Source of the DNA: an uncultured Poribacteria bacterium
GTDB lineage: Bacteria > Poribacteria > WGA-4E > WGA-3G
Reading direction: 5' to 3'
NCBI GenBank assembly: GCA_951813565.1
Contig: OX638351.1
Location: forward strand, 4,032,001-4,096,000
Length of the DNA: 64,000 nucleotides
The notes below the pieces were generated by a model, which saw only the letters and a list, made by a program, of their open reading frames with translations, was not told the DNA's origin and made no database searches. Shown one piece after another: positions 1 through 64,000 of this stretch. Position 1 is the first letter of the stretch. Each line of letters begins with the position of its first letter. A program made the translations under genes and the position numbers.

Positions 1-443
1 TTGTTCTACCAACTGCACGGGCAGTGCGTGTCAAACAGACCCATACTTGAAAACAACACGCAATATGATTTCTTTGCGCACGCAACTTGCGACATTGACA
101 TTTACCAATACCAGTGGCTTGTTTGATCTCACGATGAAATTGCTCAATCTTCCAACGCACTTTACATTCTTGGATTGTGGCATCCGCATCATCATACTCA
201 ATGTCATCCTTTACGGATTGCCAGAGTTCGCTTGAAGAAATGTTTTCATTTCTCAAGAAACGATTGAGTTGATCGTGGCTCCATTTTTCTGTCCGAGCAG
301 CAAAGTAGGTTTGTGTCCAATTCGTGACACTTGCTATCAAAAACTGACAATAATCGGAAAATAGGTTTTCCTTCTTTTGAGAGTGGGTAAATGTAATCAT
401 AATAGAATAGTATACACCATTTTATAAAAATGCGTAAGTCCTG
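1..443 (-). mobile_element. IS701-family element with internally deleted transposase (runs off window start)
   Basis: Minus-strand frame from ATG at 400, not in the ORF track. N-terminal motifs DYCQFL..NWTQTYFA..SHDQLNRFL are joined in frame to C-terminal motifs RWKIEQFHREIKQ.TGIGKCQCRK..AQRNHIACC, and the central DDE region is missing. End motif TGCGTAAGTCCTG at 431-443. Confidence 0.75.
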
Positions 444-562
444 TTAAGAAAAGCGCGTTGTGTTTTCTGTTTAATCAGCAAACCTCGGTGGATACCAAAT
501 CAATATCTTATGATTCTGTTATTTTCTACCATGTAAACATACAGATGCAAATTTAACATAAT

Positions 563-2914
563 CTATCGTGTGCGGCTTTTTGTCCACTGACACCGTTGGA
601 CCCAATCTTGGGCAGAAAGTTTCATTCCCAAGGGTTGTGTTCGATCAGTCGCTATTGCTGAAAACATTTCTTCTGCGATTCTATAATCTTTCATGTAAAA
701 AGCGTTCATCCCCAATAACCAGCGTGATTTCAATGCAAATTGGGGCGGTATTGTTCGCATCTGTTCTTTTTGGCTCAAGTCAATGGCATGGTGAAGATAT
801 TGTGTGCTTAGTTCCCACGCTTTTTCTTTGTGAAGTAACTCACCTATTAAAAAATAGGCTAACCAATCGTCCGGTTCAGTTCCAATAACCCGCAATAAAA
901 GAGTCGTTTTCTTCCCATTTCCTGTACGACCTGAAGAACTTTTAGGAAGTATAACAGTACGTAGCCGTTTTCTTGATTGAGGTGTATATGTTCCCGAAAG
1001 CGCTGCAATACGTTTAAGAATGCTCTGTTCAATAGTTTCGTGGGTAGCCAACAAAACGGTTTCTTTGTATAGATTTAACGCTTTTTCTGCATCCCCTTGC
1101 AGCCAGTAGATATCTCCCAGTAATTGCGCTGCTTCGGTTCTGTATTGTGAATTTACATCTGCAATCATACGTTTTGCAAGTGAGGTAGTTAATTTATAAT
1201 CCCCAATTCTAAATGCGCTATACATCAATCCCAACAGTGTTCTTGGATTTTCTGGTTCATCTGACAGCATTTGATGAAAAGTGTCCATTGCAAACATAAA
1301 ATCATTGCGGTAATATGCTTGCCAGGCTTTATTCCGTAACGCTGCCATTTCGTGAGCACATACTTGTTCAAAGATTCCACCCCGTTTTAGGCGGCGTGCA
1401 GCATAGCCTATGTCAGTATCTTGCAATTGTACTTCGTTTGATAAGAATTTAACCCATTCTGCTTCCAAAACGCTGAAGTCTTTTGGATAACTCTTGGATA
1501 AATTCCCGAATGGAAAAGCCTGTTTTAACTTATCTAATCCGTATGTATCAACAAGGAAACGGATAAAAGAACCCGCAAGTAGATAACTTCGTGAACCTGC
1601 ATGTCTCCAAAATCCGATGCCCATGACGCTGGAGAGAGGGGGTGCAACCTTTAATTGGCGCATCGCTTTCGCCCATTGATGGACTGTAAGCTGTCCTTCA
1701 TCCCAGTCTGCTGCGACAGCAATACCTTCATGCACTCCTACGTTCAAGCTAACCTTCCATGAAGACCAGTCGGCAGTCAATACGTGTGCCAACTCATGTT
1801 TTAGCACAGGATGCGGAAAACCTGTCGAATGAAGATGAAAACCGTAACCAAACGGGTCTTCAACAAACGTATTACCAGCCCCGATCAACCTCTTTTTCTG
1901 TTCAGGGGAAGCGTATAGATAAGCACGAACTTTCCTTGAACTTGTTGTCTGTAAGTAGTCAGATAGCTGAACATAACGAAACTCGCAATCGTCAGCGAAT
2001 AAATCTATTTCATTTTCAAGTTCCCGCGCATAGAAGATTTCAAAATGCTCCGTTTCTCTATAACCACCTAACGCTTGCGCGATGTCAGCACGCGTTGGAC
2101 GAATCATTAATTTTCCGGAAAAGAATTCTAAACTGACTAATGCTACAATCAGTATGCATACTGTTGTAACCCGCCAAAGCGACTTCGTAGTAGTAAATTT
2201 AATAAGATTACGCCATTGAAGTTTGGGGACAAAACCGGTCTCCCTACTAATTTCACACGTATAGATTGAAATCGTTAAGAATAACAGTGCCCATAGCAAC
2301 GTTTCTCCTCGTGCTATCAGTAGGGTGCTTGTTATTGAAATAACGAAATCATAAATGGGTCCGGGGAAATATCCTAAAATAGGATGAAAAGCAAATACTG
2401 GTGGATGGAATATCAGATTTATACCTACTGGGATGCATGAAAGAAGGAGAAATCCCAGGTATGTAAGATATGCTAACCATCTCTTTTGTATCCACACATT
2501 GAAGAATAAACCTGCTGCTGTTGCTGTGGCGCAGCTGAGTGTAGGCAAGATAAGAAAAAAGAGGAATCCTTCACCGAAATTGCAGTTTTTTATGCGGAAT
2601 GCGTTTAGCAAAATTATGGTGAGTGCTGCTATCAGTAATATAACATTCGATAAAAATGCGCGCCAGAAACATCCTAAAATAACCTGACTGGGCGTGCCAG
2701 TTAAGTTATCAGGGTCACGTTTCATTGTTTGGAATTCGGTCATGGCAACGTGGGAACAGGCAAAAGCAACGCAGAGGGTAATAATCGCGCAAAACTCAAA
2801 AGCAAGTATATTGAATAGAGGTTTGGCGGCAAGCACTAATGCTAAAACACAAAAAATAGAGAACCACAGCCAATATGAAACGGTTTTATAGATCATAAGA
2901 TTTGAACTTGTCAC
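563..2914 (-). CDS. Multi-pass membrane protein with gluzincin (peptidase MA-like) domain and C-terminal TPRs
   Basis: About 7 hydrophobic N-terminal segments; HELAH followed by a downstream HEGIA motif; helical TPR-like repeats at the C-terminus. Confidence 0.7.
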   Translation of the reverse strand: MTSSNLMIYKTVSYWLWFSIFCVLALVLAAKPLFNILAFEFCAIITLCVAFACSHVAMTEFQTMKRDPDNLTGTPSQVILGCFWRAFLSNVILLIAALTIILLNAFRIKNCNFGEGFLFFLILPTLSCATATAAGLFFNVWIQKRWLAYLTYLGFLLLSCIPVGINLIFHPPVFAFHPILGYFPGPIYDFVISITSTLLIARGETLLWALLFLTISIYTCEISRETGFVPKLQWRNLIKFTTTKSLWRVTTVCILIVALVSLEFFSGKLMIRPTRADIAQALGGYRETEHFEIFYARELENEIDLFADDCEFRYVQLSDYLQTTSSRKVRAYLYASPEQKKRLIGAGNTFVEDPFGYGFHLHSTGFPHPVLKHELAHVLTADWSSWKVSLNVGVHEGIAVAADWDEGQLTVHQWAKAMRQLKVAPPLSSVMGIGFWRHAGSRSYLLAGSFIRFLVDTYGLDKLKQAFPFGNLSKSYPKDFSVLEAEWVKFLSNEVQLQDTDIGYAARRLKRGGIFEQVCAHEMAALRNKAWQAYYRNDFMFAMDTFHQMLSDEPENPRTLLGLMYSAFRIGDYKLTTSLAKRMIADVNSQYRTEAAQLLGDIYWLQGDAEKALNLYKETVLLATHETIEQSILKRIAALSGTYTPQSRKRLRTVILPKSSSGRTGNGKKTTLLLRVIGTEPDDWLAYFLIGELLHKEKAWELSTQYLHHAIDLSQKEQMRTIPPQFALKSRWLLGMNAFYMKDYRIAEEMFSAIATDRTQPLGMKLSAQDWVQRCQWTKSRTR

Positions 2915-3061
2915 GGTTACCTCGGCTATGAACAGTATGAGGTCCCTGTGTCAAGGTTATGTATTGTGTTTGTGTCATATATCAGTGTTATAGGGTTCTT
3001 CATCCGTATTATTTTAACCAACCTTTGTTCGCTTGTCAAAAGAAATTTGCCATTAAGCTGC

Positions 3062-3090
3062 TTGACATAGCCCCATAATTTTGTTAAAAT
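3062..3090 (+). promoter_or_regulatory. Sigma70-type promoter of the sod operon
   Basis: TTGACA-17 bp-TAAAAT; GAGGAG RBS before ATG 3121. Confidence 0.7.
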
Positions 3091-3120
3091 TCTATTCAAA
3101 CTACACGATGAGGAGAACTC

Positions 3121-3846
3121 ATGAACCGTAGAAACTTTTTAATTACTGGAAGTGCCGCATTAGCAGGAATGTTTATGGTTAAGAGTCCACAGCGTCTTTA
3201 CGCAGATCACCATTTACATGGTGACCATACCCATGGTTATGAACTTCCAAAGTTACATTATGCCTATGATGCACTTGAACCGCATATTGACAAACGCACG
3301 ATGGAAATTCATCATGGTAAACACCACCAAGGTTATGTGAATAAACTTAACGCAGCAGTCGGAGACGATCATGCCTTAGTTGACCAGTCAATCGAGAATT
3401 TGCTTCAAAATATCGAAAAAGTGCCTATGAAAATTCGCCAAGCGGTTATTAACAGCGGCGGTGGACACGCCAATCATACGCTTTTCTGGAGCACGATGAT
3501 TCCCGATGGTAGAGGACTGACGGGCAAAGTTGCCGAAGCAATGCAGTCCACTTTTGGTTCCCTTGATGCTGCAAAAGAGAAATTAGCCAATACCGCAAAA
3601 ACACATTTCGGATCAGGATGGGCCTGGCTTGTTGTTGATGATAAGAAGAAATTGCAGATTTACGCCACGAAAAATCAGGATAGTCCGTTGATGAAGGGAC
3701 ATACACCTATTCTTGGAATTGATGTTTGGGAACACGCCTACTACCTGAAATACCAAAACAGACGCGCCGATTATATTGATGCGTGGAGCAAAGTTGTCAA
3801 TTGGAAACAGGTTAACGTTAACTACCTTGCAGCAATGAAAGCGTAG
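3121..3846 (+). CDS. sodA: Mn/Fe superoxide dismutase with Tat signal (Mn-type signature)
   Basis: [35 protein letters not shown] and DVWEHAYY motifs; N-terminal RRNFL. Confidence 0.9.
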
Positions 3847-3856
3847 AGGAATTCTT

Positions 3857-4993
3857 ATGGATCGCAGAGATTTTTTACGGCGCAGCGGCTTAACGCTTAC
3901 AGGATTACTGCTTAGTCCTTGGGCAGTTTATGCCTTCCCCAGTCGAGAAGGTGAAGAATTGATCCCATTTTCAGATCAACCCCCCGAACCGCCTTCAAAG
4001 CGAGGTTTGTTGGATTGGAATGAATTGGATTCGTTCATTACACCGAACGATAAATTCTTCAATGTTTCACATTATGGCAAGCCTAAAGTTGATCTTGAAA
4101 CGTGGAAATTAGAGATCAGTGGGTTGGTTGAAAATCCGTTGATGCTTACTATTGAAAATATTAAAGCTCGGTCTAAGCAGGATGTAACCTTTACATTAGA
4201 ATGCTCTGGCAACCATGGTTTTCCTACGTTTACCGGAGCAATTGGCAACGCAAAATGGGGAGGCACGCCTCTCGCTCCGATTCTCAAAGAGGCTGGCATT
4301 CAAGAGAACGGCATTGAAGTAATTTTCTTCGGACATGATACTGGTGAAGAGAAACGGCGGGGTGTTACCATGCGTCAGAACTTTGCACGGAGTATGTCTG
4401 TTGAGGACGCGCTGCAAGAGACTAACCTACTCTGTTATGAGATGAACGGTGAACCCTTACCACACCCAAACGGTGCCCCACTTCGCTTGATCGCCCCTGG
4501 TTGGTACGGCATCGCATGCGTCAAATGGCTTAAACGCATTGAAGTTCGTGATACCCGCTTTATGGGAAAATTCATGGCGCGCGATTATGTTACCATGCGA
4601 AAAGAAACACGTCCTGATGATGAAGTTGTGTGGATGGAGACATCAGTTGGCAAAACGCAGTTAAAGTCATTGGCAGCGAAGGTCACGCGCATTGGAAATG
4701 AATACCGAATCTATGGTGCTGCCTGGGGTGCACCTATCCAAAAAGTTGAAGTAAGCATTGATGGTGGACAGTGGCAAAAGGCTACAATAGACCCTGAAGA
4801 AGATGCTGAATTTGCATGGAAAATCTGGCATCTCAACTGGGACAACCCACCCAAAGGTGAACATACTGTCGTTTCCAGAGCTATTGATATAAAAGGCAAC
4901 ATTCAACCTGCAGGTGATTCTGATTATATAAAAGGGAAACACACCTATTGGGAGAGTAATGGTCAGGTTGTTCGCAAGATTAACATTAAATAG
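3857..4993 (+). CDS. Sulfite-oxidase-family molybdoenzyme (SorA/SoxC-like), Tat-exported
   Basis: RRDFL signal; TLECSGN, GNAKWGG, MNGEPLP..NGAPLRL..PGWYG, KWL motifs; C-terminal dimerisation domain VEVS.DGG..W. Confidence 0.85.
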   Translation: MDRRDFLRRSGLTLTGLLLSPWAVYAFPSREGEELIPFSDQPPEPPSKRGLLDWNELDSFITPNDKFFNVSHYGKPKVDLETWKLEISGLVENPLMLTIENIKARSKQDVTFTLECSGNHGFPTFTGAIGNAKWGGTPLAPILKEAGIQENGIEVIFFGHDTGEEKRRGVTMRQNFARSMSVEDALQETNLLCYEMNGEPLPHPNGAPLRLIAPGWYGIACVKWLKRIEVRDTRFMGKFMARDYVTMRKETRPDDEVVWMETSVGKTQLKSLAAKVTRIGNEYRIYGAAWGAPIQKVEVSIDGGQWQKATIDPEEDAEFAWKIWHLNWDNPPKGEHTVVSRAIDIKGNIQPAGDSDYIKGKHTYWESNGQVVRKINIK

Positions 4994-5002
4994 GAGACTC
5001 AA

Positions 5003-5773
5003 TTGATCAACATAACCGATGAACAGAAGCAGCAGTATCAAGAGGAAGGCTATTTCATCTTGGAGCGTGTTATTCCAGAACCACTTTTGGAACTGCTTCG
5101 CGGCGAATGCGGAACATTTATTACCCAAATGGATGAGCGAATGGAGCAAGAGAACACAGATGTGCTCGGTCTTAATCATCGCAACAAACGCTACTTTGTT
5201 TCTAACTGCTTCAGGAAACAGCCGAAACTCCGTGAATTTCTGTTCAGCGATCTAATGGCGGAAGTCTGTCGTGCGGCATTGGGCGATACTGCTTATCTGT
5301 TTTGGGAACAGTATGTCGTCAAAGGCGCAGAGGCAGGCATGAAGTTCAGTTGGCATCAAGATTCAGGTTATGTCGGTTACCCTGATCACAAACCATACCT
5401 AACTTGTTGGTGTGCACTTGATGATATGTCCGAGGAAAATGGCACTGTCTATGTGATGCCGTATTCACATATCGGTATCCGTTCATGGGTAAAGCATATC
5501 CGAGAAGAAGGAAGCAACGATTTGGTCGGATATTTTGGGTCCGAAAAAGGTGTGCCTGCGATTGTGCCTGCGGGTAGCATTGTGGCGTTCACGAGTATTA
5601 ATTTCCATAGTAGTGGAACAAATACTACCGATTCAATGCGGCGAGCGTACCTTGCGCAGTATTCTGCGGAGCCGCTTCTTTCACATGACGGCAGCCGTCT
5701 ATGGGGCAATGCTGAACCGATATTGAAAGATGGAAAGTCTGCTGTGGGTGAACCGCCACCGGAGATTTCATAG
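5003..5773 (+). CDS. Phytanoyl-CoA dioxygenase (PhyH) family protein
   Basis: WHQD, W.ALDD...ENG and H.S..N...R motifs. Confidence 0.85.
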   Translation: MINITDEQKQQYQEEGYFILERVIPEPLLELLRGECGTFITQMDERMEQENTDVLGLNHRNKRYFVSNCFRKQPKLREFLFSDLMAEVCRAALGDTAYLFWEQYVVKGAEAGMKFSWHQDSGYVGYPDHKPYLTCWCALDDMSEENGTVYVMPYSHIGIRSWVKHIREEGSNDLVGYFGSEKGVPAIVPAGSIVAFTSINFHSSGTNTTDSMRRAYLAQYSAEPLLSHDGSRLWGNAEPILKDGKSAVGEPPPEIS

Positions 5774-5795
5774 CGTTTTGGCTTAAGGTAGTGCG

Positions 5796-7064
5796 TTAGT
5801 TTCCGTTTGCAGGGTGCCGACTAAACTGAGTCAGATAATTCCCAATTTTATCCTGAATCCCCCGCGCTGATGCTGCCGACCCAACGTAATGGCTAATCAA
5901 AATACCGAATGCTAATACCTCACCGTCTGCCGTTTTGGTATAGCCAGCAAGCGCGGAAACACCACTTAACGTCCCTGTTTTAGCACGCAGTGTCTTTTCT
6001 GCATACATCCCTTGCATCCGATTTCTTAAGGTGCCGTCAACACCTGCGATCGGGAGTGAAGCCATAAATTCCGGCATCAACTCAAAATTGTGGGACATAT
6101 AGACAAGAAGCTTAGCCAGCAATTCAGTGTTGAGGAGATTGTAGCGAGAAAGACCTGAACCGTCTACAAACCGATGTGCTGGCGGTTCACCCATAATCTC
6201 ACCTAAGAATTCTGTAACAGCCTCACTTCCTTTTTTCCACGTTCCCGGTTCACCTTTCACTTCAGCACCAATTGTTTTGAAAAGGAACTCAGCAATCCAA
6301 TTGTCACTCGGTTTGTTCATCAATTTAATGATGTCAGCAAGGGGCAGTGATAAATGTGTAGCAACACTGCGGGCATTTGATGGAACCGTTCCTGAGACAA
6401 CCTCACCCATTACGTCAATACCTTTTTGCATCAATGTGGATTTCAAAATGTGTCCACATGCGATAGCTCTGCTGCCGGTTTTTGCATCAGGTTCAACGCC
6501 TCGGATACTTAATGCACTAATCCGAAGTGGTTTATCATCCCACATCCAGCCCGGCCCTTCCCTAACAGTGTCAAGGTAAGTTTCGTCAACAACAATGTCT
6601 CCTTGTATTGTTTTAACATCGGTTTGTGCTAAAGCATCGCACAATTCTACTATATCGTCTGATTGAAGCACTGGGTCAGCTCTACCTTTGAGATAGACGT
6701 TTCTTGCACCTTGTGCCTCCGAAGCATTATCAATATAAAGCGTTGTTGCGAACTGATAATCTGATCCAAATTTAGCCAAGGCGGTTGCTGCTGTGAAGAG
6801 TTTCGTTGTAGAAGCAGGGTGGTGCAATTTGTTAGCGTTTTTGGCGTAAATCACCTCACCTGTTTCAACTGCAACGACCTTTATGCCGATGCTTGCAGTT
6901 ATAAACAGCGCATCTTGCAATACGGCATCAATATTGGCTTGCAGTTTTTCGTGCGGATTGATAGAGGTTGTTGACGGTTGCGTTTCGACAGGTTTTGTTC
7001 CCAGTATTCCACAACTTGACAGCAACAACACATAGCAGATTAGAAAGATACTATAGGTTCTCAT
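5796..7064 (-). CDS. dacB: D-Ala-D-Ala carboxypeptidase/endopeptidase (PBP4, S13), lipoprotein
   Basis: PASTTK (SxxK), SDN, DGSGLSR and KTG motifs; lipobox LSSC. Confidence 0.9.
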   Translation of the reverse strand: MRTYSIFLICYVLLLSSCGILGTKPVETQPSTTSINPHEKLQANIDAVLQDALFITASIGIKVVAVETGEVIYAKNANKLHHPASTTKLFTAATALAKFGSDYQFATTLYIDNASEAQGARNVYLKGRADPVLQSDDIVELCDALAQTDVKTIQGDIVVDETYLDTVREGPGWMWDDKPLRISALSIRGVEPDAKTGSRAIACGHILKSTLMQKGIDVMGEVVSGTVPSNARSVATHLSLPLADIIKLMNKPSDNWIAEFLFKTIGAEVKGEPGTWKKGSEAVTEFLGEIMGEPPAHRFVDGSGLSRYNLLNTELLAKLLVYMSHNFELMPEFMASLPIAGVDGTLRNRMQGMYAEKTLRAKTGTLSGVSALAGYTKTADGEVLAFGILISHYVGSAASARGIQDKIGNYLTQFSRHPANGN

Positions 7065-7158
7065 GATGTATTAATAGTAGCATAAATTTTTAGATTTTGA
7101 AAGCAAAACATGCTGTGAATTTACAAGATTCACCAACAGAGATACGATTGCAATAATC

Positions 7159-7187
7159 TTGACTTTTACTCCAAAATGTGATAGAAT
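7159..7187 (+). promoter_or_regulatory. Sigma70-type promoter upstream of cimA
   Basis: TTGACT-17 bp-TAGAAT with TGn extension. Confidence 0.5.
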
Positions 7188-7302
7188 TCCAAGAAGAAAA
7201 TAAACGGATATTGCCATTAAAGGAGACATCGGATTTTGGCGTTGTAGGGTGAAGTTTGCATGCCCATATTCAAAGCACAAGTCAAAACTAATGTAAAAAC
7301 AC

Positions 7303-8874
7303 ATGGTTGAATTTTACGATACAACACTCAGGGATGGTAGCCAAGCTGAGGGCGTAACATTTTCGGTTGAAGACAAACTTATCATCATAGAGGCATTAGA
7401 TGAATTAGGTATCCGCTACATTGAGGGTGGCTATCCCGGTTCTAATCCGAAAGATATAGAGTTCTTCAAACGGGCAAAAGATATGTCGTTGGAAACAGCA
7501 ACGATTGTGCCGTTCGGCAGTACCCGCTATCCCACCTATGCCCCCGATGATGACCCGAATCTCGCTGCTTTGCTTGATACAGGCGCAAGAACTGTTACAA
7601 TTTTTGGAAAAAGTTGGCGGCTCCATGCAACAGATGTACTGCGGGTTACAGCAGAAGAGAACTTAGAATTAATTGAGAGCTCTGTTAAATATCTTGTAGA
7701 AAATGGGCGTGAAGTAATTTACGATGCAGAACACTTTTTTGATGGTTATGCTGACGATTCGGAGTATGCAATTGAAACGCTCCGGGCAGCTGCAGCAGGT
7801 GGTGCAAAATGTATCGTCCTCTGTGATACCAATGGAGGTAGATTGCCCTTAGAAATACAGGAGGGTGTGAAAGCAGCGATGTCGGCACTGCCTTTGCCTA
7901 TCGGTATCCATGCACACAACGATGCGGGTATGGGAGCGGCAAACTCTGTGTTAGCCGTTGAAGCTGGAGCGAACCATGTTCAGGGGACATTCAATGGCTA
8001 TGGTGAGCGGTGTGGAAATGCCAATCTTGCCTCTATTATTCCCACAATTCAACTTAAGTTAGGTATTAAATGTATCAGCAATACCCAACTGCAAGCAATT
8101 ACCAGCGTATCTCGGTTAATTAGTGAGTTGGCAAACCTGCCGCATGATGAACGTCAACCTTATGTTGGGCGTTCCGCTTTCGCGCACAAAGGCGGATTAC
8201 ACACAGATGCAATCCGTAAAAACCGCCTCACGTATGAACATATCGTCCCTGAAAAAGTCGGCAATACACAACGCATCCTTGTCTCCGACCAAGCGGGCCG
8301 GGGCACCATCATGAAAAAGATTGAGAAGGAATATCCCAATTACGACAAAAACTCACCACAGGTACTTGAACTCTTCAATCGTCTCAAAGAAGCTGAGAAT
8401 GAAGGGTATCAGTATGAAGCCGCTGAGGCATCTTTTGAACTTTTGACACGCAAAGTCTTTAATGGGTATGAATCCTTTTTTGAACGTCTCGGTTTTCGCG
8501 TCATTATTGAGAAGTTCACTGACCACACCATGCGTTCAGAGGCAACAGTAAAGGTTACCACACCAGATGGTGCTATGACCCACACAGCGGCGGATGGAGA
8601 TGGTCCCGTCAATGCATTGGATACCGCACTTCGAAAGGCACTTGAACAGTTCTATCCTGCCTTACAGACAGTCAGATTGATAGATTACAAAGTTCGGGTA
8701 TTGGATACGAAAGCAGGAACTGGTTCAAAGGTGCGTGTCCTTATTGAAGCAAGTGATGGCGAAATGAGTTGGAGAACCGTCGGTGTTTCTGAGAACATCA
8801 TATCGGCAAGTTACGAAGCGCTCATTGATAGTTTTGAATATAAATTGCATAAAGATGAAGGTTCAGTCAAATAA
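7303..8874 (+). CDS. cimA: Citramalate synthase (LeuA/CimA family)
   Basis: YDTTLRDG, IEGGYPGSNPKD, DAEHFFDG, HAHND, GYGERCGN, AFAHKGG motifs; LeuA-type regulatory domain. Confidence 0.85.
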   Translation: MVEFYDTTLRDGSQAEGVTFSVEDKLIIIEALDELGIRYIEGGYPGSNPKDIEFFKRAKDMSLETATIVPFGSTRYPTYAPDDDPNLAALLDTGARTVTIFGKSWRLHATDVLRVTAEENLELIESSVKYLVENGREVIYDAEHFFDGYADDSEYAIETLRAAAAGGAKCIVLCDTNGGRLPLEIQEGVKAAMSALPLPIGIHAHNDAGMGAANSVLAVEAGANHVQGTFNGYGERCGNANLASIIPTIQLKLGIKCISNTQLQAITSVSRLISELANLPHDERQPYVGRSAFAHKGGLHTDAIRKNRLTYEHIVPEKVGNTQRILVSDQAGRGTIMKKIEKEYPNYDKNSPQVLELFNRLKEAENEGYQYEAAEASFELLTRKVFNGYESFFERLGFRVIIEKFTDHTMRSEATVKVTTPDGAMTHTAADGDGPVNALDTALRKALEQFYPALQTVRLIDYKVRVLDTKAGTGSKVRVLIEASDGEMSWRTVGVSENIISASYEALIDSFEYKLHKDEGSVK

Positions 8875-8908
8875 ATCCTACCGACTATTTTGTAACGCTA
8901 AACTTTCC

Positions 8909-8937
8909 TTGACACTATTTTACATAAGTGTTATAAT
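8909..8937 (+). promoter_or_regulatory. Perfect-consensus sigma70 promoter
   Basis: TTGACA-17 bp-TATAAT plus TGn; GGAGGTG RBS before ATG 8965. Confidence 0.8.
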
Positions 8938-8964
8938 TATCATAACACTTATTGGAGGTGTGAC

Positions 8965-9528
8965 ATGGGAAATTTAGATCAAATTGGGAAAGCGGCGCAA
9001 AAACTCATCGCGTTATGTGAGAAAGAAAAGCCGACAAAGACCGATAAGCAAAAGATGTTGGCACTACATACCGACATCCTTTCTGGTATTGAAAACCTTA
9101 CGGAATGTGAACTTTGTGGTGCCATCAGTGAAGTGATTGTAACAATGACATTGGCTGAAGTTACAGCGAAATTGTGTAAGGAATGTGGTCTTAAAGCGTT
9201 GGACGCTGGAAAAATTCAGAAGCCTACGTCACGAAAACGCACTCGCACTGTGAAAACGCGCAATACAGGTTCAAAGCAGGCAACCCCAAAACCTAATGAA
9301 GAAGTAGAGGAACCAGAATCCCCTGCGGCATTATATACTCGCGTGGAAGAACAGACCGGAATTAAGAAAACAGATGTCAAACGTCTACACAAAATTGTAC
9401 AGGAAATTGCCACACCGATGAACTTGGCAAATACCTTGACCTATGTGAAACGCGAGGTAGAAAATGCTAAACTGAAAGTGGATCAAGAAGCATTGGAGAA
9501 GGCAGTAGAAATCTTGACTGCTGCTTAA
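8965..9528 (+). CDS. Hypothetical protein with CxxC..CxxC zinc-binding motif and basic linker
   Basis: CELC...CKEC; SRKRTRTVKTR; strong promoter and RBS. Confidence 0.75.
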   Translation: MGNLDQIGKAAQKLIALCEKEKPTKTDKQKMLALHTDILSGIENLTECELCGAISEVIVTMTLAEVTAKLCKECGLKALDAGKIQKPTSRKRTRTVKTRNTGSKQATPKPNEEVEEPESPAALYTRVEEQTGIKKTDVKRLHKIVQEIATPMNLANTLTYVKREVENAKLKVDQEALEKAVEILTAA

Positions 9529-9557
9529 AGAAGTATTAGACATACTCCGTTGTGTTG

Positions 9558-10529
9558 TTACCCGGTTGGAATATCCTTTACCCAAGCGCGATGCTCTTGA
9601 TACCATTCAACGAGTGCTGTGATCCCTTCACGAAAAGTCACCTGTGGTTGCCATCCTAAAAGTTGTTCTGCTTTTTGAATATTTGCCCACGTAGCGCGTA
9701 CGTCGGCAGGATGGAACGGTTGATGTGATAGTTCTGCCTTCTTACCGACGAGTTCCTCTATTAACCTAATGGTGTCAATTAACACAATTGGACTATCTGA
9801 ACCAAGGTTTATAACCGAATATCCCAGCGGTTTCAATCCTGCGATCACGCCACGTGCAATATCTTCAACATAGGTATAATCGCGTGAGGATTGTTTGCCA
9901 TCACCATAGACGATAACCGGTTTTCCCTCACTAATCCATTGGACAAAACGGAATGCGCTCATATCCGGGCGACCTGCGGGACCGTAAACGGTAAAAAAAC
10001 GAAATATCGTTACGTCAATGTCATAGAGATGGTGGTAACTATGGCAGAGCGCTTCTGCGCCTTTTTTTGAGGCAGCATAAGGGGAAAGTGGTCCGTCTGT
10101 GTTTGCCTCTTCACTGAATGGAAGCGGATTATTGGCACCGTATAAGCTTGAGGTAGAGGCTAACACAAATTTCTTTATATCAGATGTACGACAGAGTTCC
10201 AGTAGGTTTAGTGTACCTGTGACGTTTGTATCAATGTAGGCCCAAGGGTTTTCTACGGACTGTCGAACACCTGCACGTGCTGCAAGGTTAATCACAGCAT
10301 CATAAGAAAAGTTAAATATCGTATCTAACGAAGCATAATCGCAAATATCTACAGATTGAAAATGAAAATCAGAGAACTCTTGAAGTTGTGCAAGTCTCCA
10401 TTTTTTTATTTTCACATCATAAGCATCGTTTAAGTTATCAATTCCCACCACGGTATGTCCGTCTGCTATCAGGAATTCTGTAACTTTCCACCCTATGAAT
10501 CCTGCACATCCTGTGACAAGATATTTCAT
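9558..10529 (-). CDS. NAD-dependent epimerase/dehydratase (UDP-glucuronate 4-epimerase-like)
   Basis: Start re-called at MKYLVTGCAGFIG (10529) because the upstream ORF extension lies in a MITE; LAARAGVR, YAASK and GRPDM motifs. Confidence 0.9.
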   Translation of the reverse strand: MKYLVTGCAGFIGWKVTEFLIADGHTVVGIDNLNDAYDVKIKKWRLAQLQEFSDFHFQSVDICDYASLDTIFNFSYDAVINLAARAGVRQSVENPWAYIDTNVTGTLNLLELCRTSDIKKFVLASTSSLYGANNPLPFSEEANTDGPLSPYAASKKGAEALCHSYHHLYDIDVTIFRFFTVYGPAGRPDMSAFRFVQWISEGKPVIVYGDGKQSSRDYTYVEDIARGVIAGLKPLGYSVINLGSDSPIVLIDTIRLIEELVGKKAELSHQPFHPADVRATWANIQKAEQLLGWQPQVTFREGITALVEWYQEHRAWVKDIPTG

Positions 10530-10564
10530 ACTAATCCTACTATTCTTTCTGTCTAACCCAATTA

Positions 10565-10736
10565 TAGTGAACTTTGAAATTATTGGGACACTATCAGAAT
10601 GCTTCGTTTTGATAAACTTGTCTTGGAAAGATAATGGACAATAGAAATTGTAGCACAAACTTTTAGTTTGTGCCTTATGAGACGCAAACTAAAAGTTTGC
10701 GCTACAGAAGTGTCCCATTAATTATAGGTTTTACTA
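10565..10736. mobile_element. IS630-type MITE carrying a REP doublet
   Basis: TA-flanked imperfect TIRs TAGTGAACTTTGAAATTATTGGGACAC / rc TAGTAAAACCTATAATTAATGGGACAC resemble the IS630 right end at 39427; internal inverted REP pair at about 10650-10706. Confidence 0.7.
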
Positions 10737-10810
10737 TAAATAGAATTCTTTTGAATCAACTAAAAAACGTGCTACTCTGGAGCGCCATCATAGAAGCGTG
10801 AATCGCTTTT

Positions 10811-11473
10811 TTAACCACTCAAAAACTTTTGCTGAACTGTTTCTGAAGCTTTCCTCACAGGCCTCACATCAGCAATAGCGGAGACGCGTCCCTTGTCATC
10901 AAAGACATAATCGCCCCGGTAGGCACGATTACAGAACTGATATTGAGGGATAATATTATCTTTAGTAATAGGCTTTGATGGATCTTTATGTCCTCGTTGC
11001 AATTTAACTTTGTCTTCACCATAGCGATGGCTTGCTTCTCCTTCCTTAGTCCCGCAAGTTGCACACCGCATATCATAAGCAGCTTTTATGTCCTCAAATG
11101 TCTTTGCGTTTAGTATACCTTCTTTCTGTTTTTTTAAAGTTTCCCATTCGGGTGAAGGTTTATAGGGGTCAAGAAGATGATTGCCTTTGCCGTCACTTGT
11201 TAGATGCCACCCATCCCGTTTTAGATGTCTAACTTGTTGATCTCCTCCTAAACCGGGTTTGTCTCGTTGGCAGACTTTGCTTATATCGTCTTTGTGAATT
11301 TCTTCACCTTTGTAGTAGTGTAAGACAGCAAGCCAGATAGATTTAGCTATCTGGTTATACCTTTTAACCTTAGGGATTTTCACCTCATGCTGTTTCAAAT
11401 GCTGCGCATAGATATTGCACAAATCTACTGATGACTTTTGTAAATCATCCGGCGTTGGGAGATTGTTGTTCAT
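10811..11473 (-). pseudogene. HNH-type restriction endonuclease, probably inactivated
   Basis: CATC...LQRGHKDP...NIIPQYQFCNR, where the second CxxC reads YxxC; apparent 1-nt loss near the C-terminus; overlaps the upstream MTase. Confidence 0.6.
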
Positions 11474-12413
11474 AAAATGTTGCCTTTATTCTCTCTTGTG
11501 CGCGATTTGCCATTTCAGACTCGATCTCATATCCGATAAAATCCCTGCCTTCAAGTATAGCTGCGACTCCAGTTGACCCGGACCCTGCGAAAGAATCAAA
11601 GACGATCGCACGGGGCGCGGAGAAAATGCGAATAAGATGCTGCAGTAAATCAACAGGTTTGGCGGTTATGTGTCCATATCGCTCTTTGGGCTTATTTGCT
11701 GGAATGACAGTTCCGGGGAATTGCGTTGCATTAATCAAAGGATTATCGACATCAATTAGTCCCGTTTCCCACTTATCCCAGTTATCCACAAAGGTGCCAT
11801 CTCTGGGGGCTTGTGCGAGGATAATCATTTCACCTTGTGGCTTCAGTTGTGGTGTTTTCCGTCCGCCTATTTTGCGGAGGAGTCTGTCCTTTTCCTCCTC
11901 TGGTAGTTTCCGCTTCCGAATAAAATGATCTTGCGAGAATGCTTTTGCTTGCCCTTCATATCGCCATATCAAAACGTCGCGTATTTCAAACCCTGCATCT
12001 TCTAATGCGATCGCGGTTCTATGTACAAGACGATTTTGGCTAAACACGAGACAGAATCCACCTGGGCGAATAACACGCATCCATTCTTCGGCGACAGGTG
12101 AAAGAAACTTTTGCAATTCTTGTCCCTGCTCAACAGAAAACTTCATCCCTGCTGGTAGTGACCCGATAACCCCCGGTTTCACACGGGCATCTAACTTTTT
12201 GGAGTTCCAATCATCCCCCATGCCATCAATGAAATAGGGTGGATCCGTAAGCACAAGCGAGACAGAATTATCCTCAAGTTGTTTCATTCCGATTCGACAA
12301 TCCTCATTTTCTATAATTGCAGTTAAGTCCTTATAAGGTGGCGGTGAATGGAATAACTTTTGCTGACGCGCTGTGGATAGGTCTACGTCATCAGTGATGT
12401 TTTCATTTTTCAC
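11445..12413 (-). CDS. N6/N4 DNA methyltransferase, beta class
   Basis: TDPPY precedes H.T.KP and DSFAGSGST. Confidence 0.9.
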   Translation of the reverse strand: MKNENITDDVDLSTARQQKLFHSPPPYKDLTAIIENEDCRIGMKQLEDNSVSLVLTDPPYFIDGMGDDWNSKKLDARVKPGVIGSLPAGMKFSVEQGQELQKFLSPVAEEWMRVIRPGGFCLVFSQNRLVHRTAIALEDAGFEIRDVLIWRYEGQAKAFSQDHFIRKRKLPEEEKDRLLRKIGGRKTPQLKPQGEMIILAQAPRDGTFVDNWDKWETGLIDVDNPLINATQFPGTVIPANKPKERYGHITAKPVDLLQHLIRIFSAPRAIVFDSFAGSGSTGVAAILEGRDFIGYEIESEMANRAQERIKATFYEQQSPNAG

Positions 12414-12547
12414 AATTGGGTGTCTCCGTTTGTAATGGTAGAACGACCACCTATATTATATAGTTCTTTGTTCGTTTACTAAATAAACGTGAGTTTGATA
12501 ATTAGACTTAAATGTAGATGTCCGTTGGGTAGAGCGAAGCGAAACCT

Positions 12548-12780
12548 ATAGGCGTCAATTTAGTGCCTGATTTTCTTGTGGGAGGGCTTTCTAAGCCCGA
12601 TATTGTGAGACTCAAATCGTTATATCGGGGTTGAAAACCCGCAGCATGCCAAACGCGCATGCTGCGTTGATTTGGACAAATGCCAAAAAGCGCATTTGGC
12701 GTTGATTTGGCAGCATGCCAAACGCGCATGCTGCGTTGATTCGCTCCCACAATAGGATATATCCTAAAATTGACGCCTAT
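12548..12780. mobile_element. Hairpin-duplicating MITE (ATAGGCGTCAATTT TIR), copy 1
   Basis: Flanked by a 21-bp direct repeat of the REP loop GGGTAGAGCGAAGCGAAACCC (12527-12547 / 12781-12801, 2 mismatches). Confidence 0.75.
12641..12743 (-). repeat. Tandem array of three 34-35-nt YRAATCAAC-hairpin modules inside a REP
   Basis: Units at 12641-12674, 12675-12709 and 12710-12743; removing them restores REP TCGGGGTTGAAAACCC|CTCCCACAA. Confidence 0.85.
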
Positions 12781-12970
12781 GAGTAGAGCGAAGCGAAACC
12801 CAACAATTCAACCGTCTTGGAAGTAATTTAAAGTTGAGTTTCACTCATTTTCCTGTTATTTCGGCATCAAATGGAGAAAAAATCGCTCTTTTATGTCCGA
12901 TTTTTTGTTTATTCCGTTCTACCCAACGGACAGTGGTTATTGAATTTTATTATCAAACTCACGTTAAATA

Positions 12971-13271
12971 ACCTAAGTTGCTACCTATGTAGCACAAACT
13001 TTATGAAGATTAATTTTTTAATTCGGTAATTTTCTGTCCGCACAAGGCAGGTGTACCCACCTGCTGGCGAGGTTTCCTAACCTCGCTAAATTGCCGATTT
13101 ATTTTTTTAAACTTCATTTAGTTTGTGTCATAAGGGCGCAAACTGAAAGTGCTATCAACGGTATGAATGCCTTAATGGCATTCCCCGTGCTACAAAATCT
13201 ATGCTAATAGTGAACTATCCGATTAAAAAGGTGTTTTTTATGTCAATTATCTTGTAGGTAACAACTTGAGT
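12971..13271. mobile_element. MITE family B (ACCTAAGTTG TIR) with nested TGAAG-ended element (13004-13116) and a mini-hairpin
   Basis: ACCTAAGTTGCTACCTA / TAGGTAACAACTTGAGT ends; TSD TAAATA; inner TGAAG..CTTCA element flanked by TTTA inside a REP. Confidence 0.7.
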
Positions 13272-13376
13272 TAAATAGGTAAGGTGGTTTGAGCAAAAAT
13301 GCTAATGAAACAAATGAGTATTAATGAGATACGTTCTGGTTAACGTTTCGGTTTCTGCTATCTTCAAGAATTACGC

Positions 13377-14234
13377 TCACTCACTATCTATCTGCGAATC
13401 ATCAAGCTGCTGTTTAAAAAGCGATAACTCCATTTTAGCTTCTTCACATTTTGTATCTATTTCTATTTCAAGTTCTTGTAGTCGCTTTTCCTGAAGGATT
13501 ATCAAATTGTCAACCTTATCAACTTTCTGCTTCGCATTATTAATATTATCATAATTTGTGTCTGAGCGGTTACAAAGTATCATTAACTCGCGATAGTATT
13601 TTATGCCTTGGTCTAATTGAGCCAATCCACCGTTAATATGTATTAGTTCAACGCGATACTGCTCTAAGTTTGCTCCTGTAAAGAAGCCAGAAAGTTTCTC
13701 TAAGGCTTCATTCAATTCGGTCAGCTGAATCTGTTTTTCAGACCAAAGTATCTTTTTAGCGATGCCATCAGCACTATCGTTGTCGATTATCGGTGCGTGA
13801 TTCCTAAGATTTTCTTGAAGTTGTTTTTCCAAGTCCCTTAACATTGATCGTAGATTTCTAATATCTTTTTTAAATTCATCGCAAAAATTACGAAATTCTG
13901 GAAATTTTCCATGGAGTTCTTGATGTTTCTGCTTCAGTTTTTCAACTTTTAAAATATAAGATGGATATTGAATTTTAAGATTCTTTGATATTTCAAACTT
14001 GAGATTTCGTAATTTAGTTGGACTTGGAGCGGTTCTTTCAAGACTCATCAGACCGCATAGAGTTGCCATTGAACCTGAAAATGAGAGAAGCATTGAACCA
14101 ACAAAAAATAGGATACTTTCCGCCGCTTGAGCCAATCCCAACCAACCTATTACACCAACAAATGAACCACTGCCTATGAGAACCATTGGAAAGGACAAAT
14201 ATTTTTTTATTTCATCTTTGGCTTTGGAATCCAT
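13377..14234 (-). CDS. Hypothetical protein, two TM helices plus long coiled coil
   Basis: 285-aa ORF with RBS AGGAG; AT-rich; no recognisable family. Confidence 0.65.
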   Translation of the reverse strand: MDSKAKDEIKKYLSFPMVLIGSGSFVGVIGWLGLAQAAESILFFVGSMLLSFSGSMATLCGLMSLERTAPSPTKLRNLKFEISKNLKIQYPSYILKVEKLKQKHQELHGKFPEFRNFCDEFKKDIRNLRSMLRDLEKQLQENLRNHAPIIDNDSADGIAKKILWSEKQIQLTELNEALEKLSGFFTGANLEQYRVELIHINGGLAQLDQGIKYYRELMILCNRSDTNYDNINNAKQKVDKVDNLIILQEKRLQELEIEIDTKCEEAKMELSLFKQQLDDSQIDSE

Positions 14235-14287
14235 ATTTATCTCCTATGTGTAGCATAATATCTCAACCCATTATGGGCAAACGCAGC

Positions 14288-14818
14288 TTAAGGTTTTTCA
14301 GCTAATAAAGTATCAATTTGTTTCTTGAGTTCCATGTAAATTTCTGGTTTGAAATTCGCTTTGCGATGAAAGACAATTTTTCCCTGCGATGAAATCAGAT
14401 ACAGATTAGGCTTCTTTTTTTCTGTCCGATAGCGTTGATGTACTTGCCCTTTCCAATCCATTAGGAACGTCACGGGTGGAGGCTTTCTCTTTATTCGGGA
14501 CCGAATAAATCCTTTTGGTATAAATCCTGGTACGCTCCGCATATCCGCAATAATATAAGCGGTGACCTGTTCGTTATCCTTATAATCTTTCTGGAACGCT
14601 TCTGCCCATTTGTCATCTTCTTTCCGAATCTTTCGATTGCCCATAATCAGAAGAACAAGTTTTCCACGCAGCTTCTTCAAATTGTGCTGTTTCTCCTCAG
14701 CATCTTGAAGGGTAAAATCTGGCGCGACATCGCCTACTTTGGGCGGTTTATCCTCTGCAAGGCTTATAACACTTACTAACATAACGCAAATGAACAGATA
14801 TGTAGCAACTTTCATCAT
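14288..14818 (-). CDS. Secreted thioredoxin-fold (AhpC/TSA, YtfJ-like) protein lacking redox Cys
   Basis: Signal peptide; VGDVAPDFTLQD...LRGKLVLL; no CxxC. Confidence 0.7.
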   Translation of the reverse strand: MMKVATYLFICVMLVSVISLAEDKPPKVGDVAPDFTLQDAEEKQHNLKKLRGKLVLLIMGNRKIRKEDDKWAEAFQKDYKDNEQVTAYIIADMRSVPGFIPKGFIRSRIKRKPPPVTFLMDWKGQVHQRYRTEKKKPNLYLISSQGKIVFHRKANFKPEIYMELKKQIDTLLAEKP

Positions 14819-14870
14819 ATTTGCATTGTATCATAAGAGGTAAATTGATGTCAAGCCGATCCCGAACACC

Positions 14871-16468
14871 GGGTGTGTAAAGTTTTTGGCATGAATATCA
14901 CGCTGCTTTTGTGTTTGTATACCAATAATTATTCCATGCTTCATTTTTCAACAAACACCTCCACTTCAGCACAGCATTGATACCCGGTTTCTCCCATCTC
15001 ATAGCAGCTTGTTTGCATCTTTGTCCGACAACATGTTTACACGCACTTTCAATCACACCACTGCCAATCTGATACCCTTTTTCTCTAAACGCTTTATACT
15101 GCATTCGCTTCGCGTGTTTTTCGAAATACCGCGCTTCTCTTTCTAAAATATCCGATACTTCCGGGGTCTGTGTGTCTAAGCCACGAATGCGTGCGGCTAC
15201 TTCTGTAATGTTGCCATCATAAAGGATAGGTTCTGTCGTTTTTACCCAGTCTTGTATCGCCTCTGTTTCAGTCTCTCCGAACGCAACTTTAGCAACATCA
15301 TATAGATGAGACTTCGCATGCATATAATCCACAATCTCTACAGCATTGGGGAAGTATTCATCCGCTAAGTTCCATATCCACGCTGCACCATCACCAAGAA
15401 ACACAATCTCTTGCGTATCTATCGCTTCTTGGTAGATGCCACTATTGGTTGCTAACGCATATAACTCCTTACCAAAATGTGCCGCATCATTACGCGTTGC
15501 GACATAACGGATACTTGTCTCTCTCGCACTTGACACCGCATCAGAACCACATTGTGGATAATCTCTGTAAACACAACCGACTTTTGTCTCTTTCCATCCA
15601 TCAGTAGAGTTGGTGTAGCATCCATCACAACTTACATACCAACGCTGATTAGCCGCAAGTATTTGCGGTGCAACTTGTGCTGACACGCTCAAGTCTGATG
15701 ACCACTCAAGCACTTTTTCGCGCACTATCGTATGGCTCACTTCTATCCCTTGAAAAGCCAACGCTTTCGCAGCAGCTCTATAGTCAAAATGCGCCGCAAC
15801 ATAACACATCCGCTCTACGACACGACGCGTCCATTTACCTCGCAACTTTTGACACGCATCCCAAGGTCTATGATAATGACCCGACGCACAACAATACACC
15901 CAACGCTGCACCGGATCTTGCCACAAAGTGTCGTGATATTTACACCGCGTTTCTGTATCGGACGACACGCTTGTTCACATTGTAGACATTCAACAGGTGC
16001 TGCTGATTGCTGAGATGCTGCTTCTGATACACACACTTCCAGCAACTTTTGACCACTTCTAAGCATCAGGTCTCACATACAAGTCTCAGCTGCTTCTAAT
16101 GATATGCAACGGGATGACGAAAGTTCGCTTGCCACCTGAGCAATCTCTTCTAAAATCTCTTTGACTTCTGGGTTCTCTAATGATAACGTGAGTTTGATAA
16201 TTAACTGGACAGGCAAAAATTGAACAGAGAACGGGCATATTTGCTGAAAAAATCGTTATTTTGGTGTTTTTAACCCCTAAATCCCCCTTATCAGAGGGAC
16301 TTTAAGAGGAAATGTGGAAGTTCTAAATATTTATCAAACTCACGTTAATGATATATTAAACATTGGTATCCTCTTCCTTTTTTGAATTTATTAGGATAGG
16401 ATACCCATTTTTATTGTAACTCGCAATAACTCTGGACATCAGAGTTGCTACAAAAACTTTACACACCC
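14871..16468 (-). mobile_element. ISKra4-family IS with pseudogenised transposase
   Basis: Perfect 18-bp TIRs GGGTGTGTAAAGTTTTTG. Transposase motifs SCDG, W.E.K.G, LGDGA.WIW, VDYMHA..HL, IGSG.IES.CK. Disrupted by a MITE at 16186-16345, a TGA at 16073-16075 and a frameshift near 15913. Confidence 0.85.
16186..16345. mobile_element. MITE family A inserted in the ISKra4 transposase 5' end
   Basis: ACGTGAGTTTGATAA TIRs; 8-bp TSD TAATGATA. Confidence 0.85.
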
Positions 16469-16752
16469 ATAGGTGTCAACTTAAGAAAAAAATGCTGGCT
16501 TATCTCTTGTGGGAGGGCTTTGAAAGCCCGATTTTTGAGACTCAAACCGTTATATCGGGGTTGAAAACCTTCTTACAAGAGATGATATAGTTAATGCCAA
16601 ATATTTACACACCCATTTACTTGCAAAGCATTAAGACCAATCGTGTAGCGGAAGAACATAATTTGGTTTAAACGAATCAATTATTATTTTTTGCGCTCCC
16701 TAAAGTCGGATTATGGTATAATGATTTCAGGATTAGTATAAGATTATGGAGA

Positions 16753-17805
16753 ATGGCGTTGATTAACGAAAGGGATCTAAAGGCACTCCTATTCCAATTT
16801 CAAGACCTGCGAATCCTCGTGATTGGGGATTTCTATCTGGATGCCTACTGGTATATTGACAAAACACGTTCAACATTATCGTTGGAAACACCGTGGCATA
16901 CCAATCCTGTGGTTGAACAACGTTATAGTCCAGGGGCAGCAGGAACCGTCACAAATAATCTCAAGGCATTGGGAGTAGGAACAGTCTATACTTTAGGTGT
17001 CATAGGTGAAGATGGATTCGGAGGAACACTTCAGGCATGTTTAGAAGAAAAAGGATGTCGGACAGATTTTATGGTGAGCGCACCGAAGTGGGTTACCCCT
17101 ACATATCTAAAACCTATTCACCGTGGCTATGAAGATGTTGAAACAGAAGGATCGCGTTTTGATATTGAAAATCAAGCACCGATGGATGATAGTGTTGAAA
17201 ATGCGGTTTTGGATGCGCTTCAAACGTGTATTTCACAGGTTGATGGAATAATCATTGGAGATCAGATGCCTCATCAGAATTTAGGCGTTATCACCAACCG
17301 CGTGCGCGAAGAACTGTGTGATCTTGCGGTGGTTTATCCCGATAAGATTTTCTTTGCTGACTCCCGTACGCGGATCGGAACATATCAAAACGTAATTATA
17401 AAACCTAATCGCTTTGAAGCACAACGCGTACTTGTTCCAAATTGGGACGGAAAATCTGTTGACACTGAATCAGCAAAAAGGTGTGCAGTCGCGCTTGCAG
17501 AACAGGCGCAAAACATGGTATTCGTCACACTCGGTGAGGAAGGTATTCTCGTTTATCATAACGATCAACTTACCCATATTCCCGGTATCCCGAATGCTGA
17601 CAAAACTGATCCTGTTGGGGCCGGAGATAGCGTTTCAGCAGGGATAGTTCCTACGCTCTGTAGTTTAGGCAGTGAGGCTGCAGTTCAAGCAGCATATCTT
17701 GGGAATCTGATTGCGTCCATTACTGTAACTAAGATAGGCACAACAGGCACAGCCACACCAGAGGAAGTACTGGAAAGATATCGGAGTCTAAATGAACGTA
17801 TTTGA
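16753..17805 (+). CDS. PfkB-family carbohydrate kinase (HldE/RfaE kinase-domain-like)
   Basis: ILVIGDFYLD, PGAAG.V..NL, KPN..EA and DPVGAGD motifs. Confidence 0.8.
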   Translation: MALINERDLKALLFQFQDLRILVIGDFYLDAYWYIDKTRSTLSLETPWHTNPVVEQRYSPGAAGTVTNNLKALGVGTVYTLGVIGEDGFGGTLQACLEEKGCRTDFMVSAPKWVTPTYLKPIHRGYEDVETEGSRFDIENQAPMDDSVENAVLDALQTCISQVDGIIIGDQMPHQNLGVITNRVREELCDLAVVYPDKIFFADSRTRIGTYQNVIIKPNRFEAQRVLVPNWDGKSVDTESAKRCAVALAEQAQNMVFVTLGEEGILVYHNDQLTHIPGIPNADKTDPVGAGDSVSAGIVPTLCSLGSEAAVQAAYLGNLIASITVTKIGTTGTATPEEVLERYRSLNERI

Positions 17806-18577
17806 AGCAATAACCCAACGTCGCAGCTATCGTGGTGAATTTCAGAATCGTCCAATTGATGAAGCTGACCAGAATCGGTTGATTGAGGCGGCGCGATGGA
17901 CACCTTCCCCTTTTAACGTTCAACCATGGGAGTTAGTGATCATTCAAGAGGCTGAGGGAAAAGAGATACTGGCCGATATAACTCAACAAGCAATTATTGA
18001 ACAGTTCAAAGATTCCAAGTTTTTGGACGACAATAGCCGATGGATGTGTCTAAACGAAACAGAATGGCAAGACCGTGGCGATGGTGTTCTACTGAAAGAC
18101 CATGTTACCCTACCGAAATTGCTTCAAAATTGCCCTGAGAAACTGACAGGCAGCATATTGAAAGGGTTGTTAAAAAATGCGAAGTCGTTGGCGATTGTGG
18201 GGCATTTAGGCGCAGGTAAAATGCCTGCAAAGGAAATTGCTACACAAGTACGCGAAGCGCCATTGTTAGTATTGGTTACGATGAATACCGAAAGGTGTCC
18301 ACCGGGTGAAGGGGCAACCCGATGGATGTGGCTGAGCATGGGGATGTTAATACAGAATATGCTTCTCGCTGCGACATCGCGTGGTATCGGTGTGCAATTT
18401 GTCAGTGCGCCTTTAGAAAGCGAAGCGGATCGCGAAAATATCCGCCAACTTTTCAATATCCCTGACTATCATGAGGTAATCACGCTATTAAGGATAGGTT
18501 ACGTAAGTTCGGAGGGTGGAAGTTCTGTCAGGTTAAAACCTTCAGAGTTTGTTCATCATGAGAAGATTTCGAATTAG
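17792..18577 (+). CDS. Nitroreductase family protein
   Basis: I..RRSYR, AARWTPS..N.QPW and QNMLLAA...GIG motifs. Confidence 0.85.
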   Translation: MNVFEAITQRRSYRGEFQNRPIDEADQNRLIEAARWTPSPFNVQPWELVIIQEAEGKEILADITQQAIIEQFKDSKFLDDNSRWMCLNETEWQDRGDGVLLKDHVTLPKLLQNCPEKLTGSILKGLLKNAKSLAIVGHLGAGKMPAKEIATQVREAPLLVLVTMNTERCPPGEGATRWMWLSMGMLIQNMLLAATSRGIGVQFVSAPLESEADRENIRQLFNIPDYHEVITLLRIGYVSSEGGSSVRLKPSEFVHHEKISN

Positions 18578-18724
18578 GAACTACTCTTGTAGGAGGGAGA
18601 CTTTGTCCGACCGATTTATGGTAGATTTTACAATTAACTGGACATGGTGATTCGGTGTTCACAAAGGGTCATATAGCTGAGGGGTGTGCATAAATAATTC
18701 AATGTCAAATTTATGCTTAAAGGT

Positions 18725-18820
18725 AGTAGGCACGCGCCGCGTGCCGTAACCAAATTCAAAGAGGCGCAGCATGCCACACGCGCATGCTGCGTTGATTTGG
18801 CAATGAATTGCGCGACTACA
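18725..18820. repeat. GTAG-type REP pair, one arm carrying a mini-hairpin module (18766-18799)
   Basis: GTAGGCACGCGCCGCGTGCC and ...GCGCAATGAATTGCGCGACTAC; empty version at 33742-33768. Confidence 0.75.
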
Positions 18821-18920
18821 AACGTATCAAAAAAAGAAAATGTCAACTTATCTTTATACTTCACGATATAGCGATACTACATTCCAGAAAACCGAATATA
18901 TCTGCTTGAGAAAAAAGCAG

Positions 18921-19937
18921 TCATACACCATCTGTAATCAACTCTTCATTATAGGCAAACAAAGCAGGCGTTCCGCCAGTATGTAGGAATATAACAGTAT
19001 CGCTTGAATCAAATTTACCTTGTTTGATATGGTCTATTAGGCATGCCATTGCCTTAGCAGTATAAACTGGATCAAGAATTATACCTTCCGTGCTTGCTAC
19101 CAATTTGAGAGCGGAGATACACTCAGGAGTTAGATATCCATAAGCGTCCCCAATGTAATCATCGGTATTTTGGATATCAGAATCGTTGATTTGGATATTA
19201 AGTTTTAAGATAGAAGCCGCAAGATTTGCAGCATCGCGTATCCGATCGATCTTACCTTCCCAATGGATAGGCGCGCAGGCAAAAGGTTTTAATTTTATTC
19301 CAAGTGCTTTAGTACCAAGCACCAAACCTGCTTGAGTTCCACCTACCGAAGCGGTATAGATCCAATCAGCATCAATCCCGATTTGTGTTTGCTGTTCATG
19401 AATTTCAGCGATGCACCATGTAAATGCAACTGCTGCGAGTGCAGTGGAGCGAGGCGAGGCAATAACATAAGGTTTTAATCCGTCTGCTTTCAATTTCTCA
19501 GCAAGTTCGAATTTGAACTCCTCTAATTCTGGACCAAACGGAATATCGACAACTTCAACATCCGCACCTGCCAAATGGTCTAACAAAAGATTACCTTGCA
19601 CGATACTTTTATGATCGCGTGCGAGGCGTAGATAGCAGTTCAACCCAAGCTTACTACAAGCTGCGGCAGCTTGTCGACAATGGTTTGATTGCGAAGCGGC
19701 TCCCTGTATAATCGTATCCGCCCCTTGATCCACACCTTCACCGATTGTAAAAGTCAATTGTCTAACCTTATTTCCACCAAACGCTAATCCAGAACAATCT
19801 TCACGTTTTATGAAGATGCGTGGACCACCAAGTGCTTCAGATAGGCGCGGACATTCTTCAAAAGGAGTGGGAAAATGCCCTATATTAACTTGTGGGATTT
19901 GGGCGATACGTTGAAGTAGGTTTTGTCTGGTTATCAC
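18921..19937 (-). CDS. D-cysteine desulfhydrase / ACC deaminase family PLP enzyme
   Basis: IKRED.SGLAFGGNKVR, QSNH, LDPVYT.KA and FLHTGG motifs. Confidence 0.85.
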   Translation of the reverse strand: MITRQNLLQRIAQIPQVNIGHFPTPFEECPRLSEALGGPRIFIKREDCSGLAFGGNKVRQLTFTIGEGVDQGADTIIQGAASQSNHCRQAAAACSKLGLNCYLRLARDHKSIVQGNLLLDHLAGADVEVVDIPFGPELEEFKFELAEKLKADGLKPYVIASPRSTALAAVAFTWCIAEIHEQQTQIGIDADWIYTASVGGTQAGLVLGTKALGIKLKPFACAPIHWEGKIDRIRDAANLAASILKLNIQINDSDIQNTDDYIGDAYGYLTPECISALKLVASTEGIILDPVYTAKAMACLIDHIKQGKFDSSDTVIFLHTGGTPALFAYNEELITDGV

Positions 19938-19940
19938 ATC

Positions 19941-21626
19941 CTACTCCGCTTGAACCACGACAGCATTTTGGATAACCCTTTCTCCGTCTTTTGATTGCAA
20001 ACCTGGTGAGACAACCTCAACGATTGTATCGGATTCAAATTCGCCGCTGCGTTTCTCTTTGAGTTCATGATACTGAGGAGAGAATTTCGTTTTACCTGGC
20101 TCAATCGGCATTAACTCATAATCAACCAAATCAAGAAACCAGTTTAACCTTGATTGTACCATGTTGAGCGAACTGAACTCAGCAACATTTGGAAAGATTT
20201 TATCTCGTATAAACTCAACCAAAAACTTTTTGAATGCTGGGATTTTAACTTTTTCGGCATGCTTCTGTTCCAAGGCAGCCAACTTTTCAGAAAAACGTTG
20301 GAGGTAAGTATCACAGTCTTTCTGAATATCCATCAAATCTTTGTCGGTTGATGCAGTTCTATCGGGAAAGAGGGTAGGTGCTGGCGCCTTAATACCTCTT
20401 GTGTGTTTTAGAGTTTGCTTGAGTTCATTCTCAATAGTCTCAAGAGATTTGGCGAGAGTGTCTTTAGTTGTGTTTCCTTTTTTTGCAGCCTTTTTCCATT
20501 CATTTACCTCATTGACCATTAGATTCAGGAGTAGAACAGCAGTCTGTTGTTCATTCAGCGCTTCTATGTCCCAATTTTCAAGTGAAATCCCACATCCATT
20601 GTTGTAGTCGCTTTCTAATTTTTCCAAAGTAGCATGAAATTTGTCATATAAGTGTCGGTTTTGCTGCACATAATATTCCTTTTTCTTAGGGAGAGTGAAT
20701 CCGAATGTACCCGCTAATTGTCCAAATAATCCATCTTTTTTCCCATTAGATTTTGATGTAGAGGTAGCACGCGGCGGTATAAAAGTCGCTTGCTTCTTAG
20801 ATGCACTTTTTGGTAATGATGGCACTTTGATTTTAAATTGTAGTTCGGAATTTACGCTCGGAATGTAATGACCTATATATTGTGTTTTTCGTTTTGGATT
20901 CTTAACATGTTCATTACTGGAGCCGGATTTTGGTGGGATAGGTGCTACCTCAGGCTTTTCTTCCAGTGTCGTTTCACCCGGTATATATTCCTGTTGTACT
21001 CTGTGGTTTCCATCTCCGTTTGGAGTCACATCTATGTCTTGTAGTTCTAATGATGTGGGCTCATGAAACTCTGGTATTGTATTGTGTTCAACATCAATAT
21101 TTTCCTCAAAGTCCGGATTTTCAGGGGTCTGCAGGTTTGATAGTGTCGTTGCTACTTCAGATTTTTGTTGTGATGTTTTATCATACAACCCATTTTCTTG
21201 TTCGTAGGTTTGATGGTTAAACTCGTCTTTTTGCACTTGTTCAACTTCGGGATATAGAGGCGTCTGTAGTTCTGCCTCGTATGCCGAACTTTTTGGCTGA
21301 TTATCCATCAATCGTTGGTTTTGAATCTGCTTTAATTCTTCTAATATTTTTTCAGTATAAGTTGAAATTGGTTCATGATTGTCAACGTAAAATGCCAATT
21401 TGTGTGACTGAATTACCTCAACAGGGACTACAACCTCTTGTGTTTGTCTCGATAGTTGAAAAGCGGTCCAATTTACGCGTCCACTGAGTGGCTGCTGTTG
21501 GAACATCACGCGTAAACGTCTACCGTCTTCAGCTTTATTTAAAACACTCATGACAATATGGGGGCCGTTATATGTAAAACTTACCTCAATATCCCGAAAA
21601 CTACCAGTTACACTGCTTGCTGCCAT
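19941..21626 (-). CDS. Hypothetical protein with C-terminal GrpE-like domain
   Basis: C-terminus FSPQYHE...TIVEVVSPGL....RVIQNAVVV resembles the GrpE beta domain; long disordered linker and helical region upstream. Confidence 0.65.
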   Translation of the reverse strand: MAASSVTGSFRDIEVSFTYNGPHIVMSVLNKAEDGRRLRVMFQQQPLSGRVNWTAFQLSRQTQEVVVPVEVIQSHKLAFYVDNHEPISTYTEKILEELKQIQNQRLMDNQPKSSAYEAELQTPLYPEVEQVQKDEFNHQTYEQENGLYDKTSQQKSEVATTLSNLQTPENPDFEENIDVEHNTIPEFHEPTSLELQDIDVTPNGDGNHRVQQEYIPGETTLEEKPEVAPIPPKSGSSNEHVKNPKRKTQYIGHYIPSVNSELQFKIKVPSLPKSASKKQATFIPPRATSTSKSNGKKDGLFGQLAGTFGFTLPKKKEYYVQQNRHLYDKFHATLEKLESDYNNGCGISLENWDIEALNEQQTAVLLLNLMVNEVNEWKKAAKKGNTTKDTLAKSLETIENELKQTLKHTRGIKAPAPTLFPDRTASTDKDLMDIQKDCDTYLQRFSEKLAALEQKHAEKVKIPAFKKFLVEFIRDKIFPNVAEFSSLNMVQSRLNWFLDLVDYELMPIEPGKTKFSPQYHELKEKRSGEFESDTIVEVVSPGLQSKDGERVIQNAVVVQAE

Positions 21627-21993
21627 CCCTAAGTCTCCTTTTGCAAGAACTGCATTCGCAAAATGAATTTGGTATCTACCTATTACTATATGCGATTTTA
21701 AGAGGGGTCCGAACGGTGTACTAACCTACCCAAGTGTGTGCTATAGAACCGTTCGGACATTAAGGAATACAAACGCTATAAGTGCCCATATCATGTTGGC
21801 AACTTACGCTGAGAATACATTATGGAAACAGAACATTTGCGTATCGCATTCCATCTCTATTTATACATTTTAACGTTTGCAATTAATTATGGGTTACAGA
21901 AACGCTTTTATAAGAAATATATTTATTAGAGTTTTTGAAGTAGAAAAAGTGAAGTGAAGGGTGTCTTTATCCTTTTAATCTCAGCAAGGGGCA

Positions 21994-24900
21994 TTAATGC
22001 TGTATAACCATTTTCCGAGTGGCTGAAAAATTGCCCGCAGTGAGCGTATAAAAATAGATACCGCTCGCAACAGGTTCACCCAATTCATTTCGTCCATTCC
22101 AATGGACAGTATGTTTCCCTGATCGTTTATAACCGAGAAATTGATTGGACACTAAACGGCCATTTGCATCATGGATTGAGAGCGTGACTTGCGTGTCTTT
22201 AGCAAGTGAGTAGGGAATCCAAGTTTCGGGGTTAAACGGGTTGGGGAAGTTTTGGAAAAGTTGATTGTGGACAACTATTGTGGAAAGTGTTGGTTGATAT
22301 CGTTCATTGTGTTCTGGTTCTTCTACTGCAAGGTTCAAAAGGTGTGTGTTGACACGAAAGACACTGAGTTGGTATAGATCGGTGACATATAGTGCAGAGC
22401 CAGAGACTGCAATGTCAGTTGGTGACTGTAGTCGTGAATAGCGTGCGCTGAGACGCATCGTGCGCGAGTCGATAATTTGAAGCGTATCACTATCAAGCAA
22501 ATAGAGATAATGTCCCTGAATCGCTGCAGCAATAGGCAGTTGCGTTTCAACATAGCTTGCTAACAGCGTAAGCTGCTGAGGGTCTTTCCCATCTAATTTT
22601 AAAACACCTTGATGGCTATCCAAGACATATACAAATTCACCAGCAAGACATACATTTGTTGCTGTGCCTTCTGTAGTGAAGTGAGCAATTGGATGGGGAA
22701 GTGCTGGTTCAGAAATATCTAAAATGTGGACGCCACCTTCAAGTGCAGCAACATAAGCGTTTGAGGTGTTAAAATCAATTTTATATGCACTACCTATGAA
22801 CTCGCGTTGGGAAACAATTTGACTGCGTTTCGGTTCGCTAATGTCAACTACAATAAGAGACTTCGCACATAGATAAGCATAATCGTCAATTATCGCAATT
22901 CCCCAAACAGGGTTTGTAGTGTTTATATGTGTGAGAGTTTTTCCTGTTTCCAGCTCAACAATTTCCATTCCCACATCCGTGCCAACGAAGGCGTGTTCCT
23001 TCTCAATCTGAACACTTAGCACTCCTTGATCACTTGAAAAAGCGCGGATATCTTGCGTAATTTTACCGTTGTAAGAATCAGTCATTTCAGCTATTTTTAA
23101 TCCGCTGGTGCCGTTTGCTATAGCAATGGTAGTTTTATCACCGTCGCTGCTTACATCAAGCCCATAAGCAATGCCGCTTGCATTATAGTGATTTATCCAG
23201 ATTGGAATGTCAGGCTTTGTAACATCAAGAGTTTGTATACCCCCTTTTCCATCTGCAATATATGCATAAGTTGTCTTCTCTGCAGCCGAATACCGTAGTG
23301 CGATATCTTGTGCATTGCCAACAGTAGGATGCGATGAAATCAAGCGTGGAGTATTTGGATTATTCACATTAATAATGTGAAGACCGGACTGCTCATCTGT
23401 CAGGTAAAGTGCCCCTTCGTAGAACTTCACCCCTGAAGTCAAACCCGGTGTATTCACCTGCGAAATTGGTTCTGGTATTATAAGGGGACCGATATTCAGA
23501 ATGCGTAGATCACTGGAAATGGTGAGCGCATATTTTCCAAAAATCTCAAAATCAAGTGCAAGCAATGGAACAGTGCCCGTAACCGTAAATCCGCCAAGCG
23601 GGTCCGGAGTCAAAATGTATAATCCCCGTGCATTATCGCTTAAATAGATGGTTCCTTCATCATTTGTTGAGACTTTAAAAGGGGTTCCTGCTGTTTTAAA
23701 AGTTCTTCGCGGATGTGGATTTTCACTGTTGAGTACATCCTGTTCTGTGAAGACCAAGAGTCCACGAACTGCATCAAGTGCGTATAGGTTTCCGTTTGCT
23801 AAATGTACATCGCGTGCATCTTGAAACCCTCCAAGTGTTTTGACAATGCGGGGCAAAGTTGGTGGATTGACTTCAATAAGATGTACTCCTGATTCACCAT
23901 CTGCAATATAAACAACATCTCCATCAATGGCGATGGCTTGCGCGTTCCCCGGTGTCGCAATTTCACCTATCCGTGTCGGTGAAGGGTTTAATGTAAAAAT
24001 TTCAAGTCCCCAATCGCTTGTAGCAAAAGCATTTTCTTCTTGAATAACAATCTTGTTATAGTTGCTTGAGAGATGGATTTGGGTCATCGGTTCTAATTTT
24101 GTGGAGTGATTCGATGGGATTAAGGAAGTTCCCAAACGGCGTCCTAAACTTATCGGTTGCGAATTATTACCAGAGAGATGCGTTACTGAGTTAGGATACA
24201 AAAGGTATCGAGATTGTTCTATATTCCTTTGGGATATGTTTGTCGATTCTCCTATATCAATTCCTGCATCTCCTGTGCCAGACTTAGCAATATATTGAAA
24301 CGTTTGGGGATATTCGGAGGTGACGATTAACAGAATCTGTGCCTCACGATTTAAATTATCAATTTCGATCTTGTGCGTATGAGGTGTAGCTGCAGCATTC
24401 GGTTCTGATACGGGCGGAATGGGTTTGATAACTGAAAGGTTCGTATTCGGTGCAAGATATGCTATGTTGGCGTACAGGCGTGCTTGTGAGTCTGCTTGTA
24501 GCATGAGTTCAATGTTTTCAGGCAGATTTTGAAAGAGAACATACTGTGTTCCCCAACTATCAATTGTAACTTCGTCAGAAGTTGTTGGATAACGTGTAAT
24601 GCGTGGGGTCTGTGCTGTAATTTTTCGATTGGGCAGGTTCAGATAACTAAAGGGTTTTCCTCGCCTGGGATCGTTTAACCAATTTGCAATTCCCCAATTG
24701 AAGAATGCATCAACGAAATGTCTGTTTTCCCCTAAAGTTACGTCAATAGCGGACAGACCAAGTGTATCTTCCGCGGCAAGTTGGCGAATAAAGTTAATAC
24801 CTCCGTAGTTTTCATAGAGGTAAAGGAGAAGCATAAACGCCGCGCCATAATAGATATCCGTATTATTGGCAGTCGTTAGTGACATAGTAGGGTTAGCGAG

Positions 24901-25659
24901 GTAATTATCAACGAATAGTGTGTGGACTGTCCCATAGATACCCCATTCTGTAAAGGACGCAATGCCTTCCTCTAACCAACGCTGATCGCTTGTGCCACCA
25001 TTCTGATACCAATTAATAAGATGTGCAAATTCGTGTGTAAGACTACTATAGAAGGTATGCCGAGAACGTTCTTTGAACTGGAATATATCCATATAGAGCA
25101 TATCGCGGCGATTACTCGTTGGGTATGTGGGATGCTGGTCGGTAGGAGAGAAATAGCCACCGTAATCCCGTCCTGAAGCGTTCATGCCGACATCGTGGAA
25201 TAAGATAGTTATTCTGTTGTCGCGGTCTAAACCGGGTTGAAGTTCTGAACCAATCCAGTGATGTACTTTAGGATAAATATTCGTGTCAAACGTATTGGCA
25301 ACTGCAACTGCCTCGTTTTTAGTAAGCATATCCGAAACAGTGTTTTCGATGTAAATATAACAGTGCACGCCTACTGCAACACAGGTGGCTTTGACAGACG
25401 TTTCAGGAATGTGAATAAAAAATCGGTCTATTTGTCCTAATTTTGCAGGTGCTGCGGGTGCTGCCAAAACCCTCTCAGCGTTTGTCGACTTAAAATCTTG
25501 AATTAACGGTGAGTTTTCAATTAACAACGGAGTACCGCACTTCCAAGGATCCGCGTGAAGAACGGAAGCAAAACTACAGAACCATGCAAGAAAAGAAATT
25601 ATACAGGCTATCGCAAAATTTCGTCGTATTAAGGGGTGAGTGTATAAAGCTTTTGACAT
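21994..25659 (-). CDS. Secreted metallopeptidase with LVIVD repeats and FlgD-Ig/T9SS-like C-terminal domain
   Basis: Signal peptide; HEFAH..WLEEG; many YIADG.GL.I.D repeats; QNFPNPFNPETWIPY..WNGRN..GE.VASGIYFY..TRKM. Confidence 0.85.
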   Translation of the reverse strand: MSKALYTHPLIRRNFAIACIISFLAWFCSFASVLHADPWKCGTPLLIENSPLIQDFKSTNAERVLAAPAAPAKLGQIDRFFIHIPETSVKATCVAVGVHCYIYIENTVSDMLTKNEAVAVANTFDTNIYPKVHHWIGSELQPGLDRDNRITILFHDVGMNASGRDYGGYFSPTDQHPTYPTSNRRDMLYMDIFQFKERSRHTFYSSLTHEFAHLINWYQNGGTSDQRWLEEGIASFTEWGIYGTVHTLFVDNYLANPTMSLTTANNTDIYYGAAFMLLLYLYENYGGINFIRQLAAEDTLGLSAIDVTLGENRHFVDAFFNWGIANWLNDPRRGKPFSYLNLPNRKITAQTPRITRYPTTSDEVTIDSWGTQYVLFQNLPENIELMLQADSQARLYANIAYLAPNTNLSVIKPIPPVSEPNAAATPHTHKIEIDNLNREAQILLIVTSEYPQTFQYIAKSGTGDAGIDIGESTNISQRNIEQSRYLLYPNSVTHLSGNNSQPISLGRRLGTSLIPSNHSTKLEPMTQIHLSSNYNKIVIQEENAFATSDWGLEIFTLNPSPTRIGEIATPGNAQAIAIDGDVVYIADGESGVHLIEVNPPTLPRIVKTLGGFQDARDVHLANGNLYALDAVRGLLVFTEQDVLNSENPHPRRTFKTAGTPFKVSTNDEGTIYLSDNARGLYILTPDPLGGFTVTGTVPLLALDFEIFGKYALTISSDLRILNIGPLIIPEPISQVNTPGLTSGVKFYEGALYLTDEQSGLHIINVNNPNTPRLISSHPTVGNAQDIALRYSAAEKTTYAYIADGKGGIQTLDVTKPDIPIWINHYNASGIAYGLDVSSDGDKTTIAIANGTSGLKIAEMTDSYNGKITQDIRAFSSDQGVLSVQIEKEHAFVGTDVGMEIVELETGKTLTHINTTNPVWGIAIIDDYAYLCAKSLIVVDISEPKRSQIVSQREFIGSAYKIDFNTSNAYVAALEGGVHILDISEPALPHPIAHFTTEGTATNVCLAGEFVYVLDSHQGVLKLDGKDPQQLTLLASYVETQLPIAAAIQGHYLYLLDSDTLQIIDSRTMRLSARYSRLQSPTDIAVSGSALYVTDLYQLSVFRVNTHLLNLAVEEPEHNERYQPTLSTIVVHNQLFQNFPNPFNPETWIPYSLAKDTQVTLSIHDANGRLVSNQFLGYKRSGKHTVHWNGRNELGEPVASGIYFYTLTAGNFSATRKMVIQH

Positions 25660-25729
25660 TAGGAGCCCAAATTCCTTATAATGGGTATTATTTTTTTCTT
25701 GTTTTAGCTATGATCAAATATATAAAACT

Positions 25730-26149
25730 ATGAAACCTTTTGAATACATTGAACATACTGCAGATGCGGGAATGCGTGTTAGTGGAAAAACGTTACACTC
25801 TCTCTTTAATCATGCCGCACAGGGGGTATTTGAAATGATTGCTGTTGTGGACACAATTGATGAAACCTTATCAATTGACGTTGACATTGTGGCTGAATCT
25901 GTTGAAATGTTATTTGTTAAATGGTTAGATGAATTAATTTTCAGACACGAAACAGATGAGATTTTCTTTAAGCGATCGAATATTCGGAGTATCAGTACTA
26001 CAGAACTGTCTGCTCAGGTGTTTGGCGAACCCACAAATTTCGACAAACATATCGTTTATACAGAAATTAAGGCTGTAACCTATCATCAGTTATATGTAAT
26101 TCAAAATCCCAACGGTATTTGGGAAGCGCAAGTTATTTTTGATTTATAA
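25730..26149 (+). CDS. Archease
   Basis: EHTAD, EIKAVTYH and C-terminal FDL motifs. Confidence 0.9.
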   Translation: MKPFEYIEHTADAGMRVSGKTLHSLFNHAAQGVFEMIAVVDTIDETLSIDVDIVAESVEMLFVKWLDELIFRHETDEIFFKRSNIRSISTTELSAQVFGEPTNFDKHIVYTEIKAVTYHQLYVIQNPNGIWEAQVIFDL

Positions 26150-26183
26150 TTGATCTTGTGGAAAGCAAATAACACATTAGGTT

Positions 26184-27962
26184 TTACAACTTTTCTTTTA
26201 CGAGAATCACCTGATTCGGTTTGACATCTTCAAATTTATTTATTTTTCCACTGGGCCAAAACACCTCAATAGTTTCAATAATCTCGTCTTTTTTTATTCC
26301 GAAGATTGCTGTCAGTTCGCTTTGAGAACAGTAACTTGAACCACTTTTAACAGTTTGCGTTTGTGTGCCAGTGGCGGAAGTAATTCGGATGCGTGCGCCT
26401 ATACCGTTACGGTTACTCAATCGTCCAAGAAGTTGTATTTTAATCCAACTGTTGCGGTTGCCACCATCATTACGGTATAGATGCACTTGCCCATTGGATG
26501 TGGTAACAAGTATATCTAAATCCCCGTCATTATCTATGTCACCGTAGGCTGCACCTCTCCCGACAATCGGTTTTGCTAAATCTGGCCCTACCTCGTGAAG
26601 AACATCAGTGAACTTTCCATCGGAGACATTGTGAAATAGGTGTGGTCGTTGTGCGTATGTAACTTCACTCTGGACGATGTTTATGTCAGTTTCGACATGC
26701 CCGTTTGCCGTAAAGATATCCAAATGTCCATCTAAGTCAAAATCGAAAAAAAAGCAGCCAAAGGTAAGCGTCAATAAAGTTGCCTTTCCGAGTTGGGCAA
26801 CTGGTGCATCGTCAAGAAAAAAATCACCTTCGTCGTGGTAAAGATTCAACATTTCATTGGAAAAATTACCGACGATGAGGCTTTCTCTACCACTACGGTT
26901 GTAGTCAGCGGCATCAACACCCATTGCACCGGTGGCAACGCCGCTTTCATTATACGCTACGCCAGCCAGCATCCCGACTTCAATGAAAGTGCCATCGCCA
27001 TTGTTTTGATAGAGTTTATTCGGTTGTGTGTCATTTGCTTCAAAGATGTCGGGTAAACCATCTTGGTTGTGGTCCAAGATGCAAACACCTAATGATTTAC
27101 TTGAGGAGTCGCTTATACCTGATATACCAGAGACATCCAGAAATGTGCCATCGCCGCGATTTCGAAAAAGTTTACTCGCTTGACCAGTATATGATTCGGG
27201 CGTACAATAGGATTTGTTTTTACCATCAAGAGTGCAGAAAATGTCTGTCTCTATACTCCACTCAACGTAGTTTGCCACATATATGTCGAGGTGTCCATCC
27301 AGATCATAATCGAACCATGCACAACTTGTTCCAAAACCTTGATTATCAATTCCTGCGGTTTCAGTCACATCCAGAAATGTGCCATCTCCCTTGTTTTGAA
27401 ATAATTTGTCAGCATTCAGGCAACTCAGATAAATGTCATTATCTCCATCGTTATCGTAATCCGCTATTGCAACGCCCATACCGTAGAGTGGAATATCTAA
27501 GCCTGCATCTTCGGTAACATCGCTGAAGCTACCATCCTGATTGTTGCGATAGAGTGCTAAGGTTTGTCGCTTTCCAGTTGAGTGTCCTTTCCAGTCTTTT
27601 CCATTAACGAGAAGGATGTCCTGCCACCCATCTGCATTGTAGTCAAAGAATGCACAACCTGATCCCATTGTTTCTGGTAAATATTTCTTCCCGAATGCTC
27701 CATTATTATGGACGAAGTCTATCCCCGCTGCTTGAGTGATTTCAGTGAATTTGGGCAGTGGATTTGCAGATACGCTCGCAATTGTAAGAAAACAATAAAG
27801 CAGCACTATAATACCATTTCTAAATAATAGCTTCTCATTAACAAAAATGCGTTTGTAGTCGCGCAATTTATTGCGCCTCGGACATTCATCTAAAAATTTG
27901 TTACACAATCTCATAAATGGGAGTTTCTTTATTGGAATTGGTATAACTTTCAATTTTTTCAT
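26184..27962 (-). CDS. CRTAC1-family protein (FG-GAP repeats + ASPIC/UnbV), with in-frame MITE in the signal peptide
   Basis: Repeated DxDxDG.xD motifs; SNRNGIGARI..GSSY.SQS..FG. Confidence 0.9.
   Translation of the reverse strand: MKKLKVIPIPIKKLPFMRLCNKFLDECPRRNKLRDYKRIFVNEKLLFRNGIIVLLYCFLTIASVSANPLPKFTEITQAAGIDFVHNNGAFGKKYLPETMGSGCAFFDYNADGWQDILLVNGKDWKGHSTGKRQTLALYRNNQDGSFSDVTEDAGLDIPLYGMGVAIADYDNDGDNDIYLSCLNADKLFQNKGDGTFLDVTETAGIDNQGFGTSCAWFDYDLDGHLDIYVANYVEWSIETDIFCTLDGKNKSYCTPESYTGQASKLFRNRGDGTFLDVSGISGISDSSSKSLGVCILDHNQDGLPDIFEANDTQPNKLYQNNGDGTFIEVGMLAGVAYNESGVATGAMGVDAADYNRSGRESLIVGNFSNEMLNLYHDEGDFFLDDAPVAQLGKATLLTLTFGCFFFDFDLDGHLDIFTANGHVETDINIVQSEVTYAQRPHLFHNVSDGKFTDVLHEVGPDLAKPIVGRGAAYGDIDNDGDLDILVTTSNGQVHLYRNDGGNRNSWIKIQLLGRLSNRNGIGARIRITSATGTQTQTVKSGSSYCSQSELTAIFGIKKDEIIETIEVFWPSGKINKFEDVKPNQVILVKEKL
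27812..27943. mobile_element. 132-bp MITE (TACCAwTTC TIR, 3-bp TSD) inserted in frame in a CDS
   Basis: TAA at 27809-27811 and 27944-27946; contains a REP at 27855-27877; removal gives MKKLKVIVLLYCFLTIASVSA. Confidence 0.8.
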
Positions 27963-27989
27963 TAAGGACTCTGAAAACGGTTATTTTAA

Positions 27990-28154
27990 TAGGACTTACG
28001 CAATTTTCACGGTTTTTCCAATAATTATGACTCAAATGATGTAATTTTCAGCAGAATTCAGAGTTCTCAGCGCGTTTACAAAACGCCAAATCAAGAAATC
28101 AACGGTATGAATGCCATTTAGACATTCCCGCCTACCGTTTGTGCGTAAGCCCTG
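27990..28154. mobile_element. IS701-type MITE carrying a REP with a mini-hairpin insert (28087-28129)
   Basis: TAGGACTTACGCA / TGCGTAAGCCCTG ends match the IS end at 431-443; TTTAA on both sides. Confidence 0.75.
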
Positions 28155-28176
28155 TTTAAGTAGATGAAAGGGTTTA

Positions 28177-28221
28177 TACCATTTCTATGTGATTTATACA
28201 GAAAACAGGTATGATATGGTA
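28177..28221. mobile_element. 45-bp MITE of the TACCA family
   Basis: TTA-TACCATTTC...GATATGGTA-TTA. Confidence 0.55.
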
Positions 28222-28228
28222 TTATACC

Positions 28229-28963
28229 TCACTTCATTTTAAGTTTTGCCCAAGTCGTTGCAAGTTTAGAGCGCGATGAGACAACCTGAGGTGTTCGTCT
28301 GCCGGGACCACCATTTGGTATATTGTCTCCAGTAATTTCAACATCATCAAACCTTACCCGCGCATCTGCGACCACGAGACCAGCTTGACCGCCATCTAAT
28401 GGCTCAGGATCAAATGCTGTGAAAACTTGGGGCTCAGCATCAGGCTCTGCATCCAAATTTTGTATACTAAACTCAAGATCTCCTTCTTCATAAACAGTAG
28501 CTTTAAGTTGATACCATGTATCTTCTTCTGGGGCAAAAAAGTGTCGCACGGTTGACCAGTCATCGTGAACGGATTTCACAATTCTGACAGAGTCATAGAC
28601 ATAATCAATAAAAAATAAATAGCGACTATCTTCCTCACCTCTATCGTGAAGCGTCAGTCCAATGGTTGGTGGTTCGTTTCTATCGTCAACTAACTTTGCG
28701 CTGCAGGAGACACTATAGTTTTCCCACTTCAGGTCTCCTGTCAGCCAGAGACTCATAAAACCCGGTTCAAAGATTTCACCAACAGCCTCGTTGTTATTAA
28801 TCCACCATTTTTCGGCTTGGCGATTGAGGTTATAGATTTTCCATTCGCGCGTGTCATTGTCTTCAAAATCATCTCGCCACGTGCCTGCAAAAGTAGGTAA
28901 AACCGTATAAATTGATAGACAGACAATAACGGTGAAAATAATTGTTACCATAGATTTTTTCAT
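28229..28963 (-). CDS. Secreted beta-sandwich (DUF1080-like) protein with C-terminal KLATTW motif
   Basis: Signal peptide; W.DDFED, G..GL....FDDV; tail VSSRSKLATTWAKLK. Confidence 0.75.
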   Translation of the reverse strand: MKKSMVTIIFTVIVCLSIYTVLPTFAGTWRDDFEDNDTREWKIYNLNRQAEKWWINNNEAVGEIFEPGFMSLWLTGDLKWENYSVSCSAKLVDDRNEPPTIGLTLHDRGEEDSRYLFFIDYVYDSVRIVKSVHDDWSTVRHFFAPEEDTWYQLKATVYEEGDLEFSIQNLDAEPDAEPQVFTAFDPEPLDGGQAGLVVADARVRFDDVEITGDNIPNGGPGRRTPQVVSSRSKLATTWAKLKMK

Positions 28964-28972
28964 AATATCCTC

Positions 28973-31900
28973 CTAAAGTCCTTTTACGATGCATTGTGCA
29001 TGTGAATCTGCATAAGGACAAGAACAACAATGCTCAAGGTTTTTTGTAAAGATGCCCTGCTGCAGCGATGTAATTTGATTTTGCAACTGCTTAGAAATCT
29101 CCGCAAAATCATCGTTGTTGAAGCACATCTGTTCAGAATCGTTTTGTTCCGTAAAATAAAAGGCAATACCCACATTCTGTTCATTTGGATAGGCTTTATG
29201 GAAGAGTAACGCATATAAACCCATTTCTGGTTTACAACATTCTAAATTTTGTGTTTCAAAAATTTTGAAATTGATAATCTGCCATTGCCCAGTTTGATCT
29301 TTAAAAAGCCTATCAAACCGACTTGATATGATATGTCCATTAATATCGGCATGGAGTTGCTGGTTGGTATAGGATTCAGTTGCGGAGAACGCTGTTGCTG
29401 CAAGTTCAGAATTCAGAAAATTATTGATGTGTGTTTCAAGTGTAATTTTTAAATCCTCCGCTGTTGATTGATTTATAGTCTTGAGATAATTCTCGAATGT
29501 TGTCTCAATCAGGTTGTCAAGATTTTCTGCGTGTGGTGGGTGTTTGATTCTTGCAAAGATGTGGCGGATTGCTACCTCCACTTCAGTTTTACCCAAATCT
29601 CTTTGTACTTCATCAATCGGTGGAATTCTTAACACATTTTCCAACTGGTACCGTAATGGACAAAGCGCGTAGTTAGCAAGTTCAGTAACAGAAAAAGAGG
29701 CATCAAAATTTGATGGTCTCAGAGGTAGAAACGGTTTCTCTGGAAAATCATCTGAAAATATTTCATAGGATATTTTATTTGCATCACCAGTGTCATATAC
29801 TTGTTCGATAATCGGAATGTTTAGTTGAAAAGATTCACTATCACCAGTGTTATTTGAATATATTTCCAACATAACAAGTAGGCTAACAGAATCGTTTTCT
29901 TTACTGATTCCAATGTGTTCGTATAACCATTTAAGCATGTTTTGGAGGTTGTTGAAATGATTGAGTGAACCCGATAGGATAAGTCGATCTTCCGCTCGGG
30001 TTGCGCCAACATAAAACAAACGCTTCATTTCGGCTTCATCTTTAGCATTAGCACGTTCTTTCATCAGTTCAACAATCTCTGGCGCAGTTTTCTCGTAACC
30101 CTTCTTTGGATCAAGTGGACTGAAACCGATACCGAGTCTTTCATCAATGAACGGTTCTTTTGCGAATTGCCCTATACGATTTAGACAAGGCAGTATAACC
30201 ACAGGAAATTGTTTGCCTTTAGCGGAATGGATAGTCATAATTTGAACTGATCCGCTGGTATCTTCAATTGGTGCTTGTCCCTCCAGGGGTTCTTCGGTAA
30301 TTAGTGTATCTAAAAAATCAATGAAATTAGTTAGCGTTTGTTCGTTTTCATCGCTATCAAAATTTCTTGCGAGTTCTAAAAGTTTTTGGTAATTTGCCCA
30401 TCGTTGTTGCCCTTGTTTACCTAATTTTAGTGTTCCGATCATTCCTGTTTCATTAACAATCGTTAGAATGAGTTGGTTTACTGGCATGCGGTGGACAACA
30501 TGCATGTGATTTTTTAAGGTATCAATTGCGTTTTGGAGATATTCTGTAGGTGTTTGGTAGTTTAACACTTTTTCCCAGAAACTTTTTCCGTTTTGCAGCG
30601 AAATTTCGTACAGTTCGGTGTCGGATATACCGAAAGCAGGACCGCGCAGGATTCCAACAAGGGATGTCCCATATTCTGATGGCGCGTTAAGAAAGTTGAG
30701 GTAGTTCCAAACATCGTAAATCTCTTGTCGTTGATAGAAACCGACACCTCCTGTCGTGAGATAAGGGATGTCTGCGGAAAGTAGCGCATGTTCAATATCA
30801 GGGAGGTGTCTTCTACTGCGGATGAGGATGGCAATGTCGCCATACTTAATAGGTCGTGGTTCTTCATCTCTATCTTCACCTCGCACCCATACCTTTTCCT
30901 CGTTTTCTATCATTTTTTTAATGTGTTGTGCTATGAGTGTGCATTCGTTGGCTTCCTCGTTGTCATATTGTCCGAGAATGATTTCTATGGCACCGTTTGC
31001 ATCAACAGCGCGCGCTTTGGTAAGAGAGTCATACGACACCTCAAATTCAGTTTCGCTTCCATCCTTCATCAAACGTTCAAAAAAGTGATTAACAAACCCT
31101 ACCGCATCGCGTAGGGAACGGAAATTTTCTTTGAGTTGAATATCCATTCCATCGTTGTTAATTATTTTTTGCTTTGTTTTATCAAAAACGCGTACATCAG
31201 CACCGCGGAATCCATAAATGCTTTGTTTGGGGTCCCCTACGATAAATAGATTCGCATCATTCAATTCGTTTGTAAGTAGCATTACTAATTGATACTGTAA
31301 TTCGTTTGTGTCCTGATATTCGTCTATCATGTAGTATTTGTGGCGATTTACTAATTCCCTGCGGATTTTTTCGTTATTACGGAGTAGATCGCGCGTTTTT
31401 ATTTGTAGGTCGGCAAAGTCAAGTTTACCTTGAGCGAGTTTGTCATTTTGGTATTTCTCAAAGATTTGGGTATAAAGGGTGAGTAAGTCTCGCGTAGTAC
31501 TAAGCAGAAATTCATCATCTGTTTTGTCCGCTTGCATATCAGGTGATGGCACTTCTTTAATCTTCGCTGCAACTGATTCAAGAAATTTGATTTCAGTCTC
31601 AATGGCGGTTGTATCAACACCTTTTTTAAGAAAATTGGTTGTTGCAATGCTACCATTTTTAATAGTAATTAAATCCGCAATCTCTTTAAGCAATTTTAGC
31701 ACATCGGGCGATCTTGGATTTCGATCCGGTAATATTTCTAATTTTGCGTTTAATATATTGACCTCTGATACATTCTTACCTCTGGCAACCTGTAAAACAA
31801 CTGTTAGACATTGGCTGAATTCTTCTATATCAGTTTCTGACGGTAGTCCATCTTGAAAAGCGTTTTTCCATACATCTGGAATCTGTTGATCGGTAGGATT

Positions 31901-32467
31901 AGGATAAACATTTTCTATCAGATTTTCAATTAACTCTCGTTTTTCAACCATATTCGAAAACAGGTCTACCAATTTTTTACGGTTTCCATAGCGTTGCAAA
32001 GAATTACGGAGTTCTGAGTGATGTATATCATTTGGGTTCGTTGCTATCTCTTTGAGAGTATTTTTTATAATTTGTTGAAGTAAAAGTTTTTGGTCTATGC
32101 CTTGTAGAATACTGAAGTTGGCAGGTGCATACGCTTGAAAGGGGAATTCTCTCAAGATACGTGAGCAGAATGCGTGAACAGTTGAAATAGGTGCTGTGTT
32201 CATCTGCTCAATATACTTTTCCCGTATATCTGAATTTTGAGGTTCATTCAGTTTTTGGATAATACGTCCTTTCATCTCGGCAGCAGCTTTATCTGTAAAT
32301 GTGATGGCGACGATCTTTTCTGGACTAACGTCTGCCGTCCGCAAAATTTCGAGATAGCGGTCAACCAACACAGTGGTTTTTCCCGATCCTGCCCCTGCTG
32401 TGACGCAAATATGTTGTTTAATACTGAGAGCTTCTCGCTGGTTAGGTGTAAGGTTCATTTTTTTCAT
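28973..32467 (-). CDS. UvrD/AddA-like SF1 helicase with degenerate C-terminal nuclease domain
   Basis: AGAGSGKT, ITFT.KAA.EM, DEYQDTN, VGDPKQSIYGFRGA, MTIH.AKG and YVGATRA motifs; four Cys in an Fe-S-like pattern at the C-terminus. Confidence 0.85.
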   Translation of the reverse strand: MKKMNLTPNQREALSIKQHICVTAGAGSGKTTVLVDRYLEILRTADVSPEKIVAITFTDKAAAEMKGRIIQKLNEPQNSDIREKYIEQMNTAPISTVHAFCSRILREFPFQAYAPANFSILQGIDQKLLLQQIIKNTLKEIATNPNDIHHSELRNSLQRYGNRKKLVDLFSNMVEKRELIENLIENVYPNPTDQQIPDVWKNAFQDGLPSETDIEEFSQCLTVVLQVARGKNVSEVNILNAKLEILPDRNPRSPDVLKLLKEIADLITIKNGSIATTNFLKKGVDTTAIETEIKFLESVAAKIKEVPSPDMQADKTDDEFLLSTTRDLLTLYTQIFEKYQNDKLAQGKLDFADLQIKTRDLLRNNEKIRRELVNRHKYYMIDEYQDTNELQYQLVMLLTNELNDANLFIVGDPKQSIYGFRGADVRVFDKTKQKIINNDGMDIQLKENFRSLRDAVGFVNHFFERLMKDGSETEFEVSYDSLTKARAVDANGAIEIILGQYDNEEANECTLIAQHIKKMIENEEKVWVRGEDRDEEPRPIKYGDIAILIRSRRHLPDIEHALLSADIPYLTTGGVGFYQRQEIYDVWNYLNFLNAPSEYGTSLVGILRGPAFGISDTELYEISLQNGKSFWEKVLNYQTPTEYLQNAIDTLKNHMHVVHRMPVNQLILTIVNETGMIGTLKLGKQGQQRWANYQKLLELARNFDSDENEQTLTNFIDFLDTLITEEPLEGQAPIEDTSGSVQIMTIHSAKGKQFPVVILPCLNRIGQFAKEPFIDERLGIGFSPLDPKKGYEKTAPEIVELMKERANAKDEAEMKRLFYVGATRAEDRLILSGSLNHFNNLQNMLKWLYEHIGISKENDSVSLLVMLEIYSNNTGDSESFQLNIPIIEQVYDTGDANKISYEIFSDDFPEKPFLPLRPSNFDASFSVTELANYALCPLRYQLENVLRIPPIDEVQRDLGKTEVEVAIRHIFARIKHPPHAENLDNLIETTFENYLKTINQSTAEDLKITLETHINNFLNSELAATAFSATESYTNQQLHADINGHIISSRFDRLFKDQTGQWQIINFKIFETQNLECCKPEMGLYALLFHKAYPNEQNVGIAFYFTEQNDSEQMCFNNDDFAEISKQLQNQITSLQQGIFTKNLEHCCSCPYADSHAQCIVKGL

Positions 32468-32494
32468 TGTGGTCGCTGATTATTCAGTAAATTG

Positions 32495-33568
32495 CTAATT
32501 GTTTATAGGTAAAGGAACGATTGCTTTTGGGGACATTGAAATGTTTACGGTATCTCCTGATTTTTTTGTTTTAGTGCCCGGGTTATGAATGATGGCTTTG
32601 AGTTTCAGCGTGTCTGCTATTTTCAATTCGTATTCCTCAACTCTACCGAGATAGGTCACTGCACCGACTTTCGCGGCTAATCGGTTTAGAGTAGCGTTTC
32701 CATTTAGGTGAATCGTCTCTGGACGAATGGAACAGCTTACCTCTTGTCCAGGGATGAAATTATGATGTACACTTTCGGAGTGGAGCAAACCGACTGATGT
32801 TTCAATCGTGGCTTTACCGTTGTCTATTTCTTTAATATTACCTGTTATGAAGTTTGTTTCTCCCACAAAACTTGCTACAAAAGGATCAGCGGGATATTGA
32901 TAAATTTCGCGCGGGGTGCCGACTTGGACAAAAACACCATCTTTCATGATTGCCATTCGGTCTGCCATAGAAATTGCTTCAACTTGATCATGTGTTACAT
33001 AGAGAGTCGTGATTTGTGTGCGGTTGTGGATGTCTTTGATTTCGTCTCGTAGGTTTTGGCGGAGTGCAGCGTCCAAATTGCTCAGTGGTTCGTCAAGTAG
33101 TAGGACGCTCGGTTCAATTACTAATGCCCGTGCAAGTGCTATGCGTTGCTGTTGCCCACCGGAAAGCGTGTTAACAGGGCGATCGCGGTATTCGGACATC
33201 TGGACCATCTCAAGCGCGTCTGTAATTTTTTTATGTCGGGTAGGTTTATCAAGTTTGCGGAGTCTGAGACCATATTCAATGTTTTCAGCGACGGTCATGT
33301 GTGGCCAAAGCGCATAGTTTTGAAACACCATGCCGGTGTTGCGTTGGTGTGGTGGAATGTTATTCATCACATCACCGTCGAATCTAAGCTCTCCAGCATC
33401 TGGACGATAGAATCCTGCCAGAACGCGGAGCAACGTTGATTTACCACAACCTGAGGGTCCAAGCAGAAAAAACAATTCACCAGGGGCAATAGTCAAGGAT
33501 ATATTATTGACAGCCACGGTGGTATCAAATGCTTTTGTTATTTGGTTTAATTCGACACTAATTGACAT
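32495..33568 (-). CDS. ABC transporter ATP-binding protein (PotA/FbpC type, TOBE domain)
   Basis: GPSGCGKS, LSGGQQQR, LLLDEP and VTHDQ motifs. Confidence 0.92.
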   Translation of the reverse strand: MSISVELNQITKAFDTTVAVNNISLTIAPGELFFLLGPSGCGKSTLLRVLAGFYRPDAGELRFDGDVMNNIPPHQRNTGMVFQNYALWPHMTVAENIEYGLRLRKLDKPTRHKKITDALEMVQMSEYRDRPVNTLSGGQQQRIALARALVIEPSVLLLDEPLSNLDAALRQNLRDEIKDIHNRTQITTLYVTHDQVEAISMADRMAIMKDGVFVQVGTPREIYQYPADPFVASFVGETNFITGNIKEIDNGKATIETSVGLLHSESVHHNFIPGQEVSCSIRPETIHLNGNATLNRLAAKVGAVTYLGRVEEYELKIADTLKLKAIIHNPGTKTKKSGDTVNISMSPKAIVPLPINN

Positions 33569-33685
33569 ATAACAGATACCTCAACCTAACTTAGACGAGA
33601 CTCACTACTACAGCGTAGGATTGTATAAATAGAATGATGTACTGCTTGTTCATCTATGTTCCTGACGCATCAGAAGTTTATATTG

Positions 33686-33900
33686 TCCGTTGGGTAGAGT
33701 TTGCGAAACCCATAGACGTCAATATAAGAAGACAAGCGTTCGTAGTCGCGCAATTCATAGCGCCTCTTTCTGTTGAATCTCGGATTTTTCCCTTTTTCTT
33801 GTAGGAGCGAACTCCTGGTCGCGACATATTACGAACGATCGCGAGCTGGAGCTCGCTCCTACAGAAGAAATCGGGTTGAAAACCCCTCCTACAAGAAGAT
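33686..33900. repeat. Cluster of GTAG-type REP hairpins plus a one-ended hairpin-duplicating MITE remnant
   Basis: GGGTAGAGTTTGCGAAACCC-ATAGACGTCAAT; GTAGTCGCGCAATT; inverted pair GTAGGAGCGA...TCGCTCCTAC; TCGGGTTGAAAACCCCTCCTACAAG. Confidence 0.7.
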
Positions 33901-33958
33901 ATATCCTTAACGTATGTGATAAAATGTGTCAGAATGTAGAAAACTAAATAATCCTGGC

Positions 33959-34771
33959 TTATTCATTTATATCCTTGACGCATCGGAAACCGATAGTGCT
34001 TCCTGTCGTGAGGTGATACCATCGGTCGGCAACACGCAGATCGTCAGGACTTCCACCCCAACCACCACCACGTAAAATACGAAAATTTTCATTATCAGGA
34101 GCGAATTTTCTGCCGTAACGCGGATTGTTTTTGGGAGACGTTTCATAGAATTCACCGTTATACTCATCAAAACACCATTCCCAGACGTTTCCTGCCGTAT
34201 CGTATAAATCGAAACCGTTTGGCAGAAAACTCCCGACAGGTGCTGTCCATTTCCACTTATCTACACCACCTACACCACCAAAATTCGCATCATCATGGGT
34301 AATTATATCACCGGATGGGTACTTTTTTCCAATGAGATTACCGCGTGCTGCATACTCCCATTCAGCCTCAGTCGGTAGCCTTTTACTTGCCCAGTTTGCA
34401 TAAGCAACAGCATCATGCCATGTCACATTAACGACTGGACCGTCAGGCTTGTTGAACTTTGGGTCGTGCCACAAAGGTGGTGTCGGATATCCGGTCGCTA
34501 ATACGAACTGTTGGTAGCGTGCATTTGTAACTTCGTGTATGTCCATATAGAAGGCATCAACAAAAACCTCATGGACTGGATATTCATCTGAGTCCCCCGT
34601 GCCTTCCTTCGGATTACCCATCTGAAAAGTTCCGGATGGGATCAGACGCATTTGCGCACCATCAATCGGAGAGACGATTATTTCAGTTATCTCCTTTGAC
34701 GGGACAGCATTTTGAGAAGTCTCCATACATGCACAAAAGAAACAGATTGAAAGCAGAAAAATGCCTTTCAT
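33959..34771 (-). CDS. FGE-sulfatase (SUMF1) domain lipoprotein, probably non-catalytic
   Basis: F.MG, EVTN..Y, RLPTEAEWEYAARG, GNVWEW, RGG.W and GFRC motifs; FGE catalytic Cys pair not seen; start re-called at MKGIFLL. Confidence 0.85.
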   Translation of the reverse strand: MKGIFLLSICFFCACMETSQNAVPSKEITEIIVSPIDGAQMRLIPSGTFQMGNPKEGTGDSDEYPVHEVFVDAFYMDIHEVTNARYQQFVLATGYPTPPLWHDPKFNKPDGPVVNVTWHDAVAYANWASKRLPTEAEWEYAARGNLIGKKYPSGDIITHDDANFGGVGGVDKWKWTAPVGSFLPNGFDLYDTAGNVWEWCFDEYNGEFYETSPKNNPRYGRKFAPDNENFRILRGGGWGGSPDDLRVADRWYHLTTGSTIGFRCVKDINE

Positions 34772-34772
34772 A

Positions 34773-36236
34773 CTAATTTTCAGGAACCTTTCCAAATTTG
34801 GAAGCAACCTCTGCTGCAGTTTCAATCAATCGTTTCTGTTCTTTTTCGTAAACTGTTCGCACATCAAACCATAGCTGCTCATCTTGAACCCGCCCTATGA
34901 TAGGTGTGCTGCCGTGCCTGAAATATTCCGCAAGTTTCCCAACAGAAATCTTCAACGGATTTAACACTATGGCGACACTCGGTAGTGTTTCAACCGGCAG
35001 TGAGCCACTTCCGATTTGCGAATGTGTCTCTGCAATATCAACCGCAACGGTTTCTGCAAAAATTTTTTTGAGTCTGCCTACAATTTCGTTTGCAGTAATG
35101 TGCAGATCGTCAATGGGTCGAGTATAACGCTGAAGCATTGGGAACTGTGTTAAAAGGGTATCTGGATTAAAGTAAGCCTGCAAGGTTGCCGATAATGCTG
35201 CGATAGTCAGTTTATCTACGCGTAGTGCACGCATCAGCGGATTCTTACGGATTTGCTGAATCCATTCGGCTTTTCCGGCTATAATGCCTGCTTGTGGCCC
35301 GCCCAGTAACTTGTCACCGCTAAAAGTTACAATGTCTACCCCCCAAGTTATTCTATCAGCAACAACGGGTTCATGGGGAAGTCCATAGGTAGAAAGATCT
35401 ATTAGCGCACCGCTGCCTAAATCCTCCATCGTTGGGATACCGTGTTCGGTGCCAAGTTGTGTCAATTCGTTCATTTCAGGTGTTGTTGTAAAACCGACAA
35501 TCTTATAATTGCTTGGATGAACCTTTAATATGAGTGCTGTATTTTCGTTAATTGCATCCGCATAATCGCGAAGATGCGTCCGATTTGTCGTTCCTACCTC
35601 CCTGAGAATAGCCCCACTGGCTATCATTACGTCAGGGATTCGGAAGGCACCGCCTATTTCAATTAATTCGCCGCGTGATACGATTACTTCTCTGCCTTGT
35701 GCTACGGTCTGCAGAGCAATTAACACAGCTGCTGCATTGTTATTAACGACTGTTGATGCTTCACATCCTGTTAATTGTTGAAGGAGGGGTTCCGTAATCC
35801 TATCTCTGTGCCCACGCTTGCCTGTTTCAATGTCATACTCCAAGTTGACGTAATTCTGTGCTGCTTCTTGAAGACTTTCACACGCAGTAGGCGATAGCAA
35901 GGCGCGACCAAGGTTTGTGTGCGTAACAGTTCCAGTTGCGTTAACGACGGTACAGAGTGAAGAACAGGTCTTCTCCTCAATTCGTCGGCGCGCCAACGCG
36001 GCGTATTCTTCTAATTTGGGCAGTTCCGGTTTCGTATTTCCCTGAAGTATTTGGTCTCGAATGTCAGAAACGATTGACCGTAGTGCTGCTGTTACAAGTG
36101 ATCGAGCGTAAGAATTTTGCAGTGCCTGTATCTCCGGCAGCGATAGAAGTTTTTCAATCGCCGGGAGTTGGCGCAGCAAGATTTTACCATTATCACTGTT
36201 TTGTTCATCTGTTTTGATAGTCAATTTCTTTTCCAA
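34773..36236 (-). CDS. selA: L-seryl-tRNA(Sec) selenium transferase
   Basis: NATG...HTNLGRA, VNNNAAA, SRGELIEIGGAFRIPD, EVGTTNRT and FSGDKLLGGPQ motifs. Confidence 0.95.
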   Translation of the reverse strand: MEKKLTIKTDEQNSDNGKILLRQLPAIEKLLSLPEIQALQNSYARSLVTAALRSIVSDIRDQILQGNTKPELPKLEEYAALARRRIEEKTCSSLCTVVNATGTVTHTNLGRALLSPTACESLQEAAQNYVNLEYDIETGKRGHRDRITEPLLQQLTGCEASTVVNNNAAAVLIALQTVAQGREVIVSRGELIEIGGAFRIPDVMIASGAILREVGTTNRTHLRDYADAINENTALILKVHPSNYKIVGFTTTPEMNELTQLGTEHGIPTMEDLGSGALIDLSTYGLPHEPVVADRITWGVDIVTFSGDKLLGGPQAGIIAGKAEWIQQIRKNPLMRALRVDKLTIAALSATLQAYFNPDTLLTQFPMLQRYTRPIDDLHITANEIVGRLKKIFAETVAVDIAETHSQIGSGSLPVETLPSVAIVLNPLKISVGKLAEYFRHGSTPIIGRVQDEQLWFDVRTVYEKEQKRLIETAAEVASKFGKVPEN

Positions 36237-36283
36237 AATAAATGGGATAGTTGTATCGAAAAAGTGCTTACTTATCTATTTTA

Positions 36284-36778
36284 ACGTGAGTTTAATAATT
36301 AAATTGAATATAGTAGGTTGGGTAGAGCGAAGCGAAACCCATAAATCAACGCTATGAATGCCTTTTGGCGGAATACGCTTTTGGTATTCCGCATGATTCA
36401 GCCAAATCAACGCAGCATGCGCCAAATCAACGCCAAATGCGCTTTTTGGCATTTGGCGGGTGTCAATTTAAGGATTTATTTTAGGTTTCACACACTTTAA
36501 CCCAAACAACACCGTAACCCGATTGTAGGGGCGGGTCTCTGTGCCCGCCCGTTGTTTGAATACATCAGCAATGGCGGGGCACCAAATCAAGAAATCAACG
36601 GTATGAATCATGGCGAATGCCAAAAGCGCATTCGTCTTTAGTCATTCACCGGGTATGAATGCCTTATGTCATTCCCCGGGACCCCGCCCTACAAGGTTTG
36701 ACGGGATTTATCCCCTAAATTGACGCCTATGGGTAGAGCGAAGCGAAACCCAACCTACGGGATTTATCAAACCCACGT
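36284..36778. mobile_element. MITE family A with nested elements
   Basis: ACGTGAGTTTAATAA / TTATCAAACCCACGT ends; TSD TATTTTA. Confidence 0.75.
36341..36730. mobile_element. Hairpin-duplicating MITE, copy 2, with two mini-hairpin clusters (about 36343-36457 and 36583-36677)
   Basis: Perfect 21-bp direct repeat at 36320-36340 / 36731-36751; left TIR split by hairpin modules. Confidence 0.8.
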
Positions 36779-36945
36779 TATTTTATGAAGATAAATTTTA
36801 TCAAATTAACCTTCAATTGTCAAACTAATATATAAACCGAACAGTCTTGTAAATTAAAAACACCAATTATCTCTATAGTTGTGATAAAATATGAATTAGG
36901 AGTATAAACAGAACGATACAAACAGAAATTTAGGGAGTTGCGAAC

Positions 36946-37785
36946 ATGCCCGAACAACTTTTCATCAGTCAAGAATTTACACCTATTAACGGATTTACGT
37001 CTGGAATCGAGGGGCCTGCCTGCGATGCCGATGGCAATCTATATGCCGTTAACTTTGAACGGCAACACACTATCGGTAAGGTAACACCTGATGCCGAAGC
37101 AAGCGTTTTTGTAGAACTACCTACCGGTAGTATTGGAAATGGAATCCGTTTCAATAGTGAAGGCTTCATGCTCATTGCAGACTATACGAACCACAATGTC
37201 CTAAAGGTGGATATGCAAACGCGCGAAATTAGCGTTCACGCACACGAACCGACAATGAATCAACCGAATGACCTTGCAATCGGTGCTAATGATATTCTCT
37301 ACGCCAGCGATCCCAATTGGGGCGAGTCAACTGGGCAGATTTGGCGTGTGGATACAGACGGACAGGTTACACTGTTGGAAGCGGGTATGGGTACGACAAA
37401 CGGCATTGAGGTTAGTCCCGATGAAAAGGTACTTTATGTAAACGAATCGGCACAGCGTAACATCTGGGCTTATGACCTATCGTCTGCTGGAGAGATCAGC
37501 AATAAGCGGTTATTAATTCAGTTTCCAGATTTTAATATGGACGGAATGCGGTGTGATATTGAAGGCAATCTTTATGTCACTCGGCACGGCAAGGGTACAG
37601 TGGCAAAACTTTCGCCAGAAGGGGAAGTACTATTAGAGATTGAATTGACAGGCAAACTCTGTACCAATATCGCTTTCGGCGGTCCAGATGGATGCACATG
37701 CTACGTCACAATGGCTGACCGCGGGAATGTAGAGGTATTTCGCGCCGACATTCCCGGTAGGAGTTGGCGGCTATTCCAACGATAA
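36946..37785 (+). CDS. SMP-30/gluconolactonase/LRE family protein
   Basis: EGP, PND, NGI..SPD..LYV, DGM..D..GN and TN..FGG motifs. Confidence 0.9.
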   Translation: MPEQLFISQEFTPINGFTSGIEGPACDADGNLYAVNFERQHTIGKVTPDAEASVFVELPTGSIGNGIRFNSEGFMLIADYTNHNVLKVDMQTREISVHAHEPTMNQPNDLAIGANDILYASDPNWGESTGQIWRVDTDGQVTLLEAGMGTTNGIEVSPDEKVLYVNESAQRNIWAYDLSSAGEISNKRLLIQFPDFNMDGMRCDIEGNLYVTRHGKGTVAKLSPEGEVLLEIELTGKLCTNIAFGGPDGCTCYVTMADRGNVEVFRADIPGRSWRLFQR

Positions 37786-37994
37786 AGAGACATCCAATTG
37801 TTGAGTTTTCTTATTGAAAAATAAAGGATATAGTTTCCAAAAGTTGTATGAGGCACAATGAATTGCGCTTAAACGCTTTTGTTTTTCTATCCAGATCAAC
37901 CCGAATAGGCTTGGCAGAATACACGTGTGGTATTCTACATGATTCGTCGGATAGAACCCTCTAACAATATCAGGTGCGGTTAGGAAACTGCACC

Positions 37995-38403
37995 ATAGGC
38001 GTCAATTTAGGGGATAAATCCCGTCAAACCTTGTAGGGCGGGGTCCCTGTGCCCCATAGGCGTCAATTTAAGCACATAATTACCAGATTGTCTCTTGTGG
38101 GAGTGAATCAACGCCAAATGCGCTTTTTGGCATTTGGCGGGTTTGTAACCCCGATTTTGTGAACCTAAACTAATTAAATCGGGGTTACAAACCCGCAGCA
38201 TGTCACACGCGCATGCTGCGTTGATTCACTCCTACAAGAAAATCTATCCTTAAATTGACGCCTATGGGCGGGTCTCTGTGCCCCGCCATTGCTGATGTAT
38301 TCAAACAACGGGCGGGCACAGAGACCCGCCCTACAATCGGGTTACGGTGTTGTTTGGGTTAAAATGTGTGAAACCTGAAATAAATCCTTAAATTGACACC
38401 TAT
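37995..38403. mobile_element. Hairpin-duplicating MITE, copy 3 (inverted homologue of copy 2), containing nested copy 4 at 38056-38265
   Basis: 21-bp DR GTGCGGTTAGGAAACTGCACC at 37974-37994 / 38404-38424; inner copy flanked by an imperfect 19-20-bp DR and carrying modules at 38104-38138 and 38195-38228. Confidence 0.8.
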
Positions 38404-38519
38404 GTGCGGTTAGGAAACTGCACCTACCAGGTTAGGGTAATCGTGGTTGGAAACACCTCTAACTATGGTGACTTGTGCAATTGAATGTCTCTGGTTCATA
38501 TATAAAAAGTTTGACATTA

Positions 38520-39427
38520 TAGTTAAAATCATAAATATATTTACATTTTTCCGTTTTTGTGATAATAGTTATATTATGAGATATTCACAAGACTTACGAA
38601 AACGCGTTCTTGATTTCATAGCAGATGGTAATAGTAAAGCAGAAACTTCTCGCAGATTTCAAGTTTCACGCCGTTGTATCTATAACTGGTTAGACGCAGC
38701 CGACCCTTTTACTTACGAAAAACCGGGGCCTCGTAAACCTTATCGGCTTGACCCAGAAGCACTCGCTGAACATGTCAAAGAGTTCCCAGACAGCACGCAG
38801 AAAGAACGCGCTGCACATTTTGGCGTGTCGCAGCGTTGTATCTGTTATCGTCTGAAAAAGATCGGATACACACGTAAAAAAAGACATTCACCTACAAGGA
38901 ACAATGCGCTGTAAAACAGGATACCTATCGCGCTCAGCTTCAGATGGCACTTCAAAACGGAAAAATACCTGTTTTTGTTGATGAAAGCGGTTTTACTACA
39001 GAAAGTGTTCGGCAGTATGCTTATGCGCCGAAAGGAGTTTGCGTTACGGATAAAATCTCAAGTAATCGGTATAGAAGCACAACGCTCATTGCTGCGCAAA
39101 TCCAGGGGCGTTTTACAGCACCTGTGCTTTTTGAAGGTGCTTGTGATACGCTTGCCTTCAATGCGTGCGTGGCTTGAGAATGTGCTGTGTCCACTACTTG
39201 ACGCATCGCATGTTGTCATATTGGATAATGCGTCTTTCCATAAAAGCCAGCAAACAGAGGCATTGATTACTGCTTCCGGTGCGAGTTTACTTTTTTTACC
39301 TCCGTATTCGCCTCAACTTAATCCTATTGAAAGAGATTTTGCGAACATAAAGCGCAAATGGGAATACAATGCCGAAGCGTCAATTGACGAAATCATAAAA
39401 ATGTCCAAGTAATTATGGTTTCCACTA
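38520..39427 (+). mobile_element. IS630-family IS with frameshifted transposase (from ATG 38576 to 39412)
   Basis: TA-flanked TAGT..ACTA imperfect TIRs; YS.DLR.RV HTH; A7G slippery site at 38876-38883; DESG, DNASFH and LPPYSPQLNPIE motifs; additional 4-bp GCGT duplication at 39163-39170 breaks the frame. Confidence 0.9.
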
Positions 39428-39548
39428 TAATTCAGATTTCGTGTAGATTATATCTATCATCAGACGTGCTTTCTTAGACACAGAAAAAGTTTGTTGACTC
39501 GCCAGCGGAGAAGGAGTTAGAACAGTGGACAGAAATGGAAGGTAAAAA

Positions 39549-40958
39549 ATGAGCCCCCCCAATATAATTTTAATGATGTGCGACGACTTGGGATATGGTG
39601 ATGTCGGATTTAACGGAAATGGGATAATCAAAACCCCGAATTTGGACCTTCTGACGAGCAATGGGATCCGATTCACGCGATTTTATGCGGGAGGGCCAGT
39701 GTGCTCGCCAACGCGTGGCACGTGTTTAACTGGGCGACATTATTTTCGATATGGCGTAACACATGCCAATCGTGGGCACTTACCTGCACAGGAAATAACA
39801 CTGGCGCGAATGTTAAAATCCTTTGGATATGCAACCGGACATTTTGGCAAATGGCATCTGGGCACACTGGACCCAAATTATTCGGGTAAGCGCAATCGTA
39901 ATCCAGCACGGAATTACGCTCCGCCGTGGGAGCGTGATTACGATACTTCTTTTGCCACGGAGTATGCAGTTCCCACTTGGGATCCCGCAGTAGGTTTCCA
40001 GAGGGACGGAAAGCGTGTGGACCGCCCCTGGGCCTCGCCTTATTACGAAAATGGAACACTGGCAACGGAAAATCTGGAAGGATGCGATTCCCGGGTATTA
40101 ATGGATCGCGCGATTCCATTTATTGAACAAGCTATTGAAAATGTCAAACCGTTCTTTACGACAATCTGGTTTCACGCACCCCATAGCCCAGTCGTTGCCG
40201 GACCGGAATATCGCGCAATGTATTCCGAATATAGCGAAGATGAGCAGCACTATTACGGTTGTATTACTGCCATAGACGATCAGGTGGGACGATTGTATCA
40301 CACATTGGCGGCATGGGGCGTATCCCAGAACACCATGATCTGGTTCTGTTCGGACAACGGGCCCGAGGGGCGCACTGGTCGAGATGGCCGTAACCGTGGA
40401 TCAACAGGCGGCTTGCGCGGGCGAAAACGATCTTTGTTTGACGGTGGCGTGGGCGTACCCGCGTTATTGCACTGGCCAGGTCATGCAGACCCCGGTCGCG
40501 TGGTAGAAATGCCGTGCAGCACGTTGGATTACTTCCCGACAATCGCCGAGGTCATGGAATATGAAATGCCAGATAATCGTCCGATTGACGGCATCAGTCT
40601 GCTACCGACCATTGAAGGAAACATGTCAGAACGCCCCACTCCGATTCCGTATCGGTTCAACAGTGGAAAAGGCGCAATGTTTGGCGCACCGACCATCGCA
40701 ATGATGGACAACCGTTATAAATGCTTGACCAACCTATCGAGTGATGGCAGCGAAGATTTGTGTTTTGACATGATTAAAGACCGTGCAGAAACGACCAACT
40801 TGGCAAATGAACAACGCGAGCATATCGGGCAAACCCGCAAGACCCTGCGCGAATGGCTCCGCTCATGTGAGGTTAGCCACAATGGTGGGGATTACGACGA
40901 GGCTTATGAACCGGTCGCGCCATTTGAAGAAGTCACTGGAGACTGGCACTCAAGATGA
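39549..40958 (+). CDS. Sulfatase (Cys-type, S1)
   Basis: PNIIL...DDLGYGD, CSPTR....TGR, GKWHLG and SDNG motifs. Confidence 0.92.
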   Translation: MSPPNIILMMCDDLGYGDVGFNGNGIIKTPNLDLLTSNGIRFTRFYAGGPVCSPTRGTCLTGRHYFRYGVTHANRGHLPAQEITLARMLKSFGYATGHFGKWHLGTLDPNYSGKRNRNPARNYAPPWERDYDTSFATEYAVPTWDPAVGFQRDGKRVDRPWASPYYENGTLATENLEGCDSRVLMDRAIPFIEQAIENVKPFFTTIWFHAPHSPVVAGPEYRAMYSEYSEDEQHYYGCITAIDDQVGRLYHTLAAWGVSQNTMIWFCSDNGPEGRTGRDGRNRGSTGGLRGRKRSLFDGGVGVPALLHWPGHADPGRVVEMPCSTLDYFPTIAEVMEYEMPDNRPIDGISLLPTIEGNMSERPTPIPYRFNSGKGAMFGAPTIAMMDNRYKCLTNLSSDGSEDLCFDMIKDRAETTNLANEQREHIGQTRKTLREWLRSCEVSHNGGDYDEAYEPVAPFEEVTGDWHSR

Positions 40959-40991
40959 AACAGAAATTAGTAAAGAAAGAGTGCCATTCGG

Positions 40992-41074
40992 GTTCGGAAG
41001 GTATTTCCAGTTTGAAGGAAATTGAAACTGAATGAAAGAGTGGAAGGTGTATCTGGTCTGAATGGTATTGAGAC
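40992..41074 (+). CRISPR. Degenerate CRISPR-like repeat pair, no cas genes in window
   Basis: 37-nt GTTCGGAAGGTATTTCCAGTTTGAAGGAAATTGAAAC with an ATTTCC/GGAAAT stem and ATTGAAAC end; second 37-mer at 41038-41074 matches 25/37 ungapped; 9-nt gap between them. Confidence 0.45.
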
Positions 41075-41216
41075 GCAACAACTATGAGTCAAGCAAGGAA
41101 AAGGCACGTTTCCAAAACGTGCCTATATTTATGTTAATTTGTTCTTGTATGATTCAGAGAATGTGCTTCACAGTCAAGATGTGTACACAACAATTGAATG
41201 GCTCTGCTAACGATAA

Positions 41217-41429
41217 GGGTGTGTAAATATTTGGTTACATAGGTTCAATTTGCAATGATTACGCGGCGTTTTCCACTGTAGGGAGGGGTCCCTGTGCCCC
41301 GCCACTGCACAGGACGTGCCATGCAACGGGCAGGCACCAAATCAACGGTCCGAATGCCTTTTAGCATTCCCCGGAGACCCGCCCCTACAATAGGAGTTGT
41401 GCGGATTTCTACAAAAACTTTACACACCC
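41217..41429. mobile_element. ISKra4-type MITE carrying a REP doublet
   Basis: GGGTGTGTAAA / CAAAAACTTTACACACCC ends match the IS at 14871-16468; 9-bp TSD TAACGATAA; mini-hairpin at 41338-41372. Confidence 0.85.
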
Positions 41430-41445
41430 TAACGATAAAACTCCC

Positions 41446-41474
41446 TTGACAGGCGGTCCAGTCTGTGATATTAT
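41446..41474 (+). promoter_or_regulatory. Sigma70-type promoter
   Basis: TTGACA-17 bp-TATTAT with TGn. Confidence 0.6.
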
Positions 41475-41495
41475 GCCTACTTTATCAACACATGG

Positions 41496-42059
41496 ATGGT
41501 ATCTAATCTGGTAATGGAAAATTACGAACCTATTTTAAAACGGCTTGAAAAAACCGCAAAACAGTATACCAATATCGCACCCGAAAACGGGCAATTTCTT
41601 TCTATCCTCATCCGATCTATTCACGCGCAAAACGTCCTTGAAGTCGGTACAAGTAATGGTTACTCCACAATTTGGCTTGCGGCTGCGCTAAAGGAAACTG
41701 GAGGCAAACTCATCACCTTGGAGTTTGATCCAAAACGTGCAGCAGAGGCACAAGCACACCTCAAAGAAGTTAATTTACACGATATTGTTGAAATACGGGT
41801 TGGCAATGCACTTGATGAAATTCCTCAATGTAGTGCGACTGTCGACCTTGTGTTCCTTGATGCTGAGAAAAGCGAATACCGACGTTATCTTGAATTGGCA
41901 TTGCCTAACGTTCGGGCGGGCGGTTTAATTGTGGCTGATGATACCGTGACGATGCGCAATGAAATGTTGGATTATGTGGAATTCGTCTTTAACACATCTC
42001 TATTAAATTCTGTTGACATTCCTCTGGACGATGGTATAATTCTAAGCTATAAAACCTAA
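41496..42059 (+). CDS. O-methyltransferase (Methyltransf_3 family)
   Basis: VLEVGTSNGYSTIWLA, VFLDAEK and GGLIVAD motifs. Confidence 0.88.
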   Translation: MVSNLVMENYEPILKRLEKTAKQYTNIAPENGQFLSILIRSIHAQNVLEVGTSNGYSTIWLAAALKETGGKLITLEFDPKRAAEAQAHLKEVNLHDIVEIRVGNALDEIPQCSATVDLVFLDAEKSEYRRYLELALPNVRAGGLIVADDTVTMRNEMLDYVEFVFNTSLLNSVDIPLDDGIILSYKT

Positions 42060-42167
42060 GTGTAGATTGTTGATGGCGCATTCTTCCAGCGATCTGCAAT
42101 ACAGTCCAATTCGTGGATTTCCCAAGTTTTTAGGAGTTTATAACCTACGACTAAAGGAGGAACCAAA

Positions 42168-42956
42168 ATGATACGTTTTACAATTAGTTTTATCACCATA
42201 GGCTTGATGCTTGCACAACTCAGCAACGCTGAAATCGATCCGAATACTATTGTCGGTGCGTGGTTGTTTAATGAATCAAATGGAAAGGTCGCTGCAGATT
42301 CATCCGACAATGGTAATGATGGCGACCTTGTTGGCGGTGCGAAATGGGTAAAGGGTAAATTTGGCAACGCTATTGAACTTAATGGTCAAGATGCTTGGGT
42401 CACTGTTCCAGCGATCGGGCCGCTTAAAGACTTTACACTGTTAAAGTGGTTTAATTCGACAGGTAGAGTTGGGGCGTGGAGATGCTTTTTTAACCGTGAT
42501 GGTTGGGCTGCTGGGTATGTCCATTATCAATTTCGTCCGGACAATAAGATGGAGATGGCTATTCACTCCAACAATCCAGTGCGACACCCGGGGTGGCCTG
42601 ATTCAGGTTTCACAGCAGACCAAAGCACTTTGGATAAATGGTTCCATCTTACAGTTGCATACAGCAGTACCGAAGAATCAGTTCGCGTCTACTTTGATGG
42701 GGAACTTGATGCCGAGGGTAAATGGGGTCCTTTACCCGGTGAATTTGGACCTGGCCGCATTGGCTCATGGTCTGGAGGCGGCAGAGAGTGGCAAGGGATG
42801 TTCGATGAAATGTTACTCTTCAATGTCTCATTAGAGGAAGACGACATTCAGATGTTAATGCAACATGGCTTAGAAGGGGCACTCGCTGTTGAAGCAGCAG
42901 ATAAAGCTGCGACAATTTGGGGTAAAATTAAGTTAGGATTTATGGAAAATAGATAG
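42168..42956 (+). CDS. Secreted LamG (concanavalin-like) domain protein with C-terminal K.AT.W motif
   Basis: Signal peptide; W.F.E..G..A.DSS.NGN.G..G.KW..GKFGNA; tail AVEAADKAATIWGKIK. Confidence 0.88.
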   Translation: MIRFTISFITIGLMLAQLSNAEIDPNTIVGAWLFNESNGKVAADSSDNGNDGDLVGGAKWVKGKFGNAIELNGQDAWVTVPAIGPLKDFTLLKWFNSTGRVGAWRCFFNRDGWAAGYVHYQFRPDNKMEMAIHSNNPVRHPGWPDSGFTADQSTLDKWFHLTVAYSSTEESVRVYFDGELDAEGKWGPLPGEFGPGRIGSWSGGGREWQGMFDEMLLFNVSLEEDDIQMLMQHGLEGALAVEAADKAATIWGKIKLGFMENR

Positions 42957-43006
42957 ACACTTTTCGGCAAGCATTTTGCGAGGTTGTTTATAGACTCCTC
43001 ATATTA

Positions 43007-43295
43007 TAGTAAATTAACCTAAGTTGCTACGGACAAGATTTCAAGTTAGCAAACACTGCTTTTACTGAAAAAACAAGGCTTTTTCGCTGATTCTTATGTT
43101 TTTTGTTCTAAATCGGGGTTAGAAACCCCTCCTACAAGAGCATTGCGAAATAGGTGGCAACTTGGGTTAAATTATGTAAATAAGTTCACATATATTCTGT
43201 AGGAGCGCTCTCCGAATCGCGACGAAACCACTGTTAGTCGGGAATCGGAGTTTCCTCGGACAGCTCAGATGTCCAGTTAATTGTAGAATCCGCTA
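43007..43295. mobile_element. IS630-type MITE with nested family B MITE (43017-43167)
   Basis: Near-identical to 56803-56933; the insert is flanked by TSD TAAATTA, which occurs once in the empty copy. Confidence 0.85.
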
Positions 43296-43299
43296 TAAT

Positions 43300-44493
43300 A
43301 TGTCCCTTCAATTCAAACTCTCAGACAAATCCACCCGTTTCACAGAATCTGTTATCCGAGGCATGACGCAGTTATGTCTACGTCACAATGCGATAAACCT
43401 GTCGCAAGGCACACCCGCATATCAACCGCCGGATGTAGTCAAAGCAGCAGCAATTGAGGCAATTCAAGAAGGATATAACCAATATAGTATCACATGGGGA
43501 GCACCAGAATTTCGCGAAGCAATCGCACATAAAATGACGACTTTCAACTGCATTCCAACTGATGCTGCAAAAAATGTTACCGTCACCTGCGGCTCAACTG
43601 AAGGCATGCTATCCGCTCTACTTGCCATTATTAACCCTGGTGACGAGGTTATCATTTTTGAACCCTTTTATGAAAACTATGGGCCTGATACCATTATCTC
43701 TGGTGCAAAACCCGTCTATGTAGCACTTCAAGAAACACAAACTGCAGATGGTGTAATGCGGTTTGCTTATGATACTTCCGAACTCCAAAATGCTTTTTCT
43801 GCCAACACAAAAGCGATTATTGTAAATACTCCCAACAATCCGCTTGGCAAGGTTTTTACGCAAGACGAACTCCAACAGATTGCTGACCTCTGCTGTGAAC
43901 ATGACTGTATCGCTGTAACTGATGAGATATACGAGCATATGATCTATGATGACAAAGCGCATATCAGCATCGGATCTTTGTCGCAGATGCGGGATCGGAC
44001 GGTTACTGTGTCAGGATTGAGCAAAACCTATTCTATGACAGGATGGCGTTTAGGGTATGTCGTGGCACCTGAAGTTTTAACAGATGCAATACGCAAAATG
44101 CACGATTTCTTAACCGTCGGTGCGCCGCACCCCTTACAACGAGCAGGTGTTGTCGCGCTCAACCTGCCACCAAGTTACTATCAAGAATTAGTCGATAAAT
44201 ATAACAAAAATCGCAAAAGACTCGTTAATACACTTAGAGAGGCAGGATTCCGTTGTCATCCACCAGAGGCTGCCTATTACATTATGACAGACATCTCCGA
44301 TTTTGGATTTCCCGATGACACAGCATTTGCGCACTGGTTGGTCAAAGAAATTGGTGTGGGAGGCGTGCCGGGTTCCAGTTTTTACAGCCGCCCACACCTT
44401 GGCAAGACCAAATTTAGATTTATGTTCAGCATGGCGGATGATGTACTTGTTGAAGCGGGTGAAAGGTTAATGAAGATAAAATCAAAAATCTGA
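43300..44493 (+). CDS. PLP-dependent aminotransferase, class I/II
   Basis: INLSQG.P, NTPNNP.G, DEIYE and SKTYSMTGWRLGY motifs. Confidence 0.92.
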   Translation: MSLQFKLSDKSTRFTESVIRGMTQLCLRHNAINLSQGTPAYQPPDVVKAAAIEAIQEGYNQYSITWGAPEFREAIAHKMTTFNCIPTDAAKNVTVTCGSTEGMLSALLAIINPGDEVIIFEPFYENYGPDTIISGAKPVYVALQETQTADGVMRFAYDTSELQNAFSANTKAIIVNTPNNPLGKVFTQDELQQIADLCCEHDCIAVTDEIYEHMIYDDKAHISIGSLSQMRDRTVTVSGLSKTYSMTGWRLGYVVAPEVLTDAIRKMHDFLTVGAPHPLQRAGVVALNLPPSYYQELVDKYNKNRKRLVNTLREAGFRCHPPEAAYYIMTDISDFGFPDDTAFAHWLVKEIGVGGVPGSSFYSRPHLGKTKFRFMFSMADDVLVEAGERLMKIKSKI

Positions 44494-44669
44494 CCTGCAG
44501 TGACTGATTCGTTCAATTTTTCAGTAGTTTCCACATTCGGGCAAAGATCTCTTCTTGTAGGAACGAGCTCCAGCTCGCGACCTGTCTAATATTTTGGCGA
44601 AAACTCTAAAACAGAATCGATATAACAGTAACGGGTTATGACACGAAATTTTCATAGAGGAACAATATT

Positions 44670-44876
44670 ATGGATACAGTTCTTGATAACGAAACACGGG
44701 AAATCTTTCGATCAGAAATAGAAATAATTATTCAGCACGACGCAAAGTATATAACCCTCGGTCCTGATGAGTTTGAAGCAATTGTTAATGCATTTGAGTT
44801 TACTTTAACAAACGGACGCGAAAAGGTCAGAGCGCAAATGATATATGACCTTGTTCAAGAAAAAAGAGATAACTAA
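44670..44876 (+). CDS. Small hypothetical protein
   Basis: 68 aa; GAGGA RBS; stop lies 1 nt before the start of the SMC-like gene. Confidence 0.6.
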   Translation: MDTVLDNETREIFRSEIEIIIQHDAKYITLGPDEFEAIVNAFEFTLTNGREKVRAQMIYDLVQEKRDN

Positions 44877-44877
44877 T

Positions 44878-46761
44878 ATGCGGTTAGAGCGGATTCGTCT
44901 CAAGACATTCGGTTGTTTCCAACAGCAAGATTTTGAACTATCTGACGGTATCAATCTCATTTTTGGGCCTAATTTTAGCGGAAAAAGCACGCTTGTTAAC
45001 GCTATCTTTTTCACTTTAACCGGTAAACCGATAGTGCCAAGGGTTGATGCTGCAGCGATAAAGAGTGCAAAATCGTATAGCGGAACAGCTGGGCTGCAAT
45101 TCGTAGAAGATGGGGAACGTTATATGCTCTTCCGTGGCACCGGTAAACGTTTCCAACTCAGGCATGAAAAAGAAGGTAACTGGCACATTGTTTTTGATGA
45201 TAAACGTATCACGGTCGTTGAATCTATGCTAAAAGACAAGTTTGGGATTATGCATGACCGGCTTGCCTTGACAACATTCCTTCGCGAAGGTGAAATTTTT
45301 GAATTTCTTGCTCGACAACCCGCAACTCGACGCGATATTCTATTCGCGCTCCTCGGTATTGACAGATTGATAGAGGTTAGAGAACGGTTCATTGACGCAC
45401 GTCGCCTGGCGAAACGCGAACGGAGTAGGATTCAGGCACATCAGAATAGTCTACGGTTCAGTGCACAAAATGCACACAAAACAGAAATTGAAAGAATAGA
45501 AGCAAAATTGAAAGAACTTGAAGCGGCGGACAGTACGGAAACCGGAGATGCAGCATTAATCGCTGAATGGAAGCAGAACCACAAACAAGCACAAATACAA
45601 TTAGATACCCTCACACGAGAACAGACCGAAACCTTAAGTGGTTTCAACAGTATTTCCCACTTACGCGAGATGATAGCTACTATTGAAACAGCAGTTAAGG
45701 AAGCCGCAGGATTAGAGACGGAACGCGAGGAGCTCATCCAAAAAATTGGGAGTCTTGACTCTCAAATTGGAGGTTTGACGAATGTTTGTAACACCCTTCA
45801 CACGCTGATTGAGAGTGACGATGGACATTGTCCCACCTGCCATCAGAAGATAGAACGAGAAATCGTTCAGAAGATTATTGAGGAAAAGGAAACCGAAATA
45901 TCGCAACTATCTGCTGAATTAGAAACTCACAAGAAAACTTTAGCCGAAAAAACCGAAAGTTTAGAAAGTCGGCAGGAACTTGAACAGAGACTGCAGACCT
46001 TGCAGACGAAAGTAACTCGGTTAGAACAGCTTGAGCCAGATATTGATAAAATACAGACTGAAGTTAACACACTTACAACTCGGCTAAGTGAAAAAGGTGT
46101 GTTAGAACAAGAAACAACGGATGAATCAACCAACAACGATGGGCAATCTGTAGAGTCCATCCCCGAAAATATAGATAAACGTCAATTGAAAGCGCGAATT
46201 GACAGCGAACGGAAAAAACTTGAAAAACTTAAGCAGGAAGAGGCGGTGCAATTAGATAGACTTGAGCGACTCCAGAAGGTAAACGCTGAAGCAGAACAGG
46301 TTGAAAGGACAACGCTCAGTTTAGAACTCGCTTGTGCGGGTGTTGACAAAACCATTGAAACACTTCAACGCCAAATCCTTAAACCTGCGGAGGAGGAACT
46401 ACATCGCAGACTTGAACAGATGGAACTTTTTGGACGAACGCGTATTGACTTACAGAAACAACATTTGCTCCCTTCAGTAAAGATAGATGGTGTTGATCGG
46501 AGTTTGATGTTGCTCAGCGGTAGCGAAAAAATGTTCCTCTATCTCTGTTTTAAGGTAGCACTTGCCAAAGTTTTAGGCAATCCCGGTTTCTTTGTGTTCG
46601 ACGATCCAACGCTCCATTTAGATGGTGAGCGAAAAACGTTGATGGTGGATTTTATCCGAAAACTCTCCGAAGAACATCAGGTAGTTGTGACGAGTTATGA
46701 TGACAAAGTGCGTCAGGGATTGGAAGGTGCACATCTAATAGAAATGAAGCGGGAACTGTAG
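44878..46761 (+). CDS. SbcC/Rad50-like ATPase
   Basis: GPNFSGKST, coiled coils, CPTC zinc hook, LSGSE and FDDPT.HLD motifs; start re-called at MRLERI. Confidence 0.85.
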   Translation: MRLERIRLKTFGCFQQQDFELSDGINLIFGPNFSGKSTLVNAIFFTLTGKPIVPRVDAAAIKSAKSYSGTAGLQFVEDGERYMLFRGTGKRFQLRHEKEGNWHIVFDDKRITVVESMLKDKFGIMHDRLALTTFLREGEIFEFLARQPATRRDILFALLGIDRLIEVRERFIDARRLAKRERSRIQAHQNSLRFSAQNAHKTEIERIEAKLKELEAADSTETGDAALIAEWKQNHKQAQIQLDTLTREQTETLSGFNSISHLREMIATIETAVKEAAGLETEREELIQKIGSLDSQIGGLTNVCNTLHTLIESDDGHCPTCHQKIEREIVQKIIEEKETEISQLSAELETHKKTLAEKTESLESRQELEQRLQTLQTKVTRLEQLEPDIDKIQTEVNTLTTRLSEKGVLEQETTDESTNNDGQSVESIPENIDKRQLKARIDSERKKLEKLKQEEAVQLDRLERLQKVNAEAEQVERTTLSLELACAGVDKTIETLQRQILKPAEEELHRRLEQMELFGRTRIDLQKQHLLPSVKIDGVDRSLMLLSGSEKMFLYLCFKVALAKVLGNPGFFVFDDPTLHLDGERKTLMVDFIRKLSEEHQVVVTSYDDKVRQGLEGAHLIEMKREL

Positions 46762-46786
46762 GAATAGACTTCCTATATCAAAATAA

Positions 46787-48187
46787 CTAAAATCGTTTAA
46801 GAAAAATATCCCCATTATCCCGCTGGTTGTTACTCCAGACGACTGCACACTGCCCATTCCCAACGGATACGACAAAGGGTGGGAAATGCTCGCCTTCGCT
46901 TGTAGAGATAGGCACACCCTCTTTCTCCCATAATAGATTACCATCTAAATCAATTTGTTGACAGTAGATTGCGTCAACGCTTTTTTCGCCGAAGTCACCT
47001 CGGTAATCTATCCATGCAACAAAGAATTGATCTTCGGCAGATTGCACGATGAAAGGTCTATCTTGATGACCACCTGCGGTGCAAAGCGGGATACCATCAC
47101 TTTCCCAAGCCAACGTTCCGTCAGCACCAATGCGTTGCGTGTATAGGTCACCGTAGATATCGCGTTCGTCTCGCCACACAGCAATGATTCCACCCTTGCC
47201 GTCGTTGACAATTGCAGCGTTTTTTTGAATTTCGTCCGCAGTACAGACTGGAACGCCTATCTTCTGCCACAATTTCTTTCTGTCAGGAGAAATGCGTTGT
47301 GCATAGAGTTGGTCATTAATGAAATTTTCATATATCTGCCAGACAACTATAAGACCACTTTTGCCATCTGCCACTACACGTGGTTCACCTTGCATGCCGT
47401 TTTCTGGGGTAATGAGGAGCGGTGTATCCCATAAAGGTCTCGCGTCAAAACTGAGACGATATGCCATAATATGCCAAGCATCGTATCCAATAACGTCCCA
47501 CCACACAATGTAAAATCCACCTAATCCATCTGCAATAAGGATGGGATTGCTCTGTAGCGATTCCGATGGAAAAACAGGTATACCGTCCTGCTGCCACATC
47601 ATTGTCCCATCAGGATTGATACGTTGGATATAGAGGTCTTGGAATTCGGAACTTCGGCGTTCATCTTCCCATACGACGATTGCACCTCCCGCGCCATCAC
47701 TCAAAATTGCTTGCGTAGATTGGTCTGCAGCATTTGTGCAGATAGGAATTCCATCCGTTTGCCAAAGCACTTTGCCCTCAAGGTTTACGGCTTGGGCATA
47801 AATATCCCAACTGCCTCCACCACGTCTGTCGTTCCAAACTACGATTGCGTGCGTATCGTGCCGAATCATGCGTAAGCGACGTTGATTTCTATCTGCGGTG
47901 GATATCGGCAGACCGTCCGTTTGCCACATCGGTGTGTTATTGTTATCTACACGTTGCGCGTATACATCCCAATCCTTACCGGTGCGATAATCCTCCCATA
48001 CGACGATAACGCCACCTTTACCATCGTTTACAACTGACGGGAAAAGTTGACCATCTTTGGCAGTAGAAACGGATATTTTCTCAGACGCGGTTGTGGATTG
48101 TAGGAGACAGAAGACTCCCACAAGGAAAAGAGGAATGAACTTTACCAATGGGAAACTCATTCGGTGAAAAGCGTTTTTGGTGTCCAT
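46787..48187 (-). CDS. Secreted repeat (likely beta-propeller) protein
   Basis: About 7 repeats of DG.GG.IVVW.D.R....DIYAQR.....G...W..DG.P. Confidence 0.75.
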   Translation of the reverse strand: MDTKNAFHRMSFPLVKFIPLFLVGVFCLLQSTTASEKISVSTAKDGQLFPSVVNDGKGGVIVVWEDYRTGKDWDVYAQRVDNNNTPMWQTDGLPISTADRNQRRLRMIRHDTHAIVVWNDRRGGGSWDIYAQAVNLEGKVLWQTDGIPICTNAADQSTQAILSDGAGGAIVVWEDERRSSEFQDLYIQRINPDGTMMWQQDGIPVFPSESLQSNPILIADGLGGFYIVWWDVIGYDAWHIMAYRLSFDARPLWDTPLLITPENGMQGEPRVVADGKSGLIVVWQIYENFINDQLYAQRISPDRKKLWQKIGVPVCTADEIQKNAAIVNDGKGGIIAVWRDERDIYGDLYTQRIGADGTLAWESDGIPLCTAGGHQDRPFIVQSAEDQFFVAWIDYRGDFGEKSVDAIYCQQIDLDGNLLWEKEGVPISTSEGEHFPPFVVSVGNGQCAVVWSNNQRDNGDIFLKRF

Positions 48188-48654
48188 AAGTTGACCAATG
48201 TTCCTCTGGTATATAAATCAAGTGCTTCCCAATTCTGGATAGGTAGTTCAATATGTGCAAGTGCAGCTGTGGGCATCCGCTCAATTTGCCCTGTCAAGTG
48301 CCGCACGAGTTGTTCCATCGTTGGGTTATGCCCGACAACCATGACTCGCTGAAATTTATCAGGTAGTACTTGTAATTTTTCGATGTAAACGCCCGGTGGG
48401 GCAAGGTAAAAACGATCTAACCGCTTTACTTTGGCGGTATAACCACATGCTTTTGCGACCTTAGTAGCGGTTTTTCTTGCACGTTTGGCTGATGAGGTAA
48501 AAACACGATCTGGAATTAACTCTTGTTCACGCAGATGTTTTCCCATACGCGGTGCATCTTGTTTACCGCGTTTGTTAAGGGGACGGTCGTAATCGGATAG
48601 TTCTGGATTGTCCCAACTGGATTTGGCATGCCGCAAAATGAGAAGCGTTTTCAT
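48157..48654 (-). CDS. sixA: SixA-like histidine phosphatase
   Basis: RHAKS.W, D..RPL..RG, SSA.RA..T and VGHNP motifs; start re-called at 48654. Confidence 0.85.
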   Translation of the reverse strand: MKTLLILRHAKSSWDNPELSDYDRPLNKRGKQDAPRMGKHLREQELIPDRVFTSSAKRARKTATKVAKACGYTAKVKRLDRFYLAPPGVYIEKLQVLPDKFQRVMVVGHNPTMEQLVRHLTGQIERMPTAALAHIELPIQNWEALDLYTRGTLVNLWTPKTLFTE

Positions 48655-48697
48655 GGTAATTCTGCTATGATTTAGAACGTGAGTGTTCCTGATACTT

Positions 48698-49726
48698 TTA
48701 AATCTGTGTCCAATCCATGATGACACCTAAGTATTCACCCTTCCGATCAGTCAAACCATCATAAGCGGATTGTGCATCTTCGGGATTTATTACATGTGTT
48801 AGCAATTCCTCAACCTTGAATTTGCCTTCCTTGATAAGGGAATAAACTATTTGTGAATTCCGTTCAAGCGAATGTTTCGATTCACCTGAGTGCATTGTTG
48901 GATACACCCACTCATGTGCACTTCGCAGCGTGACCGCACCTAAGCCGATGAGATGCGAATAATTGAGTATCGCTGTAGCATTTGTGATATATTCTCCGCG
49001 TGGCGAACCGAGCAGGATGACCTCTCCTTTAGTGCGAGTCAACTGATATGCCAATTCGACAAGCCGTGGGTTGCCAATCGCTTCAACTGTAACCTCCGCC
49101 TTTTGCCCATCTGTTAAGGCTTTGACGCGTTCAATTACATCCTCTTCGTCAGGATTGATCAAATGTTGAATACCGCACTTTCGGGCAATTTCTATCCGTT
49201 CGGGGACCCTTTCAACGCTAATTACCTTCATACCAGCCAAATTGAAAAGTTGTGAGGCAGAATTGCCAACTAACCCTAAGCCGATAATGACAGCGGTATC
49301 ACCAAATTCAGCCGAAGAAACACGCAACGAAGTCATCGCGACTGTTGCCATTCGCACAAACGGAATCAGTTTAGCATCCATCTCTAACGGAGGTTTGAAC
49401 GTCAACATTACAGAAGCAGTTTTAACGATAGATGCGTGTGAGCTGTAGCAGAATACGTAATCTCCAACTGCACACTTTGTTACGTGCTCACCCACTTTTA
49501 GCACTTCACCAATAGCCGTGTAACCTGACCCGTGCGGAAACCGAGTCCCGCTTTCTAAACCGGTATATCCTGCGCCTTCGGTGCCGGGACTAATTAGACT
49601 GTAATGTGTTTTAAGCAAAATCTGGTTCGGTGCCAGTGTTTCGTCAAGTTCAAAATCTTCTAACGTTGCTGAACGTTTCGCTGGCATGATAATCTGTTTG
49701 CCTTTCATGGCGTTGCTCCTCATCAA
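48698..49726 (-). CDS. Zinc-binding alcohol dehydrogenase (MDR) family protein
   Basis: SLISPGTE, GY..IG.V and GLGLVG motifs. Confidence 0.85.
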   Translation of the reverse strand: MMRSNAMKGKQIIMPAKRSATLEDFELDETLAPNQILLKTHYSLISPGTEGAGYTGLESGTRFPHGSGYTAIGEVLKVGEHVTKCAVGDYVFCYSSHASIVKTASVMLTFKPPLEMDAKLIPFVRMATVAMTSLRVSSAEFGDTAVIIGLGLVGNSASQLFNLAGMKVISVERVPERIEIARKCGIQHLINPDEEDVIERVKALTDGQKAEVTVEAIGNPRLVELAYQLTRTKGEVILLGSPRGEYITNATAILNYSHLIGLGAVTLRSAHEWVYPTMHSGESKHSLERNSQIVYSLIKEGKFKVEELLTHVINPEDAQSAYDGLTDRKGEYLGVIMDWTQI

Positions 49727-49900
49727 GATTTATGAGTTCGTTTCAGTTGCTTTATGATAGCAGTGATAGGTTGGGAAGTCAAGATAATATTCAAGTTCTT
49801 GATAAAAACGTGAGCTAGGCATAAAGGCTTAGGTTGGGTAGAACGGAACAGAGAAAGAAGGCGTCAAAAGACAAACGTTAGGTTTCGCTCCGCTCTACCC

Positions 49901-50100
49901 ATAGCTGTCAATTTAAGGATATACCCTCTTGTGGGAGCGAATCAACGCAGCATGCGCGTTTGGCATGCTGCCAAATCAACGCCAAATGCGCTTTTTGGCA
50001 TTTGTCGGGTTTTCAACCCCGATAAACATATATAAATCGGGCTTATAAAGCCCTCCCACAAGAGGCAATCTGGTAATTATGTGCTTAAATTGACGCCTAT
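49901..50100. mobile_element. Hairpin-duplicating MITE, copy 5, with two-module array at 49938-50006
   Basis: DR (A/G)GGTTTCGCTCCGCTCTACCC at 49880-49900 / 50101-50121. Confidence 0.8.
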
Positions 50101-50124
50101 GGGTTTCGCTCCGCTCTACCCAAC

Positions 50125-51258
50125 CTACACACTATAGCTGCGATTAATACGAAAAGGACTTATATCAAATGTAGTTTCACCGGTAAGTGCTAATTCGCTC
50201 ATGATGCGTCCGACAAGTGAACAAAACTTAAAGCCGTGCCCAGAAAAACCTGCTGCTATCAACAGATTAGGACAGAGCGGATGCGCGTCAATAATAAAAT
50301 CTTCGTCCGGTGTTTCGGTGTAGAGGCAAACTTCAGTATCAACCGTATTACCAAGTTCGGGGACACGTTCGCGCAAATAGGTATCCATCCGTTGAATGTA
50401 ATCTGAATCGGGTGCGCGATTACACGTATTAGGCGAAACAGTTTGACCCATGCCGTGTCGTGCAACCTTTACACCGTTTTTCCCAAAAAAAGGCATACCA
50501 TACATAAATTCGTTTTCAGATGTAATCTCTGTAAAGATTGGGAACCGTTCTGGTTCAAACATTGCAATGTCGGAGGGTTTGTAATAGCAGACTTGCTGCT
50601 TTGTTACTGTGAGTGGTAGGTTCAGTTCTTTGAGTAAAGAGGATGTCCATGCGCCTGCAGTTACGATGATTTTTCTACCACGGAATTGGACGTCTTCCGT
50701 ATGGGCAATTGGAATATCAGATTGCCAATCTATTCGAGGGACAGGCATCTCTTCGCGAACATCAACTCCGTGTTTTTCTGCCACTTGCAGGTAAGTCAAA
50801 ACGCATTCGGAAGCATACAGAAAACCGGTATCTTTCTGCCAAAGGATATCCATATCATTAGAAACTCGAAATTGCGAGAACTGTTTCGCTAATTGTTTCG
50901 CATCCCACCACTCCGATTCAACGCCTGCTGCATCTAAACTTTGCCGAACAGAAGTCACATACTGATTTCCGCTTTCCCCTATATTAATACTTCCAGTAAT
51001 GAACAGTAATTGTTTCCCAGATGCTGATTCAAGATCGCGCCATTCTAAGTATGCGGTTTTCATCAATTCGGTGTAAAAGGGTTTATCGTAAAAGAAGCGG
51101 ATGATGCGCGTTTCCCCGTGTGAACTACCAAATGTGTGTCCGCGCTGGAATTGCTCTAATACAAGCACATCCGCACCTGATTTGGCAAGATGGTATGCGG
51201 TTGCACTCCCCATGCCACCTGCACCAATAACGATTGCGTCGTATATACGGGCCTGCAT
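50125..51258 (-). CDS. solA: N-methyl-L-tryptophan oxidase / monomeric sarcosine oxidase family
   Basis: GAGGMGS, GSSHG.TRI.R, CLYT.TPD..FIID and GFSGHGFKF motifs. Confidence 0.8.
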   Translation of the reverse strand: MQARIYDAIVIGAGGMGSATAYHLAKSGADVLVLEQFQRGHTFGSSHGETRIIRFFYDKPFYTELMKTAYLEWRDLESASGKQLLFITGSINIGESGNQYVTSVRQSLDAAGVESEWWDAKQLAKQFSQFRVSNDMDILWQKDTGFLYASECVLTYLQVAEKHGVDVREEMPVPRIDWQSDIPIAHTEDVQFRGRKIIVTAGAWTSSLLKELNLPLTVTKQQVCYYKPSDIAMFEPERFPIFTEITSENEFMYGMPFFGKNGVKVARHGMGQTVSPNTCNRAPDSDYIQRMDTYLRERVPELGNTVDTEVCLYTETPDEDFIIDAHPLCPNLLIAAGFSGHGFKFCSLVGRIMSELALTGETTFDISPFRINRSYSV

Positions 51259-51519
51259 TTCTATCCTTCACTATTTTGAGGTGAAACCATGACAGGGAAC
51301 ATTCTTGTCACTTGTTTGATATGTTAGCAGAAGTTACGGGTACCATGCAATAAAAAAGCGAAATAGCCTGACTTTGCGGGGAAACAGGGCTATTTAGTTT
51401 TCGGTTTTTCCGGCGTATTTCATGACATACTTTAATGTTTTATAGCAGCATTGTAGTCGAGTTTCGCTATCACTCTATCTATAGCCTCAACTTACAAAAA
51501 AGATGTGCTATGCAAAGTA

Positions 51520-51675
51520 GTAGGCACACGCCGGGGAATGCCTAAACGGCATTCGGACCCGGTGAATGACTAAAGACGAATGCGCAGTGGCGGGGCACAG
51601 GGACCCCGCTCTACAGTGGAAAACGCCGCGTAATCATTGCAAATTGAACCTATGTAACCAAATATTTACACACCC
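51520..51675. repeat. Half copy of the ISKra4-type MITE fused to mini-hairpin and REP remnants
   Basis: 51587-51675 is the reverse complement of 41217-41305; hairpins at 51533-51586 match those at 36626-36651 and 41347-41372. Confidence 0.7.
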
Positions 51676-51690
51676 ACATTCATATTTATC

Positions 51691-51719
51691 TTGACGATAT
51701 GTGTTTTTTCGTGTAAAAT
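51691..51719 (+). promoter_or_regulatory. Sigma70-type promoter of the ruvX-mltG-lpx cluster
   Basis: TTGACG-17 bp-TAAAAT. Confidence 0.55.
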
Positions 51720-51774
51720 TGTAAAATATGTGATAATTAGAAAGGCAAATAGGTTTTCCGCAGGAGGAGTTAAC

Positions 51775-52194
51775 ATGGCTGTTTTGCTTGGATTAGATGT
51801 CGGTGACGTAAGGATCGGCGTAGCCGTTAGTGATGCTCTTGGTAGCGGTGCACATCCATTATGCACCCTAACCCGCACAAATCGGCAGCGCGATATAACA
51901 GCGATAGGTGACCTTGCCTCTATCCATAAGGTAGAACGAATCGTCATCGGATTACCTATCTCACTTGACGGAACCCTTGGCACACAAGCAGAAAAGGTGC
52001 AAAAATTTGGAGCCCGATTGTCCGAAGGGCTTGATATACCTGTTGAGTTCTGTGACGAAAGGTTTACTACATCAGAAGCAGAAGAAATTTTGAATAAAGT
52101 TGACGTAAATCCTAAAGACCGCAAAAAAGTTATTGATCAAGTTTCCGCTGTGCTTATTTTAGATGAATACCTACGTGGGAACACAGGAAAATAG
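51775..52194 (+). CDS. ruvX: YqgF/RuvX family nuclease
   Basis: LGLDVG..RIGVAVSD, IGLP, DERFTT and ID..SA..IL motifs; AGGAGG RBS before 51775. Confidence 0.92.
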   Translation: MAVLLGLDVGDVRIGVAVSDALGSGAHPLCTLTRTNRQRDITAIGDLASIHKVERIVIGLPISLDGTLGTQAEKVQKFGARLSEGLDIPVEFCDERFTTSEAEEILNKVDVNPKDRKKVIDQVSAVLILDEYLRGNTGK

Positions 52195-52256
52195 GAAGGG
52201 TAAGATTCTCATCATTTTCGCTGAGCTATTGTTGCAGATTATCTTATTAGGCAGCG

Positions 52257-53324
52257 TTGATTTGGAGGCATCCCATGTTCCTACGAAATATAGGATCAGT
52301 ATTGACTCAAAAACGAGTTCCGAGATTCGCATCGTACACACTCGGTTGCCTTGGAGTCATCTGCTTCAGCCTGGTTTTGATTGGTGGATACTACTTTTCC
52401 CCAACCGCTCCGTCAGAGGAAATTGTAACAATTACAATTGCGCCTGGCAACAGCACAACAAAGATTGCAAAACATCTGGCGACTAATAATTTGATTCGAA
52501 GCCCTCTTGCTTTCAAAATTGCGGTTCGGTATCGTGGGATAGGCACTCAACTCCGTGCTGGCACTTATCAACTTAGTCGTGACATGTCGCTCACGCGAAT
52601 TCTTGATGAACTCAAGAAAGGGCAAATAGAGTATCAGACTTTTACTGTGCCAGAAGGAATTACTGCAAAAGCAATTGCAGAACTATGGGCATCTTCTGGG
52701 TATGGCACTGCTGAAACGTTTGTGGCGGCAATGCAGTCCACTGAATTACGCCAAAAATACGTGCCTGAAGGCGTTACAGCGGAAGGCTACCTTTTTCCCG
52801 ATACTTACAAATTCGCTAAAGGAAGTACAGCAGAAACAATTGTCCAAATAATGTTGGCTGAAGCAGAAAAGAGATGGGACGAAACATTAGCTAAGGAAGC
52901 AAAAGCATTAGGTTTTACGAGACATCAAATCATCACGCTCGCATCTATTATTCAAAGAGAGGCCGGCTCCGAGTCAGAAATACCGAGAATTGCCAGTGTT
53001 TTTCATAATCGTCTTAAGCATAATTGGCGACTGCAAGCGGATCCAACTGTGCTTTATGCTTTAGGTGATCCGAAAAGGTTATTGACAAGAGCAGACCTAA
53101 AAGTTGTATCACCTTACAATACATACTTACATAAAGGGCTGCCACCCGGCCCTATTGGTAATCCGGGAATGGCTTCTATTTTAGGAGCGTTGAGACCTGA
53201 AGAAACATCATTTTATTATTTCGTTGCTATCGATGAAGGACAACATCATTTCTCAAAGACACTTGCTGAACATAATAGAATAATTCGCCAAGTTAAACGA
53301 AGAAAAGCCTCCTCAAATCGATAG
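52257..53324 (+). CDS. mltG: Endolytic transglycosylase MltG
   Basis: PEG, EGYLFPDTY, LASII.RE, LQADPT and SPYNTY...GLPPGPI.NPG motifs; start uncertain. Confidence 0.92.
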   Translation: MIWRHPMFLRNIGSVLTQKRVPRFASYTLGCLGVICFSLVLIGGYYFSPTAPSEEIVTITIAPGNSTTKIAKHLATNNLIRSPLAFKIAVRYRGIGTQLRAGTYQLSRDMSLTRILDELKKGQIEYQTFTVPEGITAKAIAELWASSGYGTAETFVAAMQSTELRQKYVPEGVTAEGYLFPDTYKFAKGSTAETIVQIMLAEAEKRWDETLAKEAKALGFTRHQIITLASIIQREAGSESEIPRIASVFHNRLKHNWRLQADPTVLYALGDPKRLLTRADLKVVSPYNTYLHKGLPPGPIGNPGMASILGALRPEETSFYYFVAIDEGQHHFSKTLAEHNRIIRQVKRRKASSNR

Positions 53325-53381
53325 ACTAATGAAATATATGATTATGATACGATACATAAGGACATAAATAAACATATACGT

Positions 53382-54716
53382 GTGAACGGAGTCAAACATA
53401 ACTATATGGGAAATGTAGAATCTCAACAAACACTTCAGTCTGAAATCATAATTTCTGGAAAAGGGTTGATGCTGGGGGAACCAGTTGAACTGAAGATAAA
53501 GCCAGCTCCACCAGATTCCGGTATTGTCTTTCAACGGATTGACCAGCCAGAATCATCGGAGGTGAAAGTCTGCCCAGAAAATTGGGTAGAGGTATTACCG
53601 CGTTGCACAAGTTTACAGCATGGCGGGACAACAGTTAGTAGCGTTGAACATCTTCTTTCTGCGCTTGCGGGTCTTAGGATTGATAATGCAAAAGTAGAAC
53701 TTAATGCACAGGAACCCCCTGGTCTTGATGGTAGTGCTTTACCTTACGTTACTAAAATCCAAGAAGTTGGACTGACCCAGTTAGATGCCCCGCGCCGTTT
53801 CATTGAAGTTTCAGAACCGTTTGCTGTTTGTGATGGGAACAAGCAACTTATTTTTTTTCCATCCGATACTTTTGAAGTGACGTTCGCGTACGATCACCCG
53901 AATACTGCACCACAATTCGCTACATGGAACATGACAGCGGATACCTATATCAATGAAATTGCATCGGCTCGTAGTTTCTGTTTTGAGGCAGAAATTGAGG
54001 CATTGCAATCACTCGGAATCGGAAAAGGTGCAAGTTATGAAAATGTTGTGGTTGTCAAAACCGACGGACAAACGAGTTCGGAATTGAGATTTAAAGATGA
54101 ATTTGTCCGTCATAAAACGCTTGACCTTATTGGGGATCTCTACCTTGCAGGATACCTGCCGAAAGCACAGGTCATAGCAATGCGCACGGGACATACGTTT
54201 CATGCCCAATTTGTACAGGCGCTGTCAGAAAAAGGTATCCTTGATCTTGCAGACACAAAAGATGGCAAGGCAGATCAAACTGTTGAGGCAAAGGATATCT
54301 ATCGAATTCTGCCACATCGGCACCCGATGTGTTTGATTGATAGGGTCATTGAATTTGAAAATGGAAAACGCGCTGTGGGCATTAAAAATCTAACATATAA
54401 CGAACCTATATTTGAGGGACATTTTCCAGCACAACCAGTGATGCCGGGCGTTTTACAAGTGGAAGCACTTGCCCAACTCGGTGCATGGTTGCTGCTTCAA
54501 GAAATCGGAAAAGAGGATCAACTCGGTTATTTTAGGTCTATTAGCAAAGCAACTTTTCGGAAAATGGTTATACCGGGCGACCAACTCCGATTAGAAATTG
54601 AGATTGTTCAGCGGCGTAGCACCCTGGCACGAATTGTTGGGGAAATATATGTAGACGGTGCCCTTGCAACAGAAGCGGAATTGTCTATTGCACTTGCCGC
54701 TACAGAAAACGATTAG
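53382..54716 (+). CDS. lpxC: Bifunctional LpxC / FabZ
   Basis: VEHLLSAL, E.P.LDGS and RHK.LD.IGD (LpxC); LPHR.P...ID and GHFP..PVMPGVL..EA.AQ (FabZ). Start possibly 53406. Confidence 0.93.
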   Translation: MNGVKHNYMGNVESQQTLQSEIIISGKGLMLGEPVELKIKPAPPDSGIVFQRIDQPESSEVKVCPENWVEVLPRCTSLQHGGTTVSSVEHLLSALAGLRIDNAKVELNAQEPPGLDGSALPYVTKIQEVGLTQLDAPRRFIEVSEPFAVCDGNKQLIFFPSDTFEVTFAYDHPNTAPQFATWNMTADTYINEIASARSFCFEAEIEALQSLGIGKGASYENVVVVKTDGQTSSELRFKDEFVRHKTLDLIGDLYLAGYLPKAQVIAMRTGHTFHAQFVQALSEKGILDLADTKDGKADQTVEAKDIYRILPHRHPMCLIDRVIEFENGKRAVGIKNLTYNEPIFEGHFPAQPVMPGVLQVEALAQLGAWLLLQEIGKEDQLGYFRSISKATFRKMVIPGDQLRLEIEIVQRRSTLARIVGEIYVDGALATEAELSIALAATEND

Positions 54717-54785
54717 ACTCAACATGTCAATATTCTTGTAAATTTATTTTGAAAGTGCAAAACAATCAGAAAGTAGAGGCAACTT

Positions 54786-55616
54786 GTGACAGCGACAAAC
54801 ATTCATCCAACAGCAATTATTTCACCTAAGTCCGAATTAGGAGAAGGTGTCCGCATTGAGCCCTATACCATTGTTGAAGACCATGTTCAGATTGGTGCAA
54901 ATACTGTTATAGGACCGCATGTTCAGATCGGCAAATGGACTACCATTGGTGAAGATTGCCAAATATTTTTCGGTGCTACGGTCGGAAATCCCTCAAAAGA
55001 TCTCAAATATAATGGCGAACGGAGTTACGTTCGCATCGGCAACCGAAATGTGCTGCGTGAGTATGTCTCTATCTCTCGTTCAACTTTTGAAGATGGCGAA
55101 ACTGTTATTGGCGATGATAATCTTTTAATGAATTGGGTGAATATTGCGCATGACTGTATTATCGGCAGTAAAACGATTATGGCGAATTTTGCTACACTTG
55201 CTGGTCACGTAACAATTGAAGATGATGTCCGCCTCGGTGCTTACGCTGCGTTACACCAATTTGTTCGCGTCGGTAAAATGGCGATGGCGGGTGGCTGTTC
55301 AAAAATTGTCCAAGACATTCCCCCGTTTGCACTATCGGCTGGTCAACCCGCCCGTGTTCGTGATCTAAATCGCATCGGTATTCGAACATCTCGCATTAAT
55401 CCATTAGCGAAATTGTCCCCTGAAACATTTGCCCTCCTTAAAAAAGCTTTCCGTATTTTGTTCCGTTCTGGCTTACCCTTAAGACATGCTGTTACTAAAG
55501 TCAGAGAAGAATTACCAACAGACCCAGAACTTGAATATCTACTGCAGTTTATAGAATCGTCCAAACGCGGTATCGGTTTCAGCCAACCGAATCGTCCTGT
55601 GAAGCGGGAAGGATAA
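54786..55616 (+). CDS. lpxA: UDP-N-acetylglucosamine acyltransferase
   Basis: IHPTAII, hexapeptide repeats, DLKY.GE, AHDC, LAGHV and HQF motifs. Confidence 0.95.
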   Translation: MTATNIHPTAIISPKSELGEGVRIEPYTIVEDHVQIGANTVIGPHVQIGKWTTIGEDCQIFFGATVGNPSKDLKYNGERSYVRIGNRNVLREYVSISRSTFEDGETVIGDDNLLMNWVNIAHDCIIGSKTIMANFATLAGHVTIEDDVRLGAYAALHQFVRVGKMAMAGGCSKIVQDIPPFALSAGQPARVRDLNRIGIRTSRINPLAKLSPETFALLKKAFRILFRSGLPLRHAVTKVREELPTDPELEYLLQFIESSKRGIGFSQPNRPVKREG

Positions 55617-55900
55617 TTTACTGTCGACACACAGGAGAAAGTCATGGATACCATAAAAGACTTTGAAATTAAACAGAGAAAGTATATGCCAATCTTTACA
55701 AAGGCGAGTGGTAAACCGACTATCTATTTAATGAGATTGATCCATTTGATGTTGCTAAAGTTTTACCGAATACGGAGCGGACGCTTGAACTGAAAAAATA
55801 TGAAATCAAGTAGGGACAGGGCAAGGCAGCCTCTCCCTGATATAAAATGAAAACCAACACAAATTTAAAATGGCGCGATATTTTTTGAGTTTCAAACGGA

Positions 55901-56821
55901 GTGCTAATTATGAACGGAGAATGCCTTTCCCATTTATTAACAGAAGCAGAGCGAAATCATTTTGAAGAACAGGGATACCTTTACGTGCCGAACGCGCTAT
56001 CATCAGAGATGGTGGAGTACCTAACAAACGCTGTTGATAAACTTCACAGCGATGCGCTTGAAACGGGTAAAGCAAAACCTGGACACCACTGGGGTTGGTC
56101 AAATTTCTTAGGGACAGATGATGCATTCTTGGAACTTGTTGACCTGCCGACAACGCTGCCTAAAGTTTGGGGTATTCTGGGATGGAATATCTATCTTTAC
56201 CATGCACACATGCACGTCAAACCGCCTGCCCCGCCAGATGCCCAAGAAGGTGACGGATGGTTGGAATGGCATCAAGACAGCGGTCGCGTCAATATTGAGA
56301 TGGAGACACACCCACGTCCGCGTTTATCGTTGAAAGTGGCGTATTTCCTTACAGATGTCTCTGAACCTGGTCGTGGTAATTTCTATATCCGTCCCGGTAG
56401 CCACTTCTCAGATGTGCCACTCCCAGAGTTAGAAATCAGCCGTGACCCTCGTGAAAAAACAGTGTCAGGTATTCCCGAAGATGCAATGCCTGTGTGCGTA
56501 GAACCTGGGACTGCCGTTCTATTTGACAGGCGACTTTGGCACTCGCGCAGTCCTAACACCTCACAGATGACGCGGAAGGCGCTGTTTTACGGCTATGGGT
56601 ATAGGTGGATTCGTCAGAAAGACGATATGACGGTGGAACATCTCTATGACCGTTGCGATCCGATTCGCCGTCAATTGCTCGGTGCTGCTGTTAGAAACAA
56701 TGGTCGCTATGTTCCGACTGATGAGGATGTGCCATTGCGTGGTTGGCTAATTGAGCAATTTGGTGAAAACGCTGTGTATGCACAGGGGCCGCTTAGTTCT
56801 TATAGTAAATTATGTAAATAA
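55901..56821 (+). CDS. PhyH-family dioxygenase; last 6 residues supplied by a MITE
   Basis: WHQD, K..YFLTD, PGSH and LWH..SPN....R motifs. Confidence 0.88.
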   Translation: MLIMNGECLSHLLTEAERNHFEEQGYLYVPNALSSEMVEYLTNAVDKLHSDALETGKAKPGHHWGWSNFLGTDDAFLELVDLPTTLPKVWGILGWNIYLYHAHMHVKPPAPPDAQEGDGWLEWHQDSGRVNIEMETHPRPRLSLKVAYFLTDVSEPGRGNFYIRPGSHFSDVPLPELEISRDPREKTVSGIPEDAMPVCVEPGTAVLFDRRLWHSRSPNTSQMTRKALFYGYGYRWIRQKDDMTVEHLYDRCDPIRRQLLGAAVRNNGRYVPTDEDVPLRGWLIEQFGENAVYAQGPLSSYSKLCK

Positions 56822-56933
56822 GTTCACATATATTCTGTAGGAGCGATCTCCGAATCGTGACGAAACCACTAATAGTCGGGAATCGGAGTTCCCTCGGACA
56901 GCTCAGATGTCCAGTTAATCGTAGAATCCGCTA
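56803..56933. mobile_element. IS630-type MITE inserted in a TAA stop codon
   Basis: TA duplication at 56801-56802 / 56934-56935; second copy at 43007-43295. Confidence 0.85.
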
Positions 56934-56944
56934 TAATTCACACC

Positions 56945-57997
56945 TCACGGCAGCAGACATACCTTTCCAAAGTTCTTACGCGATTCCAGCAGTTGGTGTG
57001 CTTCACCCGCTTTATCTAAAGGCAGTGTCCGATCAATGATAGGGACTAAAAATCCCAGTTCTGCAAGACGAACAAGTTTTCTAAGTTCTTTAGTCGTACC
57101 TAACGCTGATCCCATGATTGTAAGTTGTTTTTGATACATCTTTCTAATATTAATTTGCCCAATATTGCCCGTTGTTACACCACACGAAACGAGCCTGCCG
57201 TTTTTAGCGAGACTACTGATACTCTGTTCCCATGTTGCAGCACCAACATGTTCTAAGACAACATCAACACCCCGACCATTTGTTTCTTCCAATATGACCT
57301 CTGAGAAATCAACATCGGTGTAGTTAATGGTAACATTTGCGCCGAATTGTTTGGCGCGTGCTAATTTTTCATCAGTGCTTGCAGTAGCAAAAATACGTGC
57401 GCCGATAAATTTGGCAATTTGTAACCCCGCACTGCCGACACTTCCTCCCGCGCCAAGTATCAGCACATCTTCACCTGCGCGGAGTTGTGCACGTGTGATG
57501 AGCATGTGCCATGCTGTCAGGTAAGCAATCGGCAATGCTGACGCCTCAACGAAAGACAACGGACTCGCTATCCAAATCGCATTCTTGGCTGGTGCCTTGA
57601 CGTACTCCGCATAACCACCGTCAGTTTGGAATCCGAGCAGTTGTTGTGTATCACACAGATTTTCATAACCGTTAATGCAGTCGCTACAGACACCGCACGG
57701 AATACATGGCGCGAGGAGCACACGGTCACCGATAGCGAGGTCGGGATGTTCCCCAGAGATTTCGACTATTTCACCTGCAATGTCAGAACCTAAAATGTGG
57801 GGTGCGCCAGTTTCTTCAAGTTTCTGCTTTATCTCAGGTCGGTCGCGGCGTGCATGGATGTCAAGGTAGTTGACAGCGCATGACTTGACTTTGACGAGGA
57901 TTTCATCAGGTTCAAGGGTAGGTTGTTCCACCTCCTGGTACTGTAATACGTTAACCTCACCTTGCTCTGTGAACGCAATTGCTTTCATTACCATCAT
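56945..57997 (-). CDS. Zinc-binding dehydrogenase / quinone oxidoreductase (MDR)
   Basis: N.LD, PHILGSD.AG, CGVC.DC.......C, GAGG.VG and FGKV motifs. Confidence 0.9.
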   Translation of the reverse strand: MMVMKAIAFTEQGEVNVLQYQEVEQPTLEPDEILVKVKSCAVNYLDIHARRDRPEIKQKLEETGAPHILGSDIAGEIVEISGEHPDLAIGDRVLLAPCIPCGVCSDCINGYENLCDTQQLLGFQTDGGYAEYVKAPAKNAIWIASPLSFVEASALPIAYLTAWHMLITRAQLRAGEDVLILGAGGSVGSAGLQIAKFIGARIFATASTDEKLARAKQFGANVTINYTDVDFSEVILEETNGRGVDVVLEHVGAATWEQSISSLAKNGRLVSCGVTTGNIGQINIRKMYQKQLTIMGSALGTTKELRKLVRLAELGFLVPIIDRTLPLDKAGEAHQLLESRKNFGKVCLLP

Positions 57998-58668
57998 TTT
58001 TCCGATGAATCAGAATAGGTGCGCCAGATTGAATCTGCAAGTCGACTTCCGGCACCAACTAACCGTGCTAAAACGCCAATCTGTTCTTTACAAAATACAC
58101 TGTCAGTTGGTTCAGGATAGTTGACCAAGTGATCTATTTCGCCCCAAACCTCCTCAAAAAGGGTTCTGATCTGAATTTCGCAAGAAACAGGTGAATCCTC
58201 TCTGGGCTTAATGACGTAGTGAATGCTGGTGTACAAACTCTCTTTCACGTCAACCTTTAAATCATGAGAGGCAAAAAAATCTTGTGATTCCGGGTCCCAA
58301 GTATAGGCTTTCGGTTGTTCATAAAGTATCCAATCCTGGCTATCCAATTTTTGTCTTATTGCAGAATGAATCTGTGTGAATTGCGATTGACACAAATGCA
58401 GCACTCGAACACCAGCAATGTCAGTTATCCGATCAAAGATATTTTCTGGTGTGATTGGGTCTTCAGTTGACGATTTACGTTGTATTTTTTCACGAAGGTG
58501 TTCCAAATTCTTTATTCGACTTTTAACTGAATGAACGATTTGTGGTGGTTGGGTTAGTTTTGGATGCGTTTCAAAAAAGCGAACTATGTTCGCGCGAAAA
58601 AGGTCTATATTGTGGTGTTCGCTTTTAACTCGCTCTATAATAGCTTCCATACTTGCTTCATCAACCAT
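57994..58668 (-). CDS. RelA/SpoT-domain protein (small alarmone synthetase-like)
   Basis: SRIK, DIAGVRV, YTSIHY and EIQIRT...W.EIDH...Y motifs; no hydrolase domain. Confidence 0.88.
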   Translation of the reverse strand: MVDEASMEAIIERVKSEHHNIDLFRANIVRFFETHPKLTQPPQIVHSVKSRIKNLEHLREKIQRKSSTEDPITPENIFDRITDIAGVRVLHLCQSQFTQIHSAIRQKLDSQDWILYEQPKAYTWDPESQDFFASHDLKVDVKESLYTSIHYVIKPREDSPVSCEIQIRTLFEEVWGEIDHLVNYPEPTDSVFCKEQIGVLARLVGAGSRLADSIWRTYSDSSEK

Positions 58669-59774
58669 CAATTGCCCTCCAGTTGCTCCAGCCGCGTCAA
58701 GAGGTCTTTGGCAAAAATATGGAAGCCTGTTTGGGTGCTTTTAAATCGTTGACTATTGCCTAAAATAGTACTCTTATCTTCTGTCTCCAAGTTTTCACAA
58801 CTCGGGACTTCCCACATAGGTGTTCTGTATTTTTGAGCCATATTCGGAAGCGTTGAAAAGGTGTGCATAACGGCCATTTCACCGATAGGCCTTTCTAACT
58901 GCACTTCGGTTAGATGCTTCCTATGGTCTTTATCTATATACTTTCGAATTGTCGCGGGAATTTGCTTAGCGTAGTTATAATGTGCTTTAGATAAATCCCA
59001 TTCGCTTGCTCCGGTATATTTCTTGGCATTGAAAATTGTGAACCCCAAAAAACTGACGAAATTCTTAGGGAAATGACTTAACTTTGCATCGGAGAGTAGT
59101 GTGAAGATCGTATTAAAATCACGCTTCCAACCCTTAAGGGATTTACCAATATTCTGTATGCCGTAAAGAGAAAACATATCTGGCATGCAAGGAATGAGAA
59201 ATCCATCTACAGTGGATATGATGACTTTATTAAGTATGCCAAGACTTGGTGATGTATCAATTACAACATAGTCATAGGCATAATTTTCTGCATACACTTC
59301 GCAAAAATTTCGGATTTGTGTTACAGTCCGAATTGCAAGTGGGTCCCCCCCATAAACATCGTTCCATCGACTCGCAATTTTGTCTTCATAAGTATGTATT
59401 GAAAGTCTACCTGGAATCATTCCCAAGTTATCGTGTAGATCAAGGGGTTTGGCAAGGGTTTTTGGTATATCTGTCCCATCCTCAGTAGGTTTTAAGAGAA
59501 AATGGATGGAACGCACATCCCGTGCGATATTCTCAAACTCACTAAGGGGTTTTTCATCACGCGCTTGAACAAAGTCATCTATAAATGCTTCCTCAACCTG
59601 CCAGATATTGTGTAATTGCTCTGGATCCAAGCCAAATAATGTCAGATTTGATTGCGGGTCTAAATCAACAAGAAGCGTTTTATAGCCCAACTCAGCGAGT
59701 GCATACCCAAGATGATAGGTCAAAGTTGTTTTACCGACACCTCCTTTATTGTTGAATACGGCAATTGACTTCAT
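58668..59774 (-). CDS. ParA/Soj-family ATPase (long, non-partitioning type)
   Basis: FNNKGGVGKTT, DLDPQSNLT, IDTSPSLG and P..PD.FS..G motifs; start re-called at 59774. Confidence 0.88.
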   Translation of the reverse strand: MKSIAVFNNKGGVGKTTLTYHLGYALAELGYKTLLVDLDPQSNLTLFGLDPEQLHNIWQVEEAFIDDFVQARDEKPLSEFENIARDVRSIHFLLKPTEDGTDIPKTLAKPLDLHDNLGMIPGRLSIHTYEDKIASRWNDVYGGDPLAIRTVTQIRNFCEVYAENYAYDYVVIDTSPSLGILNKVIISTVDGFLIPCMPDMFSLYGIQNIGKSLKGWKRDFNTIFTLLSDAKLSHFPKNFVSFLGFTIFNAKKYTGASEWDLSKAHYNYAKQIPATIRKYIDKDHRKHLTEVQLERPIGEMAVMHTFSTLPNMAQKYRTPMWEVPSCENLETEDKSTILGNSQRFKSTQTGFHIFAKDLLTRLEQLEGN

Positions 59775-60100
59775 GGCTGTTTCTCCTTCCAATGTGCTAA
59801 ATATTATTAGTTGGTCAAACAAGAACAAACGATACCCAACCAAGTTGGTAAGTCAACGCAGAACCCAACACGCCGACGCATCTTTCAAATGTTTGAGGGT
59901 ATTGATGTCCTATTGATAGAACAAAACGGTCATATACAACGCACTATCGTGAACATAACAGTGATAAAGTCTCAAATTATCAACATATTAGGTATAGAAG
60001 TCAAAAAAGTTTATTTTCCAGATCCGTAACTGCGGAATGTAGGATATATCTCTAAGTTGACACCTATGGGTAGAGCGAAGCAAAACCCACAATTAAACTC

Positions 60101-61717
60101 TTAATTTCCCCAAGCATAAGCAAACAAAAAAACAAAACGGTGTTGCTGCTCGGTTTCACCTATTGCATGTTCCGCGTTTTGGATATGTCGCCACGCATAG
60201 TTGACAGAACAATTCAATGCGGTAATCGGTCTATATTTCCAACCAATCCGAATTTCAGAAAGCCGTTCAACTATACCTGAAGGAAACGAAATGTTTTCAT
60301 AATCCTCACCGTAAAAACGGTCAGTAATATCTGCTTCCCCGTTTCGCTGATGACTAAAACGACTTTCGATTACTGCTGAAGGTGTTGCCTGATACGACAC
60401 GCGGAACGTGAATATATCCGCATCCGTGCCAATCGGATGTCCAATCATTGTGCCGAAATGTGTGAACTGATTGTCGGGGGCAAGATGTGTATACGCCCAC
60501 CGATTGACTTGGACGTATTCTGTGTGTATACCGAGTTGACGCTTCATAAGTTGTGGATACCATTTTATACCGGTAAGCCATGTAACCGCATGCGGGTCAT
60601 CGGTTTCTGGATTATACTGAAAATCATCTGCAACCCACTCTACATATAGACGAACACCATCAATCGGACGCACTGCCCCATCAAAACTAAACATGATGTT
60701 GTCATCTTTTTTAGCATTGTATTGAACCGCATAATATGGGATAACGGGATTAAGATAGTTCCACTCCACCGTTTGCACATCACCACCGTAAAGTACCCAT
60801 TCAGCCGCACCGATTTCAAGCCAATCGCTAAATTGATAGTCAAGTCGATGTGCGCTCAGATAACGTTTCGCGAGATAGCGCGTTGTGCCATCGTCAAACC
60901 ACGTTGAATTGAGTTGCGCAGAAAATGCTGTTGCTTTCAGCGTTCCTATTTTGCAAGGAAAAGTGCCTGTAAGTCGAATAAGTTCAAACGGTGGCGAGTT
61001 GTCCGAAATCCCAACAGATTTGCCAGGACTCGCTCCCCAAAACACAAAATCTCTGCCCACTAATAAGTCTAACGATGCATCTCCAAAAGGCATCAAATGG
61101 TATTGCAGATAACTCCTTTTGAAGTCCATAACATAATCGCCACGCCACTTTTCAAATCGTTGGTCGGCAGATTTTAGAAGTGGTGGCGGATCAGGCAGAA
61201 AAAAACTCTCTATAAAATCTGTACCTTGCTCAAAATTGGAGAATTCTAACTCAGAATGTACAGTTAGCCGATGCTTGTTGTTTCCGACAGCATAATGCAA
61301 TCCACTTTGAAGCGCAGGGGCAATTTTTTTATCTGCAAAACGTAGTTCTGGCTGAATCCGTATGTCAGTTTTTTGTTTTGTATGTGCTAATTCGAAGCGA
61401 AATTCACGTTTGAGTTTCTCTAATAGCTTCCTATCCATTGGAGAAACAGCGACTTCCCCCGCTTGGATTCGCGTTTCAGCACGTTGGATTATTTTTGCCA
61501 CATCGTCACGAGATAGCGGTAAAGAGTGCCGATGAAACCCACCCGTAATACCTGCCACCTCAAGTTTTGCGAGCGTTTCAATTACCCACCCGTCAAAGTT
61601 GAGCGGTATATTCGGCGCAGCATGAACTGAAGAAGAATTGAGTAGAAACAACAGGCAAATAGAGCATAGAAACAACGCGACTTTCTTACATGCTATGCTT
61701 AAAAACTGCGATTTCAT
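60101..61717 (-). CDS. Capsule assembly Wzi-family outer membrane protein
   Basis: Signal peptide; P.SR..V N-domain; GR....WG......SDN; HRL; YLNP; Y.H....GHP.G; terminal aromatic residue. Confidence 0.7.
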
Positions 61718-63819
61718 TCAGTTTCCATCTCCTCTACCATCCCATCAATTTTACGAAACTGCCAACGCCAGCGTGTATTGTATAGGAACTGCCGTAGGTC
61801 AAATCGGTTGTCATCAGGTGAATATGGTTCAGCATGGTATGCGGGTGTCAGTGTCGTCATCTTGTGTCGATTAATCGCATAGTAGCGGAAAAACCTTTTG
61901 ACCTTTTCTGCTACTTCAGTTGGCGGCAGATGATTCCATTCCTGAACCAGTTTTTCAAACATACTGACGGGACCACACCGATGCACTTTACGCAGCTGAC
62001 CAAAACGGCTTAGTTCGGCGTAAGTCATCCCCATGTCTTCCTCATCGGTTTGGGTATAGGTCTCTGTGATGGGTTCCAATTCTGCAGTCGGTGGTGCGTC
62101 CAAGATTGTGCCGAGACTCGGATAGCCGAGATGTTCTTTTGCCCAGTGAAGAAAACTGCGTAAATCCGTTTTACTAATACTACCAATCGGATTGATGTCG
62201 GCACTACTACAATCATATTTTGTGAGATAACCGCGCAGTGCTTCGTCAACGTTGCCAGTGCCTAATACGAGAAGCGTTCCACGTCTATTTCGAACCCACG
62301 GTAACGTCTGTGCAAAAAGATAACTGATGACCATCCGTAGCCGTGCCTGTATGTTTTGCAGTGCCTGATTTTCTATTGTGCTACCGCCTTCAGTTTTGAA
62401 CTGTGGCGTTTTGCCGGTGATACCGATAAACAGTTTTCGCAAAGTACCTACGAGAGACTCCATGTTGATGTCAAGATGATAACTTCCGATTTCACTTGCT
62501 AACTCTTTGGCGCGGTGCCGCGTTTCACGAGAACTGTTTGCTGTTCCCATATAGCACGTATAGAGCAGTTGATTGGCAAGATACTGCGCAGCGTGCCAAG
62601 GATCACTAAAATCTGTTTTGATTTTTTCAATACAATCTGCACCGAGTAGTCGTTCAGCATCTCTGATAACGTGCGGCATATCTCCGAGAATCCCTTTCGC
62701 AACGAGTTGACACATAGACCCGACCATCGTAGCAACAGCACCGCTATCCGAACCTCCCGAAAGCGGAACGAAAAACCCTGCTGCTTCGGAACGTCTCAGA
62801 TAATCCCACAGCCAACACGCAGGACCCAGAGCTATCTCTTCCTCTGGCGTGTGAATGTTGAGATCACCCTTTGGAACGGTGACAAGACGTTTTTCAGTAT
62901 CTGTGACTTTGAAATCGGCATAAATTTGCGGAATAGCAGTGCCACGACTCGCCTGTACTGCACCACTCATTCTTGAACCGCGATAGGAGCGGACATCCCG
63001 TAAATCCACAGTTGCTGTGACCACTTCGACATCACTGATAGAAAATTGTGACCCTTGCGCGAGAATGTGTCCGTTTTGTGCAATCGTTGCACAACCATCA
63101 AAATAAAGCCTACCACCATCACATCCCTGTTGATTAGCGTATAAGTAAACGCCTCCACACTTTTCAGTTGCATTTCGAATTAGCGACAGACGCGTATCAA
63201 GTTTGCGAAGTTCGTGATGCGAACCTGACCCGTTGGCGATTATCTCAACCCCGTTATATGCAAGGTCAATATGTGGCGAAAGCGGGGCAAACAACTCTTC
63301 ACAGGTTTCTGATGCCAAAACCGTGTCGTGTGTAACAATCACCGCACACCCAATTGGTACAGTTGAATTGGGCGTGATTTCAAGTGCCTCAGGAGGTAAT
63401 TGAAACGGTTCAGTCGTCCACCCTTTCTGCCACGCGGCGAACCAACGCGGTTCACGGTAGTTTCCCTCAGCAGCGAGAACCAATTTCGGACGAATTAGAA
63501 GTATCTTACCATCACACACAAACACACGGCAGTTATAACGCACGCTTTTGTGCATCACAGGCATGCCAATATCGCATAAGATGCCATCCGTATGTCCACC
63601 CATTATGATGCGTGAAAGAGACTCCCAACTGTGCCGTAACGTATCTTCTTCAAGGAAATGGTCTTCGCAAGAATACCCTGTTATCTCAAGTTCGGGACCA
63701 AGTCTATAGCGCGCACCTGCTGCTTTGGCAAGTTCTATTGACTCAATAATACGATCACAATTCCCCTCAAAGTCGAGCGCCCACTGATTCAAGTTGCATG
63801 TTGCAAGTGTTGCTTTCAT
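61714..63819 (-). CDS. nadE: Glutamine-dependent NAD+ synthetase, eukaryote-like
   Basis: Nitrilase domain (GPELE, RPK, ETCEEL) plus synthetase domain ([24 protein letters not shown]); start re-called at MKATLATC. Confidence 0.95.
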
Positions 63820-63865
63820 ATTTAGTGTGTGATATGAGTAAAAAGGTGTTATTTGTAAAGACAGA

Positions 63866-63989
63866 AGCACCAGCGGTGCGAAATGTGTATAGGAAACGGT
63901 GTCATACCTTCTTGAGCACCAGCGGTGCGACAGGTGAGCCTTCTGTAAAACAAACTGTTAAGTGATATACCTTTCGCCCCTCTGGGGCT
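63866..63989. repeat. REP-like cluster (AGCACCAGCGGTGCGA twice plus an inverted variant), cut by the window end
   Basis: 16-bp direct copies at 63866 and 63915; TCGCCCCTCTGGGGCT near 63973 is an inverted variant. Confidence 0.55.
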
Positions 63990-64000
63990 CAGTCCTTTAG

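Follow-up and report, generated by a model that had tools for sequence, protein, structure and literature searches.

A short hairpin unit dispersed through a Poribacteria genome is, with high confidence, a non-autonomous, non-coding mobile element. Its mobility is demonstrated by orthologous filled and empty sites in three genes and in one strain pair. The host bacteria are sponge symbionts. Transposition of elements of 20-40 bases has gone unexplained since the cyanobacterial SDRs, and REP singlets are usually deemed immobile. In the family described here, copies number in the hundreds, stems covary, orthologous insertions are dated, strains are polymorphic and junctions fall into two classes, so that the question can be put to the test with short oligonucleotides and a few resident candidate enzymes.

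Structure and abundance of the unit

The unit is made up of a 10-bp stem-loop, a fixed tail of 6-7 bases and 0-3 variable bases. The G that follows it is included in the closing pair of the stem, which is C-G in 31 of 32 units. Stem changes occur on both sides in 5 of 10 pairs (38 cells; 0/500 shuffles), in a covariation set chosen by a pattern that itself fixes part of the stem. On the head-first strand, where the YRAATCAAC head leads, A-C mismatches outnumber G-T mismatches by 90:36 (66:34 among distinct sequences), and wobble pairs therefore favour the opposite, hairpin-then-tail strand. The head is asymmetric and there are no terminal inverted repeats. Neither is there a GT[AG]G at the 5' foot of the hairpin; on one strand it is the fixed head that precedes this foot, and on the other the preceding bases are variable target DNA. 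Rfam searched at gathering score gave no match within the window, i.e., the whole 64-kb stretch of DNA that was analysed.

The source genome of the window (G000) contains 605 intact units in 512 arrays, 451 of them with a single unit, in addition to 288 interrupted heads; the unit is present in 26 of 27 genomes of the genus. The head matched 20 times in the window against 4.3 expected, and genome-wide a hairpin followed its 6-base core in 435 of 6,740 occurrences, as compared with 8-24 of 2,151-5,159 for six control words. The hairpin family proposed in a preliminary description of this DNA is thus real, and all three of its stem variants exist. The length given there, 34-35 nt, agrees with the peaks of in-silico excision at 34 and 35 nt, whereas intact units genome-wide range from 33 to 37 nt and mostly measure 34-36 nt. 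The flank was repeated in 456 of the 512 arrays versus 1,045 of 3,000 control intergenic positions. Units spread one at a time by insertion, and they are also carried along when REP composites are amplified; many copies derive from such composites, so that copies are not independent.

The starts of all 288 interrupted heads were tabulated and the 22 without a nearby continuation were inspected whole; none leads into a longer two-ended element, and this bears out the earlier view that the unit is non-coding, has one hairpin and moves whole, rather than being a remnant of something larger. A viral scan returned five matches, none with a stem, which we regard as chance. The GC skew of the source genome is irregular. 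No paper on this hairpin family was found in the literature searched, most subscription journals and supplements lying outside its coverage.

Copies within the window

The window holds ten intact units and one with a single mismatch. Type-A units occupy both strands. Three of them stand head to tail on the minus strand at 12641..12743 (12641-12674, 12675-12709 and 12710-12743; 34, 35 and 34 nt; heads CGA, CAA and CAA), in one arm of a REP-like palindrome. A further minus-strand unit (18766..18799) is a clean insertion at C^G, its host being a GTAG-tagged REP with 25 filled arrays and 162 empty copies. Two units with TGA heads share a REP doublet, one in its left arm (38104..38138, plus) and one, which carries the stem mismatch, in its right arm (38195..38228, minus). 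The plus-strand tandem at 49938..50006 (49938-49971 and 49972-50006; 34 and 35 nt) lies in a REP arm.

The type-B units are all on the plus strand. That at 41338..41372 sits in the loop of a REP for which 17 filled arrays were found, and at the position of the following G its empty copies have A in 134 cases and G in 6. The unit at 28087..28129 (end counted by hand) has one stem mismatch and a duplicated head, and the 36-nt unit at 13151..13186 lies in a repeat end; the genome has seven arrays of this type, with two target bases missing relative to the empty host. More complex is the nested stack at 36342..36457 (plus), in which a type-B unit with a TAA head is interrupted by a headless hairpin and followed by the 5' half of a type-A unit and then an intact type-A unit (36423-36457). 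The composite stack at 36583..36677 (plus; end counted by hand), with a duplicated head and nested hairpins, lies in a REP loop and is found again in many genomic copies.

The positions listed previously hold for the intact and one-mismatch units, but the head at 13151 is GCT instead of YRA, and 51533..51586 (minus) is a fragment of the composite stack that lacks the YRAATCAAC head. Likewise, the entries at 28087 and 36583 have duplicated heads, and those at 36343 and 36583 are nested stacks rather than simple units. The three empty host REPs reported with them are present on the plus strand (ends counted by hand): 33742..33766, of the kind filled at 18766 with one mismatch; 33871..33892, one G short of the usual form; and 43114..43135. 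A contig of run X9 has a unit at the equivalent position of a repeat resembling the 43114 host, a look-alike that does not imply identity of the locus.

Filled and empty sites

The filled/empty polymorphism at orthologous sites on which the preliminary claim of mobility turned was found in three genes and a strain pair. A lipoate-ligase-family gene has gained 36 nt in frame in 3 of 16 aligned orthologs, the other 13 being empty. In an ABC-permease gene the gain is a net 33 nt, again in frame, with loss of a target A (3 filled and 10 empty among 13 aligned), and in a DDE transposase gene the two filled orthologs carry different unit variants while 17 of the 19 aligned are empty. Two of the three insertions are clean, and none of the orthologous gene pairs has a target duplication; target bases were lost at the one remaining site. 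All lie in coding DNA outside any REP, in unique sequence with one or two bases of homology. Housekeeping proteins are lengthened in frame by 11-12 residues through the unit, with the frame kept in several species.

Between strains of 99.76% identity, one locus (L222, from a single metagenome assembly) has two units where the source genome is empty, next to a left flank unique to the locus. Because the insert equals a paralogous filled copy in the source genome but for two letters, gene conversion could explain it. At two other loci (L246 and L261), tandem arrays are one unit apart between the strains; differences at L247 and L268, at contig ends, were left out of the count, and L229 and L242 have no match in the source genome.

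Such strain-level differences are what host replication and repair might produce by themselves, through templated insertion and gene conversion with no dedicated enzyme. At a nick or stalled fork, a 3' end terminating in C would switch to the G-rich foot of another copy, be extended through its tail and come back by microhomology. The near-copy of a paralogous locus, the one-unit differences in tandem arrays and the loop-inverted units that occur in the genome agree with this, as do the microhomology seen at the tail end, the donor-flank bases carried over there and the lack of an enzyme that tracks the unit. However, it leaves the fixed length and near-invariant tail unexplained, and also the precise insertion into unique coding DNA, and we consider it rather unlikely.

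Other comparisons were less informative. Genomes G003 and G020 (94.5% identity, 95 kb aligned of about 1.2 Mb) yielded no clean filled/empty pair: units common to the two were filled in each, and repeat clusters elsewhere had wholly turned over. In relatives of the source genome at 80-94% identity, intergenic DNA was unalignable at two window loci. Six further unique-context sites in five genomes included two without a spanning ortholog, one filled in 3/3 aligned relatives, one with a degenerate unit in a relative, one that was too diverged and one where nine other letters stand instead of the unit. Contigs from public runs of four studies, covering window positions 32001-52000, broke at repeats, and among those listed none bridged a unit with unique flanks; these data are contigs, not raw reads, with no RNA run among the matches listed, and tandem arrays mimic a circle junction.

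Insertion junctions

The unit enters other repeats such as REPs, itself and occasionally genes. A G directly follows 460 of 488 non-tandem units in the source genome, and 79 of 87 non-tandem distinct contexts in other genomes. Junction classes were scored on the 292 arrays (15 host sites) with an assigned host, the other 220 of the 512 having none. Clean insertion 5' of a G, which the preliminary description took as the rule, accounts for 183 of these arrays and 8 sites, and there the absence of target duplication stands. The other 109 arrays belong to 7 sites at which the prevalent empty form of the host carries A or other bases instead of G (host-specific empty strings with A versus G: 77:0, 21:0 and 78:0); here, as in one of the three genes, the G replaces or adds to target bases, and the target is 0-3 bases shorter on the tail side.

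The first three bases of the head vary with the base before them (C|CAA 350, G|TGA 92, G|CGA 30, G|GGA 26 and A|TAA 17; n = 605), with few heads moved into new contexts (C|TGA 8, C|TAA 5). In the target, no base other than the C preceding the cut is constant, and there is no fixed target of 4-5 bases; C|G is the commonest site overall, and several non-clean host sites are C|T. Inspection of head and flank counts gave no uniform rule for guide pairing between head and target.

The two ends thus differ, one being fixed and one variable, a pattern that suits nick-and-transfer with repair better than a two-cut circle. Standard peel-and-paste of the IS200/IS605 type, with a Y1 enzyme cutting both ends and clean reinsertion of a single-stranded minicircle, would account for the clean arrays and the two clean genes, for the imperfect hairpin and for the few heads in new contexts. 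The tail moreover contains TTGAT and TCAA, reportedly the cleavage motifs of ISDra2 and IS608. On the other hand, the unit junctions are not at these motifs, the unit has one hairpin only, and a circle with fixed ends should neither replace target bases nor track the neighbouring base. The asymmetry of the junctions argues against this route, which we judge unlikely. As a source of the unit, the resident IS605 ends were rejected since their sequences differ.

Candidate enzymes

Mobilisation by an IS200/IS605 or RAYT Y1 enzyme, as first suggested, found no backing in the loci examined. None of ten Y1 loci in the source genome is bracketed by the unit, among the matches listed, nor is any of 40 in relatives, one of which lacks a candidate ORF. 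The hairpins detected beside 45 Y1 loci belong mostly to other REP families; units are sporadic there and, where read whole, lie inside such REPs. RAYT presence does not track the unit: the tested clade is present in 14 of the 25 genomes of the genus, but so it is in 28 of 40 genomes from two families whose sampled members show at most chance matches to the unit pattern. One genome (G023, 92% complete) has 42 units and no Y1 match. The resident candidates in the source genome include two intact RAYT-like proteins, encoded at 242008-242493 and 5070797-5071273, and an IS200-like protein encoded near 3098010. The IS91-family domain PF04986 gave no match in the source genome and none in 14 control genomes either.

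Reverse transcriptases (RTs) follow a similar pattern. In an RNA-templated route, a transcript fragment trimmed to the hairpin would be reverse-transcribed from the nicked target. Target-primed reverse transcription leaves one precise end and one microhomology end, as seen here, and the source genome has two RT genes. However, RT domains were detected in no more than 8 of the 23 genus genomes, with none found in the unit-rich G017, G014, G018, G023 and G048, and the head-first strand, the RNA in such a route, carries the A-C mismatches and is less often sense than the opposite orientation (134 vs 191). We regard this route as very improbable.

One of the RT genes, near 3.99 Mb of the source genome, adjoins a CRISPR-like repeat and an ORF that we take to be Cas1-like. 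This would fit a half-site reaction by an integrase (Cas1-like or DDE-like) or another recombinase, in which the 3' end of the unit would attack the target on the head-first strand, with repair at the other end. The junction asymmetry fits this polarity too, and CRISPR spacers resemble the unit in length. Yet the duplication that such enzymes usually leave is missing, the strict conservation of tail and stem is left unexplained and the wobble bias favours the other strand, making this reading improbable.

Proposed mechanism

Our preferred reading, held tentatively and at slightly less than an even chance, is a one-ended nick-and-join route with host repair at the tail end. On the hairpin-then-tail strand, the nick in the target would fall directly 3' to a C (C|G, C|C, C|T or C|A), and the free 3'-OH would be joined to the donor unit exactly at the hairpin foot or would prime its copying from there. 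Host repair would then close the tail end at 1-3 bases of microhomology, a step that may carry over donor-flank bases and remove a few bases of the target. The nick would most plausibly be made by an HUH/Y1 nuclease acting in trans, e.g., one of the resident REP-associated RAYTs, with the unit as a one-ended parasite of the REP system. In the accessible parts of the published work, TnpA-REP cuts C|T and C|A and leaves a 3'-OH capable of priming or attack, while in the inverse REP its cut is at CTAC (PMC8266576, PMC3333891). Against the nick-and-join route, C|G, the commonest site of the unit, is not among the published TnpA-REP sites, the unit lacks a GTAG guide, and no enzyme is tied to it by the loci or genome distribution examined.

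A wider proposal, possible but doubtful, is that the unit represents a one-ended minimal transposon, in which a hairpin of about 34 nt with its tail takes advantage of nicks that REP-associated HUH nucleases of the host introduce, becomes attached exactly at the foot of the hairpin and relies on host repair for completion. If true, the smallest mobile DNAs would have a general means of movement, by which SDR-type elements would be accounted for as well.

Comparison with known systems

Unlike MITEs, the unit has neither terminal inverted repeats nor target-site duplications in orthologous pairs. It resembles rolling-circle elements (IS91/ISCR, Helitrons), as generally described, in having a hairpin, then a short conserved 3' tail and flank carry-over at that end, but is far shorter. 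With IS200/IS605 elements and their non-autonomous derivatives it shares the imperfect hairpin and the absence of terminal inverted repeats and target duplication; it differs in its single hairpin in place of two ends, the lack of a fixed target, the occasional loss of target bases and the absence of likeness to resident IS605 ends.

Like GTAG-tagged REPs, BIMEs and REPINs, the unit is a short, intergenic, clustered hairpin with hundreds of copies, as far as the accessible parts of these papers describe them (PMC3116915, PMC3333891, PMC8266576, PMC3733652, PMC6006769). It also shares with REP/REPIN-RAYT systems, in the portions available, that it now and then inserts into a gene in frame and that its junctions lie on the 3' side of a C, as TnpA-REP cuts do. 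Unlike REPs, it has no GT[AG]G tag and no cognate RAYT flanked by it. In Pseudomonas, the available text takes the doublet to be the mobile unit and REP singlets to be immobile, whereas the present unit moves as a singlet, needs no inverted doublet and sits inside REPs.

The nearest known elements are the cyanobacterial SDRs, a likeness drawn from descriptions and not from compared sequences. SDR1-8 of Nostocaceae, attributed to Elhai and co-workers in 2008, are reportedly 21-27 nt long, with conserved hairpins, no target duplication and no known enzyme. SDR5 inserts precisely into HIP1, according to the accessible text of papers that cite SDRs (PMC4390886, PMC2884548, PMC3116915). With such mobile repeats on record, the label of an undescribed system is too strong, at least as far as those sources go. 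The unit departs from SDRs in its 33-36 nt, its fixed single-stranded tail, its phylum, its REP and self targets and its asymmetric junctions with loss of target bases. What it shares with them is a very short dispersed module, precisely inserted into other repeats: it is below 100 nt, occurs in many unrelated contexts (15 host sites and genes), is present or absent at orthologous sites without duplication and keeps its structure despite sequence change.

Units in the window and the genome

The head motif of the unit (YRAATCAAC) matched 20 times in the 64-kb window, compared with 4.3 matches expected by chance, and Rfam gave no match for the window. In the whole genome (G000; 5.43 Mb, 43% GC), a hairpin directly followed 435 of 6,740 head cores, as against 8-24 for six control words. 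A strict definition returned 605 units: 437 of type A, with a 25-26-nt near-perfect hairpin and 33-35 nt in total, and 168 of type B, with a bulged hairpin and mostly 35-36 nt long. These form 512 arrays, 451 of which hold a single unit. Outside this set stand 288 heads in interrupted or degenerate form, and no longer element was found behind the 22 of these that have no nearby continuation, which argues against the units being remnants of larger two-ended elements.

Ten intact units lie at the window positions listed in the preliminary description, where we also found variants: a variant-head unit at 13151, doubled heads at 28087 and 36583, a nested stack at 36343 and a headless copy at 51533. 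The doubled heads represent the 14 A|GAA cases in the genome-wide head count, and the tail may be able to multiply independently. At 36342-36457, 36583-36677 and 51533-51586, headless hairpins lie inserted in the arms of other units, with a few bases replaced; such composites have 10-45 copies each and arose possibly by insertion plus local inversion. The window also contains an IS630-family transposase in two ORFs (38447-39412, + strand), of which the genome has two other copies at ~99% identity, and selA overlapping an FGE-sulfatase-like gene (33959-36236, - strand).

In 31 of 32 sequences, a count complemented by folds, the last head base pairs with the G following the unit, so that this G is the closing base of the stem. 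Covariation was found for 5 of 10 pairs (38 cells; 0 of 500 shuffles; 0-5 cells in slid controls) in a set of related sequences whose selection pattern itself fixes some of the stem. A-C mismatches exceed G-T mismatches on the head-first strand, by 90:36 over 432 units and by 66:34 when each distinct sequence is counted once, indicating that wobble pairs favour the opposite strand, with hairpin first and tail last, and the sense strand between co-directional genes is hairpin-first in 191 cases vs head-first in 134; the events in these counts, as in the covariation, are not independent.

Filled and empty sites

When flanks were joined in silico around 641 units (a broad definition), an empty form was found elsewhere in the genome for 298, with excision lengths peaking at 34 and 35. 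The proposed mobility was borne out by filled/empty polymorphism at orthologous sites in three genes. A lipoate-ligase-family gene (G000:4511630; 15 of 19 loci aligned) has a 36-nt unit in frame at C^G, filled in 3 genomes and empty in 13. With 12 of 14 loci aligned, an ABC-permease gene (G000:1292617) shows a net in-frame gain of 33 nt, filled in 3 genomes and empty in 10. For a DDE transposase gene at G000:3913161 (Pfam match below cut-off), 18 of 19 loci could be aligned; one C^G site carries different unit variants in G000 and a relative, G048, implying two hits or later conversion, and is empty in the best copies of 17 genomes. In two copies of this DDE element (G000:C1:5245093-5245730 and 1053405-1054044) matching stops ~10 bases before the unit site and restarts ~400 bases on, an internal deletion adjoining the unit hot spot.

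A strain represented by one metagenome assembly matches G000 at 47 of 49 loci, mostly at 99-99.9%, and has 67 of the 71 G000 units that it covers. Locus L222 contains two units where G000 is empty, with a left flank unique to that locus; since a nearly identical insert occurs at a paralogous G000 locus, conversion is possible there. As an account of the whole family, insertion and conversion templated by the host only are unlikely. Two arrays (L246, L261) differ by one unit between the strain and G000, and old insertions are common to the relatives G003 and G020. The strain also differs from G000 at L245, L249, L257 and L258 in the presence or absence of ~110-170-nt repeat elements and of a ~1-kb IS-like segment. 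Loci L411-L413 share an old unit with G000:3310561, with a 15-16-nt loop insertion in three relatives that starts with a head-like word.

Junctions

The hairpin-foot end is fixed, with G next in 460 of 488 non-tandem units. The tail end is variable, its first three bases tracking the preceding base, both in G000 and across 98 distinct contexts from other genomes. We placed 292 arrays at 15 host sites. The clean insertion before G that had been proposed applies to 121 C^G arrays from 7 sites plus 62 G^G arrays from a single site; the remaining 109 (7 sites) have, relative to the common empty host, lost an A, gained a G or lost 2-3 bases, so that clean insertion is only one of two classes. Host-specific empty strings carried A rather than G at 77:0, 21:0 and 78:0, and in one host the G variant had 6 copies vs 134. 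For two shorter G-variant strings we counted 24-25 occurrences, at least some of which we read as belonging to filled composites or to another REP. Loss of the A was also seen at the orthologous unique site in the permease gene, and the extra-G form at L222. On the hairpin-first strand these junctions lie 3' of a C. This signature is testable and unusual.

Candidate enzymes and mechanism

The genome has 10 Y1 loci: five IS605-type, two IS200-like and three RAYT-like. The IS605-type loci were rejected as the unit source, their ends being unrelated to it. The preliminary description also looked to Y1 or RAYT loci bordered by the hairpins; no unit bracketed a Y1 gene in the 45 loci inspected (40 from relatives, five of G000), where the hairpins detected were mostly GTAG-type REPs, several from families hosting units. 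Y1 genes occur in 36 of 40 genus genomes, but G023, with 42 units, gave no Y1 hit. Of 25 genus genomes, 14 carry the tested RAYT clade, as do 28 of 40 genomes from two other families. Several RAYT lineages of the genus (L270-L309) each have different flanking REP families, and one RAYT clade extends across the entire order. The IS91-family profile PF04986 matched neither G000 nor any of 14 control genomes.

Reverse transcriptase domains occur in 8 of 23 genus genomes. In G000 the region C1:3988991-3996100 has a 465-aa reverse transcriptase gene beside a CRISPR-like repeat array and an ORF that we take to be Cas1-like, and a second, divergent gene of 511 aa lies at C1:811749-813284. An RNA route for the unit is very improbable.

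The unit moves singly, has one fixed and one variable end and a junction 3' of a C, and its structure is conserved. A circle released by two cuts is doubtful and an integrase-type half reaction improbable. According to PMC8266576, TnpA-REP cuts single-stranded DNA at C|T, with C|A as a further site for one homologue, freeing a 3'-OH able to prime synthesis or attack a phosphotyrosine; PMC3333891 adds cutting of the inverse REP at CTAC and the ability to act at a distance. We tentatively favour, as a real possibility, a TnpA-REP-type nick that would free a 3' end in the target; this end would be joined to a donor unit, or prime on it, at the hairpin foot, and repair would close the tail end through microhomology. 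Weak points of this nick-and-join proposal are that no enzyme is tied to the unit, that the C|G site dominates and that units have inserted into coding DNA outside REPs.

Distribution

In a named-genome scan, 75 of the 80 loci listed (the best 80 of 117 stretches) have Poribacteria titles; the five others among the matches listed comprise three chance-like loci and, from an 'uncultured bacterium', two unit-like ones. Of 27 genomes in the same genus, 26 carry the type-A pattern, at 1-318 copies each; among 33 genomes from five other genera of the family, 19 have it at low copy. A looser pattern gave 0-2 matches, none unit-like, in each of 16 genomes of three other families. The window sequence was found in sponge metagenomes. 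Only 4 of 605 units lie inside ORFs of at least 200 aa, though such ORFs make up 77% of G000, and repeated flanks were found for 456 of the 512 arrays, vs 35% of control intergenic positions.

Comparison with known elements

A literature search that covered few subscription journals found no published account of this hairpin-unit family. The unit fails the defining tests of REPs and REPINs, of IS200/IS605 derivatives and of MITEs. Pseudomonas REP singlets are considered immobile in PMC3116915, and REP insertions into genes are already documented in PMC3733652 and PMC6006769. The unit works like the cyanobacterial SDRs. The SDR literature is cited in PMC2884548 and PMC3116915, and PMC4390886 describes precise insertion of SDR5 into HIP1.
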